Positions 1 to 42,440 of a DNA stretch of 42,440 nucleotides are shown here, in pieces (positions within the stretch are counted from its first letter, which is position 1; each line of letters starts with the position of its first letter). The notes under the pieces are model-generated. The model saw only the letters and a list, made by a program, of their open reading frames with translations. It had not been told where the DNA came from and did not search any database. The translations under genes and the position numbers were made by a program. This stretch comes from Coriobacteriales bacterium (GTDB taxonomy: Bacteria; Actinomycetota; Coriobacteriia; Coriobacteriales; UBA8131): NCBI GenBank assembly GCA_031267175.1, contig JAIRZP010000003.1, positions 1 through 42,440 of the forward strand. Reading direction: 5' to 3'.

Positions 1-1067
1 CTCCAATACTCAATCATTGGAGCAAGGGACAGGACTTCTGATACCGGAGAGAAGAACAATTGCGTTGGAGCTTCGTCATCAGTGTAATTAATATCGGTTT
101 CATAATCTGGGTACAAACGTTTCTCGGAGAACCCACGAAGAAGTTTTTCTGGTATTAACTGCATGATTGTGGTCTTAAAATCAAGCAGTCTGTCTAGTTC
201 TCGAGGCGATACAAGCAACCCATATTCATTTATCTGATCTAAAAACGTCATGTCCGGGTTTTCAATTAAGCACAGACTGCTGGGCACCAGTCTTATTACA
301 AGTGTTGAGTCTGTCGCCTCAATAAATGAACCCAGCTTCACAAGCGGCTTTGATTCAAACTCTGAAGCTCCAGAGAACTCCGCAACAACAGACACAGCTA
401 AAAGCCCAATTTGAACCTGGGTTCTAAGTTTTACAATATTGTAATCTGGATTGATTTTAATCAGGTTTGCAGTTTCTCCGGCTGCTTGTGTCTGCGGGAG
501 AAAGCTAGCAAGCAGCTTTATCAAAGCCTCTTGGCAATACCCAAAATTCTCATCACCCTTATCTGACCACTTTGGATGGCCTATTCCGTTAGGGCGCGCT
601 ATTGGTGTGGCTCCCACTGACCCTTTAGTTGACATTATAAGATAATCAGCGAATAAAGAGATAGCATCCCGGCATACTTGGTTTCTGAATGCTGAAGAAG
701 TGGTGGTGTCGCAAGAGTATGCCAAAGAAATATCAGAAGCTAGATCAAATTTCCTCTGTCGAATTCCTAGTGCACAGTTTTCCCTTGATGTGTTGAGCAT
801 CATGTGAATAATCGATGCCCACCCATTTGCACTAGTATCGCATCTTCTGCTTGTGCTGCCAAGAACTAGGCTTGCTGACTCACTGAATCGATCTATGCTT
901 CTAACTAACTCATCAACATATCTATACTTCGTTAAGTCAGTATTCAATAGACTAATGACTTGGTGCAGAGAGGGGTAAGCATCAAGAGAGTTTTTTCCAT
1001 AGAGCCCTGTATGCTTGCTTAGACTATGCAGCTCAGTAATTACGGCGCTTTTCTCTATGCTAGTCAC
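1..1067 (-). CDS. Hypothetical protein, 3' end beyond the left window edge (at least 355 codons)
   Basis: I reverse-complemented 1-1080 by hand. One frame is open for all 355 codons from GTG at 1067-1065 to position 1, which is significant because this DNA is AT-rich. The ORF is absent from the supplied track, presumably because it has no in-window stop. AAGGA lies about 11 nt upstream of the GTG. No domain recognised, and the start is uncertain. Confidence 0.55.
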   Translation of the reverse strand, partial: MTSIEKSAVITELHSLSKHTGLYGKNSLDAYPSLHQVISLLNTDLTKYRYVDELVRSIDRFSESASLVLGSTSRRCDTSANGWASIIHMMLNTSRENCALGIRQRKFDLASDISLAYSCDTTTSSAFRNQVCRDAISLFADYLIMSTKGSVGATPIARPNGIGHPKWSDKGDENFGYCQEALIKLLASFLPQTQAAGETANLIKINPDYNIVKLRTQVQIGLLAVSVVAEFSGASEFESKPLVKLGSFIEATDSTLVIRLVPSSLCLIENPDMTFLDQINEYGLLVSPRELDRLLDFKTTIMQLIPEKLLRGFSEKRLYPDYETDINYTDDEAPTQLFFSPVSEVLSLAPMIEYW

Positions 1068-1872
1068 AGTCTTCTGGTTCCTTTTTCGAAATATCCTAGT
1101 GTTTTACACAGCCTTATCAGTTGTTTATCAACGTTTGTTGTAGGTAATTCTATCAGATTAATTTGGCTACCAACTCATGACAAATGCCAGATATAGGCAA
1201 ATGTCACCAAGCCTTGTTTTTTGTCATTATTAGGCAATCCGCTGTCATTCTTTTTTATATATGAATTTGTGCTACTAAGCATAATGCAGCGCCTTTAGCA
1301 GGGAAAACACATGCTTTTTTCGCTGAAAAGAACACACTTGTCTTGGCTTTTGCCACTACTAAAGTGTGGAATACGAAATCAGACAAGAGTACAAAAGGTA
1401 CTCGGACAAGATTCGTGGAAGCACCTTGAAAGCAAGACTCATAGGAAGGAGAACGGTAATGGTCAGTTTGAGCAAGCACACCTGCAGAGCATGTGATTGA
1501 CGCGGCTGGAGCTCTCACAATTCTACGACGACAGATATTTTTTGTGTCTGTGAACGAGAGCTCGCTCACATCACATCAACTTGCAGGAACTGGAAGGCAC
1601 GTCGATTTCCAAAGCTGGGCGCGGCTCTATGTGCAAGCCGTGCGTCAGCGAAATTCGATTTGTACGTCTAGTCAGGTGGCCTAGGGCTGCGCAACACAGT
1701 CCCAGGCGACAGCAAGAAGCAAGGTCGAAACACAGTAAGGAGGTGAGATGCCATGCGCCCACTCCCAGAGGAACTCCCCAGCGGTGATCTGATCGTTTTG
1801 AGGCACAACGACTGGGTTTACTGAGCAAGAGAGTTTGTCCGAAAAGCAAGTAATGATACGAGGAGGTGTGAT

Positions 1873-1959
1873 ATGTGCAGCAAGGCCCACAAGGGCAAGA
1901 CGTGTTCGAAGTGTGGGGCGTTTGAAGGCGGTGGCTGCTCGGAGTGCAATGGATGGTAA
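1873..1959 (+). CDS. Cys-rich micro-protein, 28 aa (MCSKAHKGKTCSKCGAFEGGGCSECNGW), two CxxC knuckles
   Basis: ATG at 1873 is preceded by AGGAGG (1861-1866) at 6-nt spacing. The stop TAA is at 1957-1959. It contains CSKC and CSEC motifs and lies directly upstream of a larger zinc-finger ORF. Confidence 0.4.
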   Translation: MCSKAHKGKTCSKCGAFEGGGCSECNGW

Positions 1960-2060
1960 GCCCTAGGTCCTGAGCAGGACATTAAAAGGCTCAGTCCTAT
2001 CAAGTGTATTTGTAAGTTGGAAGCGCTGGCATGGAGCCAGCAAAACGAAAGGAGTATGAA

Positions 2061-2216
2061 ATGAGTGACAAGCGTTGTGTGGTGTGTGATGGCAACGGCA
2101 AGTGTGTGAGCTGCGAGGGTTCCGGCAGGAATCACCTCAATGCTCCCTGTGGTGGGTGCGGTGGTTCTGGAACGTGCCCTCGCTGCAAGGGCAGGGGTCG
2201 TGACCCCCAGAAGTAG
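2061..2216 (+). CDS. Free-standing DnaJ-type cysteine-rich zinc-finger protein, 51 aa (four CxxCxGxG motifs)
   Basis: AAGGAG sits 6 nt upstream of ATG 2061, so the track start at 2031 is less likely. The motifs CVVCDGNG, CVSCEGSG, CGGCGGSG and CPRCKGRG match the CxxCxGxG x4 signature of the DnaJ CR domain. Confidence 0.65.
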   Translation: MSDKRCVVCDGNGKCVSCEGSGRNHLNAPCGGCGGSGTCPRCKGRGRDPQK

Positions 2217-2271
2217 GGTTGTTAAGGCAAACCGCCAGCATTCAAGCTGGTATGACCGAAAGGAGAAAGAA

Positions 2272-2727
2272 ATGAGCACTTTTGCTTTGACCAACAACAA
2301 CGAGAAGGAGGACATCATGCAGGAGAAGGAGTATGACCAGAAGATGGTCGCCAGCACGGACACGGTAGTGGACAAGTCCAAGCTCACGAATCCGTGGGCG
2401 CGTAAGAACAGCGAGAAGGAGGACATCGTGAACGACAAGAAGTACGACCAGAAATTGGTGCCCGGCACCTTTGGCGGCGGAGTCCAAAGCCAGCGTCTGA
2501 CGCCGGGCACGTTCCGAGGCGGCGTGCAGTCTCAGCGTTTGACTCCCGGTACCTTCCGGGGTGGCATCCAGAGCCAACGCCTCACCCCTGGAACCTTCCG
2601 AGGCGGTGTGCAGAGCCAGCGCCTGACCCCAGGCACCTTCCGTGGAGGGGTACAGAGCCAGCGTCTGACGCCGGGCACTTTCCGCACCATCACCCTTACG
2701 GCTGGCCAGCTCCTCAAGCGCTACTGA
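2272..2727 (+). CDS. Tandem-repeat protein, 151 aa: duplicated EKEDI..YDQK leader followed by about 5.6 copies of a 14-aa unit QRLTPGTFRGG(V/I)QS
   Basis: AGGAG (2261-2265) sits 6 nt upstream of ATG 2272. The track's 2140 start overlaps the preceding ORF and has no SD. The repeats are in frame, and synonymous variation between copies argues for real coding. Confidence 0.75.
   Translation: MSTFALTNNNEKEDIMQEKEYDQKMVASTDTVVDKSKLTNPWARKNSEKEDIVNDKKYDQKLVPGTFGGGVQSQRLTPGTFRGGVQSQRLTPGTFRGGIQSQRLTPGTFRGGVQSQRLTPGTFRGGVQSQRLTPGTFRTITLTAGQLLKRY
2449..2685 (+). repeat. 42-bp (14-codon) in-frame tandem repeat array: one degenerate, four full and one truncated copy
   Basis: Unit starts are at 2449, 2491, 2533, 2575, 2617 and 2659, an exact 42-nt period. 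The peptide is nearly invariant while codons differ (Pro as ccg/ccc/cct/cca; Arg as cga/cgg/cgt/cgc). Confidence 0.95.
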
Positions 2728-2739
2728 TGCGCAGGGCTG

Positions 2740-2774
2740 TGGCGGCGCTCCGAGGATCAGTCGGAGCGCCGCCA
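2740..2774 (+). terminator. Strong GC-rich hairpin just after the repeat-protein stop codon; candidate attenuator or mRNA-stabilising stem-loop, with no U-tract
   Basis: tGGCGGCGCTCCGA (2740-2753), loop ggatcag, then TCGGAGCGCCGCCa (2761-2774). This is a perfect 14-bp stem starting 13 nt after the TGA at 2725-2727. Confidence 0.5.
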
Positions 2775-2847
2775 GTACGGCCGCCAAGCAATTCACGCGA
2801 AGGGCAAGCAGCAATACGGCCATCAATTTTGGAAGGAGGGAGCGAGG

Positions 2848-3282
2848 GTGTCAAGCATGACAGGCTGGTTGAACCGGAACTTCCCGGGTATCGCCAACAA
2901 GATCGGCTACTGCAAGCGTGTGTTTCAACCGCGAAGCGGGACGCTTGGTGCCACGCAGGGAGTGCATATGGATTACTACGGAAACATACCCGCCGATGCG
3001 GACGAGGAAGACATCTACGCAACCGAGGACGGCTACATGGAGGTAGCGTTCTGGTACCACCGCCTTGGCGAAGGCAACTGGAGGGTCTACATCCTTTCAG
3101 ACATCAACTATCACGGACGGGATTCTGGATCACATCCATCTCACCGCTATCACGACAGCACCTTGAATATGCACTACATCTGTTACGACCAGACAATCCG
3201 CACGAAGGCCGAGGCCAAGAACGTCTCAGCCGACTGGGCAGACCTTACCGCCCACTATATCCAGACAGGCACACCGTTCTAG
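2848..3282 (+). CDS. Small conserved-pair protein A (144 aa from GTG 2848, or 104 aa from ATG 2968); the Cys-containing paralog
   Basis: GGAAGGAGGG lies upstream of GTG 2848, and third-codon positions are G/C-rich from 2848 on. An alternative SD, AGGGAG, sits 6 nt before ATG 2968, where similarity to the next gene begins. Contains HPSHRYHDSTLNMHYICYD. The C-terminus VSADWADLTAHYIQTGT is shared with the next gene. Confidence 0.7.
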   Translation: MSSMTGWLNRNFPGIANKIGYCKRVFQPRSGTLGATQGVHMDYYGNIPADADEEDIYATEDGYMEVAFWYHRLGEGNWRVYILSDINYHGRDSGSHPSHRYHDSTLNMHYICYDQTIRTKAEAKNVSADWADLTAHYIQTGTPF

Positions 3283-3308
3283 TATCAACCAAGAGAAGGG
3301 AGTTATTG

Positions 3309-3632
3309 ATGAACATAGTTGAAGCTTCAAGCAGGGGCATACCCGCTGATGTGGACGAGACCGACGTCTACATGACCGAGGATGGCTACATCGCAATCGA
3401 GTTCTGGTACCACAGGATGCAGGACAACACCTGGAGGGTTTACATCATGTCCGACATCGACTATCACGGCAGGGATGTCAGCTCCAGTGTGTCACACACC
3501 CATTCTGATGACGGCAATGGGTACAAACACATTTCCTATGAGGCCGTCCAGGACAAGAAGACTGCCAAGGCTGTATCGGCCGACTGGGCAGACCTTACCG
3601 CCCACTATATCCAGACTGGCACAAGGTTTTAG
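3309..3632 (+). CDS. Small conserved-pair protein B (107 aa); Cys-less paralog of the preceding gene
   Basis: AAGGGAG lies upstream of ATG 3309. The protein aligns with protein A (IPADxDExDxYxTEDGY, FWYHR, WRVYIxSDIxYHGRD, VSADWADLTAHYIQTGT). The position equivalent to the Cys reads HISY. Confidence 0.75.
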   Translation: MNIVEASSRGIPADVDETDVYMTEDGYIAIEFWYHRMQDNTWRVYIMSDIDYHGRDVSSSVSHTHSDDGNGYKHISYEAVQDKKTAKAVSADWADLTAHYIQTGTRF

Positions 3633-3660
3633 AAACCTATCGAGAAAAGGAGACAATACC

Positions 3661-5277
3661 ATGAAGAGAGCAAAAGCAGGTAAGCAGAGCATCAATGCGA
3701 GGCACGTCACAGTGCACAACCGCTTCGGAGCAGCATGGTTGTGCATCACCGGCAGGGACATTGCATGGAAGAATGTTGAGCCCAAGATCATTCCTTTCGT
3801 CTTTCAGGATGCCGAAATCCTGTCGTCCGCTGGGCGAGCATCAACCGCAGGTAAGGCACCTCAAACCCTTTATACGGAGCCGATTCAGATAACTCATGAG
3901 GTCTACTCCATGATCAAGAACACCGTGGGAACGTTCCGTCCTGAGACCGGCATGATGCTTGGTACCAGCGACGGACAGGTAATCGACCATTGCTACTTCG
4001 ATGAAAACGCTCAAGTGAGCGGCGGCGAGTACAACCCGAACATTGACCATCTCAACGATATTGTCCTCCCGACGTGGAACTCCCGTGGCATCAGCATGGT
4101 GGGCTTCGTCCACTCCCACCCCTGTGGCTACTGCACCCCCAGTCCATGGGACATTCAGTACGCAGGAGAGTTACTCAGCATTCTGCCGGGTCTGTCCAAG
4201 TTCGTCATACCAATCGTCCAGAGCCGCGCCACCGGGCAGTTCAGCATCCAGTTCTACTGTGTGCGCCGCTCGCTCTCGAACGCGTCATTCGTGGAGCCAT
4301 GCAAGCACAAGATCATCTTCAGGAACAGGACAGATGAGGATGATGCCGTGACGAATGCCATGGCACTGCGCACCGGCGAGGTCTACCCCCGTGACGTGAT
4401 GGCCACGAAGACCGTCGTTGTCGTTGGCTGTGGTGGCTCCGGCGAGTATGTCGAGTACCTCGCCCGCTGCGGTGTCGGCAGGATAATCCTCATCGATGGG
4501 GATAAGTATGAGCGCTCGAACATCGAGACGCAGAAGGCATATACCGATGAGATTGGCGTGCCAAAGCCGTTCGCCCTTGCCACCCGCGTGGCAAGGATTG
4601 ATCCGGACATCGAGGTAGTGGCCGTACCCCACAATCTCGACAACGACTTTGAGGACGACGTGTTCGCAGCGCTGATTGGCCAAGACATCCTGACGGATCG
4701 ACCAAAGGACGTCCTGATTGCAGGCTGCACTGACGACTTCTATGCCCAGATGCGCACTGCCCGTCTGGCGTTGAACCTCAGCTGCCCCTATGTGGCAACC
4801 CAGATCTATGCCAGGGGAGACGGAGCCGAGGTCATATTCACCTACCCCGGTGTCACGGCTTCCTGCCCGCGCTGTATGCTCGGAAGCCGTTATGACGCAT
4901 ACCTTGAGGAAGGCTTTGTCAACGACACCACATCGGCGCAGGCACCGCTCTTCTGCACCCAGCGCGCCAATGCCACAGTGGGCTTCATCAGCTCAATGCT
5001 ACTGCTATACGGCTGTGCGCCAACAAGCCGCTTCAACGACGAGCTGGATAAGGTGAAGAACCGCAACTTCGTGCTTATCCGCATGAGGGACAGCTTCGAT
5101 GCGCCGCCCTTCGACGGCGGATTCGCCGAGAGCGGTTACACCTACTATGACGACACCGCATGGGTGATGCAGGTGCCTGATGACGGTCTGGATGGCCGAC
5201 CGCGCTGCCCAGACTGCCATGGCCATGGAAACCTTCTGGCACTTAAGGGTATGTGCCGGGATACACGCAAGCTCTAG
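3661..5277 (+). CDS. JAB/MPN(JAMM) metalloisopeptidase fused to a ThiF/MoeB/E1-like adenylyltransferase (538 aa)
   Basis: AAAGGAG sits 8 nt upstream of ATG 3661; the track's 3382 start overlaps the previous gene out of frame. JAMM motif HSHPCGYCTPSPWD, i.e. HxHx7Sx2D (4111-4152), with an upstream Glu in RPETGMMLG. E1 Rossmann motif VVVVGCGGSGEYVEYLARCGVGRIILIDGDKYERSNIETQ (GxGxxG at 4426-4443). Also the CTDD motif and paired CPRC and CPDC zinc motifs, as in ThiF/MoeB. Confidence 0.85.
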   Translation: MKRAKAGKQSINARHVTVHNRFGAAWLCITGRDIAWKNVEPKIIPFVFQDAEILSSAGRASTAGKAPQTLYTEPIQITHEVYSMIKNTVGTFRPETGMMLGTSDGQVIDHCYFDENAQVSGGEYNPNIDHLNDIVLPTWNSRGISMVGFVHSHPCGYCTPSPWDIQYAGELLSILPGLSKFVIPIVQSRATGQFSIQFYCVRRSLSNASFVEPCKHKIIFRNRTDEDDAVTNAMALRTGEVYPRDVMATKTVVVVGCGGSGEYVEYLARCGVGRIILIDGDKYERSNIETQKAYTDEIGVPKPFALATRVARIDPDIEVVAVPHNLDNDFEDDVFAALIGQDILTDRPKDVLIAGCTDDFYAQMRTARLALNLSCPYVATQIYARGDGAEVIFTYPGVTASCPRCMLGSRYDAYLEEGFVNDTTSAQAPLFCTQRANATVGFISSMLLLYGCAPTSRFNDELDKVKNRNFVLIRMRDSFDAPPFDGGFAESGYTYYDDTAWVMQVPDDGLDGRPRCPDCHGHGNLLALKGMCRDTRKL

Positions 5278-5292
5278 AGAAAGGGGATCGAA

Positions 5293-6615
5293 ATGTTGAT
5301 GAACGAGATGAGGCCGCTGGTAGGGCCGACCGTACGAGAGGCAGGGGCATCCAACAGCTGCGTTGCCCTGACATTCGACCTGCCGCCCACATGCGAACCA
5401 GCAGTCTGCCAATTCGGCTTTGAGAAACACGGCAATACGGGATTGGTCATGATTGAGGAAGGCGTCACCTACCACGGCAATAACCCCGAGTTCCGCGCCT
5501 TCGTCGAGGAGGGTACCTACTCCTATGCCAGCGAGGCCGATCTGCGCAGGTTCTTGGACGTACTCGATGCAGTCGTGGCCGCAGAGGGCATGGCTGCGGA
5601 AAACCGGGAAGAACGAGAGGGCAACCCAGGTGACGCTGACCAGGAGGCTCGTGGCGCTCAACTGGAGGTCATAAGGCTCTTTGATGAGGATGTGTTCAGG
5701 GTGTCCATGGGCGAGGACATCAGGGGCCAGGGCGAGGCCATAGAAGCCATTTTGCCGCTGCTGTCCACCGCAGTCAGGAAGCATCTCTCAAGCAGACCCT
5801 TGGTGGTCGTCCTTGCTGGGGAGACCAGCATCGGCAAGACCTCGTTTGCTGTCAAACTGGCCGAGGCAATCAATGCGGCCACCGGCGCTGAGTTCGGTAC
5901 CATCAGAATCGACATGAACCAACTTGGTGAGCGCCATGCCACCAGCCGCTTCTGGGGTCCACCTCCTGGATACGTCGGCTATGACCAGCCCACGGTGTTC
6001 GACCAGCTGCTGGAGAACCCCCGCCAGGTCATAGTCTGCGACGAGATGGAGAAGGGTGACCCCTTCATCATGAACGCATTGATGAACGCCATGGCAAGCG
6101 GGCGCATGGAAAGCTCCCGCATGCGCGAGGACGGCCGGGGCGAGTTCGACTTCTCCAAGAGCATCATGGTTTTCACCACAAACGTCGCCTTGGATGTCGA
6201 GGCCGACGCCACGCAGCGCGACATGACCCATGCCTGCAAGCAGCAGCTGCGCGACTACCACGCAAACGGCTACAGCTTCTCGCCAGAGATAGTCAACCGC
6301 TTCTCGGAGGTTATCGTCTTCAAGCCGATATCTGATGACGTGAAGCGTGAGATAGCCGAACTGTCCATTGTACGGCTTGCCCGTCAGTTCGAACTTGTCG
6401 TGGAGCATGTGGATGCAGATCTGCTCACGGCCTTTGCGGAGCGCTGCATCGCCGAGGAGGGCGTCCGGGAATTCGAGTACGAGGCGGAGCGTGTTTTCGG
6501 CGTTGCGATGGCCAACTACGACCAGGAAGCAGAAGGGCATACAGTCGCTGTGACCGGCACGATTGACGATCCCGTTGTCGAGCGTGCCGATGGTGCTGAG
6601 GTCCCAAATGGGTAA
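5293..6615 (+). CDS. AAA+ ATPase resembling the second nucleotide-binding domain (D2) of ClpA/ClpB, with a unique N-terminal region of about 170 aa
   Basis: GQGEAIEAI..., Walker A GETSIGKT (5818-5841), IRIDMNQLGERHATSRFWGPPPGYVGYDQ, Walker B VIVCDEMEK, MASGRMES...GRGEFDF, VFTTN and SPEIVNRFSEVIVFKPIS. These track the ClpB D2 consensus (IRIDMSEY..H.VSRLIGAPPGYVGY, DEIEKAH, DDGRLTD..GR.VDF, PEFLNRID). Confidence 0.85.
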   Translation: MLMNEMRPLVGPTVREAGASNSCVALTFDLPPTCEPAVCQFGFEKHGNTGLVMIEEGVTYHGNNPEFRAFVEEGTYSYASEADLRRFLDVLDAVVAAEGMAAENREEREGNPGDADQEARGAQLEVIRLFDEDVFRVSMGEDIRGQGEAIEAILPLLSTAVRKHLSSRPLVVVLAGETSIGKTSFAVKLAEAINAATGAEFGTIRIDMNQLGERHATSRFWGPPPGYVGYDQPTVFDQLLENPRQVIVCDEMEKGDPFIMNALMNAMASGRMESSRMREDGRGEFDFSKSIMVFTTNVALDVEADATQRDMTHACKQQLRDYHANGYSFSPEIVNRFSEVIVFKPISDDVKREIAELSIVRLARQFELVVEHVDADLLTAFAERCIAEEGVREFEYEAERVFGVAMANYDQEAEGHTVAVTGTIDDPVVERADGAEVPNG

Positions 6616-6624
6616 GTGGACTGC

Positions 6625-6657
6625 CTGGGGCATCCGCACGGCTTGTGGATGCCCCAG
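6625..6657 (+). promoter_or_regulatory. Perfect 11-bp stem-loop in the intergenic gap after the ClpB-like gene
   Basis: CTGGGGCATCC (6625-6635), an 11-nt loop, then GGATGCCCCAG (6647-6657). It begins 10 nt after the stop at 6613-6615 and has no U-tract. Confidence 0.4.
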
Positions 6658-6686
6658 AAATTCTAACAGATTGGAGGATGGTTAAC

Positions 6687-7382
6687 ATGACTGCTGTATT
6701 GACTGCCGTGGCTGCGGTGCCATATGACCCTATGCAGGAGGTTTGGGACGTGATGGCGAGTATCGGACGCTGGGTTCTCGGCATCCTGGCCATTCTGGTG
6801 ATTATGAATGTTGTGTACTCCATCGTGAACACCATAAATAAGGGAAAGAAGGTGGAGGCTACTCTTAGCACACGGTTCATGGAAGTCCAGAACCAGCTGG
6901 CTGACTGCATGTTCCGTATTCGTTCCATTGGTAGCATTACAAATTCTGAGGCAGCCTTCCTAGAGACAATAATGCATGAAGCCATTTCAGGGCGCTATGG
7001 AGAAGGCCAGGGGGCTAACGCATTTATCCTTGCCGAGAACTACCCTGAGTTGGCAGGCGCTTCGGTACCGTTTGAGAGAATTGCCGAGGCCATCAATGGA
7101 TCGATGGCCGATTTCAGGAGACAGCAAAGCTCGCTTCTATCTCAGTTGGAACAATTCGAACACTGGCGTACGGGGACACTGTTGTCTCGTATCGTGATAG
7201 GAAACAGATACCCTGACCGCGATCTTATCGCAAGGATCGGCAACAACACATACTACGGGCCGGAAGCCCTGGAGCAGATGTATCGCATAGTGCATACCAG
7301 CGAGTCGCTCCAAGCTTACAACGAGGCCATTTTAACCCCATATGACCACAATGGATATGCCCTTGACGCAGGGCTTGACTAG
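6687..7382 (+). CDS. LemA-like single-pass membrane protein (231 aa)
   Basis: GGAGG (6673-6677) sits 9 nt upstream of ATG 6687. An N-terminal TM helix (WVLGILAILVIMNVVYSIV) is followed by helical segments. AENYPELAG and downstream residues resemble the LemA AENYPDLKA block. Assigned from memory of the LemA consensus. Confidence 0.55.
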   Translation: MTAVLTAVAAVPYDPMQEVWDVMASIGRWVLGILAILVIMNVVYSIVNTINKGKKVEATLSTRFMEVQNQLADCMFRIRSIGSITNSEAAFLETIMHEAISGRYGEGQGANAFILAENYPELAGASVPFERIAEAINGSMADFRRQQSSLLSQLEQFEHWRTGTLLSRIVIGNRYPDRDLIARIGNNTYYGPEALEQMYRIVHTSESLQAYNEAILTPYDHNGYALDAGLD

Positions 7383-7406
7383 GATGAATCGAGGAGTTGA
7401 ACTTGG

Positions 7407-8084
7407 ATGGTTACTAAGGCCATTACACGCGATGACTACAGGGCGAAGCTGTTCACTCCGCTGAGCAGCACATTTGGGGTGCCGATTGCCTTCAACGGCG
7501 AGAGTAACGCTGGTCGGATTGCCGGTGGCAGGACACTTGGGATATATGTTCATGCTGACCACGCCATAGTAATCAGATACCGCGATTGTCCCGTGTCGCT
7601 GTTCAAGACGGTTGCCCATGAGATAGGCCATGCCACCGACCCCTCACTCAGTCCAGAGGCACTGAGTTCTGTGGAGCCACAACTGCATGGCGGCCACAGG
7701 AGCTATGAAGAGGCCGTGGCCCGGTTCGTTTCCTACTATTCTCTCTGTTATGCAGGCGTAAAGGTTCCCAGCGAAAAGGTTCGCGCCGACGAGCTGCTGG
7801 CTAAGCACGAGCGTGTCTATAGAAGGTATAAAACCGAGCCGCTGAAGCTCCACATCTTGAACCTGATGGAGATAGCCGAGGTCATCGCCTTCGTTGCCAA
7901 GCCGGGACGGATGGAGCTGTTGGATGGATGGAGCGACGATTGGGGGTCCTGCAAGTTCTGCAGGGACTATCCAAAGGGCATAAGACCCTGCAAGTTGCTG
8001 GCGGAGCCAGTGGTTGAGAAAGCGGGCGGCAGAGCTGCCGCCCGTCGCAAGAACAAAAGGAAGCGTAGTAAGAATTATGCATAA
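7407..8084 (+). CDS. Putative zinc metallopeptidase (HExxH), family unassigned, with a basic C-terminal tail
   Basis: GAGGAG lies upstream of ATG 7407. VAHEIGHAT contains HEIGH at 7617-7631. The C-terminus is RAAARRKNKRKRSKNYA. Confidence 0.6.
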   Translation: MVTKAITRDDYRAKLFTPLSSTFGVPIAFNGESNAGRIAGGRTLGIYVHADHAIVIRYRDCPVSLFKTVAHEIGHATDPSLSPEALSSVEPQLHGGHRSYEEAVARFVSYYSLCYAGVKVPSEKVRADELLAKHERVYRRYKTEPLKLHILNLMEIAEVIAFVAKPGRMELLDGWSDDWGSCKFCRDYPKGIRPCKLLAEPVVEKAGGRAAARRKNKRKRSKNYA

Positions 8085-8097
8085 GGAGGTAGTTCAC

Positions 8098-9093
8098 ATG
8101 AGAAATAAAGTTATCGCAATTGGTGAACATGCATCAAAGGTTGTCGAGGAAATCGAGAATCGCTATATCTATAAAATGGCGCGAGGTCAAAAAGGAGTGC
8201 CGCTCGAAATCCCAATGATCAAACAGGTGAGCCCATTTCTATGCAAGTTCGATATCCTCAGCGTAGTCGATGCAGATACAGACTTCATCCGCATTAATGA
8301 AGTATCGATTCTAAATGGATGTTGGCGAGCGAACTTTACAGCCATGGCTTTGGAGCAAGGAAAGGCGCTGATTGGCGACAACGTTTTCTTTGTAATTGCG
8401 CGAGGCGACGATGAAGCCATGAGCACCGTTAGTCACTCTGTCAAATCCAAAAAAATGAAAGGAAAAGAGTTGGTTGTCTGTTTTCTGTTGGATTATTCGA
8501 CCGCACAAGCTCAAATAGAAGGCGAAAGCGCTGCATGTGAAGCAAGGCTGGCGGAGGAAATCGATGCTTTGGTAGTCGTTCCCGTTAACGGACTCGCAGA
8601 CTTTTCTCAGATTAAATCACTAACAGAAGATTCAAATAATGCAAAGTGGCGTGCCGCCAGGGAGGCAGGCAAGGATAGTATTACTGTAACGACTTCTCCA
8701 TTTCATGATGAAAAAAGTGCTGCCGCATATGCTATTTGGATCTTTTTACAGGCAGTTTCTAAGAGCGACGAAAGCCTGAATTCCATGTCAGATGGTATTA
8801 AAACTGCAATTAACGATTTAGGTATAGTTCACCTTGCCCTTAAGATGTCTTTAATGGACTGCAAGAACGAATTTGTTGTAGAGAATGCCATAAGGAACCT
8901 CTGCGACAAAACTGATTCCTCAACAGTTAACCATTCTCTTGCAATTATCGCTTCCGTAAATACCTGTATGTCGGCATATACCGGGGCTGTCATTGGTGCG
9001 TCTATGGATCCAACAAACCTAGAATTTGCTTTTGAGTGTGTCTTTGATGACATCTTGAAGGATTGGCTTGTCGTGGTTTATGTGGTGGCATAA
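8098..9093 (+). CDS. FtsZ/tubulin-like protein with degenerate GTP-binding loops (331 aa); homology tentative
   Basis: AAGGAGG sits 8 nt upstream of ATG 8098. By eye it is colinear with FtsZ:
- NKVIAIGEHASKVVEEI vs IKVIGVGGGGNNAVNRM
- FDILSVVDADTDF vs VEYIAVNTDAQAL
- DNVFFVIARGDDEAMSTVSHSV vs [22 protein letters not shown]
- IDALVVVPVNGL vs VDTLIVIPNDRI
- C-terminal NLEFAFECVFDDILKDWLVVVYVVA vs NMIFGSVINENLKDEIVVTVIATG
The glycine-rich T1 and T4 loops are replaced. The gene is visibly AT-rich. Confidence 0.4.
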   Translation: MRNKVIAIGEHASKVVEEIENRYIYKMARGQKGVPLEIPMIKQVSPFLCKFDILSVVDADTDFIRINEVSILNGCWRANFTAMALEQGKALIGDNVFFVIARGDDEAMSTVSHSVKSKKMKGKELVVCFLLDYSTAQAQIEGESAACEARLAEEIDALVVVPVNGLADFSQIKSLTEDSNNAKWRAAREAGKDSITVTTSPFHDEKSAAAYAIWIFLQAVSKSDESLNSMSDGIKTAINDLGIVHLALKMSLMDCKNEFVVENAIRNLCDKTDSSTVNHSLAIIASVNTCMSAYTGAVIGASMDPTNLEFAFECVFDDILKDWLVVVYVVA

Positions 9094-10338
9094 ATGGCTG
9101 CAAGTCAGACAAATATCATTGACTTCAAGAAGGCTCGAGCCGAATTGAAGAGGAGCGAGCGACTGGTCACCTTGCCCATCAGACGCTCCAGGCTCAAGTC
9201 CAGGGCAGCAGCCATTCTGCTGGTTGCATTGGCCGTTGCCGTATCGGCAGTTGCTCTGGTTGCTAGGTTCATAGACAATGCCATGTATCCCAGCGACTGG
9301 TTCAATCCCTTGTCGCTGCTGGTATGGTTCGTAATTGGCCTTACCGCATTGGCTTGCGGATGGGCGTTGTTTGATGCTGGGTCACTCTATCAGAATCGTT
9401 GGTGGGTCTGGGGTGCAACGGTGTTGATGTTCTGGCTGCTCTGGACTTTTGGCGACCACTATTGGCGCTATCTCTATCTCAAAATAGGCGATGTCCACAT
9501 CCCGTCGCAGGCGTTCATTGTTATGGTTGTCGTGTCTCTCACGCTCCTCGTGGAGACTCAGCGCAAGCGTGGGGTGTGGGGGATGTATTTTTTTGCTGTC
9601 GGCCTTATGGTTGTGGCTGCTGCATCAGTATTCTTCAGCATATCGTTGTCGTTTTTAACCGTTTTTGTGTGCATCGTGGTAATTGGTACTGCTGTCGCCA
9701 GGAACCACTATGGCGACAGGCGGTGTAGGAAGGTGTTCATCGTTGGTGCTAGCATTGTGCTGTTGGCGGTGGCCTCCTATATCATAGTCGGGACGCAGCG
9801 AGTAGATCGCCTGTCAGTGTTCTTTACGGATGGCGCGAGTGATCCGTTGGACTATGATTATCAGTTCCAAGCAGCGGATATGATTGGCTATGCTTCTCAG
9901 CTTTTAGGCCAACTCGAAGAAATGACCGACGAGGTTTTTCTTGCCAGAAGCCTGTTCGGGTATTCAGATTATCCATTTCTGGACATAGGGTTCGTCTTTG
10001 GGCGTCTTCCCTCTCTGGCTGTTGTGGCAGCGTGTCTGGTGACAGCCTGGCTTGCACTCAGGGCTTCACGATATGATGCAAATCGTTACGGCGGTCTAAT
10101 TACGACTGGGCTTGCGGCAACCATCGCCTTCCAGGTGCTGTTTGGGATACTGAACAACTATGGACTGACTCCCTCTGCAAGCTCAATCACAGTACCGCTG
10201 GGTAGCGAGACCGGGTTGCCTTTGGTGCTTCATATGTTCATGGTGTGGGCATTGGCCTCAGCCCTCTGGAAGCCGCGACTGCCCAATTTAACAGAACCGC
10301 TTAGGGAGAAGACCCAACGCTGGAGGAAGGCTGCATGA
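9094..10338 (+). CDS. Divergent SEDS (FtsW/RodA/SpoVE)-like polytopic membrane protein (414 aa)
   Basis: ATG 9094 abuts the previous stop (TAAATG). There are about 10 hydrophobic segments. The C-terminal half is colinear with FtsW/RodA:
- DRLSVFF..DPLDYDYQFQAADMIG vs RL..[21 protein letters not shown]
- GYSDYPFLDIGFVFG vs LPEAHTDFIFAIIGEE
- TIAFQVLFGILNNYGLTPSASSITVPLGSETG vs [32 protein letters not shown]
Several signature residues are substituted. Confidence 0.55.
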   Translation: MAASQTNIIDFKKARAELKRSERLVTLPIRRSRLKSRAAAILLVALAVAVSAVALVARFIDNAMYPSDWFNPLSLLVWFVIGLTALACGWALFDAGSLYQNRWWVWGATVLMFWLLWTFGDHYWRYLYLKIGDVHIPSQAFIVMVVVSLTLLVETQRKRGVWGMYFFAVGLMVVAAASVFFSISLSFLTVFVCIVVIGTAVARNHYGDRRCRKVFIVGASIVLLAVASYIIVGTQRVDRLSVFFTDGASDPLDYDYQFQAADMIGYASQLLGQLEEMTDEVFLARSLFGYSDYPFLDIGFVFGRLPSLAVVAACLVTAWLALRASRYDANRYGGLITTGLAATIAFQVLFGILNNYGLTPSASSITVPLGSETGLPLVLHMFMVWALASALWKPRLPNLTEPLREKTQRWRKAA

Positions 10339-12242
10339 GCGGCAGAGCCCACAAGACCCGCATTATGCTGATGGTGCTGGTCGATGTCTCTTGCGCAGAC
10401 GAGTCGGATCAGGCTTGCAGGGAGCGCCTGGCCTCGCTCGATGATGCCGTCAACTCCTACAAGAAGGAACTGAGACGTATGGGAGCGGGACATAACGTTG
10501 TGATTGCAACCGCCGCCTTTGCAAACAGGCTCTTCGACCACTCTGCATTCAACAACGACTCGCGTGTTGACTTCTCCCCAGTCGTGAGCGATTCCTCTTG
10601 CTGGGCAGAACCGTTAGCATGGGCAATGAAAAAGATTGAGCATGCGAAAAAGGTCTATGACCTCGAAAACGCGATCCATTTCCCGCCGATAGTACTGTTC
10701 TTCTCCGCATCCAACACTGAAGACAGGTACGGCGAGGCTATCGAAGCCCTGCGCGATGCTCGTGCAAATGGCGATATCACAGTAAGGGCTATCGGCACAA
10801 AGGGCAGACCTGAGCTGCTGGCTCTCCAAGGTATGACGGATGACGTGGTATTGGTTGATCCCAAAGACACGACAGGTTGGGTTGAGGAGTTCTTCCGTAC
10901 CACCGACATGATAAAGGCGGTCTTGAATGGCAAAAGGCCATTCGATTCAGTGGCTGTCAAGACGCTGATCAACGAGACAATCAATACTCTGGATTTGGGA
11001 GCTGGCGTATTCCCGGAGCAGGCTATGGCCAAGATTTCTATGGCGCTAAAGAAGCAGAACGCCGTTGTTCGCAACAAGCTGGACCTGGAATCTGATGCTA
11101 CGTTCAGTATCGAAGAGGCGCGTGCTGTCGTGAAGGCGCTGAACTCGATGTGCGACAGGATGCCCGAGCGATGCCGAGGGTTTGCCGAGGACATTGGCGT
11201 TCAATACAGGGCGGCATCCAGTGCGAGGACTCCCTCGTCGCCAGAAGATGACAGCAGGAGACTCAGCGAAGAGTCTTCTGGGGATTCTGCCGTTCAGTCG
11301 CTGCCTAAGAAGAACAAGAAGGGCAAGAAGGCCACCGAGCAAGATGTTCCGAAGACTATGGAGCTGCCGCTGGAGATTATGACCAAATCCGAGATGGAGC
11401 TCGCTGCCCTCATCGGCCTTGATGAGGTCAAAGCGGTGGTGGGAAAGATAGTCGCTCTGGCTAAGCTCAACAAGAGGTATCCCCGACGCGGCAAGCCAAG
11501 ACAAACCTTTTTGCACATGGCATTTCTGGGGAACCCGGGTACTGCCAAGACCACTGTCGCACGTCTGCTGGCGAAGATTCTCCAAGAGCATGGCATCCTT
11601 CGTAAGGCCGAGCTAGTGGAGGTTGGCAGGGATGGCCTCATCGGTAGATACGTAGGCTCCACTGCGCCAAAGGTTGTCGCGGCATTCGACAAGGCCAAGG
11701 GCAGCATACTGTTCATCGACGAGGCACACTCTCTCGTTGACAGCGGACGCGGAGACTATGGAGACGAGGCACTGGCGACGATAGTGAAGGAGATGGAAAA
11801 TCGATGCGGTGACCCAGTGGTAATCATGGCTGGCTACCCACGGGAGATGGAGGCGCTGTTGCATCAAAACGCAGGACTGAAAAGTCGTATCAAGTTCATC
11901 GTGAACTTCCCCGACTATTCCGATGAGGAGATGCTCATGATTGCGGAGCGAACAGCGAAACAATACGGCTATGCGCTTGCTGGCGGCATTCGCGAAAAAG
12001 TGATGTCTATGATTGCCGAGGCTAGGAGAGACGAGACATTCGGCAATGGCCGTTGGGCACGGAGCCTCATTGAGCAGGCGGAGCTAAACCTCGCCGACCG
12101 CCTCATCAAGCTGAGCATCGACGAGATTGACGACGCTATGCGGAACACACTGACAGCTAAGGACTTCGAAACCCCACCTGACATCAAGCTCAAACACAGA
12201 AAGCAGAAAATCGGCTTCATGCCACAAGAGCGCAACAAGTAA
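10335..12242 (+). CDS. vWA-like N-terminal domain fused to a CbxX/SpoVK/EccA-type AAA+ ATPase (635 aa)
   Basis: The start overlaps the upstream stop (ATGA at 10335-10338). The N-terminus RIMLMVLVDVSCADES...IVLFFSASNTED...ITVRAIGTKG has a vWA-like strand pattern, but the DxSxS MIDAS motif looks degenerate. The C-terminus has LIGLDEVKAVV, Walker A GNPGTAKT (11529-11552), GRYVGSTAPKV, Walker B ILFIDEAHSL, VIMAGYPREM and GLKSRIKFIVNFPDYSDEEM, the classic CbxX/SpoVK layout. Confidence 0.8.
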   Translation: MSGRAHKTRIMLMVLVDVSCADESDQACRERLASLDDAVNSYKKELRRMGAGHNVVIATAAFANRLFDHSAFNNDSRVDFSPVVSDSSCWAEPLAWAMKKIEHAKKVYDLENAIHFPPIVLFFSASNTEDRYGEAIEALRDARANGDITVRAIGTKGRPELLALQGMTDDVVLVDPKDTTGWVEEFFRTTDMIKAVLNGKRPFDSVAVKTLINETINTLDLGAGVFPEQAMAKISMALKKQNAVVRNKLDLESDATFSIEEARAVVKALNSMCDRMPERCRGFAEDIGVQYRAASSARTPSSPEDDSRRLSEESSGDSAVQSLPKKNKKGKKATEQDVPKTMELPLEIMTKSEMELAALIGLDEVKAVVGKIVALAKLNKRYPRRGKPRQTFLHMAFLGNPGTAKTTVARLLAKILQEHGILRKAELVEVGRDGLIGRYVGSTAPKVVAAFDKAKGSILFIDEAHSLVDSGRGDYGDEALATIVKEMENRCGDPVVIMAGYPREMEALLHQNAGLKSRIKFIVNFPDYSDEEMLMIAERTAKQYGYALAGGIREKVMSMIAEARRDETFGNGRWARSLIEQAELNLADRLIKLSIDEIDDAMRNTLTAKDFETPPDIKLKHRKQKIGFMPQERNK

Positions 12243-12285
12243 AACCGCTAAGGTTACTGTCATAGATTGAGAGGTTGGCCAAGAA

Positions 12286-13302
12286 ATGGTAGAACAGACT
12301 AAGAATATTGCAAAAGCGTATTCTCTGCTTGGCTTGGAATATGGCTCAGATTTGCACACCATCCACAGAATGTGGAAAAGGAAACTAAAAGAGTCCCATC
12401 CCGACTTTGGTAAAGATAAAAAGGATGAACTACGAAGAACAAAGCGTGCGCAGGAGCTGAACGAAGCTTATAAAGTCCTGGGGAATGCCTGTCGGAAGGG
12501 TTTGATTCCACAGGGAAAAAAGCCAACCAAAGCTCAACCAGCGCCCATCCCAAGCCCAAACACTGAAGCAAAAACGAATAAAGGCATAAATTCAAAGCTT
12601 CGACCCAAACGCCCTGACCATGGCAATGCGAAGCGTGAAGATGCTTTTGCTGATCTCTATCAGTCATGGTGCGACAAAAAGTTTTGGGTGGACGAGCTTG
12701 CAATACTTTCAGAAAACCCGCAGGTAGCGCTTCCAAGAGATGTCTGTGATGCTCTGGAGTGCATTATCAGAAGCGTTTCGCGGCATAGCGTTATGAAGGA
12801 GTGGTGGTGGCCAGATATTCGCATTCTGCGCCCCCCATACCGGAAGTATGCTTATCCAGGAAGTGGTACCGCCCTAATTACCAAGCGTCTAGAGCACATG
12901 GTCAGATGTCTCGGCTTAAAGAGTATCGGGCAGGAGGATTTTTGCAATTTGAGATCGCTGCTGTGGGTGACGTTCGGTTCAATGCTGAAAGACAGAATCG
13001 GAGCAGAACCGGGTTTGTTCGACCTCTTTTTTGCAGTGAACACAGAAAATACTAAACTGGTAGAGTCTTGGATAAAGATGTATCAGCCAGGATATATAAA
13101 CAGCCGAGTCTATCGGCAAATGTCCGCACGAAACAAGGGGAAGCGGAAACCGGGGAAGCTCGCCTACGCTCGCGAGGTCTGGTATGTGCAGCACAAAGGC
13201 AGAAGGCTTGAGGAAGATGTCTACAAAAAATTGGAGCAGGCCTGTCAGCTTTATGTTGTTCGCACAATCATCAAGTATGAATGGCCCCAGGACTCATTGT
13301 GA
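12286..13302 (+). CDS. J-domain (DnaJ N-terminal domain) protein with an unknown C-terminal region of about 230 aa (338 aa)
   Basis: AYSLLGLEYGSDLHTIHRMWKRKLKESHPDFGKD...AQELNEAYKVLGN, with the HPD tripeptide at 12397-12405. There is no Gly/Phe region and no zinc finger. The gene is AT-richer than its neighbours. Confidence 0.8.
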   Translation: MVEQTKNIAKAYSLLGLEYGSDLHTIHRMWKRKLKESHPDFGKDKKDELRRTKRAQELNEAYKVLGNACRKGLIPQGKKPTKAQPAPIPSPNTEAKTNKGINSKLRPKRPDHGNAKREDAFADLYQSWCDKKFWVDELAILSENPQVALPRDVCDALECIIRSVSRHSVMKEWWWPDIRILRPPYRKYAYPGSGTALITKRLEHMVRCLGLKSIGQEDFCNLRSLLWVTFGSMLKDRIGAEPGLFDLFFAVNTENTKLVESWIKMYQPGYINSRVYRQMSARNKGKRKPGKLAYAREVWYVQHKGRRLEEDVYKKLEQACQLYVVRTIIKYEWPQDSL

Positions 13303-13316
13303 GCGACGGTCATGCA

Positions 13317-13347
13317 GAAGAACTGGCTAAGCCAGCCTTCTTCTTTG
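13317..13347 (+). terminator. Candidate intrinsic terminator closing the long plus-strand operon
   Basis: GAAGAACTGGC, loop TAA, then GCCAG-CC-TTCTTC followed by TTTG. It starts 15 nt after the J-protein stop. The stem is imperfect and the U-tract short. Confidence 0.45.
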
Positions 13348-13427
13348 TCGGTATGAGGGGGATAATTGAACTTGTGCTGCATCGGGATAGCTCAATGCGA
13401 TTATATCTGAAATGAGCAGACGCCTTG

Positions 13428-13455
13428 CTATCTGGGACGCACTATCTGGGACGCA
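13428..13455. repeat. Perfect tandem direct repeat, 2 x 14 bp (ctatctgggacgca), in the gap upstream of the phosphatase-like gene
   Basis: Copies at 13428-13441 and 13442-13455 were read directly and are followed by a partial third copy, cta. Confidence 0.9.
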
Positions 13456-13482
13456 CTAACCTATTACGAGCTTGAGGTGAAG

Positions 13483-14034
13483 ATGAATCGGTTGATGAGC
13501 GAAATCCTATATGATGACAACAAGCAGGAGATTGGTCGTGTGGCTTTCAGGCAAGTGATTATCAGGGCGCATCCCATCTTGCAGCGGCTGGATGACGAGG
13601 GGCTTCCACCGGGCAGCTCAGCGTTGGTGTTAGTGACAGACTGGTCGTTCGAGGAGGGCGACGCCTGTGGCGGCTTCGCTTGCGAGCTGAGGGTTGAGTT
13701 TTCCGATGTCACCAATGCGAGGCGTAAGGACTCCATGAAGCCGGAACATGCCCAGACGATAGCCAGATTCATCAGATCTCTCGGCGAGCACATCGACAGC
13801 ATCGTAATCAGCTGTGCCGGGGGCATGTCGAGAAGCCCAGCAATCGCGGCCGCAATCATGTTGGCGCAAGGCCAAGCTGACATGGCTATCTGGGAGAACC
13901 CCAACTACTCACCCAACCCGCTCTGTTATCGCCTAATGCTGGAGGCATTCGGTTTGCCTACTGACCAGGTGAAGAGCAAAATCAAAACCAGCAAGAGAGC
14001 CTTTGAAACAGCGTTTGGCCGGTGCACGGAGTGA
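13483..14034 (+). CDS. Cys-based phosphatase-like protein (CX5R P-loop; PTP/DSP superfamily), 183 aa
   Basis: GAGG sits 5 nt upstream of ATG 13483. IVISCAGGMSRSPAIAAAIML contains C-A-G-G-M-S-R-S, i.e. CX5R(S/T), at 13813-13833. Confidence 0.55.
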   Translation: MNRLMSEILYDDNKQEIGRVAFRQVIIRAHPILQRLDDEGLPPGSSALVLVTDWSFEEGDACGGFACELRVEFSDVTNARRKDSMKPEHAQTIARFIRSLGEHIDSIVISCAGGMSRSPAIAAAIMLAQGQADMAIWENPNYSPNPLCYRLMLEAFGLPTDQVKSKIKTSKRAFETAFGRCTE

Positions 14035-14056
14035 ACGTGGTGAACAGCAGGGGCGA

Positions 14057-14611
14057 TTAGGAAACAATCTCTACAATATCGGCAACCTGCTTGCCAGATG
14101 ATTTGCCGTACTCAAGCAGGGCTTTTGCAAGCATGTCGATGGCTTGCCACTGATGTGTGAGTTCTTCAGACCACTGCCGAATGAGATCAGTGCGAGTATT
14201 ACCTTGAGCGTTGCAAAACTCCTGTTCTCGCAATATCTCGTTTATTGCGGGATACCAGTCATTATGGTCGTCTCCGAGCTCATATGAATCCTTGAGACTC
14301 TCGCGATTCATCTCAATATAGTCATCAAGAGAAAGTTCGTTATTTTCTCCGCCATCCAGGCGCCATTGTTCTTGACTCTCTGCAAATACCCCAGCAAACA
14401 AGACAAAGACATCAGCATGATTTGCTGTTCCAGTGTGAGCATAGCCCAGTGTCCCGTAGTCGCTGTTAGAAATTATTGTGACTGTTCCAGCTGAACCAGG
14501 ATGCCGCAGTTCAGCCGCCACTGCATGACCAGCCTCGTGAAAGGCAATCAGCGTTAGCTCTAATTCAGACAAGCCATACGGGTTTGGGATTGCTGGATTC
14601 AACGGAGTCAC
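14057..14611 (-). CDS. Stand-alone FtsH-type (M41-like) zinc metallopeptidase domain protein, with no AAA+ module and no TM (184 aa)
   Basis: LIAFHEAGHAVAAELRHPGSAGTVTIISNSDYGTLGYAH resembles the FtsH segment AYHEAGHAIVG..P..DPVHKVTIIPRG.ALG. HEAGH is at 14525-14539. It is the last gene of the minus-strand backbone unit. Confidence 0.5.
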   Translation of the reverse strand: MTPLNPAIPNPYGLSELELTLIAFHEAGHAVAAELRHPGSAGTVTIISNSDYGTLGYAHTGTANHADVFVLFAGVFAESQEQWRLDGGENNELSLDDYIEMNRESLKDSYELGDDHNDWYPAINEILREQEFCNAQGNTRTDLIRQWSEELTHQWQAIDMLAKALLEYGKSSGKQVADIVEIVS

Positions 14612-14661
14612 CTTTCACTACGGTTTGCCGTTAAATGTATATGCAGGTCAGTGTATCAGAC

Positions 14662-16431
14662 TTAATAATTGAGTGTTCCGTAACCGAAAATCACGCTACT
14701 GTTGATGCCGTAGCTTCTGCGGTTGACGGTATTACTGCTGTTGCCCTCGATGGTGTGGACGTAGCCGCCCTCGACGTACTCCACGATGCCAACGTGGTCG
14801 CTTTCGCCGTCGCCTTGCCAGTCGAAGAATATGATGTCTCCAGGTTGGGGGCTATAGCCGCGCTCCTGAAAGCGCCCTGCATCGCGAAACCACTGCACAC
14901 CAGAAGGAACCCATGAGAAGCGCGGAATGCTACCGGCCTCGATATAACCACATTCGTTAGCACACCAGCTGACGAAACAGGCGCACCACTCCACGCGGTT
15001 GGAAAAGCCGTACCACGACCAATAGTGCGCACCACCGGGGTTGCCGAGCTGGGATAGCGCTACCTCCACAATGTCGCCTGAGCCGGAGTGGGTACCGTAT
15101 AGCACCGACTGCCAGGCTCTGGCGTACTGGGGCGTGAGCATCTCCGTGAGAAGGTCGCACTGGCTGACGTTGAAGCCGTAAGCCGTGGCCATCTCATCTG
15201 CGGTCTTGGCCGATTGCGTGATGTAGAGGGTGCGGCGGGTGTAGACCTGCGTCTCCTCAACGATGGTGCCGTCGTCCTGCTCGACGGCGACTATCTCGGT
15301 GTACTCCCTGTCCTCGACGCGGCAGTCTATGGCGTTCATGTCCCAGTAGACCTCGCGCAGCAGCCCTTGGCGGCGCTCGTCCAAGGTGATGGCATCGAGC
15401 GGGTCGTCGGTGTTGGTGGTCGTGCGCACGGAGTAGACTGCCAGCACCTCGCGCCAAGGTGCCCTGGTACCGGAGATCATCATCTCGTCATGGGGGTTTG
15501 CAGCCCTTATCTCGTCTATCCTGCCCTGATGCTCCTGGTTGACCTCGGATACCGCTTCACGCAGCGTGGGGTTTCCGTCATCCATATCGCCGCCCGCGAA
15601 GAAGATGCCGAAGGCACTTGTCGCGATAAGCCCCACCAGGCAGATAATGAGGATAACTGCCACGGCAATCCAACCACCGGTGGCGATGGCGGAGATGAGT
15701 GATTTGATAGCGGCTACCGCCATCTTCACGAAGGTCATGATGCCCTTAACCGCCACCTTGGTTGCGGTGATCGCTGCCTTCGATGCCGCCCGTGCCGCCT
15801 GCGCGGCGTTCCTGACGGCCACCTGCGTTGCCTTGGCGGTGGCCTTTACGGCCTGTGCCGTCTGTTGCGATGTCTTGACCGCTTTGCCAGCTGCGGCTCC
15901 CGCCGTCTTGATGGACTTGGCTGTGGTCTTGACCGCCCCTTTGGCTCCCTGCTTGATAGTTCCCTTGGCGGCGTTGGCGGTGCCGGTTGCGCTGGCTGCA
16001 GCTTGTCTGCCGGTTGCAGCAGTGGCCTGTCTTGTGGTTGTCGCCGTGCGGGTCACCGTCTTCTGGGCAGCCTGCTTGGAAGCCCCTTGGGTAGTTCGCT
16101 GACGCGCAGCACCGCTGGCGTTCTGGGCAGACCGCACCCCCTGTTTAGCGGCCTTTGCCGCATGGCGCACATCGCGGATTTTGCCTATGGCTTTGCCGGT
16201 TCCGTCGGTCGTAGCCTTCCGCGCCGCACCTGTGCTGTCCTTGGCAACCTGCTCGACCTTGCTCTGGGCGTAGTCGATGCTGTCGCGGTACTGCTGTTCA
16301 GGCGGCTCGCTTCTCTCCGCCACGTCCTTGACCTTGGCGTGGGCGTCGCGCACGGCGGCAAGCCCGGCTTGCCTTTTGTCCAGCGCCTTGATGTCCTTTA
16401 CCACGTTACGGGTCTTGATGGTCTTTCCCAT
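14662..16431 (-). CDS. Conjugation-associated cell-wall hydrolase with a C-terminal CHAP/NlpC-P60 domain (589 aa)
   Basis: CAGGAG lies upstream of ATG 16431. An Ala/Lys/Thr-rich N-terminus is followed by a TM segment (GGWIAVAVILIICLVGLIA). The C-terminus reads VEWCACFVSWCANECGY...GDIIFFDW...DHVGIVEYV...TIEGNS, a CHAP Cys/His arrangement. Confidence 0.8.
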   Translation of the reverse strand: MGKTIKTRNVVKDIKALDKRQAGLAAVRDAHAKVKDVAERSEPPEQQYRDSIDYAQSKVEQVAKDSTGAARKATTDGTGKAIGKIRDVRHAAKAAKQGVRSAQNASGAARQRTTQGASKQAAQKTVTRTATTTRQATAATGRQAAASATGTANAAKGTIKQGAKGAVKTTAKSIKTAGAAAGKAVKTSQQTAQAVKATAKATQVAVRNAAQAARAASKAAITATKVAVKGIMTFVKMAVAAIKSLISAIATGGWIAVAVILIICLVGLIATSAFGIFFAGGDMDDGNPTLREAVSEVNQEHQGRIDEIRAANPHDEMMISGTRAPWREVLAVYSVRTTTNTDDPLDAITLDERRQGLLREVYWDMNAIDCRVEDREYTEIVAVEQDDGTIVEETQVYTRRTLYITQSAKTADEMATAYGFNVSQCDLLTEMLTPQYARAWQSVLYGTHSGSGDIVEVALSQLGNPGGAHYWSWYGFSNRVEWCACFVSWCANECGYIEAGSIPRFSWVPSGVQWFRDAGRFQERGYSPQPGDIIFFDWQGDGESDHVGIVEYVEGGYVHTIEGNSSNTVNRRSYGINSSVIFGYGTLNY

Positions 16432-16508
16432 AGGTACTCCTGTTCTGATTGGGATACGGCATTTGATGTATACTTATGAAGGCAACCGTTGATGCTTGGA
16501 GACATAAA

Positions 16509-16838
16509 ATGACCAAGATGCAGATACTGCTTGATGATGAGAAGATCAGGCGCGAGCGCAAGCTCAGCCCCGTAAAGATGCAGGCGTTCATCGACTCCGT
16601 GTTCATCGACAGGTGCAGGCTTGCCAAGGATACGGACGGTTTCTACACCGGCACCGGCGACAGCGGCGACCTGATGCGCTTCGGCCAGGCCAACTACCTT
16701 TTGAGCAGCCAGCCCTGGTTTTTGGACAACGTGAAGAGTTGGGTGTTTTACAGCAACGACGACACGGATGACCCCGACGAGTACGTCGTGGAGGACGTGA
16801 AGGGCTACTACCTCGGCAAGCGCCAAGCCATAGCATGA
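16509..16838 (+). CDS. Partner protein of the VapD-like gene (109 aa), copy 1; possible VapX-type antitoxin
   Basis: ATG 16509 (MTKMQILLDDEK) aligns with the start of the paralog at 38290 (MIKMQIVMDDDK), and both are 109 aa. They share GFY.G.G..D..RFG, QPWF(L/M)DNV..W.(F/Y).(S/N).DD..DP(D/E). The stop overlaps the vapD-like start (ATGA). Confidence 0.6.
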   Translation: MTKMQILLDDEKIRRERKLSPVKMQAFIDSVFIDRCRLAKDTDGFYTGTGDSGDLMRFGQANYLLSSQPWFLDNVKSWVFYSNDDTDDPDEYVVEDVKGYYLGKRQAIA

Positions 16839-17203
16839 AGACCGTTGAGCGCAAGCAGTTCAAAGCAGTCAATTTTGATTTGGTAATCAAGGAGTTGAAC
16901 AAGGAGTTCGGCGTAGGCAACCACCAGAGGGCCTATGCCAAGATTCGCCGCTTTCTGGAAAGGAATGGATTCGAGCATCGCCAGTATTCCGGCTACCGTT
17001 CCAAGAACACCATGTCTTACACCGAGCTGCTCGATGTCTGCACCCGTATGTTCGTTGCACTGCCCTGGCTCAGCCACTGCGCAAGCAGGTACGATGTGAC
17101 AAACATCGGCCGCGAGTTCGATATGCTCGGCATCATGAGGGAGCAGTTCGCTGCTCAACAATCGCTGGACATCAGCGTCTCAGTTGACCTTGCGGCAGAG
17201 TAA
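16835..17203 (+). CDS. vapD: VapD-like (Cas2-fold) virulence-associated protein D family endoribonuclease, copy 1
   Basis: KAVNFDLVIKELNKEFG...AYAKIRRFLERNGFEHRQYSGYRS...SYTELLDVCTRMFVALPWLSHCASRYDVTNIG matches the VapD pattern (Y.AFDL....L...Y....AY..I...L...GF...QGS.Y...). Confidence 0.75.
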   Translation: MKTVERKQFKAVNFDLVIKELNKEFGVGNHQRAYAKIRRFLERNGFEHRQYSGYRSKNTMSYTELLDVCTRMFVALPWLSHCASRYDVTNIGREFDMLGIMREQFAAQQSLDISVSVDLAAE

Positions 17204-17207
17204 CGGC

Positions 17208-17486
17208 TCATCTCTGGGGTTGATCGACCTTTGAGCCCGATGCGTCTGAACCATTCAGATTAGCCTTCTCCTTGCGCCGCAGCTTCTTCTCTGACTTGGC
17301 CTTTCGCTTGTCGTCTATCTCATGGAGCCAGACGTTGACCGGTGCCTTCCAGGGCTCGCTCTTGTTGGGGATGTTCTTGATCAGGCTCTTGGGGTTCAGG
17401 CCGAGGCGCTTGGCCAGCGCGATGTCATCCGCGTTCAGGCGGCACTTCTTCTTTGCCTCTTGCCACTGTGTTTCGCTATGTGCCAT
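17208..17486 (-). CDS. Small basic protein (92 aa), conserved-looking conjugative-element ORF of unknown function
   Basis: ATG 17486 (MAHSETQWQEAKKKCRL...) has GGAG upstream. The 134-aa version in the track would overlap the virB4-like 3' end. The C-terminus is Lys/Arg-rich. Confidence 0.4.
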   Translation of the reverse strand: MAHSETQWQEAKKKCRLNADDIALAKRLGLNPKSLIKNIPNKSEPWKAPVNVWLHEIDDKRKAKSEKKLRRKEKANLNGSDASGSKVDQPQR

Positions 17487-17602
17487 GTGTCCGCTCCGTT
17501 CCCTTGTTTGAGACTGTTCTTGTAATCCTGCCGGGCGCTTTCTGGCATCAAGGATATGTATCCCGCCCTGGCTTGCAGGGCGGTTTGCGATTGAGGCACC
17601 GG

Positions 17603-19966
17603 CTATTGCCACATCTCGGACGCCTTGGTAGACATCAAGCGATAGAGCTTTGTCTGTTTTGGCCAGCGGTTCACGAAAGGCACAAGCGATGAGCCGTAGC
17701 GAAGCAAGCCGCAGCCTGCGTCGGTGTTGGTGATGTAGCCCATCTGCTCGTGGGAGATATTGAGCAGCTTGGCCAGCTTCTCCCTGTCCGATGCCGCCTG
17801 GTTTAACATGACGATGAACTCGGAGTTGGAGAGCATCGTGGAGGCCAGCACGGAGTCCAGGAGGTACTCCACGTTTTGGGTCACGGCTGTTGGGTAGGCG
17901 TTGCGCTTGCGGAAGCGCCGCCAGGCGCTGTTGAAGAACGCGCCTGAGTACTCGTTCTCGAAGACGACGTGGAACTCGTCCACGAAGATATGGGTGCGCT
18001 TGCCCTGCCGCCAGTTGTCGGTGACGTGGTTGAGCATGGCATCGGTGATGACCAAGAGGCCCATAGTCTTGAGCTGCTTGCCTAAGTCCATGATGTCGTA
18101 GACGACCATGCGGTTTGCGGTGTCAACGTTGGTGGGGTGGGCGAATGCGTCCAAGGTGCCGCTCGTGAACAGCTCCAGCGAGAGCGCAAGCTCCCTGGCC
18201 TCCGGCTCGGGCTGGGCGAGCAGCTTGTCGCGCAGCACGATGAGAGTGGGCAACAAACCGCCTGCCTGCCAGTCGGCGTACACTTGAGCAGTGCAACGGT
18301 CGATGATGGACTTGGCCTGGGCGTTAAGTCCCTTGGAATCCAGCTGCTCGAAGAGCGACAGCACGAACTCGCTCTTGTCGATGACGGGGTTTCCTCCGTC
18401 GCCGTAGCCCTCCACCATGTCCAGGGCGTTGATGTGGTGCTCGCTTCCTGCCGCGATGCGGATGACCTCGCCGCCCAGGGCTTCGATAAGCGAGGCGTAC
18501 TCCCGCTCAGGGTCGCATATGATGATGTCGTCTTTGGTGGAAAGCGCCAGCACGGCGATCAGCTCCTTGGTGGAAAACGACTTGCCGGAGCCAGGCACCC
18601 CTAAGATGAAGGCGTTGGGGTTCAGCAAATTGGCCTTGTTGCACATGATGAGGTTCCTTGAGATGGCATTCTCGCCGAAGTAGATGCCGCCTGAGTCCAT
18701 TATCTCCTGCACCCTAAACGGCATCAGCACGGCCAGGCTCTCGGTGGTCAGCGTCCGCAGGGCATCAATCTTGCGGGTGCCGATGGGAAGCGCGGTGTTC
18801 AGCCCGTCCATCTGCTGGAACTTGAGCGTGGTCATGGAGCAGAGGTGCTTCCTGGCCGTGGTCTTTATCGCCTCGGTGTCTGAGTCCAGCTGCTCCAAGG
18901 TGTCTGCGGTGTGAACCAGCGTCACCACGCAAAACATCATGCGCTGGTCGCGGGTCACGAGGTCGTCTAAGAACTCTCTGCTCTCCTTGCGCTGCTGCTC
19001 CATGTCATAGGGCACCACCACGTTGTAGTTCAGGTTCTGGTTCTGCTTGCGCGTCCAGTTCGTGATGTTGGTCTCGACCCCGAGTAGGCGCTTCTCCACC
19101 TCACGCACGGCCTCGTCTGTAGGGATGGGGATGATGTCGATGGAAAGCATCAGGTTGCGGTTCAGCTCTGTCAGCTCTGAGACGAAGCTGTCCTTGAGGT
19201 AGCTGGCGAATTCGCGCAGGTACAGTACGCGCCCGTAGCGGTTGCTAACCTTGAAATAGTCAGAATCGAACTCGAAGCTGTCTGGGGCGATGGCGTCCTT
19301 GAAGCTGTGACCCTTCTTCGCGCTGTCTGTGCCGTCGTATAAGAACCGCTCCTCCTCGCCTGTGCGGTAGAAGTCGTGCAGCACCCTGAGCTTGTCTGAT
19401 GCGTCCAGCTCCACGCACTTGGAGCCGAGACGGGCAAGGTGACCTGCGATGTCGGTGGTGGTGCGCCTGAAGTAGAGCCGGGCGTCCTCGATGTTCTTGC
19501 GCTGGACGGAGACGGTCAGGTACATCTCGCGCACCATCGAGTTGGCCCCGGTGGCCTTGGCCATCAGCATCCGGTTGTACTCCTCACGATACACGTCCAG
19601 GCGGTCGCCCGCATAGGGTATGAGGATGCGCTGCTCGAAGTCCTTGGCGTTTATGCGGCGGAGCGCCACGGTGAGTTTGGTGGTCGCCGCCGTGTCGAAG
19701 CTGTTCAAAAGCTCGCTGTACTCCAAGAACAGTGCCTCTTTGTCCTCGCGTGAGGCCACGGCGTAGTTGATGTCGGAGATACGATAGGTCTTGGCAAAGA
19801 CGCCCTTGCCCACCAGCATGATGCCGTCCTCGTAGACGGTCTCGATAGGGATAGCGTCATGCACCCCCTTCACGCGCCGGAACTTCTCGCGCTCAGCCCG
19901 CCTCCTTGCCCTAAGCGTCTTTGACATGGGAGCCCACCGCCTTTCCTGTATCCTTGGCCTTGCCAC
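17603..19966 (-). CDS. VirB4-like conjugative transfer ATPase (787 aa; start may be the ATG at 19927)
   Basis: Walker A GVPGSGKSFSTKE and Walker B THIFVDEFHVVF. Its size and its position after a PrgI/TcpE-like gene are typical of Gram-positive T4SS. Confidence 0.9.
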   Translation of the reverse strand: MARPRIQERRWAPMSKTLRARRRAEREKFRRVKGVHDAIPIETVYEDGIMLVGKGVFAKTYRISDINYAVASREDKEALFLEYSELLNSFDTAATTKLTVALRRINAKDFEQRILIPYAGDRLDVYREEYNRMLMAKATGANSMVREMYLTVSVQRKNIEDARLYFRRTTTDIAGHLARLGSKCVELDASDKLRVLHDFYRTGEEERFLYDGTDSAKKGHSFKDAIAPDSFEFDSDYFKVSNRYGRVLYLREFASYLKDSFVSELTELNRNLMLSIDIIPIPTDEAVREVEKRLLGVETNITNWTRKQNQNLNYNVVVPYDMEQQRKESREFLDDLVTRDQRMMFCVVTLVHTADTLEQLDSDTEAIKTTARKHLCSMTTLKFQQMDGLNTALPIGTRKIDALRTLTTESLAVLMPFRVQEIMDSGGIYFGENAISRNLIMCNKANLLNPNAFILGVPGSGKSFSTKELIAVLALSTKDDIIICDPEREYASLIEALGGEVIRIAAGSEHHINALDMVEGYGDGGNPVIDKSEFVLSLFEQLDSKGLNAQAKSIIDRCTAQVYADWQAGGLLPTLIVLRDKLLAQPEPEARELALSLELFTSGTLDAFAHPTNVDTANRMVVYDIMDLGKQLKTMGLLVITDAMLNHVTDNWRQGKRTHIFVDEFHVVFENEYSGAFFNSAWRRFRKRNAYPTAVTQNVEYLLDSVLASTMLSNSEFIVMLNQAASDREKLAKLLNISHEQMGYITNTDAGCGLLRYGSSLVPFVNRWPKQTKLYRLMSTKASEMWQ

Positions 19967-20303
19967 GTTTCTCCTTCACAGGGTTGGCGATGGCGTCGTG
20001 GTAGAGGTTCGGCGGGAAGTAGGCCAGTTTCTTTGGTGTGAGCAGCTCGGACTTGACCCAAGCCCAGACGAACTGCTCTGCCGTCATGCCGTGGTAGGTG
20101 ATGAAGCCCACTGCGGCGAAAGGTGCCGCCCCCAGGATGCAGACCCAGGAAAGCGTCTCCAGTCCCAAGTAGGGCGAGAGCAGGAAGTACAGCCCCACTG
20201 CCGCCGCGCAAGCCAGCACGGCAAACGCACATTGCCTGAGCGAGAGCCCGAAGAACACTGATTCGGTGTAGTCGCGTATCTCGCGGTTGATCTTCACTTC
20301 CAT
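19911..20303 (-). CDS. PrgI/TcpE-like small T4SS membrane protein (130 aa)
   Basis: MEVKINREIRDYTESVFFGLSLRQ is followed by two TM helices. It lies immediately upstream of, and overlaps, the VirB4-like gene. Confidence 0.65.
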   Translation of the reverse strand: MEVKINREIRDYTESVFFGLSLRQCAFAVLACAAAVGLYFLLSPYLGLETLSWVCILGAAPFAAVGFITYHGMTAEQFVWAWVKSELLTPKKLAYFPPNLYHDAIANPVKEKRGKAKDTGKAVGSHVKDA

Positions 20304-20412
20304 AAGTGATGACCTCCTTATATTCGATTGATGGATTGATTGGGTGAGTAGTACTTACCTTGTTTTTTTGGATAGAGCCCCGTACTCTTTCGTCCCACGG
20401 GCAAAGTAAGTG

Positions 20413-21255
20413 CTACCCCGTGAACATCATCTCGCGGATAACCCTGTCGGCCATCTTCACGGTGCCGACCAGCACGAGCATGTTAAATATCAGCTCGCCC
20501 ACATATCCCCAGACCTGTGTGACCACAGGAGCCGTTGCGTCAACGGCTGGCGGGGTCGATGCGAAGAACGAGAATATGACGCAGGCAAGCACGATGATCG
20601 CGCCCTCCAAGCACACCGCCGCATAGCTCTTGATGAAGGACTTGCCTATCGACTGCGACGGCTCACCTGCGAATGACGCCAGTGGTATGGGAGCAATCGC
20701 GGAGTACAGGAAGATCTTGAAGAACCTCCCGTACACGGAAAGTATCATGATGAAGGAAAGCACCGTGACGGCAAGGCCACCGAGCAACGTTACCGCCCAA
20801 AGCGGTATCGAGTTCAGGAAGTCCACGCTCTCTATGGCTGTCACCATCTCTGACGGCAGCACCGTGTCGCCTGTGCCAGTGAAGCCCACTGCAGAAAGTA
20901 TCGTTGAGATGATGCCCTGCACGATGTCCAAAAACGCCAGCATCAGCTCCAGGCCGTAGGTGATGGCCGCCTTTGCCAGCGCGAAGCGGATGAACAGCTT
21001 GACAGCCATCTCGGGTTTCTTCACCTCTGCGAACGAGCCGCAGGTCTTGACCACGCCCACGACGAAGAACAGCACGAGCAAGGCAAGCCCTATGGCCTGC
21101 AATGCCCCGTGTATGGTCGTGATGGCGTCCCAGATGCCTCCGCCCTTGAACTCTGTCGGCGATGTGGTGAGCAGTCCCAGTATCTCTGCGAGCTTCTCGT
21201 TCCAGGTGTCGAGCGCCCCTTGCAGGTTATGCACTATCCAGTTATCTGATTCCAA
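20413..21255 (-). CDS. VirB6/TrbL-like polytopic T4SS channel protein (280 aa)
   Basis: It has 5-6 hydrophobic segments and an N-terminus (WIVHNLQGALDTWNEKLAEILGLLTTSP..GGGIWD) typical of the clostridial conjugative-element VirB6-like family. Synteny also fits. Confidence 0.65.
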   Translation of the reverse strand: MESDNWIVHNLQGALDTWNEKLAEILGLLTTSPTEFKGGGIWDAITTIHGALQAIGLALLVLFFVVGVVKTCGSFAEVKKPEMAVKLFIRFALAKAAITYGLELMLAFLDIVQGIISTILSAVGFTGTGDTVLPSEMVTAIESVDFLNSIPLWAVTLLGGLAVTVLSFIMILSVYGRFFKIFLYSAIAPIPLASFAGEPSQSIGKSFIKSYAAVCLEGAIIVLACVIFSFFASTPPAVDATAPVVTQVWGYVGELIFNMLVLVGTVKMADRVIREMMFTG

Positions 21256-21836
21256 AGTTTTCTCACCTCCTCGGGCCCCCGGCAGGTAAGGCCGATGTCG
21301 GAAGCGATCTCATCGCCCCATGCGTCCCACCCTGGCATCTTCTCACGGGCGAACAGTTCTATTCGGGAGGCATCGCCCATGAGGCTGACGATGCGCTCCC
21401 TTGTCTCGTCGGGCTTTCGGCTGTGGACACGGATAGGGCTTTCGATGACCTGATGGACACGTGCGCTGACACGCTTCGGGCTACCCTTGGTCGCAAGCAG
21501 GCAGACCTCCGCATTGGCGCGCGTCCAGTGCCCCATCCCGATAAAAAGTGAGGGTGTCTTGCGGTTGCGTTTCACCCAGACAAAAGCTGCGGTCTTATAC
21601 GTGAAGCCCCAGGCTTTGATGACTTGAAAGGCCTCCTGTATCTGGGGGAAGGTCGCCCATAAAAACAGTGCGCAGTTCTTTTCCGCTATCCTTTTGACAT
21701 CGAGTGCGCAGATGTCTTGAAGCGGCATCGTCGGGTAGTGGTGCTCTGCCGTACGCCCCTTGCCCTTTTTATTCCATACCCGGTATCGCCACGGCGGGTC
21801 GGCATAGATTATCGAGTACCTGCCCATGCCGCTCAC
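21234..21836 (-). CDS. MT-A70 family N6-adenine DNA methyltransferase (200 aa), orphan
   Basis: IIYADPPWRY carries the DPPW catalytic motif. No adjacent restriction endonuclease was seen. The gene is embedded in the T4SS operon. Confidence 0.85.
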   Translation of the reverse strand: MSGMGRYSIIYADPPWRYRVWNKKGKGRTAEHHYPTMPLQDICALDVKRIAEKNCALFLWATFPQIQEAFQVIKAWGFTYKTAAFVWVKRNRKTPSLFIGMGHWTRANAEVCLLATKGSPKRVSARVHQVIESPIRVHSRKPDETRERIVSLMGDASRIELFAREKMPGWDAWGDEIASDIGLTCRGPEEVRKLWNQITG

Positions 21837-22174
21837 CCCGTTATCAACGAGAGGATTTCCTTGGCAAAGGTTATGATTATGCCGCCAGCCAGCGTGAGAA
21901 ACCCGTTGGCGCGCTGGCTGGGGTCGTGGGACTTGAGTGACAATCCTACTTGCACCACGCCGAAGCCGAGCAGGATGAGCCCGATGGCACGGATGAGGCC
22001 GAAGATGAAGTCGGATAGGTTGTTGACGACACTGATAGGGTCGTCTGCGGCGAAGGCCAGCGTGGGGAAGGCGGCGAGCATGGCTGCCACACTGATTGCC
22101 ATAGCAATGATAAGCGCCCTGTGCTTCCTGCTCTGGGGCGCATTGTCGTCGGGGATGTTCTTGTTCTTGCCCAT
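21833..22174 (-). CDS. Maff2 family small membrane protein (113 aa)
   Basis: A signal/TM segment is followed by AFAADDPISVVNNLSDFIFGLIRAIGLILLGFGVVQVGLSLKSHDPSQR. This is the typical Maff2 layout, located next to the coupling protein gene. Confidence 0.7.
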   Translation of the reverse strand: MGKNKNIPDDNAPQSRKHRALIIAMAISVAAMLAAFPTLAFAADDPISVVNNLSDFIFGLIRAIGLILLGFGVVQVGLSLKSHDPSQRANGFLTLAGGIIITFAKEILSLITG

Positions 22175-22179
22175 AGTTC

Positions 22180-24027
22180 TTACTCCTTTTTGTCGTTGAA
22201 GTGAAACAGCTCTGCGAGGTCCCCTTCGCTGAGCAGTTCGTATTGCCTGGGGGCAGGCCGCGCCTGGCTCGTGCGCTGCGTGTCCTTGGAAACCGGCTCG
22301 GATGACTCGGCGATGATGCTGACGGCTGCCCTGGGTGCCAGCCCGTGGCGGTAGGGAGGTTTGCCGCCGTCTGCTGTCAGCTTCAGGTGTGGGTGGGACA
22401 TGATGTCGTACTTCTTGTCTTGTATCGGACGCTCGCCGCGCACGAACAGGAGCGCGTACCGGTTGTCCAGCATCCGCACCTCGTCAGGTGTGAGCAGCTC
22501 GCGCCCTGTTATCTGCCAGTTGGTGGAATAGTTGCCGTGATGTCCGCTCGTGCGCCCGTAGGTGTTGGTGTCGATGGTGGACTTGCCGAGCAGTTCACTT
22601 ACCGTCTTATGGGTCGCCTGCTCGTTGCCGCCGAGGTAGAGCAGAGAGTCACAGTTGCCCATAATCGATTCGTACTGCTTCTCGAAAAGTGCTTTCAGCT
22701 GCGCGATGTTCTGCAAGATGATGGAGACCGAGATGTTGCGGCTTCTCATGACGCTGAGTATCTTCTCGAAGTCGTCGGGAAGCGCGACGTTGGCGAACTC
22801 ATCTAACACGAAGTGCACATGCACCGGCAGCGAGCCGTCGTACTTGCTATCGGCTAATGAGAACAGCTTCTGGAAGAGCTGGGTGTAAAGTATCGACACC
22901 AAAAAGTTGAAGCTCATGTCGTTGTCGGGTATAAGCGCGAAGAGCGCCACCTTCCGCTCGCCAAGACTGCCCAGGTCAAGCTCGTCTGTTGCCGTGAGCG
23001 CCGCCACGCTCGCCAAATTGAACTTTTCCAGTCTGGATGCCAACGTGACTTGGATGGACTTCAGGGTCTTGGCTGAGCCGCTCCGGTAGGCGTCGTAGTA
23101 CTTCAGCGCGATATGCTCGGGCTCGTCACGCCGAAGCTCGCCGAACAGTTCGTCCAAGATGGAACGGAACTCCTCGTCCTCTTCTTTGACCTCACCGGTT
23201 CTCAGCATCTCCATGACCATGGGGAAGTTCTGCTCGTCTTTTGGTGCCTCGTGAAGCAAGTAGAACATCAAAGCGAGCAGCAGCATGGAGGCTGCCGTGT
23301 CCCAGAAGGGGTCTTGCGTCGTCGAGCCTTTGGGGGTGGTGGCCTTGAAGAGGTTGGTGACCAGCCGCTGCACGTCGTTATCGGACTCAAGGTATCGGAA
23401 GGGATTGAAGCAGTGGCTCTTCTCCATGTTGATGAGGTCTAAGACGCGCACCTCGTAGCCCTCATGCTCCAGCAGGTGGCCGGTGTCGCGCAGTATCTCG
23501 CCTTTCGGGTCGAGCACAAGAATCGAGCTGTTGGCCTGCATAACGTTGGGCTTGGCGTACGAGCGCGTCTTGCCGGAGCCGGAGCCACCGACTACCATAA
23601 CGTTGAGGTTGCGCTTGTGGCGATGTCCGTCCAGCCCCATGCGAAAACCCTTGGTCAAGAGCTTGTTCTCACTATAGTGTCGGTTGCAGTAGCGGGCGGC
23701 TATCTGCCGTGTGTCTCCCCACTGGGCGCTTCCATGCTCCTCACGCCGTCGCCAGTTGCGGCGGGTCGAGAAGAATATGCCGATGCCCAATGCGTATGCC
23801 GCAAGCCCCAGGAGGGCAGCCTTGAGGCTACCCTCCACAACTGTCAGCCTCCACGGCTCGGCCATCGCCGCGCTCAAGGTCGCCAAAAGCTCCGTGCGCT
23901 CACCTGTAAGCACCGGGGCGAGCAGCAGCGCCAGCCACACGACCACTGGCGCACTGGCTACTGTCAGCACCCACTCCGTAGCCCTATCGCGCCTCATCGC
24001 GACCACGCCGCTTCTTGGACGGGGCAT
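22180..24027 (-). CDS. VirD4/TraG-type type IV coupling protein (615 aa)
   Basis: Two N-terminal TM helices, Walker A NVMVVGGSGSGKT and Walker B VHFVLDEFANV. Confidence 0.9.
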   Translation of the reverse strand: MPRPRSGVVAMRRDRATEWVLTVASAPVVVWLALLLAPVLTGERTELLATLSAAMAEPWRLTVVEGSLKAALLGLAAYALGIGIFFSTRRNWRRREEHGSAQWGDTRQIAARYCNRHYSENKLLTKGFRMGLDGHRHKRNLNVMVVGGSGSGKTRSYAKPNVMQANSSILVLDPKGEILRDTGHLLEHEGYEVRVLDLINMEKSHCFNPFRYLESDNDVQRLVTNLFKATTPKGSTTQDPFWDTAASMLLLALMFYLLHEAPKDEQNFPMVMEMLRTGEVKEEDEEFRSILDELFGELRRDEPEHIALKYYDAYRSGSAKTLKSIQVTLASRLEKFNLASVAALTATDELDLGSLGERKVALFALIPDNDMSFNFLVSILYTQLFQKLFSLADSKYDGSLPVHVHFVLDEFANVALPDDFEKILSVMRSRNISVSIILQNIAQLKALFEKQYESIMGNCDSLLYLGGNEQATHKTVSELLGKSTIDTNTYGRTSGHHGNYSTNWQITGRELLTPDEVRMLDNRYALLFVRGERPIQDKKYDIMSHPHLKLTADGGKPPYRHGLAPRAAVSIIAESSEPVSKDTQRTSQARPAPRQYELLSEGDLAELFHFNDKKE

Positions 24028-24214
24028 AGGCGACTTTGATGATCACCTCGTTTAAGGCGTCGGTGGTCTTGCCTTCTGCGATGCGCTGGTTGCGCTCGTC
24101 TGCAAGGGCGGCAAGCACCGCTCCGCGCTCACAGCGATCAAGCTCAACGACGACAGTTGCGTCATCGGGCATCTCTATCACCCCTGTTGCCCTGCCGTGC
24201 CTTAGATTCAGCAT
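23984..24214 (-). CDS. Small hypothetical protein (76 aa; alternative start ATG 24172 gives 62 aa)
   Basis: The ORF lies between the ArdC-like and coupling-protein genes. The start is ambiguous, and the 119-aa track version overlaps the upstream gene extensively. Confidence 0.3.
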   Translation of the reverse strand: MLNLRHGRATGVIEMPDDATVVVELDRCERGAVLAALADERNQRIAEGKTTDALNEVIIKVAYAPSKKRRGRDEAR

Positions 24215-25121
24215 CCTGGCCTCTTTCGACGTCCAAGGTCTTGTCCATGCGCTCAGAGATCGCCTTGGCAGCGTCGCGGATGCGGGAGAGCTCCTCGCGC
24301 ACGATGGGCGATACCTCTGTCTCGTCTCTTGTGCGCACGGCAAGTACGGGCATCAGGCCCGAGTTGTCAACACCGTAGCGCCCGGCGAGAACGTAGGCGG
24401 CAAGGCGCGCCGTCTCGCGGTCGGGACTGTCTGCGTAGTGCTCGTCATGCTCGGCGATGGCGGCCTGCGCAAGCTCCACGGCCAACGCCTTGAAGAGCTG
24501 CACTCCGTCAAGCCCCTTGGCAACGGAGATCGTCTTGCCCTCATGGCTGTAGTGGGCATAGCCCTGTGCCTCCGGAAGCCCATCTATGGTCTTGATATTG
24601 ACCGGGGATTTGTCGATCAGCGCGAAGAGCAGCTGGCGCATGTCGGGGTGGCGCGGCTCCAGGTGCCGAGATGAGGTCTGGCGCTCGTCGAACACCTTCC
24701 TCACGTTGTAACTCACGCCGATGGTGCCGTCGTCTCGGGTGTACTCGTCGCCCGGCTCCAGGATGCAGATGGCCTTCTCGCCCTGCCTCACGGACTCGCC
24801 GCGCCGCTTCCAGCTGTCGAAGTCGCCGACGCGGGTAGCCTCGGGAAGCTGCTCGAAGATGAGCAGCGTGTTTGCCACCGAGTAGCGCGGGAAGCGCGCC
24901 ATCACGTCCAGGTAGTCCTTGAAGGCCACCGGGTCTTCGCTGATGTGCTCGGTCACCTTGTCGATGCGGGCATATACCTCCTCGCGCTCGGCCTTCTTCT
25001 TGGCGGCGTACTCCTCCTTGCTGTAGGGGCGCTCTGCGCTGCCGGCCTCGGCGGCTGCGGTACCGCCACCTGCGGCCTTCTCCTGCTGCTGGTCGATTAC
25101 CGAATAGATGTCATCGTTCAT
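24162..25121 (-). CDS. ArdC-N-like (ssDNA-binding, antirestriction-type) domain protein (319 aa)
   Basis: RYSVANTLLIFEQLPEATRVGDFDSWKRRGESVRQGEKAICILEP resembles the ArdC N-terminal domain block (YS..N..LI..Q.P.AT.V..F..WK..GR.V.KGEKGI.I). Confidence 0.55.
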   Translation of the reverse strand: MNDDIYSVIDQQQEKAAGGGTAAAEAGSAERPYSKEEYAAKKKAEREEVYARIDKVTEHISEDPVAFKDYLDVMARFPRYSVANTLLIFEQLPEATRVGDFDSWKRRGESVRQGEKAICILEPGDEYTRDDGTIGVSYNVRKVFDERQTSSRHLEPRHPDMRQLLFALIDKSPVNIKTIDGLPEAQGYAHYSHEGKTISVAKGLDGVQLFKALAVELAQAAIAEHDEHYADSPDRETARLAAYVLAGRYGVDNSGLMPVLAVRTRDETEVSPIVREELSRIRDAAKAISERMDKTLDVERGQDAESKARQGNRGDRDAR

Positions 25122-25126
25122 GGTGC

Positions 25127-25999
25127 TTACCTGCCTTTCTCTGTCTTTGATTTGTAACCCCGCCGCCGCGTCGGCTTCGGGGTCTGGTGCCTGGTCTGTG
25201 CGGCCCTTGTCGGCTGGCCTGTGTCCTGGCGGCGCTCGGCGCGCTCATGGCGCTTGTCCTCGATCCTTCGACGCACGCTTTGCCGCTCACGCCCGTCCTC
25301 GCCGATGATGCCCATGTCGCGCCACAGCCCGTGGCGCTTGTTCGCCCTCTCCTGCTGATGCGCCTGGCGCTCAGATGACGCCTCTTTTTGCCGGTTCCCG
25401 CCTGCTCTTGATGAAGGCTCGGACGGAGACGGGACGCCCGCCCTTGCCTCGGTAGGGTTTTTGGGCGGTGCGCCCTCCTGGGACTGCTCTTGGCCGAGCA
25501 GCTCGTCGAGCAGTGTGTTGGCATCGCCTTGGGCAACGCTGCGCTCGGTTGCTGCTTTGCCATCGCCATCTTTGGCAGCAGTGTCAAGCTCCCGCTGCGC
25601 CTCCACCACCACCTGCGTCTCGTCGAAGCGCCCGAACTCCAGCTTCTCGACGATGCGGTTGATCTTGGCGGCGTCCTCGGCCTTGACCATCACGTCCACA
25701 TGGCCGTCGGGGCTCTCGCCGATACCTTTGATGACGGCGTACAGCACCCCGTACCTCCTGGCCTCCTTTGCGAAGTCCTTCAGCTCGGCTTGCGCGATGC
25801 CGAAGACCTTCAGCTCCTTACCGCTTTTGAGAAGCGACACCAGCCGCGCCTTGCCCTTGGTCTTTTGCTGCGTGGTGGCCACCGACCAGACGGCGCTGGC
25901 GAGGTTTTTTGCCCCTGCACCGCTGAACCTGAGTGCATACTCAACGCCCATGAGCGTGATGCGCATCGTCTGGTCTATGGCCTGCTCTGTCGCGTCCAT
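25127..25999 (-). CDS. PcfB/DUF3801-like relaxosome accessory protein (290 aa)
   Basis: The N-terminal block KGKARLVSLLKSGKELKVFGIAQAELKDFAKEARRYGVLYAVIK...DVMVKAEDAAKINRIVEKL fits the PcfB family, followed by a low-complexity basic tail. It sits directly downstream of the relaxase. Confidence 0.65.
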   Translation of the reverse strand: MDATEQAIDQTMRITLMGVEYALRFSGAGAKNLASAVWSVATTQQKTKGKARLVSLLKSGKELKVFGIAQAELKDFAKEARRYGVLYAVIKGIGESPDGHVDVMVKAEDAAKINRIVEKLEFGRFDETQVVVEAQRELDTAAKDGDGKAATERSVAQGDANTLLDELLGQEQSQEGAPPKNPTEARAGVPSPSEPSSRAGGNRQKEASSERQAHQQERANKRHGLWRDMGIIGEDGRERQSVRRRIEDKRHERAERRQDTGQPTRAAQTRHQTPKPTRRRGYKSKTEKGR

Positions 26000-27380
26000 C
26001 CTTCTGTTCCTCCTTTCGGTCGTTTCCCGGTTGCAGCCGCAGTTGCTCGTCTAGCTCGATGCGGTCTATCCGCTGCCCTAACGTGCGTTGCCGCTCCTCA
26101 ATGCGTGTGCATTGCGCCACCTCCTTCCTGAGCCTTTTGAGCCGTTGGTTTATCTGCTGGTATTCGGGGTTGTCCTTGGTGGTATAGCGGTTGCTGCCGT
26201 CTGCGGCGGCGCGTATCTCGGCCTTGAGTTCTTTGCGCTCATCTGTGAGCGTGACCATCTCGCCCTCGCACCTGCTCCTGAACCCGTTGAGCTGGGCGAG
26301 GCTGTGGATGTCCTCGCGCCCGAGCAGCCGGGTGTCGTCGATAAAATCGTCCAGCTTACGTATCTCCTCGCGCAAGAGCCAGTGTATCCTTGCGTTGGAG
26401 CCGCCCTCGCCGCACAGCTGGTAGTAGCCGAGCAGGTAGAGGTAGTGGCGGTGCAGCGCCACGATGGAGCCACGGGCGAAGGCTGGCAGCTTCTTCGGCG
26501 GTTTGAAGCCAGAGCTGCGGCGCTTTGGCATCGGGAGTATCTGGTGGCGGTGGCTGTATGCACGTATCTGGGCGCGGATGCCCTCGATGGAATAGCCGTC
26601 GCCAAAGTTGCGCTCAAGTCGGAAGAACCTCTCCTTGCCAGGCGGCCTGACCGAGATGTCCTTTCCCACCTTGTACTCATATCCCAACGCCGTGAGGTTC
26701 TCGAAGAACTGCCGCTCGTTTCGGGCACGGGCGATGCACTCGTCGATGTCATCTCTGATGACCGAGCGCCAAGTGGGTTTGTGGTCACGTTCGGCCTGCC
26801 ACTCGGCGTGGTGCTTGGACTTGCCGGGTTTGGGGTTGTCGATGACGGACAGGCGATACTCACGGCAGAGCGCATCTGAGGTCTCGCGCAACTGTCGGTA
26901 CTGCTCGGCCTTGCGGTACCAGCGCGACCCGTCAACGAACGATACTGAGTTGAGGACCATGTGATTGTGCAGATGGCCTCGGTCAAGATGCGTCGCCACG
27001 ACAACCTGGAAACGGTCGCCCCACATGCGCCTGGCAAGCTCCACGCCGATCTCATGGGCGACCTCGGGTGTCGTCTCTCCCGGCTTGAATGATTGGTAGC
27101 CGTGCCAGGCTACGATGCCGCCCTCGTTGGAGAACCCGCGCTTGACTGCGTTCATGTCGGCGCAAGCGCTCTTTGGGTCGCAGTTGACGCCAGTGACGAA
27201 CAGCCGCTGCTCGGTCTTGGATGGGTCAGCGGCATAGGCCGTCACTGTGTCCAGTGCCCGGTCGCCGTCTGGGCCGGTGCCCCCGAAGTCCGGGTTGGCG
27301 GTCTTGTCAGCGTTGGCGACGTAATCGACGACCCTCTTCAGGTCGCCCTTGACGTGCCAGATGGATGTGGTGGCCATCAC
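25941..27380 (-). CDS. MOB relaxase (MobA/VirD2 relaxase-domain family), 479 aa
   Basis: HLDRGHLHNHMVLNSV is the histidine-triad HxDxxxxHxH motif. The N-terminal relaxase domain begins at WHVKGDLKRVVDYV. The gene start overlaps the upstream mobC stop (translationally coupled). Confidence 0.9.
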   Translation of the reverse strand: MMATTSIWHVKGDLKRVVDYVANADKTANPDFGGTGPDGDRALDTVTAYAADPSKTEQRLFVTGVNCDPKSACADMNAVKRGFSNEGGIVAWHGYQSFKPGETTPEVAHEIGVELARRMWGDRFQVVVATHLDRGHLHNHMVLNSVSFVDGSRWYRKAEQYRQLRETSDALCREYRLSVIDNPKPGKSKHHAEWQAERDHKPTWRSVIRDDIDECIARARNERQFFENLTALGYEYKVGKDISVRPPGKERFFRLERNFGDGYSIEGIRAQIRAYSHRHQILPMPKRRSSGFKPPKKLPAFARGSIVALHRHYLYLLGYYQLCGEGGSNARIHWLLREEIRKLDDFIDDTRLLGREDIHSLAQLNGFRSRCEGEMVTLTDERKELKAEIRAAADGSNRYTTKDNPEYQQINQRLKRLRKEVAQCTRIEERQRTLGQRIDRIELDEQLRLQPGNDRKEEQKDGRDRAGHRPDDAHHAHGR

Positions 27381-27715
27381 TCCAGCCTCCGATGTTCGTA
27401 GACCGCCTCGGTTATCCTGGTGGCGACGCGCCGAAGCTCGGTGGCGTTGCGCTCGTAGCGGGCGGCGTCGATGTCGCCGATTGAGTGGGCGCGGGCAGCG
27501 ATCTGGTTTAAGTTGTTGCCGATGGAGTGCAGCTCGCGCATCATCAGGTGGTAGTCCGGCGGCGGCTTGTCGATGGGGATCAGGCTGTTGATGAGGGCGC
27601 GGATGTAGGCTGCCCGCGACAGCCCGCTCTTCTTGACTGCGGCGTCCAGCCTGGCGGCATCCGACTTTGACAGACGCAGGTGGTAGCGAACGAAACGCTC
27701 AGGCATAAGCCTCAC
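27377..27715 (-). CDS. mobC: MobC-family relaxosome accessory protein (112 aa)
   Basis: LRLSKSDAARLDAAVKKSGLSRAAYIRALI is RHH-like, and ELHSIGNNLNQIAARAH is the typical MobC/BmgA signature. Confidence 0.8.
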   Translation of the reverse strand: MRLMPERFVRYHLRLSKSDAARLDAAVKKSGLSRAAYIRALINSLIPIDKPPPDYHLMMRELHSIGNNLNQIAARAHSIGDIDAARYERNATELRRVATRITEAVYEHRRLE

Positions 27716-27963
27716 GCTCCTTCCAATATTCGGTTAAAAACCGGAGGGTTTCAGGGGCAGGATGCCCCTGACAAGGAGCCACTCGGGAGGGTGGCGGTCT
27801 GACCGGATGGCACATCCGGTCGATGCTTGCTGTACTTGAGAAACTTGTCCCCAGGCTTCGCCTGCGGACGAAAGGCACTGTCCCGAAGAAGAAGTTCGAC
27901 CTTCAAACGCTTATACTATTGGGTACTTCGTTGTGCCCGAAGTCAGTATCGAGAGGATCGCCG
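27716..27963. promoter_or_regulatory. Candidate oriT / divergent promoter region upstream of mobC
   Basis: Two perfect 8-bp inverted repeats with 5-nt loops: TCAGGGGC-aggat-GCCCCTGA (27751-27771) and GACCGGAT-ggcac-ATCCGGTC (27801-27821). There is also a 5-bp stem, CGGTT-aaa-AACCG (27731-27743). The position next to mobC and the relaxase is the classical oriT location. Confidence 0.35.
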
Positions 27964-28590
27964 ATGTCAATCTGCATAGACGTTATACCCTCAATTGAAC
28001 GGATTCCTACAACTGGCGAGTTGGCTGCTGAAACGGAGAGCATACTTGAGGGTTTGGCTGGGAATCCTCTAGTCGAGGAAATCTGGAAGCGGGACGGCGT
28101 ATCGCCGAAAGGTGTTCTTGTTGAGCTGCTCGAAGAGATGCCCGATGAAGCCGAGGGGTCAAAGCGATGCAGCGACCCATTGCTGTTACTGTCGATGGAC
28201 GGTTACAGCTATGGCTGGCTTTCAGCCGACAACTACAAGATAGGCTTCGACTTCTACTTCGACTCTGTAGAGAGAGACGGCGATGCTGACTTTTTCAGGG
28301 AGTTCATTGGCGACGATATGGCGAGCCTTGCAAGGGAGCGGGGCAAGCTTCACGATTTTCCATTCAAGCAGGCTTCCTGTCTGGGCTACAGATGGTATAT
28401 GCGCGGGCGGGTTGGCCGCCCGCGATCCACTTGGCTGTTGGCGGGCGTGGCGGCAACTGCGCTCGCACATCTGACCGCCGGGATTCTCTTCTCAGATGAC
28501 GGTGGTGCCGATTACGAGAGAATGCCCGAAGCTCCTGATGCCTTCCTCGAATGGTTCCCAAGCTGGTGTATGGATGAATGGGACTGCTGA
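27964..28590 (+). CDS. Hypothetical protein (208 aa), a lone plus-strand gene in the backbone
   Basis: AGGA sits 7 nt upstream of ATG 27964. The 255-aa track version lacks an SD. No domain recognised. Confidence 0.5.
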   Translation: MSICIDVIPSIERIPTTGELAAETESILEGLAGNPLVEEIWKRDGVSPKGVLVELLEEMPDEAEGSKRCSDPLLLLSMDGYSYGWLSADNYKIGFDFYFDSVERDGDADFFREFIGDDMASLARERGKLHDFPFKQASCLGYRWYMRGRVGRPRSTWLLAGVAATALAHLTAGILFSDDGGADYERMPEAPDAFLEWFPSWCMDEWDC

Positions 28591-28605
28591 GACTGGTACT
28601 GCCAA

Positions 28606-29190
28606 TCATCTCTCTATGCCACGCCTTCTCTCCTGCAGCAGCACCTTGAAGTCAACGCCTTTGAAGTCATCGGCACCCAGGACGTGGGTCTCGTATTTCC
28701 AGCCGTCAGCAACCTTCTCCTTGGCCTCGTCACGATTTGCTGCCCTGACCTGAACGGTGCGCTCAAGCCTCTCGGTTATCCTCACGCTGTAGAGATTCTC
28801 CTTCGGGGCCTGCTCGGGGGCGGCAGTCGCCAGGTTGCCGAACAGCCTGACCTCAGCCGCTTTATCGTTGTCGTAGACAACGGCTTCGAAGTCTGCGTAG
28901 TCGGTGTCTCTGTAGCTGTACTCGCGAAAAGGCAGGGTGTCGCCGATGACGTGTTCCAGCTCGGTGGCCTTTGAGTAGTCCCAGTAGATGCCACCGTCAT
29001 GCTCGTCCCAGCGTCCGTCTGCGCCCTTCAGGTAGCTTGCAAAGTACCAACCGAAGCCATTGGGTGAGTACTCATCCTCACAGACGTGGACGCCAAAAAG
29101 CGCTGGAACCTCGCCGCCTTCGGTCTTGCCCTTGACCAGCCACGCGGCTTCGCTCTGCTGACACGTTTTGTAGTCGTACATGCTGCTCAC
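28606..29190 (-). CDS. Hypothetical protein with a DpnD/PcfM-like C-terminal domain (194 aa)
   Basis: The C-terminus YSVRITERLERTVQVRAANRDEAKEKVADGWKYETHVLGADDFKGVDFKVL fits the small DpnD/PcfM alpha-beta module as I recall it. Confidence 0.4.
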   Translation of the reverse strand: MSSMYDYKTCQQSEAAWLVKGKTEGGEVPALFGVHVCEDEYSPNGFGWYFASYLKGADGRWDEHDGGIYWDYSKATELEHVIGDTLPFREYSYRDTDYADFEAVVYDNDKAAEVRLFGNLATAAPEQAPKENLYSVRITERLERTVQVRAANRDEAKEKVADGWKYETHVLGADDFKGVDFKVLLQERRRGIER

Positions 29191-30221
29191 CTCTCCTTCG
29201 ACTGACTGCTCTTGGCTTTCCTCGCAGATCGCTCGGTGGTCAGCAGCCGCTCTTCTTGTAGCGACACCTGCTCGGGCGGGCAGGGCTTCATCTGCGTCAT
29301 CAAGTACTCGGCCACATCCTTGCCCACAGGTGGTGGGGCTATCGAGATGTCGAAGCCTCTCAAGTGCAAGGCAGAGGCGATCATGTCAGCAGCGTTGATG
29401 CCTGGCCCGTCGTTGTCCAGGTGCAGGTGGATTCTTTTGGTGTGCGGGTTGTCGGATAGGTACTGCGTCAGCGCCTGCGGGATGCGGGTGCGTTCGTTTG
29501 AGTTGGCTACTGCTGGCACCCCGCCCAGGCTGAGCAGGTTGAGATTTCTCCACTCGCGGTCGTCGAGCAGAGTTAGCGTGGCGAACGCCAGCGCGTCAAT
29601 GGCACCCTCGAAGACGTGGACAGATCTGGCATTGATCTGGGATGCCAGTCGGAACGCGAAACGCTTGTCCGAGCCGGCGGCCTCGCCCTTGAAGTTGCAG
29701 CCGATTCCGCGCAGGGCGGCGTATCTCGGCATTCCCGTCTTATCGCGACCGGCGAAGACTACGCAGGGCCTGCCCTTGCGCTGGGCCTGGTAGACCAGAC
29801 CGTTGCCCATGACGTTCTTGATGATGTGCGGGTCTATTCTGCGCAGCTCCAGGTAGGCGATGGCATCGGCGTTGGTCTTGGCCGGTGCGGGCAGGATGAA
29901 CTTTTTTGCTGCCAGTGCCGGTTGTGTGGTCTTGCCAACGCTGTGGATTGGTGGTGCGATCTCATTGGCACCCAGCGTTATCACGGCGTCAAGGAAGGTC
30001 ATGCCTTTGACTTTTACGAGGTAATCAATTGCGTTTTTTCCACCAAAACCCTGGCTCCACCAGTAGAAACGTCCGTTCGACAGTTTGAGGGAGTCATGGG
30101 TCTTGGTGCAGTAGCTGTCCGGCCCGAGCCTGACCAGCTCGTCCGGCTCGCACTGTTGAAGATAGGTGAGCAGGTCGATCTGCTTGACCCGCTCCACCTC
30201 CTTCGGGTCGATATAGGGCAT
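29187..30221 (-). CDS. DUF3991 plus Toprim domain protein (primase/topoisomerase-like), 344 aa
   Basis: The N-terminus IDLLTYLQQCEPDELVRLGPDSYCTKTHDSLKLSNGRFYWWSQGFGGKNAIDYL is followed by Toprim motifs VHVFEGAIDALAF and HLHLDNDGPG. Confidence 0.75.
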   Translation of the reverse strand: MPYIDPKEVERVKQIDLLTYLQQCEPDELVRLGPDSYCTKTHDSLKLSNGRFYWWSQGFGGKNAIDYLVKVKGMTFLDAVITLGANEIAPPIHSVGKTTQPALAAKKFILPAPAKTNADAIAYLELRRIDPHIIKNVMGNGLVYQAQRKGRPCVVFAGRDKTGMPRYAALRGIGCNFKGEAAGSDKRFAFRLASQINARSVHVFEGAIDALAFATLTLLDDREWRNLNLLSLGGVPAVANSNERTRIPQALTQYLSDNPHTKRIHLHLDNDGPGINAADMIASALHLRGFDISIAPPPVGKDVAEYLMTQMKPCPPEQVSLQEERLLTTERSARKAKSSQSKER

Positions 30222-30265
30222 GATATGCCTCCTGTTCTTTGGTTGTGATTGGTTGAGGGGTGGGC

Positions 30266-33200
30266 TTAACGCTCTTGCCCGCTGTCTCGCTTAGGCTCCA
30301 AGTCCGGTTCGTCCATGTCGGCCTCGCCGCCGTCCAAGACCTCGGCAGTCTTCTCGTCCATGTTGAGCAGGGCGTCAAGCTCGGCCAAGCGGGCTGACTT
30401 CTCCGCCAGTTCCTGCTCCTTGGCGAAGGGCTTGGCTGCTTCGGCCTTGGCGTTGTCCATCTGGGTGCGGGCGTTGGCCAGCTGCTCACGGCAGCCATCG
30501 CATTTGGATTGCAGGGAGTCGATGGCGTTGTCGATGCGAGCGACGTTGCCCACCGGGTCGTCACCGAGCGTCACGGTGTGGCGCAGGTGACCGACGATCA
30601 CGCACTGGAACTCGCGCGAGACAACATCGAAGGCAAGCTCCAGGTTAAAGCCCGCGAAGTTGCCGAGCGGCACCGGCACAGGGGATGACAGCTTCTTGGT
30701 GGCCGCCAGTATCGCCTCGCCAGCCTTCTTGCGCTCGTCGAACTCAGCGCCGCCGACGGCCATGCGGAAATGCTCTCTGTCGGCTGACTTGTTGGCCTCT
30801 GCCGTTGCGATGTCGGCCTCGTATCTGGCGATGCGTTCTTCCAGTGCCTTTATCTGTCGTGGGTAGTGCTTGATGACGTTATCTTCCAAGGTGTACTTCT
30901 GCGAGAGGAAGTCGGCCTTGAGCATCTTCAGCCGGGCAACCTCGACATCCAAATCCATACGCTCTTTTATCAGGGGATTGCCGGTGGCCAATGCCTTTAT
31001 CTCGGCATAGCTTAATGCCTGCTCGTCCACATCCTCGGCGGAGCGCACCGGCGACTTGGAGGTCATTATCTGGCCGATGAAGCGCTGCTTGCCCTCCACC
31101 AGCTGCCAGAGGTAGGAGTCGAAGGTGTTTTCCGTGACGTAGCGGTAGATCTCCACCCGCTCGTTGCCGTTGCCTTGCCTAACTATGCGGCCACGCCTTT
31201 GCTCCAAGTCGGAGGGTCGCCAGGGACAGTCCAAATCATGGATGGCAATAAGCCGCTCTTGGACATTGGTGCCTGCGCCCATCTTGGGCGTGGAACCAAT
31301 GAGGACGCGCACCGCACCGGAGCGCACCTTGGCGAACAGCTCGGCCTTTTTGGCCTCGGTGTTGGCATCGTAGATGAAGGCGATCTCCTCGGGCGGCACC
31401 CCTTTGGCAACCAGCTTCTTCTTGATGTCGTCGTAGACGTTGAAGGAGCCGTCGCCTTTGGGCGTGGACAGGTCGCAGAACACGAGCTGTGCCTGACGGG
31501 TGTCTTTATGGTGCTCCCAGAGCCTAAAGACGTTCTCGCAGCACATCGACACCTTGCTTGTCGGCGAGTCGGGCAGCATGGGGTTTATCAGGCGCTGGTC
31601 TAATGCCAGCTTCCGACCGTCGCCGGTGATGAGCAGCATGTTGTCCTTCGCGGGGCTGACCATGCGGTTTCTGACCCTGTCCGCCCGCGCCCCAAGCTCG
31701 GCGACCATCTCGCGTTGCATCTCTGTGGGCTTGACGGAGACGTTGTGGTAGTCCACCTCCGGCACCGGCAGGTTCAGCATGTCGGCTGTCTGGATGTCGG
31801 CGGCCTGTCGGAACAGGCACATCAGCTCCGGCAGGTTGTAGAACTTGGAAAATCGCGTCTTCTGACGATAGCCGGTGCCCTCGGGACTCAGCTCAATGGC
31901 GCTCACCGTTTCCCCGAAGGTGGACGCCCAGCAGTCGAAGTGCGTGAGCGACAACCGTTGAAGTTCGTTGTACTGAAGGTAGCGCTGCACCGTGTAAAGT
32001 TCCACCATGCTGTTGGAAATCGGGGTGCCGGTGGCGAACACCACGCCCTTGCCACCGGTCTTGTCATCAAGGTATCTGCACTTCATGAACAGGTCGGATG
32101 ACTTCTGGGCCTCGGACTGCGCCACCCCGCCGACGTTTCGCATCTTGGTGAACATGAACAGGTTCTTGTAGAAGTGACTCTCGTCGATGAAGAGGCGGTC
32201 CACCCCAAGCTCCTCGAAGGTTATCACGTTGTCTTTTCGGCTCTGGTCGTTGAGCTTTTTTAGCTTGGCCTCCAGTTTTCTCTTGGTGGTCTCCATCTGC
32301 TTGACCGTCACCCTGTCGCCGCGCTCGGCCTTGATCTGGGCGATGCCGAAGGTAATCTCGTCGATCTCTGATTGCATGGACTCCGCCTGATGCTCGGCGC
32401 TCATGGGAATCTTCTCGAACTGGCTGTGCCCGATGATCACCGCGTCGTAGTCGCCGGTGGCGATGCGGGCGCAGAAGCGCCGTCTGTTCTTGCGCTCGAA
32501 GTCGCGTTTGGTGGCAACGAGAATATTGGCTGCCGGGTACAGCTGGAGGTATTCGCTTGCCCACTGCTCGGTGAGGTGGTTGGGCACCACAATAAGCGGC
32601 TTGTTGGAAAGCCCGAGCCTCCTCATCTCCTGCGCCGCCGCCGCCATCGTGTAGGTCTTGCCCGCGCCGACCACATGCGCCAGGAGGGTATTGCCACCGT
32701 AGAGGATGCGGGCGATCGCATTTTTCTGATGCCCGTTCAGCCTTATCTCCGGATTCATGCCGGGAAAGCTGAGGTGCTCACCGGAGAAGGTACGCAGACG
32801 CATGGAGTTGAAGGTGTCGTTGTAGTGGCGACACAGCCTTTCGCGGCGCTCGGGGTCAGACCATATCCACTCGCTGAACTTCGCCTTTATCGCATCCTGC
32901 TTGGCACAGGCTATCGCCGTCTCCTTCTTGTTTAAGACGTACTTATAGCCGCCCTCGCCGTCGTCTATCCGGTCGTTCACACGGACATCACGCAGGTTCA
33001 GCGTGTCCTCTACTATCTCGTAGGCGCTCTTGCGATGAGTGCCAAAGGTGGCACGTGCCAGCGGGTTTCCCTTGTCTGCGCCCTTGCCCCTTATCGACCA
33101 CTGGGCGGTGACCGGCGCGTAGTGGACGGTAATGTTGTGGCGCTGGTATCTCGGTGGCTGCAAGAGCTCGAAGATGAAGTCCTGGATGTCTGTGGTGGGT

Positions 33201-36200
33201 ATCCAGGTCGCGCCCAGGCGCACGTTTATCTCGCTGGCCGCGAGGTCCTTGGGAAGCGCGGCGTTAAGCGCCTCGACGTTGACGGCGAGCTCGGGGTCTC
33301 CGGCGGCTCCCCACTCGGCTGATTTGAGCTTATCTCGCACGTTGCCGGAGAGGTACTCGTCGGCGGTCTGGTATTCGGGATGGCCGAAGTCGGTGCCGGG
33401 AACCTTGAAGATGACGCCTCTCAGTTCGGCTGCGATCTCATGTTCCGCCATGCCCGTCAGCTGCGACATGAAGGGAATGTCAACCTTCGCTCTCTCTGCC
33501 AGCGACACCGCCAGCGCCTCGGCGGGGGTGTCGGCCTTGGTGGGTACAGCGTATGGCCGGATGGTGCGCTTGGTGAACATCGCCGCTTTGGACACCAGTT
33601 TGCCGTCCTCGTCGATGTTTTCCAACGATGCCAAAAGCGGGTAGGATGAGTCCTTGCCGAAGGCCATGCTGTTGCCCCGCGAGGTGACGAGACCGTACTT
33701 GGCTGTGTAGCGGTCGTAGGCCCGCGTGAGGTCTCTCTGGGCGCTTGCCACCTCCACATCCGGGGCATCCTCGGTCTGGAGTTGGATGAGGATGCGCACC
33801 AACTCGCGAATCTGGATAAGCCCCTTGACGCGGCTGGTGGCCGTGTCGGAGAGTTCCTGGGGGTGCATCCTGGAGTCCTCGCGGAAATAGACCTTGCCGT
33901 CTGCGACCGTGTAGGAGAAGTTGCGAACCTCCGGGTCTGCGGGGATGGAGCCGTCAGTCTCGGCCTCATCGTCGCGTTCGTAGTTGGTGAGCGTGGCATG
34001 GATGTTTACGATGGCACCTTGCAGCTGCTCGGCGAGGTCTGCGTCCGGATAAGGCTCGCAGGTGGTGCCATCGGCACGTCCGTACTGTCTGCCGTCGTGG
34101 GTCATGCGGCCAAGCACCATCTCGGGGTTGTCGGCGAAATACGAGTTCACGGCGATGCCACTCTCAGTCTGGCCGAGATGCACCCAGGCAGGCTCCGTCA
34201 CGGCGGGACAGTCGCGCTTTTGAAGGAACACGACATCTGCCGTGACCTCCGTCCCCGCGTTGTCCTTGAAGGCGTTGTTGGGCAGGCGGATCGCGCCGAT
34301 GAGATCTGAGCGCTCTGCCAGGTAGCGGCGTACCGCCGGGTTGCGTTTGTCCAGCGTCCCCTTGCTGGTGACGAAGGCGACGATGCCGCCGGGGCGCACC
34401 TTGTCGAGTGTCTTGGCAAAGAAGTAGTCGTGCACTAAAAACGAGTGCCTGTCGTATCGCCTATCGGCTATCTGGTAGTTGCCGAACGGCACATTGCCTA
34501 AAGCCACGTCGAAGAAGCTGTCGGGGAAGCCGGATGTCTCGAAGCCCTCTGTGCGGATGTCCGCCTTCTGGTAGAGCTGACGGGCGATTGATGCGGTCAT
34601 GGGGTCTATCTCCACGCCGAAAAAGCGCGAGCCGTTCATGGACTCGGGAATAAGGCCTAAGAAGTTGCCGATGCCGCAGGACGGCTCCAGCACGTTGCCG
34701 GCTCTGAAGCCCATCCCCTCGATGGCCGCATATATCGCCTTGATGACTGTGGGCGACGTGTAGTAGGCATTTATCGTGGATGCCCTTGCCGCTGCGTAGT
34801 CCTCATCGGTGAGCAGGAACTTCAGGTCTGCCCGCTCTGTTGCGAAGTCTGCGTTGGCCTCGTCGAATACCTGCGGGACGGCTCCCCAGCCGACGTATTT
34901 GGACAAGACCGTCTGCTCCCCAGCGTCAGCCAGCCTGCCCTCGTCCTCTAACTGCTGCACCAACCTGATGGCGTCGAGGTTCCAGTGCGCACGCTGCTTC
35001 GCGCCGCCGTGGCCGAGATTGTCGTCGGTGACGCAAAAGTCGCGGCGCTCCTGGGGCGGGGCTGGCGCTGCCGATGGCGCTGCTGGCTTTTCCTTTTCGG
35101 ATAGTTGTTCTTGCACCTGCTTCGACGGCGCTGTCGCCTCAGTCTCGCTGAGACCCTGTGTGACGGCGCCTTTCAGGTGGTCGTTCAGCGGGTTTTCCGC
35201 CAAGCGGCGGTAGAACTCCTCTGCGTCCATAACACGCGGGAACAAAGGTGAGGTGGAGTCGAAGAGCTCCACCTGTCCGTCTCCAAGTGACAGCAGTTCG
35301 TAGTCTGCGGTGCCGATGCGGATCAAGGTGCCGAGCGGCAACCGGTAATCACCCCAAGATGCGAAAGGGGCGGCCGGCTTCTCTTCGCCAGCCGCCCCTT
35401 TGCCGGGCGCGTGTTCCTGTGTCGCCGGTTGACCCGGCGGCTCTAGCAGCAGATCAGGTCGCTTGCCACCGTCTCTGTGGCTTGGCTGCGGATGTTGTTC
35501 ATTCTGCCCGCCCACTCCAGCGGGTCGCGCATCTTCATCGCCGCGTCCACCTTCTGGGACTTGGCCAGCTGCTCCGTGAGCCGCTCCCACATCGCCTCGG
35601 CCTGCCAGTTCAGCTCCACCAGGTGAGAGAACAGCGTCCCTTGCATCTTCATCACTGCGTACATCCCCGGGCGATGCTCCTTCAGGTACCTCTTGCGCCT
35701 GCGGCCCCATGTCCCGATGTCTAAGGTGGTCTCCATCGGCGCGATCAGGTCCGGCAGCAGGTATCCCTGCTCGGTCTCGCTGTATGTCAACTCCATCTCG
35801 GCTCCTTCCATTGTCGTCAGCCTCTTCTATCGGCTCAGTATCCATAAGCTCAGGCTCTGGCGCAATTGTACGAATCTGAGTCGCCTCACGCTCCTGCGAC
35901 AGCACCGTTGCGGCTATCTCGCGCAGAGCCATCTTGGCGGTGTCGGCGACCGCTGTGCCGATGACGGTCACCGCCGCTGGCCCCGTGAACACCTCCAACC
36001 CCGCAAAGCCCTCGTCGGTAAGCAGCGCCCACGGGTCGATGCTACAGCGGTCAAGTGTCATGAAGGTCACAGATGATTTCAGCACCGAGAGCATGGCGGC
36101 AGGCTCTACGCCGGTGTCGCCGGTCACCGCCAGCAGGTCGTCGAGGTAGTCTGCGAAGTTGTCCTCGGAGGCGTTTGCGGCAGCGGACATGATGGCTGTG

Positions 36201-36613
36201 TCCAGCCCGCCGCGCTCGGCCAACTCACCGAAGGCAGCCTCCAGGGCTTCGATGACATCCTGTTCGTACTCCGGGCGCATCTGCCATGTCGGTACCGGCA
36301 AGGAGTGTTTTCCCTCGTGGGTGTCGGTGATGTCGAAGTAGTGCTTCAGGCGACTTGCGCTCTCATCGGAAAGAACCGCGATTCCCTTGGCACCCCTGTT
36401 CACCCAGCGGTTGAAGATGCCATTCCACTTCTCCAGCTCCAGCACCGCAGTGGCGTCCGGGCGCTGGGCGTATACCAGCAGCTGCTCCTCGAAGGGCAGT
36501 TTGTAATTCATGCAGGCAGAGGACAAAAACGCCGTCCACTGTTCAGGGTCTTCGGTCACGCTCGCAAGCGTCTCGTCATAAAGCGCTGTGATTGTCTCCA
36601 GCTTGGTCGGCAT
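30266..36613 (-). CDS. Polyvalent conjugative-element ORF of 2115 codons: ArdC-N-like domain, N6-adenine methyltransferase and SNF2-family helicase. Continuity across 35.3-35.8 kb is questionable (see the nested tnpV-like gene)
   Basis: N-terminal ArdC-like block LLVYAQRPDATAVLELEKWNGIFNRWVNRGAKGIAVL. Methyltransferase motif I VLEPSCGIGNF and motif IV GNVPFGNY. Helicase motif I LLAHVVGAGKT, motif II LFIDESHFYKN and motif VI QRRGRIVRQGN. Codons of about 268-417 are R/D/G/A/P low complexity, coinciding with an out-of-frame gene plus hairpin. Confidence 0.65.
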   Translation of the reverse strand: MPTKLETITALYDETLASVTEDPEQWTAFLSSACMNYKLPFEEQLLVYAQRPDATAVLELEKWNGIFNRWVNRGAKGIAVLSDESASRLKHYFDITDTHEGKHSLPVPTWQMRPEYEQDVIEALEAAFGELAERGGLDTAIMSAAANASEDNFADYLDDLLAVTGDTGVEPAAMLSVLKSSVTFMTLDRCSIDPWALLTDEGFAGLEVFTGPAAVTVIGTAVADTAKMALREIAATVLSQEREATQIRTIAPEPELMDTEPIEEADDNGRSRDGVDIQRDRAGIPAAGPDRADGDHLRHRDMGPQAQEVPEGASPGDVRSDEDARDAVLSPGGAELAGRGDVGAAHGAAGQVPEGGRGDEDARPAGVGGQNEQHPQPSHRDGGKRPDLLLEPPGQPATQEHAPGKGAAGEEKPAAPFASWGDYRLPLGTLIRIGTADYELLSLGDGQVELFDSTSPLFPRVMDAEEFYRRLAENPLNDHLKGAVTQGLSETEATAPSKQVQEQLSEKEKPAAPSAAPAPPQERRDFCVTDDNLGHGGAKQRAHWNLDAIRLVQQLEDEGRLADAGEQTVLSKYVGWGAVPQVFDEANADFATERADLKFLLTDEDYAAARASTINAYYTSPTVIKAIYAAIEGMGFRAGNVLEPSCGIGNFLGLIPESMNGSRFFGVEIDPMTASIARQLYQKADIRTEGFETSGFPDSFFDVALGNVPFGNYQIADRRYDRHSFLVHDYFFAKTLDKVRPGGIVAFVTSKGTLDKRNPAVRRYLAERSDLIGAIRLPNNAFKDNAGTEVTADVVFLQKRDCPAVTEPAWVHLGQTESGIAVNSYFADNPEMVLGRMTHDGRQYGRADGTTCEPYPDADLAEQLQGAIVNIHATLTNYERDDEAETDGSIPADPEVRNFSYTVADGKVYFREDSRMHPQELSDTATSRVKGLIQIRELVRILIQLQTEDAPDVEVASAQRDLTRAYDRYTAKYGLVTSRGNSMAFGKDSSYPLLASLENIDEDGKLVSKAAMFTKRTIRPYAVPTKADTPAEALAVSLAERAKVDIPFMSQLTGMAEHEIAAELRGVIFKVPGTDFGHPEYQTADEYLSGNVRDKLKSAEWGAAGDPELAVNVEALNAALPKDLAASEINVRLGATWIPTTDIQDFIFELLQPPRYQRHNITVHYAPVTAQWSIRGKGADKGNPLARATFGTHRKSAYEIVEDTLNLRDVRVNDRIDDGEGGYKYVLNKKETAIACAKQDAIKAKFSEWIWSDPERRERLCRHYNDTFNSMRLRTFSGEHLSFPGMNPEIRLNGHQKNAIARILYGGNTLLAHVVGAGKTYTMAAAAQEMRRLGLSNKPLIVVPNHLTEQWASEYLQLYPAANILVATKRDFERKNRRRFCARIATGDYDAVIIGHSQFEKIPMSAEHQAESMQSEIDEITFGIAQIKAERGDRVTVKQMETTKRKLEAKLKKLNDQSRKDNVITFEELGVDRLFIDESHFYKNLFMFTKMRNVGGVAQSEAQKSSDLFMKCRYLDDKTGGKGVVFATGTPISNSMVELYTVQRYLQYNELQRLSLTHFDCWASTFGETVSAIELSPEGTGYRQKTRFSKFYNLPELMCLFRQAADIQTADMLNLPVPEVDYHNVSVKPTEMQREMVAELGARADRVRNRMVSPAKDNMLLITGDGRKLALDQRLINPMLPDSPTSKVSMCCENVFRLWEHHKDTRQAQLVFCDLSTPKGDGSFNVYDDIKKKLVAKGVPPEEIAFIYDANTEAKKAELFAKVRSGAVRVLIGSTPKMGAGTNVQERLIAIHDLDCPWRPSDLEQRRGRIVRQGNGNERVEIYRYVTENTFDSYLWQLVEGKQRFIGQIMTSKSPVRSAEDVDEQALSYAEIKALATGNPLIKERMDLDVEVARLKMLKADFLSQKYTLEDNVIKHYPRQIKALEERIARYEADIATAEANKSADREHFRMAVGGAEFDERKKAGEAILAATKKLSSPVPVPLGNFAGFNLELAFDVVSREFQCVIVGHLRHTVTLGDDPVGNVARIDNAIDSLQSKCDGCREQLANARTQMDNAKAEAAKPFAKEQELAEKSARLAELDALLNMDEKTAEVLDGGEADMDEPDLEPKRDSGQER
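35364..35401 (-). terminator. GC-rich hairpin directly downstream of the nested tnpV-like gene (terminator-like), lying inside the 2115-codon ORF
   Basis: On the minus strand: AAAGGGGCGGCTGGC, loop gaagagaa, then GCCGGCCGCCCCTTT followed by TTTCGC. The stem is about 15 bp with one G-U pair and starts 41 nt after the TAG at 35443-35445. Confidence 0.5.
35443..35796 (-). CDS. tnpV: TnpV-like protein (117 aa), nested in an alternative frame of the polyvalent ORF
   Basis: GGAAGGAG sits 5 nt upstream of ATG 35796. MELTYSETEQGYLLPDL...WGRRRKRYLKEHRPGMYAVMKMQGTLFSHLVELNWQAEAMWERLTEQL...WAGRMNNIRSQATETVASDLI matches the TnpV family pattern (MELTY, G.YG.MR..YLKEHRP.LY, MN....A.E). Third-codon positions are G/C-rich in this frame. 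Confidence 0.75.
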   Translation of the reverse strand: MELTYSETEQGYLLPDLIAPMETTLDIGTWGRRRKRYLKEHRPGMYAVMKMQGTLFSHLVELNWQAEAMWERLTEQLAKSQKVDAAMKMRDPLEWAGRMNNIRSQATETVASDLICC

Positions 36614-36628
36614 GGCATCACACCTCCA

Positions 36629-37054
36629 TCATCTCTCATAGGCTCGTGTCCTCTTATGCCTGGCGGGCTTCGGGGCATCGGCGGCGCGGGCGGCATCTGG
36701 CACCGACGGCGAGCCGAAGGCGTCGCGGTGGTGGCACAAAAACGCCTTGCCCTCGCCTAAAAGCGACAGCTTCACAACGTCGAAGCGCACCCTGCAACTC
36801 GGTACGTCGTGGTTGGCCAGGTAGTGCGCGGCGACCGTCTCCATCTGTGACCTGGCCTTTTGCGTCATGTCCTCCTCAGGCATCGCCAACCCTTGTCTGG
36901 CCTTGACGGTGCAAAAGGCCATCTCGCCATCCTCCATGAACACGAGGTCAACGCATCCTGCCTCACAGGTGTAGTCCTGCTCCATAACCTGTGCGCCCTG
37001 CCCCTCCAGGTAGCTCCTCGCAATCCTGGTCGCGTCTTGTCTGATGTCGGTCAT
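36629..37054 (-). CDS. YraN (UPF0102)-like endonuclease-fold protein (141 aa)
   Basis: ARSYLEGQGAQVMEQDYTCEAGCVDLVFMEDGEMAFCTVKAR fits the YraN pattern (A..YL...G..IL..N.R...GEIDLI......VFVEVK.R). Confidence 0.6.
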   Translation of the reverse strand: MTDIRQDATRIARSYLEGQGAQVMEQDYTCEAGCVDLVFMEDGEMAFCTVKARQGLAMPEEDMTQKARSQMETVAAHYLANHDVPSCRVRFDVVKLSLLGEGKAFLCHHRDAFGSPSVPDAARAADAPKPARHKRTRAYER

Positions 37055-37063
37055 GTCCGTCTC

Positions 37064-37795
37064 CTATCTCTCGTAGCTTTTTGTTTTCTTCTTTTTCTGA
37101 ACCGGCGCACTACCGTTGGCAGGCTGCTGCCTTGGTGGGGGCCTGAGCCCGTCGTGCAAAGCCGACCAGTCGCTGTGGCGCTCGGCGTACTCATACCCCG
37201 CCCAGAGTCTGTCGTTTATCCGATACACGTCCTTCGGGCAAAACGCTGTCGGCTCTCCGCCCTCAGCGGCAAGCTCCCGTGCCAGCTTGAGGTAGCAGGC
37301 CACGGTTTCCTTCTCCGTAGCGAACAGCCGCACGAACGGGTAGCAGTACGGCCTTTGCTCGAACGCCGCCCGCTCTCCCAGCCGTGCTGTTTGGCATATC
37401 ACGGGGAAGCTGCCTTCGCGCTCGATGACGTAGGCCACCGGCTTAATGGGTAGCATCAGGTAGGCACGCATCGCCAGTGCGTTGTTGTCGATGACCCAGC
37501 GGTTTTTGACAGCCAGCTCATAGGCGGATTCCTTGTCGTCGAACCACCTACCGCCCATCTCGTACTCGCCGAATACCGCATGTTCGCGCCCGTCTTTGCC
37601 GTCAAGCCAATAGCGCCAAAGCGTCCGTCCGGCCTCGGTGCGCTCGCCGAACACGTCCATGCCCATCGAGAAGTTCCCGGAGACGGTGAACTCCTCGACC
37701 ACGTCAAGCACGACCCTATAGATGGCGTCTCCCTCAAGATAGCGAGGCCGGTTCATGGGCTCTGCGGCATCGAACAGGCTCATCTGGCCGCTCAT
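37064..37795 (-). CDS. Hypothetical protein (243 aa)
   Basis: A long ORF with element-typical codon bias, translationally coupled to the upstream gene (overlap 37792-37795). No domain recognised. Confidence 0.5.
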   Translation of the reverse strand: MSGQMSLFDAAEPMNRPRYLEGDAIYRVVLDVVEEFTVSGNFSMGMDVFGERTEAGRTLWRYWLDGKDGREHAVFGEYEMGGRWFDDKESAYELAVKNRWVIDNNALAMRAYLMLPIKPVAYVIEREGSFPVICQTARLGERAAFEQRPYCYPFVRLFATEKETVACYLKLARELAAEGGEPTAFCPKDVYRINDRLWAGYEYAERHSDWSALHDGLRPPPRQQPANGSAPVQKKKKTKSYER

Positions 37796-38136
37796 GGCCT
37801 TTCCTGTCCGTCCTCGCAGGCAACCGCCATCAGGCGCTTCCCATAGGCGGCGAATGCGTACCAGTAGGTACGGTCAAACGGGCTCTCGTTGAGGTCGGCG
37901 GTGCGCAGGATGCCGCCTTTGACCAAACGCCGCAGGGCGCTTTTGGCCATGTGCGGCGAGAGGTACGGGATCAAAAGCGACAGCTGCCGGTGTCCCATCC
38001 TTATCCACAGGCTTCCCTTGGCCGTTTCGGTCTCGGCCTCGAACTGCCCGTCCAAGCCGTCCCAGAGGCACTGGGCGGCGATGGCCGCAGCCATACCGAG
38101 CCTGCACGCAAGCTCAACATTCATCGGTTGGTACAT
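37792..38136 (-). CDS. Hypothetical protein, possibly winged-helix DNA-binding (114 aa)
   Basis: AAGGGA sits 7 nt upstream of ATG 38136. LSPHMAKSALRRLVKGGILRT resembles a wHTH recognition segment, but this is weak. Confidence 0.35.
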   Translation of the reverse strand: MYQPMNVELACRLGMAAAIAAQCLWDGLDGQFEAETETAKGSLWIRMGHRQLSLLIPYLSPHMAKSALRRLVKGGILRTADLNESPFDRTYWYAFAAYGKRLMAVACEDGQERP

Positions 38137-38289
38137 GGTGGTGATCCCTTCTGTTCGGCGGGCTGTCCCCCGCGGGCTTGTAGGTATGTAGTAGTCGATG
38201 GGAAATCGCCGCAGGTTACCGCCCGTTTGCTGGCAGTCTCCGTGATAGAATAGGCATCACTGACCGACCGCAAACGATTGGACGCGACG

Positions 38290-38619
38290 ATGATAAAGAT
38301 GCAGATCGTCATGGACGACGACAAGATAGCCCGCGAGGGTAAGTACAACCTCGGCAAGCTCCACACCTCGTTAGACGACTTCATGGTGGCAAAGCTCGGC
38401 TTCAGCAAGGGCGACGGGGGGTTTTACGTCGGCAGGGGCGCGGGCAGCGACTACTCACGCTTCGGCGTGGCCATGACCACGCTCGGCAAGAAGCAGTGGT
38501 TCATGGACAACGTGGCCACCTGGTTGTACTTCAACAGCGATGATGCCAACGACCCGGAGGACTTCGAGGTAGAGGACTTCAAGGAGTTCTGCCAGCGCCG
38601 CTACCAGATGACGGCGTAG
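38290..38619 (+). CDS. Partner protein of the VapD-like gene (109 aa), copy 2
   Basis: Paralog of 16509-16838 with the same length and shared motifs. Confidence 0.6.
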   Translation: MIKMQIVMDDDKIAREGKYNLGKLHTSLDDFMVAKLGFSKGDGGFYVGRGAGSDYSRFGVAMTTLGKKQWFMDNVATWLYFNSDDANDPEDFEVEDFKEFCQRRYQMTA

Positions 38620-38621
38620 CG

Positions 38622-38987
38622 ATGGCGCAGCAGCGCCGCCGGAAGGCCATCAACTTCGATTTGGACTCCGCACGCCTCCGCGAGGAATTCGGCGGGGAGC
38701 AGGGCAGGCGCAAAGCCTACCGACACATCCAGTCCTTCCTCGCAAGGGAGGGCTTCGAGCACAGGCAGTGGTCGGGCTATGTCTCGAAAAACCCCATGAG
38801 CAACGCCGATGTGTACGACATCGTAGACCGCCTGGCACAAGCCAACCTGTGGCTGGACAGGTGCGTGAACAGGTTCGACGTGACCAACGTAGGCAACGAA
38901 TCCGATATGCTGGACGAGATAAGCCTCGCGACTGCCGCCGCCACAGCGACCGAGCCGATTATCGACGAGGGTTTCATCGAGGGATAG
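38622..38987 (+). CDS. vapD: VapD-like (Cas2-fold) protein, copy 2
   Basis: KAINFDLDSARLREEFGGEQGRRKAYRHIQSFLAREGFEHRQWSGYVS...VYDIVDRLAQANLWLDRCVNRFDVTNVG. Paralog of 16835-17203. Confidence 0.75.
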   Translation: MAQQRRRKAINFDLDSARLREEFGGEQGRRKAYRHIQSFLAREGFEHRQWSGYVSKNPMSNADVYDIVDRLAQANLWLDRCVNRFDVTNVGNESDMLDEISLATAAATATEPIIDEGFIEG

Positions 38988-39084
38988 ACCTCACGTTCAA
39001 ATCCCCATTCGCACATTTCACTTCCGCGCTCCCGCAGCCTACACTTTGCGTGTCAACGTGTCTGATACATAAGGAGTGATGGGA

Positions 39085-39813
39085 ATGGCAAATGTAGTGA
39101 GGATCGTCAAGGCAGTGGCGATGTTGGCAATCGCCGCCTTCATCGTGATGGTGATAGTCGGTATCTACACCGCGCTTGATTCGGCAACCAGGCCGTATGC
39201 GCTTGCGCCGTCCGTATCCCAGACAGGCACCGGCACCGAAAGCGTGTCAGCCGATACACGGAGCATGAGCGAACAGAATGACGGAGCCGCAGATGCCAGC
39301 AGTGCCCCGGATGGCAAGGCATTCGCTTCGACACCTTCCGGCGAAGATGGGAACGGCGATACTGCCGCTCCCACCTCTTCGCCGTTACCGCCGCAGGCAC
39401 CGGCGGCGCAGGGGACTCAGGCTCCAGCCGTTTCTGCCAGCACACCGCCCGTGTCGGATACGGCAAGAACGCCATCGAATGGTGGCTCTACTGACGCATC
39501 TGTTCCCGCTGTACCGCAGAAGGTGTGGCACGAGGCAGTCTATGAGACGGTGCATCATGAGGCTGTCTTTGCCACCGTACACCACGATGCCGAATACACA
39601 ACCGTGACCGACTACTACACGGTCTGCCACCAGTGCGCATTCAAGATACAGGGCTCTATCTATCCGCATCTGGACGCCACCGGGCACACCGGGTACAACT
39701 CAGATGTCCCTTTCGCGCGCAGCGTCCTTGTGCGCGAAGCCTTTGACGAGCGGGTGCTGGTGTCTGCCGCCTATGACGAGCAGGTGTTAGTGCGAGCGGG
39801 GTTTTGGGAATAG
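39085..39813 (+). CDS. Membrane-anchored extracellular protein with a Ser/Ala/Pro-rich linker and a His-rich C-terminal domain (242 aa)
   Basis: AAGGAG sits 8 nt upstream of ATG 39085. It has an N-terminal TM segment (AMLAIAAFIVMVIVGIY) and three tandem 9-residue units, WHEAVYETV / HHEAVFATV / HHDAEYTTV, at 39526-39606. Confidence 0.5.
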   Translation: MANVVRIVKAVAMLAIAAFIVMVIVGIYTALDSATRPYALAPSVSQTGTGTESVSADTRSMSEQNDGAADASSAPDGKAFASTPSGEDGNGDTAAPTSSPLPPQAPAAQGTQAPAVSASTPPVSDTARTPSNGGSTDASVPAVPQKVWHEAVYETVHHEAVFATVHHDAEYTTVTDYYTVCHQCAFKIQGSIYPHLDATGHTGYNSDVPFARSVLVREAFDERVLVSAAYDEQVLVRAGFWE

Positions 39814-39836
39814 GTTTTGTTCGCAGAGGTTGGCGC

Positions 39837-42440
39837 TCAGTCAACCTGTGCGTCTGCATCCTCTGTTGTCCCGTCTGCCTCTGGCTCATGGCGGCTCAGA
39901 CGACGGATGCCCATGACAGTGCCAACAAGTCCTGCACCGACAAGCGCGACCGCGCAAAGCGCAAGCGGCCAGGGCAGACGCCCGGTCTTGTCAAAGCCGC
40001 CGCCGTCAGGCTCATCGGGCACAGGCGGCAACGGCTCATCGTACATGACGACCGTCTGCACCTCACCGGTGTCGGTGATAGAAAACGCGATGTCCTGAGC
40101 CAACTCATATCCCAAAGGGGCGGTGTCCTCATGGAGGATATAGTCGCCAACAGGGATGCGCTCAATGACGTAGGGTACGTTTGTTGACACCCACTCATAT
40201 AATGCCTCGCCTGTGCGCTTGCCATCCTCACCGGCTGCATAGACGGCCATCTTCGCGCCCGGCAACTCGGATTGCGTCGTGATGTCTTCCTTTGACACGG
40301 ACAGCCGGGTCACGTAATCTTCCATGACCACCGGCTGGACGGTGCCGGAATCCTTAACAACGAACAGCACGTCTTGTGCGGTTGCATAGCCCGCTGCGGC
40401 GACGGTTTCGCGCAGGATATAGCTTCCGGTCGCTATCCCCTGTATGAGATGTGGCTCTGTCTCAGACACCCATGAATAGAGGGCATCGCCTGTCACCATC
40501 CCGTCTGCATCTGCCGCATATATCTCAAGGGTGCAGCCGGGCAGTTCGTCTCCTGTGGTGATGTCACGCTTTGAGACGGACACCTGTAGGGGCACATTCT
40601 CGATGACAAGCTCATAGCTACAGCGTCCCTCGATGAGTCCTTGGTCATCAACGGTGAAGCGGTAGGTTTCATCTGAGGTGACGTAGCCGTCAGGTGCGGT
40701 GACCTCCACGACGGTGTACGAACCGTGGGGGAGGTAGGAAAGAGAAGCGCCGCCGTCTGCGCCGGTGGTCACGGTGAGCTCGTCACCCGTGTCGTCGTTG
40801 GTGATGAAAAACCCTACACCTGAAAGCGGCTCTTTGGTCAAAGCGTCTACCTTACGGATAACAAGCGTGGTCGGCGCGTCTTTGGCCTCAAGTGTCTGAG
40901 TTGTAATCGCCACGTCCTGTCCCGCATAGGAGAGCACGACAGGCCACGCGGCGGTGTCAAGGGCATACCCATCAGGGCTTATCGCCTCGGCCACGATATA
41001 GCTGCCGAGATACAGCGCCTTGGAGCGCGCGATGCCACTGGTATCGGTGGTGACGATATCGACGACCTCTCCGGCGCGGGCGCGAACCGTCCCGTCAAGG
41101 GTGGTGATGTCTCCTGCCGCGCGTATCGTGTAGGTCGCACCCGCCACGGCATCGCCGCTTAAAGAGTCGGACTTGATGATCTCGATGCGGCCTTTGGCGG
41201 GCGCATCGGCAAAGGTTATGGTCAAGGGGTTGTCCCAGTCATATCCCGCCGCAGTCGAGAAGGGTACGTTTACGGGGTTGAGCACGTATCCCGTGCCGTT
41301 GGCGCAAGGGGCGCTGACCTCGTGAAGCTCGTAGTCTCCCCACGGCAAAGGCTCGGGCAGGGTAAGGCGGCCTTGGGCATCGGAGGTGAAGGTGTCAAGC
41401 ACCTGCGTGGTCGGATAATGCACGACCATCTCAACAGGCTTGCCTGATGTCTTGCTGATTATCTGCCACGATGCCGGGTAGGGCACTGTCCGTCCCGTCT
41501 CGGCATCTGCCTTGACCACTTTAAGCGGAGTCTGGATGGTGCCGTTTTGCAGGATGAAGGAATATATCTTGCCATCCTCTGAGACGGTTATGAGCACAGG
41601 GGAGACGGCCTCAAAGCCCGCAGGGGCGCTTCTCTGCACCATGAGGTAGGTGCCATAGGGGATGCCGCCTCTGTCGGTTGCCTTGCGGGCGCGCTGAGAG
41701 TAACTGCCGTCGGGGTTGTCGATGACGTAAAGCGCTGAGGTGTCGGCATGGCCTTCACTGTCCGTCGTGACAGAGAACGCGGGCTTCGCTCCATTGAGGG
41801 GCTTGCTGCCCTCGAACTGCCTGCCTCCGTAAAAGTCGAAGGTGATGCCTTTCTCTGGCACCATCTCGCCGGTGTCGTTATCCGGTGTGGGGTCGTATGC
41901 CTTGATGACGGAGATGTCGCCGCGGATGACCTGCTCCAAAAGCAAAGGGGCGTTGTAGGTCTGTACCACCTCCATGTTCCCTGCGCCGGTTATCTGCTGG
42001 ACGCTTACCTGGCGCGGGGAGGGCAGCACGTAGCCGACAGGTGCGCTCGTTTCCTCGATCACAACCGTGCCCAGAGGGATTACGGCATCGCCGTATGAGT
42101 TGTGGTAAAGCGCATCGCTTCCTCCAGCCAGATAGCTTTCCCGCAACTGCGCCTTGCCCGTCTCATCAGTTGTAAGCCTCCATGTCCGGGTGGGAAGCCC
42201 TGACGCCAAGGCTGCGGCCTCGCTTTCGTAGTAGCCGTCGAAATATCTGACGGTATAGATAGCACCTTTGAGGCTGGCTGAACCCTGGGGCATGGCGGCT
42301 GTGGTGTCAGCGTCAATCTTTCCGACGAGGAACGCCTCCGGGTCAGACTGCGGGCGGTCGCTCACCAAAAGCCGTGTCACCGCTGCGTTGCACTGAACGC
42401 GGTAGGTTGTCATATCCAGAGCGTAGCCTTTGGCGGGCTT
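39837..42440 (-). CDS. Cna-B/SpaA-type repeat surface adhesin with a C-terminal sortase-like anchor; the 5' end lies beyond the right window edge
   Basis: The frame stays open upstream of ATG 42413 to the window end (KPAKGYALD-M...). It contains repeated prealbumin-like modules (e.g. ITTGDELPGCTLEIYAAD...GSYILRETVAAAGY and ITTQSELPGAKMAVYAAG...GDYILHEDTAPLGY). The C-terminus is FDKTG, then a hydrophobic helix, then RRLSR. Confidence 0.8.
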   Translation of the reverse strand, partial: KPAKGYALDMTTYRVQCNAAVTRLLVSDRPQSDPEAFLVGKIDADTTAAMPQGSASLKGAIYTVRYFDGYYESEAAALASGLPTRTWRLTTDETGKAQLRESYLAGGSDALYHNSYGDAVIPLGTVVIEETSAPVGYVLPSPRQVSVQQITGAGNMEVVQTYNAPLLLEQVIRGDISVIKAYDPTPDNDTGEMVPEKGITFDFYGGRQFEGSKPLNGAKPAFSVTTDSEGHADTSALYVIDNPDGSYSQRARKATDRGGIPYGTYLMVQRSAPAGFEAVSPVLITVSEDGKIYSFILQNGTIQTPLKVVKADAETGRTVPYPASWQIISKTSGKPVEMVVHYPTTQVLDTFTSDAQGRLTLPEPLPWGDYELHEVSAPCANGTGYVLNPVNVPFSTAAGYDWDNPLTITFADAPAKGRIEIIKSDSLSGDAVAGATYTIRAAGDITTLDGTVRARAGEVVDIVTTDTSGIARSKALYLGSYIVAEAISPDGYALDTAAWPVVLSYAGQDVAITTQTLEAKDAPTTLVIRKVDALTKEPLSGVGFFITNDDTGDELTVTTGADGGASLSYLPHGSYTVVEVTAPDGYVTSDETYRFTVDDQGLIEGRCSYELVIENVPLQVSVSKRDITTGDELPGCTLEIYAADADGMVTGDALYSWVSETEPHLIQGIATGSYILRETVAAAGYATAQDVLFVVKDSGTVQPVVMEDYVTRLSVSKEDITTQSELPGAKMAVYAAGEDGKRTGEALYEWVSTNVPYVIERIPVGDYILHEDTAPLGYELAQDIAFSITDTGEVQTVVMYDEPLPPVPDEPDGGGFDKTGRLPWPLALCAVALVGAGLVGTVMGIRRLSRHEPEADGTTEDADAQVD

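Follow-up and report, generated by a model that had tools for sequence, protein, structure and literature searches.

The window analysed here, a stretch of 42,440 nucleotides of Coriobacteriales DNA, carries a run of closely spaced genes in which a JAB–E1 fusion stands beside AAA+ ATPases and putative peptidases, and the question raised by the locus is whether these genes form one system or a smaller module with accompanying genes of other origin. The answer favoured here, which we hold tentatively, is a conserved mobile module at 2272–6615 followed by a lineage-specific tail at 6645–13302, with a protein-marking mechanism and a role in genomic conflict.

Layout of the gene block

The region 1873–13302 contains thirteen ORFs, all co-directional on the + strand, and most of their starts are preceded by Shine-Dalgarno-like sequences. 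Two adjacent genes abut (0 nt at 9093/9094), two overlap by 4 nt (at 10335), most other gaps are 13–55 nt, and two wider junctions measure 71 and 129 nt. The first-pass annotation had described the same orientation, ribosome-binding sites and gaps, with a count of about 14 genes instead of thirteen. The features are as follows.

1873–1959, + strand: predicted Cys-rich micro-ORF, 28 aa, MCSKAHKGKTCSKCGAFEGGGCSECNGW, with a GAGGAGG Shine-Dalgarno site
2031–2216, + strand: micro-protein, 61 aa, built from four CxxCxGxG units, a repeat type known from the cysteine-rich zinc-finger domain of DnaJ
2272–2727, + strand: CORE 1, tandem-repeat peptide precursor, with an AAGGAG Shine-Dalgarno site at its start
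2464–2684, + strand: 42-nt tandem array within the repeat-peptide gene, 5.3 copies (TRF period 42, 74% nucleotide matches)
2857–3282, + strand: CORE 2a, 'par' domain protein A, 141 aa, with Arg88, His96, Cys109, Trp127 and the C-terminus ...YIQTG138TPF
3309–3632, + strand: CORE 2b, 'par' domain protein B, 107 aa, a paralog of A by alignment
3661–5277, + strand: CORE 3, JAB(JAMM) peptidase–ThiF/E1-type adenylating fusion, 538 aa (Pfam ThiF 4.7e-21, Prok-JAB 1.8e-3)
5293–6615, + strand: CORE 4, single-ring ClpB/ClpA-D2-type AAA+ ATPase, 440 aa (Pfam AAA_2 5.6e-21; TIGR ClpB 1.5e-31)
6645–7382, + strand: membrane-anchored protein, 245 aa
7407–8084, + strand: putative zinc peptidase with an HExxH motif (HEIGH) and a basic C-terminal tail, 225 aa
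8098–9093, + strand: orphan protein, 331 aa
9094–10338, + strand: polytopic membrane protein, 414 aa, resembling SEDS proteins (FtsW/RodA) over its full length but below threshold
10335–12242, + strand: SpoVK/CbbX/EccA-type AAA+ protein, 635 aa (TIGR02881 1.5e-69; Pfam AAA, AAA_lid_6)
12286–13302, + strand: J-domain protein, 338 aa (Pfam DnaJ 3.7e-8), with HPD in ...KESHPDFG... and an unassigned C-terminal region
13317–13347, + strand: imperfect inverted repeat, AGAAGAACTGGCTAAGCCAGCCTTCTTCT, at the end of the co-directional block
13477–14034, + strand: CX5R phosphatase-like protein, 185 aa, outside the block (Pfam DSPc 1.1e-3, below cutoff)
14057–14611, − strand: HEAGH protein, 184 aa, outside the block, with weak likeness to the FtsH (M41) peptidase domain

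The hairpin proposed to end the block is present as an imperfect inverted repeat, of which a scan detected only a 5-bp core (13323–13335); it has no clean T-run and is a possible weak terminator. Facing the block end is a conjugation backbone, as the first-pass annotation had described, comprising a CHAP hydrolase, a VirB4-like ATPase, a coupling protein, ArdC-N, DUF3801, a relaxase and Toprim. The phosphatase-like gene is set off by a 174-nt upstream gap, in which a 14-bp direct repeat lies at 13428–13458; its product has the CX5R motif and a phrog_5614 match (2.6e-10), and its Pfam similarity is weak. Similarly, the M41-like call rests on a Peptidase_M41 match (4e-4) below the curated cutoff.

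Conservation of the core

The locus was compared with about 28 related loci from about nine phyla, spanning Coriobacteriales, Clostridia, Streptosporangiaceae, Zoogloeaceae, Acidobacteriaceae, Reyranella, Phycisphaerae, Pseudodesulfovibrio and Pontiellaceae. Only the repeat ORF, the par domain, the JAB–E1 fusion and the AAA+ gene are common to this set, in which they are arranged in two gene orders. Par accompanies JAB–E1 in about 27 of the roughly 28 loci (par was not detected in L035), and the AAA+ gene adjoins JAB–E1 in about 24, being absent from L011, L019 and L020. The linkage of JAB–E1 with a ClpB-D2-type unfoldase proposed in the first-pass annotation is therefore consistent, with small proteins alongside, and its recurrence across unrelated phyla indicates that a core for tagging, activation and unfolding is real and more than a chance juxtaposition. 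The small proteins, namely the repeat protein and the two paralogs, had been overlooked as conserved partners of the E1. The proposed degradation step has no conserved support, since the conserved core includes no protease; nor does it include an evident toxic effector.

With the sole exception of L001, the closest relative, loci elsewhere show no link between the tail at 6645–13302 and the module. The first-pass annotation had read about 14 genes over 11.5 kb as one system and had named a lack of synteny in other genomes as grounds for abandoning it, and for most of the genes synteny was not found. In no other locus of the set does the core have an HExxH, FtsZ-like, SEDS-like, J-domain, phosphatase-like or M41-like gene next to it.

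Core proteins and a candidate mechanism

We infer every step of the mechanism in the favoured reading. The JAB domain would cut the repeat precursor, most likely after the unit-final [RH], and so free peptides of 11–16 residues, all ending ...G-T-F-[R/H]. A C-terminal carboxylate, that of the peptide or that of the par tail, would then be adenylated by the E1 domain and handed on in its activated acyl form, either to the Cys of par, which would act like an E2 although its fold is unrelated, or straight to a target; the AAA+ ring would engage the marked protein and unfold it. JAMM enzymes as a rule cleave C-terminal to Gly, and cleavage past the GG following [RH] is a possible alternative. A C-terminal Arg or His is an unusual E1 substrate, a point against the proposed mechanism.

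CORE 1, which the first-pass annotation had under-read as an "RGG-repeat protein", consists of a 106-aa leader, one degenerate unit, five tandem 14-aa GGVQSQRLTPGTFR units and a 14-aa tail. The units at this locus are 97% identical in amino acids and 76% in nucleotides, and across loci the ranges are 96–100% and 75–98%; judged from the sequences, this excess of amino-acid over nucleotide identity indicates selection on the peptide. Homologous short ORFs with [LIM]-P-x-G-[TG]-[FW]-[RH] units flank the core in 17 loci, and many of them terminate exactly past the last F-[RH]. Six-frame scans of the loci then in the set did not find the motif outside these ORFs. In about seven loci with sufficient sequence (L004, L005, L016, L019, L020 and others) no repeat-peptide ORF was recognised, and there it may be divergent. 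In two par proteins a single peptide unit is fused directly N-terminal to the par domain.

The module has one or two par proteins. The par family, which has no Pfam model, numbers 879 representatives, and over the 261 members in which residues were counted its domain of about 95 aa retains His in 259, Cys in 254, Arg in 252 and Gly in 259. In protein B, Ser replaces the conserved Cys, as in six of the 261, and Thr replaces Arg97, so that B may be a non-catalytic variant; L001 carries the same A/B pair. An AF2 model of protein A (pLDDT >90 over residues 50–141) has three strands, a loop, a hairpin and a long helix, and Foldseek returned no match to it in PDB or BFVD. Assignment of par to a UBC or β-grasp fold was rejected, as the model matches neither, and the analogy to an E2 or Ubl is thus functional only.

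A reading akin to CBASS priming, which seems rather improbable, would make par itself the E1 substrate: JAB would trim its tail back to the conserved Gly, the new end would be adenylated and joined to a target, and the repeat peptide would serve as regulator, decoy or acceptor. The par domain invariably ends its protein, and Gly138 is followed by 3–4 residues, or by 8 in a large subgroup, with Phe at G+3 in 67%, an arrangement resembling a trimmed precursor; precedents are generally known in the action of Cap2/Cap3 on the CD-NTase C-terminus and in the JAMM trimming of CysO and QbsE (PMC10097602). However, about a third of par proteins have a hydrophobic N-terminal anchor, which would be unexpected in a modifier meant for transfer; a Cys/His/Arg triad that is nearly invariant points to an enzyme or carrier rather than a passive tag; and the strict conservation of the repeat units is left unexplained.

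The JAB–E1 fusion of CORE 3 was correctly identified in the first-pass annotation. All of its JAMM residues (E95, H151-S-H153, S161, D164) are invariant across the family, as are the E1 and zinc-site residues GxG256–258, R269, D281, K302, D358, CPRC402–405 and CxxC516–519. Apart from the zinc-site residues, only one Cys is conserved, C356, which sits beside D358 in the C-T-D motif of the adenylation core. It is not at the Cys position of MoeB/ThiF, for which no conserved Cys was found between D358 and the first CxxC or just past that CxxC. The PDB matches are TcdA, MccB, UBA5 and Citrobacter BubCD, the last covering both domains. In CORE 4, the ClpB-D2-like assignment likewise stands; the N-terminal 100 aa or so form a family-specific domain, and the Walker A, GYVG pore loop, Walker B, sensor-1 and Arg are conserved among 13 homologs.

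These two proteins also bear on the possibility, to which we give little credence, that the module makes a peptide product instead of tagging proteins. In that case JAB would process the product of the repeat ORF as a multi-core precursor, and an E1 of the MccB/PaaA kind would activate the C-terminus, leading to nucleotide capping or to cyclisation by attack of the N-terminal Gly on the C-terminal adenylate, and so to a toxin or signal. Multi-core ribosomal peptide precursors typically show such tandem identical units under purifying selection, the units open with Gly-Gly and close at a fixed residue, the best solved relatives of the E1 domain include MccB and PaaA, and the MoeB/ThiF catalytic position has no conserved Cys. 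On the other hand, no exporter or immunity gene recurs alongside the core, in which a protein-threading AAA+ with an intact pore loop is conserved; the MccB substrate rule of a C-terminal Asn does not hold for the units; and the genes around the module belong to defence and conjugation rather than to biosynthesis.

Tail genes, known systems and biological role

Outside the core, the CxxC micro-proteins were found as described in the first-pass annotation. The 28-aa ORF is absent from the other loci compared and is a putative local accessory gene; the 61-aa protein, with non-significant Anti-TRAP and BSD2_CRD matches only in Pfam, is common only to the closest relative (65% identical to L001 8501–8659).

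In the tail, several earlier calls did not survive. The membrane-anchored protein, called LemA-like, has no Pfam match and instead matches phrog_1383 (1.6e-13); it is 65% identical to L001 13022–13723 and was found in no further locus. The supposed degenerate FtsZ-like protein at 8098–9093 matched only itself among 5.8 billion proteins, has no Pfam, PDB or PHROG match, lacks the GGGTG[ST]G signature and gave a single-sequence AF2 model with a pLDDT of 34. The SEDS-like call retains a collinear match to Pfam FTSW_RODA_SPOVE (residues 42–384 on 6–344 of 356), which is weak (E=1.7e-3) and under the curated cutoff, together with TIGR rodA at 4.4e-4 and no PDB sequence match. For the proposed vWA-like/CbxX fusion, the AAA+ part is firm and the vWA part is not, the N-terminal 330 aa or so having no match; residues 7–463 are 33% identical to the L001 gene at 15193–16599. 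The HExxH motif and the J-domain were rightly recognised, the latter scoring 33.8 bits against a cutoff of 27.8; the HExxH protein has a weak phrog_4415 'peptidase' match (2e-3) and no Pfam or PDB match.

That the whole 11.5-kb block is one integrated system, for example for proteostasis or envelope remodelling of the host or its hijack after conjugative transfer, is quite improbable: the genes all run in one direction, carry Shine-Dalgarno sites, lie −4 to 55 nt apart over 3282–13302 and share a chaperone theme (HPD J-domain, DnaJ-type micro-protein, ClpB-like ring), and in L001, whose JAB–E1 is 72% identical, the membrane protein and CbbX-type ATPase follow the core with a different zinc peptidase, SprT-like/Sel1, at the HExxH position, but L001 lacks the FtsZ-like and SEDS-like genes and is a close relative whose common genes may be joint inheritance, the core stands alone beside unrelated genes in all other related loci, including the third-closest, L035 (57% identical), where ferritin and NlpC/P60 genes follow, and the FtsZ-like gene has no homolog at all. 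In the favoured reading, the tail may still cooperate with the core in this lineage, because of the tight spacing and the two tail genes common to L001.

No named system of this composition was found in PADLOC, NCBIfam, Pfam or the searched literature, in agreement with the first-pass annotation. The stretch 2272–6615 is apparently an undescribed conserved bacterial module, and an earlier account in surveys of E1 neighbourhoods is possible; Burroughs and colleagues reportedly surveyed E1-like gene neighbourhoods in 2009 (Burroughs et al. 2009, Proteins 75:895). Among known systems the nearest is Type I Bub (6E.1), in which BubCD is likewise a JAB–E1 fusion; the module described here has no detectable β-grasp Ubl, UBC E2 or DUF6527. 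The absence of a conserved catalytic Cys from the E1 domain is a further likeness to BubCD, and to MccB. The fusions of a peptide unit to par also parallel the BubAB fusion, which is cleaved by BubCD (PMC11601596).

The module is horizontally mobile and occurs in defence islands and conjugative elements of many phyla. Its neighbours elsewhere include type I restriction-modification with type III CRISPR, an nSTAND-kinase with patatin, a TIR/Card1-kinase, SIR2 and conjugation genes. This genomic setting suggests a role in conflict, either in anti-phage or anti-plasmid defence or in the establishment of a mobile element in a new host.

A four-part core linked across phyla

The block under study consists of 13 forward-strand ORFs (1873–13302), and the genes located in the text are as follows.

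2031–2216 (+), 61-aa CxxCxGxG micro-protein
2272–2727 (+), repeat-peptide ORF
2857–3282 (+), par A, the 141-aa copy of a small Cys/His protein (residue numbers of par refer to it)
3309–3632 (+), par B
3661–5277 (+), JAB–E1 fusion
5293–6615 (+), AAA+ ATPase
6645–7382 (+), membrane protein
8098–9093 (+), ORF labeled FtsZ-like
10335–12242 (+), 635-aa CbbX-type AAA+ protein
13477–14034 (+), phosphatase-like gene beyond the block
14057–14611 (−), M41-like gene beyond the block
24162–25121 (−), ArdC-N-domain protein
30266–36613 (−), 2115-aa SNF2/ResIII helicase protein

Only the region 2272–6615, hereafter the core, recurs in other genomes, and it does so in about 28 loci. The search for related loci was seeded with a 10-sequence alignment and anchored on JAB–E1, the relatives of which form 71 clusters at 90% identity; the contexts inspected were metagenome contigs, one genome per species, and contexts approached from the par side. 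Conservation was assessed by tblastn of every window protein and by all-against-all clustering of neighboring ORFs, and both agree. The core occurs in Coriobacteriales, several families of Clostridia, Streptosporangiaceae and other Actinomycetota, Zoogloeaceae, Acidobacteriaceae, Reyranella, Phycisphaerae, Pseudodesulfovibrio, and Pontiellaceae, and is also present in the named strain Pseudoflavonifractor phocaeensis An569 (NZ_JACLZC010000005.1, 35351–52742). Its four parts, repeat peptide, par, JAB–E1, and AAA+, are genetically linked across these phyla.

Two gene orders were found. The first runs peptide, par, JAB–E1, and AAA+; the second, reversed, runs peptide, small membrane protein, AAA+, JAB–E1, a paralog of the AAA+ N-domain, and a membrane-anchored par. 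In the reversed-order loci L010, L012, L014, and L015, par carries an N-terminal membrane anchor, and the AAA+ N-domain is also encoded on its own, by a gene of about 103 aa that separates JAB–E1 from par (L010 9592–9903, L012 6711–7019, L014 9836–10147, L015 3039–3347). A reading of this standalone protein as a hidden Ubl was rejected, as it is an AAA+ N-terminal-domain paralog with the C-terminal end LY(K/R) rather than Gly. The small protein that follows the repeat-peptide gene in L010, L012, and L014 has two or three membrane helices. The AAA+ gene is missing in three loci (L011, L019, and L020), and in an Acidobacteriaceae MAG (L016 3258–5521), the JAB–E1 gene is interrupted by an IS21-type element (transposase and IstB), so that this copy of the module is probably dead.

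The neighbors of the core include defense genes, namely, type I R-M and type III CRISPR (L005), nSTAND-kinase and patatin (L002), Card1-kinase and TIR (L006), and SIR2 (L034), as well as mobility genes, namely, a coupling protein and relaxase (L008/L018, L006), a HerA/VirB4-like ATPase (L010–L015), a recombinase (L033), and an integrase (L020). No full-length relatives of JAB–E1 were detected in PLSDB, GenBank phages, or IMG/VR (two search patterns), and their absence from the latter two argues against a phage counter-defense gene.

The tail of the block (6645–13302) is absent from all related loci except the closest relative, L001, the JAB–E1 of which is 72% identical to that of the window. 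Both loci contain the CxxCxGxG micro-protein, the two par paralogs, a membrane protein that is 65% identical, and a CbbX-type ATPase that is 33% identical; in L001, a SprT-like/Sel1 peptidase replaces the HExxH protein, and no FtsZ-like or SEDS-like genes are found. In the next relative, L035 (JAB–E1 57%), ferritin and NlpC/P60 genes follow the core, and tblastn detected no par gene. The L035 repeat-peptide ORF (4667–5008) runs beyond its repeats into a Cys-rich tail, and its JAB–E1 gene is longer, at 680 aa; the par function of this locus may be missing or fused. The first-pass annotation had proposed the entire operon as one candidate undescribed system, which stands in spirit for the first four genes, but its extent was wrong, the tail not being linked beyond L001.

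Repeat peptide, core enzymes, and the par family

The gene first described as encoding an RGG-repeat protein is really a tandem repeat-peptide precursor and is the most informative gene of the block. In the window, it contains five 14-aa units, GGVQSQRLTPGTFR, and a degenerate first unit. Before the 14-aa units, the leader (2272–2590, +) contains a separate element of about 27 aa that occurs twice, EKEDI[MV].[ED]K.YDQK[ML]V. Comparable repeat-peptide units, of consensus [LIM]-P-x-G-[TG]-[FW]-[RH], are carried by short ORFs that adjoin the core in 17 loci, and examples are given in the table. In the Lachnospiraceae MAG locus L012, masked bases (N) at about 3020–3125 inside the repeat-peptide gene hide the unit count.

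Table. Repeat peptides of related loci (locus; units; end of the ORF).
L009; GGDDIPAGTFH, three full units after a first unit ending TFQ; stop after TFH
L010; GGEQ....MPAGTFR ×3; stop after TFR
L033; DDELPEGGFRG ×4; stop after FRG
L006, L034; GGRQGDLDGGTWH ×3–4; one or two residues beyond TWH
L032; EEELPAGTFRG ×4, first unit GIFRG; ORF runs on beyond the repeats
L011; single unit, 24 aa; stop after IPAGTFH

In roughly half of the loci, the final [RH] is directly followed by the stop codon, and in several, the leader passes straight into the Gly-Gly that opens the first unit. We therefore argue that the unit extends from GG to [RH] and that the free ...F-[RH] carboxylate matters. Within one array, the units share 96–100% amino acid identity versus 75–98% nucleotide identity, indicating that selection acts on the peptide sequence and not on the DNA repeat; the peptide units are under purifying selection. 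A six-frame scan of the loci collected by then found the repeated motif confined to the repeat-peptide ORFs.

The presence of JAB and ThiF/E1 domains in one protein was confirmed by profile searches (Pfam Prok-JAB and ThiF, 538-aa protein). Among 31 JAB–E1 sequences, the JAMM residues E95, H151-x-H153, S161, and D164 are invariant, as are the adenylation and zinc residues (GxG, R269, D281, K302, D358, and two CxxC pairs). Outside the zinc site, the only conserved Cys is C356, in a C-T-D motif beside D358; in the same sequences, neither the stretch from D358 to the first CxxC nor the segment just past this CxxC, where MoeB/ThiF have theirs, contains a conserved Cys. By PDB sequence match, the solved structures closest to the E1 part are TcdA, MccB, and UBA5. 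Among the matches listed, Citrobacter BubCD is the sole solved chain that starts within the JAB part and extends into the E1 part (PDB 9ea4, query positions 123–349, E=1.6e-5).

The assignment of the core ATPase to a ClpB/ClpA-D2-type AAA_2 module likewise held (75.7 bits versus a cutoff of 27), with the GYVG loop and Walker A/B conserved. ClpB proper possesses, besides an AAA_2 (D2-type) module, a D1 and an M-domain. Only the D2 half of TIGR ClpB aligns to the core AAA+ (positions 565–784 of 853), which is thus a single-ring relative and not ClpB itself. Across the family, Walker A and B, sensor-1, an Arg, and the ClpB-D2 pore loop G-Y-V-G are kept, and the proteins have their own N-terminal domain of about 100 aa. 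Judging from these residues, the peptidase, adenylating-site, and translocase motifs of the core are intact.

When 1.84 billion cluster representatives were searched with a profile of the par family, for which there is no Pfam model, 879 members were recovered at E≤1e-3 and 610 at the stricter threshold of E≤1e-10; the 879 are counted at 50% identity. Among 261 members, conservation extends to Trp127 (260), His96 and Gly138 (259 each), Cys109 (254), and Arg88 (252). Ser occupies the Cys109 position in six of the 261, and the same replacement is seen in par B of the window and its L001 ortholog. The domain always forms the C-terminal end of the protein; the tail beyond Gly138 mostly comprises 3–4 or 8 residues, and its third position (G+3) is Phe in 67% of members. 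A hydrophobic segment at the N-terminus occurs in about one in three members. In P0280 and P0300, one peptide unit (VPVGSFH and IPEGTWR) is fused directly before the par domain, providing a gene-fusion link between the two small components. Peptide units and par tails both have a G-x(1-2)-F element near the C-terminus, and inspection by eye found no clear pattern of covariation between peptide motif and par tail across loci.

An AF2 model of par built from 60 sequences is confident over the domain and predicts three strands, a loop that bears Arg88, a hairpin that has His96 at one end and Cys109 at the other, and a long helix that terminates at Gly138. The His-x13-Cys spacing and C-terminal Gly suggested a UBC-fold E2 or a β-grasp Ubl, but the fold search did not bear this out: for the par A model (pLDDT above 90), every Foldseek match in PDB and BFVD had an E of at least 0.3, and the 50 best matches listed per database included no UBC or ubiquitin fold. 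A profile search against PDB sequences also found nothing. We retain E2 or Ubl for par as a functional analogy alone.

Conjugative setting and the tail genes

The window is an entire 42,440-bp contig from a Coriobacteriales MAG. The block had been described as cargo on a conjugative element, and this is right, as a minus-strand Gram-positive-type conjugation backbone lies downstream of it, comprising a CHAP hydrolase, VirB4-like ATPase, coupling protein, ArdC-N, DUF3801, MobA/VirD2 relaxase, Toprim/DUF3991 protein, SNF2-type helicase (2115 aa), and SpaA-type surface protein. The SNF2/ResIII helicase (30266–36613, −) and the ArdC-N-domain protein (24162–25121, −) belong to protein types that, in conjugative elements, are generally associated with anti-restriction or establishment. 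Neither tRNA genes nor Rfam families were detected in the window by the corresponding scans, and megablast found no nucleotide match of the window in PLSDB. A phage or plasmid origin was considered and rejected on this megablast search and the negative searches for JAB–E1 relatives in PLSDB, GenBank phages, and IMG/VR.

The ORF map and upstream sequences bear out a co-directional block with Shine-Dalgarno sites and the junctions reported for it (0 nt at 9093/9094, a 4-nt overlap at 10335, and 13–55 nt at most others). The hairpin said to close the block exists in imperfect form at about 13317–13347 but would make a weak terminator. Inside the 174-nt gap upstream of the phosphatase-like gene, at 13428–13458, a 14-bp sequence, CTATCTGGGACGCA, occurs as a perfect direct repeat of 2.2 copies and may be an operator. 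At the other end, positions 1–1870 form a low-GC leader (43–47% versus about 58–60% across the remaining contig) with no convincing ORF, tRNA, or Rfam match; this region may represent the end of an element, serve regulation, or mark a junction.

The domain calls on the tail genes fared unevenly. The CbbX/SpoVK/EccA-type AAA+ was recovered by TIGR02881 (1.5e-69), TIGR02880 (1.2e-58), and Pfam AAA_lid_6 (6.7e-14); both TIGR scores are below the equivalog cutoffs, so the 635-aa protein is a member of this clade and not an ortholog. The J-domain was also recovered (PF00226, 33.8 bits versus a cutoff of 27.8; HPD within ...KESHPDFG...), with no DnaJ C-terminal or zinc-finger domain in that protein. 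The 61-aa micro-protein (2031–2216, +), which shares the block with the J-domain protein and the ClpB-like ATPase, has four CxxCxGxG units of the DnaJ zinc-finger-domain repeat type and is kept only in the closest relative (65%; L001 8510–8665). The SEDS-like protein is collinear with PF01098 over 340 of 356 profile positions, but its score of 17.8 bits is under the curated cutoff of 26.4 (E=1.7e-3); it also matches TIGR rodA (4.4e-4). Similarity was likewise detected for the dual-specificity phosphatase-like and M41-like calls, although both fall under curated cutoffs.

Three labels found no support. The putative FtsZ-like protein has no match in Pfam (E up to 10), PDB sequences, or PHROGs and lacks the FtsZ/tubulin GGGTG[ST]G signature; its only homolog among 5.8 billion proteins is the query itself, and its single-sequence AF2 model (pLDDT 34) is useless for fold. 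The LemA-like label is supported by neither Pfam, PDB sequences, nor PHROGs. The membrane protein so labeled (6645–7382, +) matches phrog_1383 (E=1.6e-13); this family is annotated as a virion structural protein, perhaps unreliably. Residues 1–332 of the 635-aa protein, called vWA-like, have no Pfam or PDB match and no support in PHROGs, and of the MIDAS motif DxSxS, only a partial version, DVSCA, is present. The tail of divisome and chaperone look-alikes is local cargo of uncertain meaning and, without further evidence, is not to be counted as part of the system.

Known systems, possible mechanism, and role of the core

The closest known system is the Type I Bub operon (formerly 6E.1/DUF6527), which consists of BubAB, BubCD, and BubE (PMC11601596; Iyer et al., 2006, PMC1779556, row 6e). 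As in BubCD, an N-terminal JAB/JAMM peptidase is fused to a C-terminal homodimer-type E1 without a conserved Cys at the usual crossover-loop position, and the two fusions of a peptide unit to par resemble the BubA–BubB fusion. In Bub, the JAB domain cleaves the precursor, freeing the modifier (PMC11601596). However, the sequence relation is remote (E=1.6e-5), with TcdA, MccB, and UBA5 scoring higher; no block protein matches Pfam Multiubiquitin or Prok-E2, the Ubl–E2 fusion (BubAB) being absent; and Pfam scans of the block ORFs scanned found no DUF6527 protease (BubE). Bub operons as described include no AAA+ or other ATPase (PMC11601596), whereas the present module has a tandem-repeat peptide, a small Cys/His domain with an unmatched fold, and a ClpB-D2-type AAA+ instead.

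By analogy with the cutting of BubAB by BubCD (PMC11601596), the JAB would free the peptide units. The E1 would adenylate a C-terminus without an E1 thioester, the Cys/His of par would accept or transfer the acyl group, and the AAA+ would act on the product. A JAMM peptidase atop an AAA+ ring has a precedent in Rpn11 of the proteasome lid. We put this chain forward tentatively, with rather more reserve than conviction.

One of the two main alternatives is that par itself is the activated substrate, in a CBASS-like manner. Type II CBASS Cap2/Cap3 and Bil (BilABCD) also pair E1-type adenylation with a JAB peptidase (PMC10097602, PMC10557695) and are located in defense islands and on mobile elements. 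The likeness to Cap2 is limited, as the PADLOC Cap2 "E1-E2" models align to residues about 220–400 only, that is, the E1 part. The module has no E2 domain, CD-NTase, or BilA-type Ubl, and its JAB is fused to E1 with an AAA+ added, whereas in CBASS, Cap3 is a separate JAB and Cap2 is an E2–E1 fusion.

The other main alternative is that the pathway yields a free modified or cyclic peptide. MccB and PaaA, of the microcin C and pantocin type and both among the best PDB sequence matches, are likewise E1-like adenylating enzymes without a catalytic Cys beside a short ribosomal peptide. The module peptides differ in ending with Arg or His rather than Asn and in being tandem repeats; JAB fusion, par protein, and AAA+ are present in the module; and unlike in microcin C-like systems, no exporter/transporter or immunity genes are conserved beside the core.

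The release, activation, and transfer scheme can also be compared with the Pup pathway, in which a glutamine-synthetase-like ligase attaches a short tag and an AAA+ unfoldase acts on the tagged proteins. The likeness to the Pup–proteasome system (Pup, PafA/Dop, Mpa/ARC) appears to be one of logic only, a short, probably disordered tag combined with an AAA+ unfoldase; the chemistry and enzymes are unrelated (E1 here), and the tag is not homologous. Clustering of neighboring ORFs found no 20S proteasome or other protease conserved with the module, and no protease or toxin is conserved in the core. It is possible, though we regard it as doubtful, that the core is a third kind of prokaryotic protein-tagging pathway beside the β-grasp Ubl systems and Pup, directed against phages or plasmids. 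The JAB would then cut the poly-peptide precursor into tags of 11–16 residues, in the manner of poly-ubiquitin, activation of each tag at its C-terminus would fall to the fused E1, the novel-fold Cys/His protein would carry the tag as an E2, and the dedicated ClpB-like unfoldase would read it; the users would be bacteria and their conjugative elements, and the targets invading phages or plasmids.

That no named system has this composition was upheld by PADLOC and profile searches, although components match in part. PADLOC matches to named defense systems were partial (Cap2, PDC-M37B, DolB, IetA), and NCBIfam matches were generic (ThiF/MoeB, Clp), with none of the block proteins assigned to a PRTRC family. 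In PADLOC, the AAA+ core is similar to PDC-M37B (1e-16) and Dodola DolB (3.9e-12), both single-ring ClpB-like ATPases from candidate defense systems, but the ATPase core alone aligns, and their partner proteins are matched by no gene here. No description of the architecture or peptide motif was found in the literature covered, which excluded the survey of E1-like gene neighborhoods by Burroughs et al. (2009; Proteins 75:895).

Because of the genomic neighborhoods of the core, we favor a conflict role, which may be defense or a benefit to the conjugative element. The sequence observation of the first-pass annotation was largely right. The core is real and widely distributed; it seems not to have been described before and represents a variant of the bacterial E1/JAB pathways in which one partner, the repeat peptide, is unusual. 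Being four small genes with clear catalytic residues, the module is directly testable. If it works as proposed, E1-type activation would extend beyond β-grasp modifiers, and the places of the Ubl and E2 could be taken by a short peptide encoded in repeats and by a new, small Cys/His fold. E1 chemistry would also be tied directly to an unfoldase in bacteria, a link that, to our knowledge, has so far been found only in eukaryotic/archaeal ubiquitin or SAMP systems, with Pup using a different chemistry, and a widespread module would join the candidate immune or conflict systems.

Follow-up and report, generated by a model that had tools for sequence, protein, structure and literature searches.

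Genes A and B of the window (the whole stretch of DNA that was analysed, 42,440 nucleotides) are best explained as duplicates of one minimal E2-like domain with a UBC fold, which would serve as the upstream partner of a JAB-E1 and AAA module, with a relay through Cys112 of A and with B as the partner of A. We give this explanation a probability of about 0.55, somewhat better than even. It is built on the paralogy of A and B, their protein family and the positions conserved in it, the fold predicted for A, and a conserved gene order. The positions of the features are collected in Table 1.

Table 1. Features of the A/B locus in window coordinates
Feature	Position	Strand	Description
Upstream gene	2272..2727	+	151 aa; 42-nt x 5.3 tandem repeat (2464-2684), encodes QSQRLTPGTFRGG[VI]
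Gene A	2848..3282	+	putative minimal E2-like (UBC-fold) protein, 144 aa, GTG start at 2848
A His99 codon CAC	3142..3144	+	His59 in domain numbering; nearly invariant family His
A Cys112 codon TGT	3181..3183	+	Cys72 in domain numbering; candidate catalytic Cys after the last beta strand
38-nt block, gene A	3229..3266	+	identical to 3589-3626; encodes ADWADLTAHYIQ(T), C-terminal helix
Gene B	3309..3632	+	Cys-less paralog, 107 aa; Ser76 in the Cys position, His63 retained
B Ser76 codon TCC	3534..3536	+	aligned opposite A Cys112
38-nt block, gene B	3589..3626	+	identical to 3229-3266
JAB-E1	3661..5277	+	JAB/JAMM peptidase fused to E1-like adenylation domain, 538 aa; Pfam ThiF 4.7e-21, Prok-JAB 0.0018
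ClpB-D2-like AAA ATPase	5293..6615	+	440 aa; Pfam AAA_2 5.6e-21, NCBIfam ClpB 1.5e-31; third conserved module gene

Gene A was read as an open reading frame with a Shine-Dalgarno-like GGAGG, and ATG 2857 and ATG 2968 are alternative in-frame starts. Its domain covers approximately residues 47-144. A sequence-only reading of this DNA had held that the two proteins align along their length and that a Cys in A faces a Ser in B, and both claims have been borne out. A and B are paralogs with 59% identity across 98 residues (BLASTP, E 9e-39), and the aligned strings are HPSHRYHDSTLNMHYICYD in A and VSHTHSDDGNGYKHISYE in B. They differ most in the His-to-Cys loop (A residues 95-119), with 6 identities among 24 residues.

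The same reading had pointed to a 38-nt block that is identical in the two genes, which is exactly the case, and had attributed it to gene conversion or to constraint. The nucleotide identity of A and B is 0.667 over 291 aligned positions, and an identical run of at least 38 nt appears in 8 of 20000 codon-column shuffles of their alignment. Outside the block, 30 of 45 codons are also identical between A and B where the amino acid is the same, and given amino-acid identity the probability of 12 consecutive identical codons is ~0.008. These values suggest, and do not prove, a short gene-conversion tract or a constraint at the nucleotide level.

A and B belong to one unnamed family, whose profile matches A at 9.1e-58 and B at 7.7e-64. 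With a cut-off of E<=1e-3 the family counts 307 cluster representatives, and with E<=1e-10 it counts 31. The family consensus is HxTHRLxD...Y[IV]CW. The Cys that corresponds to A Cys112, whose conservation among orthologs matters for the E2 proposal, is kept in 144 of 150 homologs, and the His that corresponds to A His99 in 147 of 150. Further conserved positions (domain numbering) are Arg60 (131/150), Asp63 (116/150), Gly101 (141/150), and Phe104 (126/150). The HPS motif noted in A is present, but HP is not a conserved flap, as only 13 of 150 members have Pro after the first His. The nearly invariant His is the second His of HPSH in A and sits 13 residues before the Cys. The HPN motif of classical E2s lies about 8-10 residues before the Cys. 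In the family, HPN is absent and no Asn is conserved, and the conserved motif is H-x-T-H-R-L-x-D. Tandem arrangements of 2-3 domains are found in 4 of 151 representatives, one of which, P0004, joins Cys-bearing and Cys-less domains in one chain and has a middle domain without both His and Cys.

Ser at the Cys position is rare in the family (3/150). The only ortholog of B that was found, P0002, is 75% identical to B and has Ser in the same position. Over their full length the two proteins share 80 of 107 residues, and within the loop they share 19 of 24; its motif VSHTH.DDG.GYKHISYE is conserved and contains His74, two residues before Ser76. A word-index search with B returned 3 proteins only.

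The AF2 model of A, made with a 150-row alignment, has a pLDDT of 89.8 and a pTM of 0.81. Its topology is b-b-b-(loop)-b-b-Cys-helix, with a strand at 68-71 followed by Cys72 and a helix at 80-100, and three helices known from classical E2s, the N-terminal one (alpha1) and the final two, are missing from it. The last block of the model has a pLDDT of 91, with the helix reaching residue 100. The best fold match among 48161 chains (VIA-align) is 8hsb_B, the E2 of the Serratia CdnG-E2 complex, with 96 of 104 residues aligned at an rmsd of 2.8 Å and 9% identity in the structural alignment. Its Z of 7.6 is not decisive alone, as with any Z <8; a best Z of 7-8 is usual for models that match nothing clearly. 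The second match is the BubB part of 9eav_D at Z 5.2, and a second-look search gave the same best match with the next at Z 4.8, so that 8hsb_B stands 2.4 to 2.8 Z units above every other match. By title, 25 of the first 30 matches are E2, UEV, UFC1 or RWD proteins, and many of the E2, UEV and RWD entries are eukaryotic. In an ESM Atlas feature search, one cluster (score 0.91) has PF26395 E2-CBASS in 17% of its members, and an RWD cluster scores 0.86. Foldseek against the PDB gave no match at E<=1e-3.

The placement of the Cys agrees with the best fold match. PMC12948482 describes a conserved Cys101 of the Serratia E2 (SmE2) in the loop that joins the last strand to the C-terminal helix, and Cys72 of the A model occupies the same place. 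As an arithmetic estimate, the aligned ranges (3..104 / 34..147) put SmE2 residue 101 near model residue 70. The model thus favours the E2-like reading of A that had been proposed from the sequence: A is predicted to have a UBC-like fold, and A and its family would carry the catalytic Cys of E2s, which in B is replaced by Ser76. The single-sequence AF2 model of B is poor (pLDDT 39.9), and its UBC fold is probable from the identity of 59% to A.

At the sequence level, a link between the family and any E2 family is absent in the libraries searched, and this counts against the E2 reading. Pfam, in a copy that does not include PF26395 E2-CBASS, gave nothing for A or B at E<=0.1 and nothing for 64 members at E<=0.01. 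None of 150 members had a match in PADLOC or NCBIfam, and the family had none in PHROG. The comparison of the family alignment with seven Prok-E2_A domains from 6 genomes (hhalign) was not significant, with a probability of 0.28 and E 0.22, and a profile search of PDB sequences yielded nothing relevant (a chance match at E 1.3). A search for longer homologs with A returned none; the family member P0005 was also missed by that search. No fusions were found when 67 JAB-E1 homologs were scanned with the E2-like profile (hmmsearch).

The gene order at the locus is A, B, JAB-E1, and ClpB-like AAA, all on the + strand. The link to an adjacent E1, on which the sequence-only reading relied, recurs in two further loci, L007 and L008. 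There, the JAB-E1 homolog (38% and 35% identity, respectively) is immediately preceded by a family member (E 1.8e-37 and 2.5e-28). In both, a ClpB-like AAA gene comes after the JAB-E1 gene (E 1e-33 and 9e-40). The family is a conserved upstream partner of JAB-E1 and a ClpB-like AAA gene on Gram-positive conjugative elements. Indirect co-occurrence is seen in three further pairs on contigs of equal size, namely P0002/P0167 (19827), P0006/P0173 (46271), and P0004/P0186 (9091). A further scan returned L007 and L008 again, and a metagenome scan returned one contig, L001, which is too short to hold neighbours and in which an A-type (Cys) domain ends an Ala-rich protein. The family profile has 0 matches beyond its own genome in 400 genomes of the phylum, and JAB-E1 has 0 matches in 400 genomes of the class. 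Searches of genome contigs with the family alignment and with JAB-E1, tblastn searches of phages and plasmids with P0013 and with JAB-E1, and searches of viral contigs with P0013 and P0006 gave nothing.

In JAB-E1, Pfam places Prok-JAB at residues 97-180 and ThiF at residues 248-410. Its PDB matches are UBA5 (6.7e-11), MccB (6e-9), and BubCD (2.9e-4), the last of which spans residues 145-373 across both domains. The PADLOC E1-E2 models match the E1 part only at this locus. The JAMM residues E95, H151, H153, S161, and D164 are invariant in 58 JAB-E1 sequences, as are the adenylation-site (ATP-site) residues and both CxxC pairs, and from these residues JAB-E1 looks active. The crossover loop of the JAB-E1 family has no conserved Cys (one is present at position 428 in 22/58 and at position 432 in 2/58), while Ser425 is invariant. 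Because of this, a classical E1-to-E2 thioester relay is not to be assumed. The predicted complex of the E1 domain (residues 210-538) with the A domain scored 0.00 in two runs without controls, a result that carries no weight either way.

No family match has been found for the upstream repeat gene, and a counterpart is absent upstream in L008. The repeat protein is a speculative candidate for a JAB-E1 substrate. A beta-grasp modifier was found neither in the ORFs scanned with Pfam nor across the window with ThiS and Prok_Ub models. Among the ORFs scanned there is also no nucleotidyltransferase (CD-NTase) family and no Pfam match to DUF6527 (BubE), a model whose presence in the Pfam copy is unconfirmed.

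Based on these observations, we propose a mechanism for the A/B module, of which the chemistry in its entirety and the partnership of A and B are what we infer. The domain would be built as a beta-meander, a loop with the nearly invariant His...Cys pair, and one long C-terminal helix. The JAMM domain would expose a C-terminal Gly on some modifier or substrate, the E1 domain would adenylate the exposed C-terminus, and the acyl group would pass to Cys112 of A and then to the target. The AAA unfoldase may act on the modified protein or be regulated by it. Two candidate cleavage sites were considered and set aside. One, the C-terminal 'TG' as a site for JAMM, lies in a tail that the model shows as ordered; the other, the C-terminal G[TS][IL][DE][DE]P of the AAA protein, is more likely part of the Clp D2 small domain. 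B would be a duplicate with an altered catalytic loop (Cys to Ser) that remains under selection. By analogy with Mms2/Uev1 and Ubc13, B most likely works together with A, as a partner that is non-catalytic or confers specificity. An inactive UEV is one option only for B, because the Bub E2s act through Ser.

On the Bub model, B could itself be catalytically active, as a further E2 that like BubB uses a Ser oxyester, in parallel to A or downstream of A. The study 10.1101/2024.11.21.623953 reports an invariant Ser at the E2 Cys position of the Bub E2s with a His nearby, and a peptidase-E1 fusion without a catalytic Cys in a pathway that proceeds via oxyesters. The E1 family here resembles it in the lack of a conserved crossover-loop Cys and in its invariant Ser425, and B keeps the invariant His63, has His74 near Ser76, and shares its loop with P0002. 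BubB is also the second-best fold match of the A model. Against this, the family as a whole uses Cys, with Ser in only 3 of 150 members, B does not have the Bub signature Ser-x-His (His after Ser), and neither a DUF6527 partner nor a Ubl-E2 fusion was found among the ORFs scanned. We consider a Ser-active B doubtful.

Alternatively, the family could serve the AAA protein or JAB-E1 as an adaptor or chaperone of small alpha/beta type, similar to SycE, or as a metal-binding domain, and A and B would be adaptor variants. The type III secretion chaperones SycE and STM2138 are among the fold matches at Z 4.4-4.6, and such chaperones also appear in the weak rows of Foldseek. The family has no profile-level similarity to E2s, and 63 of 151 members have an N-terminal hydrophobic segment and appear membrane-anchored, which is unusual for E2s. 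The conserved H-x2-H-x3-D-x8-C (His56, His59, Asp63, Cys72) could bind metal, but His56 is found in only 93 of 150 members. The adaptor assignment is improbable in view of the distance between the best fold match, an E2, and all others, the dominance of E2, UEV, and RWD proteins in the fold-match lists, and the E1 as the conserved neighbour.

It is also unlikely, on our estimate, that the locus represents an undescribed class of module without a beta-grasp modifier, composed of a Cys/Ser E2 pair, a Ser-loop JAB-E1, and a ClpB-like unfoldase on Gram-positive conjugative elements. The E2 of such a class would be a reduced His/Cys form, in many cases membrane-anchored and at this locus present as paired Cys and Ser duplicates, and in its JAB-E1 the invariant crossover-loop Ser would stand in for the catalytic Cys. 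The item activated and transferred would be the C-terminus of a host or invader protein, or short Gly-Gly-ended peptides, which the JAMM domain would release from the upstream protein with its five TFRGG repeats. The outcome would be peptide tagging coupled to unfolding, in place of a folded ubiquitin-like domain. The literature searched holds no description of this gene set; related operons may be listed in Table S1 of the Bub work, which lies outside that search.

Finally, A and B might themselves be conjugated like the CD-NTases in type II CBASS, with JAMM cutting after the YIxTGxRF Gly and E1 adenylating it. In favour of this, 90 of 151 proteins have their C-terminus 2-3 residues beyond the conserved Gly101, a separate modifier was not found in the ORFs scanned, and the strongest nucleotide and protein conservation of A and B is in this tail. 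In the model, however, the Gly seems to cap the helix, with Phe104 packed, and does not look like a flexible tail reaching the adenylation site, and 61 of 151 members continue past the motif. We regard this reading as very improbable.

Recent work has established CBASS Cap2/Cap3, Bil, Bub, and E2-CBASS, bacterial relatives of the ubiquitin machinery, as functional conjugation systems. To these, the locus adds a family that is absent from four libraries (Pfam, NCBIfam, PADLOC, and PHROG); its E2-like domain is very small, its constant partners are a peptidase-E1 fusion and a Clp-type unfoldase, and no modifier is recognised. The two genes amount to a natural experiment in which one domain has Cys or Ser at the catalytic position beside an E1 family without a conserved Cys. 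They could reveal how a relay changes between thioester and oxyester chemistry, and whether the pairing of an E2 with a pseudo-E2 had its origin in bacteria. In its association with an unfoldase, the module is reminiscent of ubiquitin-Cdc48/proteasome and of Pup-Mpa in their logic.

Among the known systems, Bil (6C/6D) and type II CBASS Cap2/Cap3 combine the same E1, E2, and JAB activities as are predicted here, and these sets are described in PMC1779556 and 10.1101/2023.09.26.559546 as located on mobile, conflict-related DNA. In those systems, unlike the present module, the E1 has a catalytic Cys, the proteins are either separate or fused as E2-E1, and the modifier is defined (BilA or CD-NTase), whereas none is recognised here.

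SmE2 of the Serratia marcescens E2-CBASS (8HSB chain B) is, as predicted for A, a short E2 with one C-terminal helix and with its Cys right after the last strand, the latter according to PMC12948482. It differs in its N-terminal helix, which the A domain does not have, and shows no detectable sequence similarity to A. According to 10.1101/2022.05.25.493364, SmE2 works on its CD-NTase partner without E1 or JAB, whereas here JAB-E1 and AAA are fixed neighbours. The E2-CBASS gene set (E2, CD-NTase, and effector, with no E1) is not what is found among the ORFs scanned at the locus, where JAB-E1 adjoins.

Type I Bub (6E.1; BubAB, BubCD, and BubE) shares with the locus an E1 with an N-terminal JAB fusion, a crossover loop without a conserved Cys, and an E2 without the last two UBC helices, as predicted for A. 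The Ser at the catalytic position of BubB is shared by B, whereas the family here uses Cys (144/150). The Bub fusion of a Ubl (beta-grasp) and an E2 with invariant Ser/His is seen in neither A nor B. No match to the DUF6527 protease (BubE) of Bub was obtained in the ORFs scanned, the third conserved gene here is a ClpB-like AAA gene instead, and the host elements are Gram-positive conjugative elements, unlike those of Bub.

Ubc13-Mms2/Uev1 is the known pair of an active-type and a Cys-less UBC-fold protein, as would be the case for A and B, and both Mms2 and Uev1 are among the fold matches of the A model. B differs from these UEVs in that it keeps the conserved His and has Ser in place of a non-nucleophilic residue, and there is no sequence similarity. 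A UBC fold without the catalytic Cys, a feature of UEVs, is found in B, as far as its fold can be predicted from that of A.

The best-supported reading of the locus is a conjugation module of the Bub/Bil/CBASS-like kind, in which the gene A product would act as a Cys-type E2 (ubiquitin-conjugating enzyme). The window is a complete 42.4-kb contig from a 1.7-Mb, 73%-complete genome bin. Genes A and B are separated by 26 nt, and gene B from the next gene by 28 nt; because these gaps are short, the three genes are almost certainly co-transcribed. Gene A also has alternative in-frame ATG starts at 2857 and 2968, each with a purine-rich stretch ahead.

Features of the window around the gene pair A/B
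Feature	Position	Strand	Remarks
28-aa Cys-rich peptide gene	1873-1959		upstream of A; ribosome-binding site
51-aa protein gene	2061-2216		upstream of A; ribosome-binding site; four CxxCxGxG-type repeats
151-aa repeat gene	2272-2727	+	upstream of A; Shine-Dalgarno-like site
Gene A	2848-3282	+	start GTG 2848
Gene B	3309-3632	+	start ATG 3309
JAB-E1 fusion	3661-5277	+	next gene after B; Pfam ThiF 4.7e-21, Prok-JAB 0.0018
ClpB-D2-like AAA gene	5293-6615	+	directly after JAB-E1
225-aa ORF	7407-8084		HEIGH (HExxH) motif by eye; no Pfam match
414-aa membrane ORF	9094-10338		weak FtsW/RodA/SpoVE-like match, E 0.0017
Second AAA ATPase (AAA + AAA_lid_6, 635 aa), then DnaJ-domain protein (338 aa)	10335-13302		both on the same strand
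185-aa ORF	13477-14034		weak dual-specificity phosphatase match, E 0.0011

As the sequence-only reading had proposed, A and B are paralogous along their length (59% identity over 98 aligned residues, E 9e-39), and A Cys112 (TGT, 3181-3183) stands opposite B Ser76 (TCC, 3534-3536). The 38-nt identity between the genes is exact (3229-3266 and 3589-3626). A run of this length occurs in 8 of 20000 codon-column shuffles, a moderate statistical weight. Elsewhere, 30 of the 45 codons for identical amino acids are also nucleotide-identical, and synonymous sites there are not saturated; this rate gives 12 consecutive identical codons a p of ~0.008. Gene conversion, which had been suggested for the block, is thus plausible as a short tract, and these figures fall short of proving it.

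The E2-like family has no match in Pfam, NCBIfam, PADLOC or PHROGs, whether for A, B or family members. Besides A and B, a word-index search recovers only P0002, an ortholog of B (75% identical) in which B's Ser is kept. An exhaustive HMMER search seeded with these three proteins yields 307 cluster representatives at E<=1e-3, 31 of them at <=1e-10. The alignment of A with 149 representatives (150 rows) has the consensus YRTxDG...FxF...WRxYI..P.Y..R....HxTHRLxD.....Y[IV]CW......A..VA..WAD.T..YI.TG.RF. In the numbering of the 104-residue domain of A, His59 (A His99) is found in 147 of 150 rows and Cys72 (A Cys112) in 144, the others having Ser (3), Asp (2) or Phe (1). The conservation of the Cys in homologs, which the earlier reading had set as a check, is therefore confirmed. 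Arg60 (131/150), Asp63 (116/150), Trp90 (146/150), Tyr97 (148/150), Gly101 (141/150) and Phe104 (126/150) are also frequent. The "HP" does not hold up as the conserved element: of the 150 rows, 13 have Pro at that position and 93 have the first His.

A hydrophobic 19-mer precedes the domain in 63 of 151 representatives, and the domain forms the protein end in 90. Four of the 151 (P0004, P0007, P0010 and P0068) carry two or three E2-like domains in tandem. The middle domain of P0004 (366 aa) has neither the His nor the Cys, making P0004 the equivalent, within one chain, of a pair with an active and an inactive member. The metagenome contig L001 (2-688) encodes a protein of at least 228 aa with a long, Ala-rich N-terminal region and a C-terminal A-type (Cys) domain, and P0005 (334 aa) resembles it.

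The AlphaFold model of the A domain, built on the 150-row alignment, has a pLDDT of 89.8 and a pTM of 0.81. Five strands are predicted, with Cys72 straight after the last strand, followed by a short loop and a helix (80-100). Foldseek, which had been proposed for the comparison with the UBC fold, returns no match at E<=1e-3. A Foldseek-independent search of 48161 chains places an E2 on top, the one in the CdnG-E2 complex from Serratia (96 residues, Z 7.6, rmsd 2.8 Å). The BubB part of 9eav_D is second (Z 5.2), followed by a long run of eukaryotic E2, UEV, UFC1 and RWD proteins; by title, these kinds make up 25 of the first 30 rows. SycE-type secretion chaperones are also among the matches (Z ~4.5). 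Re-ranking Foldseek's 1000 best leaves the top match unchanged, 2.8 Z units over the next row. An ESM Atlas feature search points independently to a cluster in which 17% of members are annotated E2-CBASS (score 0.91), and also to RWD (0.86). SmE2, the Serratia E2, is described as a helix and four strands, a loop with the conserved Cys101 just past the last strand, and a C-terminal helix (PMC12948482). The order of elements in the predicted A model is alike, but the first helix is missing. Profile-level homology to E2s is not significant, either against PDB sequences or against Prok-E2_A domains by hhalign, and the E2 assignment therefore rests on the fold, the rightly placed conserved His and Cys, and the gene context.

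The JAB-E1 fusion matches UBA5 (6.7e-11), ThiF, MoeB and MccB in the PDB, and BubCD over both domains (2.9e-4). Across 58 homologs, neither the JAMM and nucleotide-site residues nor two CxxC pairs vary. The crossover loop (residues 406-437) has no conserved Cys in these sequences: 22 of the 58 have Cys at position 428 and 2 at position 432, the window protein being one of the latter. Arg410, Ser425 and Asn437 are invariant. This recalls BubCD, which is also Cys-less and has a Tyr instead.

Gene B may encode a non-catalytic partner, like Mms2 with Ubc13, or a Ser-type E2, as in the Bub pathway. There, catalysis uses a Ser at the E2 Cys position, and no Cys is present in the peptidase-E1 fusion (10.1101/2024.11.21.623953); the Cys-less E1 loop at this locus is a parallel. 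A and B diverge most in the loop from the conserved His to the Cys (6 of 24 residues identical). B and P0002 have 19 of these 24 in common, and judged by sequence B would be a diverged paralog still under selection. That the A/B family is an adaptor or metal-binding domain, or that A and B are themselves the conjugated species, is less likely.

Returning to the conjugation module, the search for a ubiquitin-like modifier has found none: no beta-grasp family occurs among the ORFs scanned. The ThiS model matches the window's own genome only within large frames on other contigs, and the Prok_Ub model has zero matches. The 151-aa repeat gene has no family match. Its tandem repeat (2464-2684; 42-nt unit, 5.3 copies) shows 74% nucleotide matches and nevertheless encodes near-identical QSQRLTPGTFRGG[VI] units, so that the repeat is under selection at the protein level. 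The units give five RGG ends and one GGG end shortly upstream of the JAMM-E1, suggesting a putative link between the two proteins. This is kept as a bold reading only, because the viral-collection contig L008 has no such repeat gene upstream of its E2-like gene. The repeats of the 51-aa protein resemble a DnaJ zinc finger, with only weak Pfam matches (DUF7895 0.0032, DUF5351 0.0036).

Scanning IMG/VR with the JAB-E1 alignment gives two full relatives, L007 and L008. In both, a Cys-bearing E2-like family member lies directly upstream of JAB-E1 (E 1.8e-37 and 2.5e-28) and an AAA gene homolog directly downstream (E 1e-33 and 9e-40), followed by MT-A70, a coupling-protein-like ATPase and a relaxase-like gene. 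The ClpB-like AAA proteins of the window, L007 (1956-3398) and L008 (9332-10825) share a ~130-aa N-terminal domain (LPxxCxP...Y.G.NP) and a C-terminal G[TS][IL][DE][DE]P before a short variable tail; the window protein ends in Gly. Three more E2-like/JAB-E1 pairs have matching contig sizes (19827, 46271 and 9091), indirect evidence that each pair lies on one contig. Searches of 400 phylum genomes (family profile), 400 class genomes (JAB-E1) and the phage and plasmid collections did not turn up the module, which is thus rare and mobile. The HExxH motif of the 225-aa ORF suggests a putative zinc metallopeptidase. Further on, 14662-42440 is a Gram-positive conjugative element backbone, as around the L007 and L008 modules, with genes for a CHAP hydrolase, VirB4-like ATPase, MT-A70 methylase, VirD4 coupling protein, ArdC-N, DUF3801, MobA/VirD2 relaxase, DpnD/PcfM, Toprim/DUF3991, a 2115-aa SNF2-type helicase and a SpaA-repeat surface protein.

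The JAB-E1 architecture is common to the window module and type I Bub (6E; PMC1779556), and the predicted E2 shape is common to the module and E2-CBASS. The Cys/Ser pair has so far been seen at the window only, plus the one B-type ortholog, compared as protein alone. The module differs from the operon types described in the literature consulted: it has a His/Cys minimal E2 and a conserved Clp-type ATPase, no Ubl and no DUF6527, CD-NTase or MBL partner has been found among the ORFs scanned, and it is borne on conjugative elements.

Follow-up and report, generated by a model that had tools for sequence, protein, structure and literature searches.

The locus considered here raises the question of whether two adjacent genes on a mobile element, which we call A and B, encode degenerate counterparts of the division proteins FtsZ and FtsW. 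Both lie in the window (the whole stretch of 42,440 nucleotides that was analyzed), and the initial annotation had read them as such a pair. We find that this reading was half right: B is a SEDS-like membrane protein, whereas A is not demonstrably an FtsZ partner.

Organization and context of the locus

Genes A and B belong to a same-strand operon and are directly followed by a third gene, C:

2140–13302, forward strand: same-strand operon, with gaps of at most 121 nt between annotated genes (ORFs, domains)
8083–8089, forward strand: Shine-Dalgarno sequence AAGGAGG, 8 nt 5' of the gene A ATG (sequence inspection)
8098–9093, forward strand: gene A, 331 aa, with its ATG at 8098 and its TAA at 9091–9093 (ORF)
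9091–9096, forward strand: TAAATG junction of A and B, where the stop abuts the start (sequence inspection)
9094–10338, forward strand: gene B, 414 aa, with its ATG at 9094 directly behind the stop of A (ORF)
10335–12242, forward strand: gene C, 635 aa, with an orphan N-terminal part of ~335 aa and a C-terminal SpoVK/CbbX/EccA-type AAA+ ATPase
13477–14034: Cys-phosphatase-like gene, downstream of the operon

Several lines of evidence indicate that A and B are real, tightly coupled genes, as had been claimed. Both ORFs are intact, A is preceded by a Shine-Dalgarno sequence, the two genes meet at the TAAATG junction, and positions 7949–10347 of the window are identical in a contig of an independent Logan assembly. 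Since the stop of A abuts the start of B and B lacks a strong Shine-Dalgarno sequence of its own, the arrangement suggests that B would be translated by termination–reinitiation coupling to A. The stop codon of B in turn overlaps the start of gene C in an ATGA (10335–10338, sequence inspection). The four short strings on which the FtsZ/FtsW reading had been built are all present, namely GEHASK (A 9–14), RGDDEAM (A 102–108), SDYPFLD (B 291–297), and GSETGL (B 370–375).

The ATPase domain of C matches Pfam AAA and AAA_lid_6 as well as TIGR02881 (1.5e-69), TIGR02880, and TIGR03922, and its homologs cover this domain only (~41% coverage), with no architecture in common. The N-terminus of C has no Pfam match and yielded no homolog; a by-eye reading of this region as a vWA domain finds no support in Pfam and was set aside. 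For the AAA+ proteins of the operon, a match to bpMoxR had an E value of only 0.068. The operon begins with genes for an RGG-repeat protein, two small paralogs, a JAB-E1 fusion, and a ClpB-D2-like AAA+ ATPase, and continues with a single-TM protein, an HExxH-motif (metallopeptidase-like) protein, A, B, C, and a DnaJ-domain protein; the only terminator-like site on the forward strand is at 13323–13335. The JAB-E1 fusion matches ThiF (E 6e-21) and Prok-JAB (E 5e-4) and retains intact motifs, that is, the JAMM motif HSHPCGYCTPSPWD, a GCGGSG loop, and CxxC pairs. Because the other enzymes of the operon keep their catalytic motifs, the operon is not decaying. In PADLOC, the ClpB-like and AAA+ proteins match DolB, PDC-M37B, and IetA, and the E1 protein matches E1-E2 models, matches that hint at a defense role. 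Megablast of the operon against plasmids and Escherichia coli genomes gave no match.

The claim that the pair is borne on a mobile element is upheld by the backbone genes of a conjugative element. The VirB4 of this element is 62–67% identical to that of Clostridia elements, and in a syntenic element the same slot, behind the CHAP gene, carries tet(O/32/O) and tet(40). Together with the backbone genes, these likenesses place the operon in an ICE cargo slot. Thus, A and B lie within a cargo operon of ~11 kb, all on one strand, of a Clostridia-type conjugative element. The operon adjoins the CHAP wall hydrolase gene of the element and is encoded on the strand opposite the transfer genes.

Protein B and the SEDS family

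SEDS proteins are known as core, chromosomally encoded cell-wall polymerases that are partnered with class B PBPs. Several lines of evidence connect B to this family (FtsW, RodA, SpoVE). First, three independent curated models align colinearly with full-length B, although it falls below the threshold of every one: PF01098 (E 1.7e-3, residues 42–384 on profile positions 6–344 of 356, 17.8 bits under a cut-off of 26.4), TIGR02210 rodA (E 4.4e-4, full length, 19.5 bits under a threshold of 336.7), and TIGR02614 ftsW (E 6e-3, full length, 15.7 bits under 337.5). Second, hhalign pairs B 38–411 with FtsW 52–414 in a profile of 46 real FtsW sequences (probability 96.3%, E 1.6e-9, 349 columns). The HMMER score of B against the FtsW profile, 20.7 bits, was reached by none of 1000 shuffles (best 9.2), and the best of ~1,300 decoys scored 3.6 bits. 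Among 1,386 ORFs, B ranks right behind 39 true SEDS proteins, and with nine control families including the polytopic MraY, only FtsW stands out. Third, B keeps 17 of the 38 invariant SEDS columns, where the shuffle maximum is 6. Judged by these sequence comparisons, B is a genuine, extremely divergent SEDS (FtsW/RodA/SpoVE) homolog over its full length. The initial annotation had called B a divergent FtsW/RodA-like protein with substitutions in its hallmark blocks, and the profile matches, well above chance, bear this out; its restriction of the likeness to the C-terminal half of the family does not stand, as the alignment spans the whole protein.

B is ~18–19% identical to gammaproteobacterial and actinobacterial FtsW alike, whereas FtsW proteins from two phyla are ~33% identical to each other. 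B therefore did not arise by recent copying of a host FtsW. A word-index protein search with B returned only B itself, tblastn against plasmids and phages gave nothing significant (best hits, Acinetobacter ftsW, E 0.2–0.5), and viral contigs yielded no relatives when scanned with B, with the JAB-E1 protein, or with the ClpB-like protein.

As in SEDS proteins, ten TM helices are predicted for B, and the loop that connects TM7 to TM8 is long. The helices are seen as hydropathy peaks and also in a single-sequence AlphaFold2 model of low confidence (pLDDT 48.0); weak Foldseek matches of this untrusted model to EccD (ESX) were treated as noise. Both termini are basic and rich in Lys and Arg, which by the positive-inside rule would place them in the cytoplasm (N-in/C-in). 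The segments of B that bear on its activity are the following:

9496–9522, forward strand: B 135–143, HIPSQAFIV, in an outer loop, corresponding to QPSExxK of SEDS (hmmalign, alignment-dependent)
9790–9984, forward strand: B 233–297, long extracytoplasmic loop TM7–TM8, ECL4 of SEDS (hhalign, HMMER alignments, conserved-column table)
9967–9969, forward strand: codon of B Asp292, the putative catalytic Asp, aligned with EcFtsW D297, PaFtsW D275, and TtRodA D255
10189–10221, forward strand: B 366–376, TVPLGSETGLP, counterpart of LPLxSYGGSS (hmmalign, hhalign)

In ECL4, RVDRLSVFF...DPLDYDYQ corresponds to R..R..F..DP..GYQ of SEDS and YSDYPF to HTDFIF. B thus keeps the R..R..F, DP..YQ, xSD(F/Y)xF, and FQ...P...P..S..G blocks and, with them, the catalytic Asp, a residue of ECL4 that is required for the polymerase activity of SEDS proteins (PMC10764723). 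The C-terminal block retains Pro368, Ser371, and Gly374, with Tyr replaced by Glu and the first Gly by Thr373. Of the ECL2 block, in an alignment-dependent register, Pro137 is kept, Gln is deleted, Glu is replaced by Gln139 and Lys by Ile142, and the invariant Trp upstream of QPSExxK corresponds, again depending on the alignment, to Tyr128. The Glu-Lys pair of ECL2 is functionally important, as seen from RodA structures. Several other invariant Gly, Glu, and Asn positions of SEDS are also replaced. The earlier description of B as catalytically impaired is therefore borne out as to its hallmark substitutions and not as to impairment itself, since Asp292 is retained.

This pattern bears on the possibility that B is a still-active polymerase of peptidoglycan or another undecaprenyl-linked glycan, which would serve in wall remodeling or repair, for example around the conjugation channel, or in a change of the cell surface, with A as an unrelated accessory. 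Such a role would accord with the retention of Asp292, the R..R..F and DP..YQ blocks, and several cavity residues despite ~18% identity, and with the CHAP wall hydrolase encoded beside the operon. We nevertheless consider it unlikely given the replaced ECL2 Trp, Glu, and Lys and the other lost invariant residues. Furthermore, scanning of the window ORFs revealed neither a transpeptidase or PBP domain nor a class B PBP partner, which may be host-encoded. B is also found not in a dcw, mrd, or spoV context but in ICE cargo, in a tagging/AAA+ operon that runs in the opposite direction to the transfer genes, where it is coupled to cytoplasmic proteins.

Protein A and the FtsZ/tubulin superfamily

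Protein A is acidic and soluble, with zero predicted TM segments and a predicted alpha/beta fold. It had been described as colinear with FtsZ through both domains, and we find no support for this: profile, pairwise, and structure-based tests are all indistinguishable from chance. No tubulin-clan family was matched in Pfam at E<=10 by the whole protein or its halves, nor in NCBIfam, and a PDB sequence search found no FtsZ. BLASTP against E. coli FtsZ gave a best E value of 0.14. A first FtsZ profile, seeded with E. coli FtsZ, comprised Gammaproteobacteria only and was hence narrow; with narrow profiles, the FtsZ score of A is no better than that for MraY or MurG. The profile was widened by a metagenome scan from a five-sequence alignment, which yielded 80 FtsZ loci of actinobacterial type, flanked by FtsW genes. 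Against profiles of real FtsZ, A scores 3.1 bits in HMMER and at most 3% probability in hhalign. A ranks 14th against the FtsZ profile among ~1,295 non-FtsZ decoys, and of the 124 columns that are invariant in FtsZ it matches 5, which 17 of 200 shuffles also achieve.

The matching patches are only 14–31 residues long and scrambled in order, as in the non-colinear local matches of HMMER (A 85–118 with HMM 222–251, 149–170 with 155–176, and 186–205 with 123–142). No aligner recovers the register in which GEHASK would be the T1 loop and RGDDEAM the T4 loop, and HMMER pairs the RGDDEAM region weakly with the C-terminal domain of FtsZ rather than with T4. A has no GG dipeptide, only 4.5% Gly, and no Gly-rich T1 loop, and its best 7-mer matches the T4 signature GGGTGTG at two of seven positions. 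A search for the T7 synergy loop NxDxxD, or for the relaxed [ND]x[DE]xx[DE], gave no match. GEHASK was also considered as a P-loop and ruled out, as the Walker A motif is absent; no nucleotide-binding motif was found in A. One patch alone is repeatedly paired with FtsZ:

8542–8598, forward strand: A residues 149–167, ARLAEEIDALVVVPVNGLA, paired with helix H5, strand S6, and 'IPND' of FtsZ; short and non-significant

For this patch, hhalign gave P=0.014 over 14 columns and E=0.069 with 0.8% probability over 19 columns, and HMMER a domain score of 0.4 bits.

The initial annotation had proposed that A is a degenerate FtsZ without GTP loops and that A and B make up a mobile pseudo-divisome pair, which could poison or scaffold the host divisome or serve as its decoy. 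In its favor, B is truly SEDS-like, and the short patch of A pairs repeatedly with H5-S6 of FtsZ. By its HMMER score against FtsZ, A also ranks within the top ~1% when set beside shuffles and decoys, a p of ~0.01 that depends on how the hypothesis was chosen. There is precedent as well: in NTP-dependent conflict systems of bacteria, cell-division domains act as effectors, among them MinD/ParA and FtsK domains predicted to be inactive and, rarely, FtsZ/tubulin domains (Kaur, Burroughs, Iyer & Aravind 2020, PMC7159879). Finally, FtsZ chains appear at ranks 2, 13, 14, 18, 19, 21, and 34 when the AlphaFold2 model of A is searched against the PDB with Foldseek, with TM-scores of ~0.17. This single-sequence model is unusable (pLDDT 33.8); its search gave no match at E<=1e-3, and its highest probabilities were for universal stress proteins, not FtsZ. 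We treated both sets of matches as generic Rossmann-like noise from a low-confidence model.

Against this proposal stand the failed profile searches, the scrambled local matches, and the chance-level column identities described above, and a C-terminal linker or peptide for FtsA, ZipA, or SepF is missing from A. A does resemble FtsZ/tubulin proteins in being near FtsZ core size, in being predicted alpha/beta, and in the 19-residue H5-S6-like patch. Even the most divergent FtsZ families described, FtsZl1 and FtsZl2, however, retain the GGGTG(S/T)G loop and are detected by HHpred (PMC2875224), whereas A lacks the GG dipeptide, the T7 motif, and any profile match. We therefore regard a pseudo-divisome as very unlikely. 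The FtsZ reading of A itself is unsupported rather than refuted: the likeness in sequence does not exceed chance, and A may yet prove to have a tubulin fold that has diverged beyond the reach of sequence methods. Because the FtsZ homology of A lacks support, the notion of an FtsZ/FtsW pair and the ideas of a divisome poison or decoy lose half their basis.

What can be said of A is that it is a cytoplasmic orphan of predicted alpha/beta type. Relatives were found nowhere among ~15 billion proteins. An exhaustive phmmer search of 1.84 billion cluster representatives returned only A itself and P0003 (1402 aa), which we rejected as a tandem-repeat artefact whose score is the sum of 19 weak repeats; a word-index protein search returned only A. 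Pfam, NCBIfam, PADLOC, PHROGs, and the PDB gave chance-level hits and no credible family, tblastn against plasmids and phages gave nothing significant, and comparison with the other operon proteins revealed no internal paralogy. With no homologs besides the proteins themselves, no alignment could be built for A or B. Gene A also differs sharply in GC3 (0.42, against 0.50–0.74 for the other operon genes), which may reflect a recent insertion without a functional link.

It could accordingly be argued that both genes are functionless passengers, B being what is left of a SEDS gene in decay and A an ORF of foreign or de novo origin that was inserted recently, both simply read through in the operon: both are singletons in very large databases, the GC3 of A is anomalous, and over half of the invariant SEDS positions are lost from B. 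We hold this to be highly improbable, given that both ORFs are long and uninterrupted (331 and 414 codons), that their stop-start and ATGA junctions are exact, and that A has a consensus Shine-Dalgarno sequence. In addition, B keeps its ten-helix hydropathy, its retained residues cluster in functional blocks, and the motifs of the neighboring enzymes are intact.

A possible membrane module in ICE cargo

Comparison with described systems suggests where such genes might belong. FtsZl1 genes occur in operons with uncharacterized membrane proteins, vWA proteins, and DnaJ-related domains (Makarova & Koonin 2010, PMC2875224). The conflict systems of Kaur et al. resemble the present locus in being multigene operons that unite AAA+/chaperone parts (DnaJ, HSP70) with cell-division-related domains. 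They differ in that they are defined by MoxR-vWA or GTPase (GAP1/DO-GTPase) cores, none of which was detected here, whereas the AAA+ proteins of this operon are of the SpoVK/CbbX/EccA and ClpB-D2 types; SEDS, FtsW, and RodA are mentioned nowhere in that account (PMC7159879). The upstream half of the operon, with its order of repeat protein, small proteins, and JAB-E1, resembles the multiubiquitin-E2/UBC-(JAB-)ThiF cassettes found on plasmids and ICEs. One such cassette, on Celeribacter pP73C, contains the plasmid protein closest to the JAB-E1 protein (only 26% identity over half the protein); unlike the present operon, this cassette is not accompanied by SEDS-like, orphan, or AAA+ genes. The repeat protein and the small paralogs match no Pfam family, multiubiquitin and E2 included, so that the resemblance is one of gene order alone.

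We therefore propose, with a probability of roughly one half, that the SEDS-derived B, the orphan A, and the AAA+ protein C constitute the membrane module of a conflict or accessory system in an ICE cargo operon. A, B, and the SpoVK/EccA-type C would be made together and would probably act as one membrane-associated module. B would be its membrane-embedded subunit, which may still bind an undecaprenyl-linked wall precursor and may serve as an envelope sensor or effector, and A would be the dedicated cytoplasmic partner of B. The module would operate inside a system whose other components are the JAB-E1 protein, for peptide tagging, a ClpB-like unfoldase, and the DnaJ-domain and HExxH-motif (metallopeptidase-like) proteins. 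We infer the conflict-system role of the operon entirely from context. Since A, B (by the word-index search), and the N-terminus of C have no homologs, conservation and co-occurrence lend no support to joint function or selection. A more elaborate version, which we consider quite unlikely, is a mobile envelope module in which a SEDS polymerase scaffold was repurposed as a membrane sensor or effector and joined to A and C. A JAB-E1 system would control it by attaching to proteins short peptides that end in RGG and are cleaved from a tandem-repeat precursor, and the activated module would halt or redirect the synthesis of the wall or cell division when phages attack or elements come into conflict.

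These considerations suggest that hypotheses of a pseudo-FtsZ should be carried forward only with a structure in hand, and that the label of an FtsZ/FtsW pair is unsupported. If B is functional, it would represent an unusual recruitment of the SEDS scaffold to an accessory or conflict role, and it would offer a handle on the role of the largely orphan operon that surrounds it.

Layout of genes A, B and C

Two open reading frames read from the sequence, A and B, abut directly as TAAATG, and the start of a third gene, C, overlaps the stop of B within an ATGA at 10335-10338.

8083-8089, + strand: Shine-Dalgarno sequence AAGGAGG (consensus), eight bases 5' of the ATG of A
8098-9093, + strand: gene A, 331 aa, ATG 8098 to TAA 9091-9093
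9094-10338, + strand: gene B, 414 aa, beginning at ATG 9094
10335-12242, + strand: gene C, after B; N-terminal part orphan, C-terminal part an AAA+ domain of SpoVK/CbbX/EccA type

Window 7949-10347 has an exact counterpart in a Logan assembly contig (run SRR14710922), so that a second assembly contains the same A|B junction. Together with direct reading, this confirms the TAAATG junction described in the initial annotation, whose quoted peptide strings are all present where it placed them. A stop-start junction followed by an ATGA overlap points to joint production of the A, B and C proteins, which probably also function jointly. Among long contigs, only the window carries the A and B proteins, and their pairing is known from this single occurrence.

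Gene B and the SEDS family

Three independently curated models of the SEDS family of cell-wall polymerases match B weakly, full-length and colinearly, that is, Pfam PF01098 (E 1.7e-3, residues 42-384 on profile positions 6-344 of 356), TIGR02210 rodA (E 4.4e-4) and TIGR02614 ftsW (E 6e-3). Because B falls below the curated threshold in all three, we built a custom FtsW profile of 46 non-redundant sequences extracted from real dcw clusters in 80 gammaproteobacterial genomes and 80 actinobacterial-type metagenome contigs. In hhalign, B matches this profile with a probability of 96.3% (E 1.6e-9) over 349 columns, with B 38-411 aligned to FtsW 52-414. Its HMMER score is 20.7 bits, as compared with at most 9.2 for each of 1000 composition shuffles and -13.4 for the reversed sequence, and among the 1,386 real ORFs of the fetched loci B ranks directly below 39 true SEDS proteins, the best decoy reaching 3.6 bits. 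When nine control family profiles were considered, FtsW alone stood out for B; the polytopic MraY did not, and therefore the FtsW signal is not an artefact of membrane composition. Hydropathy, Lys/Arg-rich termini and the helices of a poor structural model are consistent with the SEDS topology, in which a ten-helix membrane protein has both termini inside (N-in/C-in) and TM7 and TM8 are separated by a long outer loop (233-297 in B). Judged by these sequence comparisons, B is a SEDS homologue.

B is 18-19% identical to gammaproteobacterial and to actinobacterial FtsW alike, whereas these are about 33% identical to each other; such a far outlier is not a recent copy of a host gene. Of 38 alignment columns with at least 90% conservation across the SEDS family, B is identical at 17 (shuffle maximum 6). 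Retained residues include Arg236 and Arg239 of the R..R..F block, Gln257 of the DP..YQ block, Asp292, Gln347, Pro360, Pro368, Ser371 and Gly374. Asp292 aligns with EcFtsW D297, which corresponds to PaFtsW D275 and TtRodA D255 and is a putative catalytic residue whose mutation abolishes activity (PMC10764723). Since B keeps this outer-face aspartate and the neighbouring blocks, it may still bind an undecaprenyl-linked wall precursor. A less likely, rival reading takes B as an active wall polymerase serving the element. An invariant Trp is replaced by Tyr128, the QPSExxK block has lost its Glu (Gln139) and Lys (Ile142), and Asp197, the Glu-Glu pair after HTDFIF, Asn359 and several glycines are also missing. 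The substitutions in hallmark blocks noted in the initial annotation are thus correct, and its alignments of HTDFIF and SYGGSS were recovered within one residue of register; the catalytic impairment that it also suggested may or may not apply to B.

Gene A and the comparison with FtsZ

The partner of B had been read as a degenerate FtsZ, colinear through both domains, so that A and B would form a degenerate FtsZ/FtsW pair. An exhaustive phmmer search with A against 1.84 billion cluster representatives (~15 billion proteins) returned A itself and one other match, rejected as a tandem-repeat artefact; by these searches A is a true orphan. The whole protein has no FtsZ or tubulin match in Pfam, NCBIfam, PADLOC or PHROGs, nor do its halves in Pfam, where all tubulin-clan models were included and searched to E<=10. 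Weak matches to MMS19_N in Pfam and to three PHROGs of unknown function look like chance, as does the one phmmer match among PDB sequences (an acyl-carrier-protein reductase, E about 1). When A was compared with E. coli FtsZ by BLASTP, the best E was 0.14 for a single comparison; the FtsZ sequence used had been checked to be 99% identical to that of Citrobacter.

Direct profile comparisons gave a similar picture. Against a profile of 41 real FtsZ sequences, A scores 3.1 bits in HMMER, which 11 of 1000 shuffles equalled, and this p of about 0.01 is not independent because FtsZ had been picked from these same local resemblances; A ranks 14th among about 1,295 non-FtsZ decoys. With hhalign, three short patches were aligned to this profile at probabilities of no more than 3%, and a phylogenetically broader five-sequence FtsZ alignment yielded 0.8% over 19 columns. 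The patches matched by HMMER do not follow the order of FtsZ: A 85-118 aligns with its C-terminal domain (HMM 222-251), A 149-170 with H5-S6 (HMM 155-176) and A 186-205 with S5 (HMM 123-142). These local matches are not colinear, and HMMER places the RGDDEAM segment, proposed as a T4 loop, elsewhere in FtsZ. When alignment is forced, A agrees with FtsZ at 5 of 124 invariant columns, a count equalled by 17 of 200 shuffles, and with narrower profiles its FtsZ scores are no higher than those for MraY or MurG. The protein is 4.5% Gly and contains no GG dipeptide and no NxDxxD, Walker A or NKxD motif. A single-sequence AlphaFold2 model has a pLDDT of 33.8, and Foldseek on this low-confidence model found nothing at E<=1e-3, FtsZ chains appearing only amid generic Rossmann-like matches with TM-scores around 0.17. 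The assignment of A to FtsZ is unsupported rather than refuted. Of the proposed FtsZ/FtsW-like pair on a mobile element, a real SEDS-like protein in the cargo remains, whereas A cannot be called FtsZ.

The GC3 of A is 0.42 (overall GC 0.43), far below the 0.50-0.74 of the other operon genes (the DnaJ gene is low at 0.50), which suggests a separate origin of A. The operon is a compositional mosaic.

The surrounding operon, its element and a proposed role

Genes A, B and C lie in a same-strand gene run (2140-13302) with gaps of at most 121 nt between annotated genes and no + strand terminator-like site before 13323.

2140-2727, + strand: repeat protein, first operon gene; 5.3 tandem 14-aa units (GTFRGGVQSQRLTP; array 2464-2684)
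2968-3282 and 3309-3632, + strand: two small paralogues (104 and 107 aa) sharing 55% identity, both having a Shine-Dalgarno sequence of their own
downstream of the small paralogues, + strand: JAB-E1 (ThiF) fusion
after JAB-E1, + strand: ClpB-D2-like AAA+ ATPase
6645-7382, + strand: single-TM protein, 245 aa, between the ClpB-D2-like and HExxH-motif proteins
after the single-TM protein and before A and B, + strand: HExxH-motif (metallopeptidase-like) protein
after C, + strand: DnaJ-domain protein, last of the gene run
next after the gene run: Cys-phosphatase-like gene
14057-42413, backbone genes: relaxase, VirD4-type coupling protein, VirB4 (CD1110 family), CHAP hydrolase, ArdC, MT-A70, Toprim/DUF3991, PcfM, SNF2 helicase, SpaA pilin

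The repeat units are near-identical as protein and 74% matched as DNA, and their many synonymous differences indicate selection on the peptide. Every unit contains an RGG that resembles the tail of ubiquitin, and an intact JAB-E1 fusion follows shortly downstream; we speculate that the gene may encode a polyprotein of short GG-ended tags. The C-terminal VSADWADLTAHYIQTGT is the same in both small paralogues, whereas HPS...ICYD of one is HISYE in the other (Cys to Ser). They have no Pfam match and stand where multiubiquitin-E2-ThiF cassettes have their E2 gene (cf. Celeribacter pP73C, locus L163), and are a possible E2/UEV-like pair. A 301-aa ORF (2727-3632) overlaps both genes, its C-terminal part being the second paralogue; it is probably not the real gene, and annotation is ambiguous there. 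The single-TM protein, the sole orphan-looking operon protein with a solid family match, resembles phrog_1383 ('virion structural protein') over residues 43-194 (E 1.6e-13). The N-terminal ~335 aa of C (10335-11339) have no homologue and no Pfam match, and a vWA MIDAS (DVSCA) seen by eye at its start is unsupported.

Could A and B be decaying passengers, as the residues lost from B might suggest? The JAMM, E1 Gly-loop, CxxC and CX5R motifs were intact on checking, and translation of the DnaJ gene shows its HPD motif; thus the operon is not a graveyard.

A conjugative backbone makes up the remainder of the window; its VirB4 is 62-67% identical to proteins in Clostridia records. The element is of Clostridia type, yet the metagenome-assembled genome is labelled Coriobacteriales in public sources. 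A syntenic element in a Monoglobus pectinilyticus record (locus L162) carries tet(O/32/O) and tet(40) in the slot after the CHAP gene, and therefore the operon here occupies the variable cargo slot of this element family. Between operon and CHAP gene lies a 184-aa ORF (14057-14611, - strand) with a weak, below-threshold match to Peptidase_M41, the FtsH protease domain (E 4e-4). Relatives of the operon were not found in plasmid, phage, viral or E. coli collections; among plasmids, the closest JAB-ThiF protein shares 26% identity across half of its length, and the multiubiquitin-E2-ThiF cassette around it has none of the operon's downstream genes. Two 'Acinetobacter phage MD-2021a' records (CAKLQH020000023.1, CAKLQF020000026.1) contain an annotated ftsW, the match being identical to chromosomal Acinetobacter ftsW, and are probably bacterial contigs filed as phage.

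We propose that B would be the membrane subunit of an A-B-C module, with A as its cytoplasmic partner and C remodelling the complex, and that this module would work inside an accessory or conflict system with further arms for protein tagging (JAB-E1) and unfolding (ClpB-like protein, DnaJ). Both AAA+ proteins and the E1 match PADLOC defence-system models, which lends the operon at most a defence flavour. Conflict systems are known to deploy cell-division-derived domains, including MinD/ParA and FtsK predicted to be inactive and, rarely, FtsZ/tubulin (PMC7159879), and divergent FtsZ-like genes share operons with genes for membrane proteins and vWA proteins (PMC2875224). The locus here belongs to neither group, since it lacks the GTP loop or the defining cores that characterise them. 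What makes the locus unusual is that a SEDS-like gene travels as cargo of a mobile element and is paired there with an orphan.
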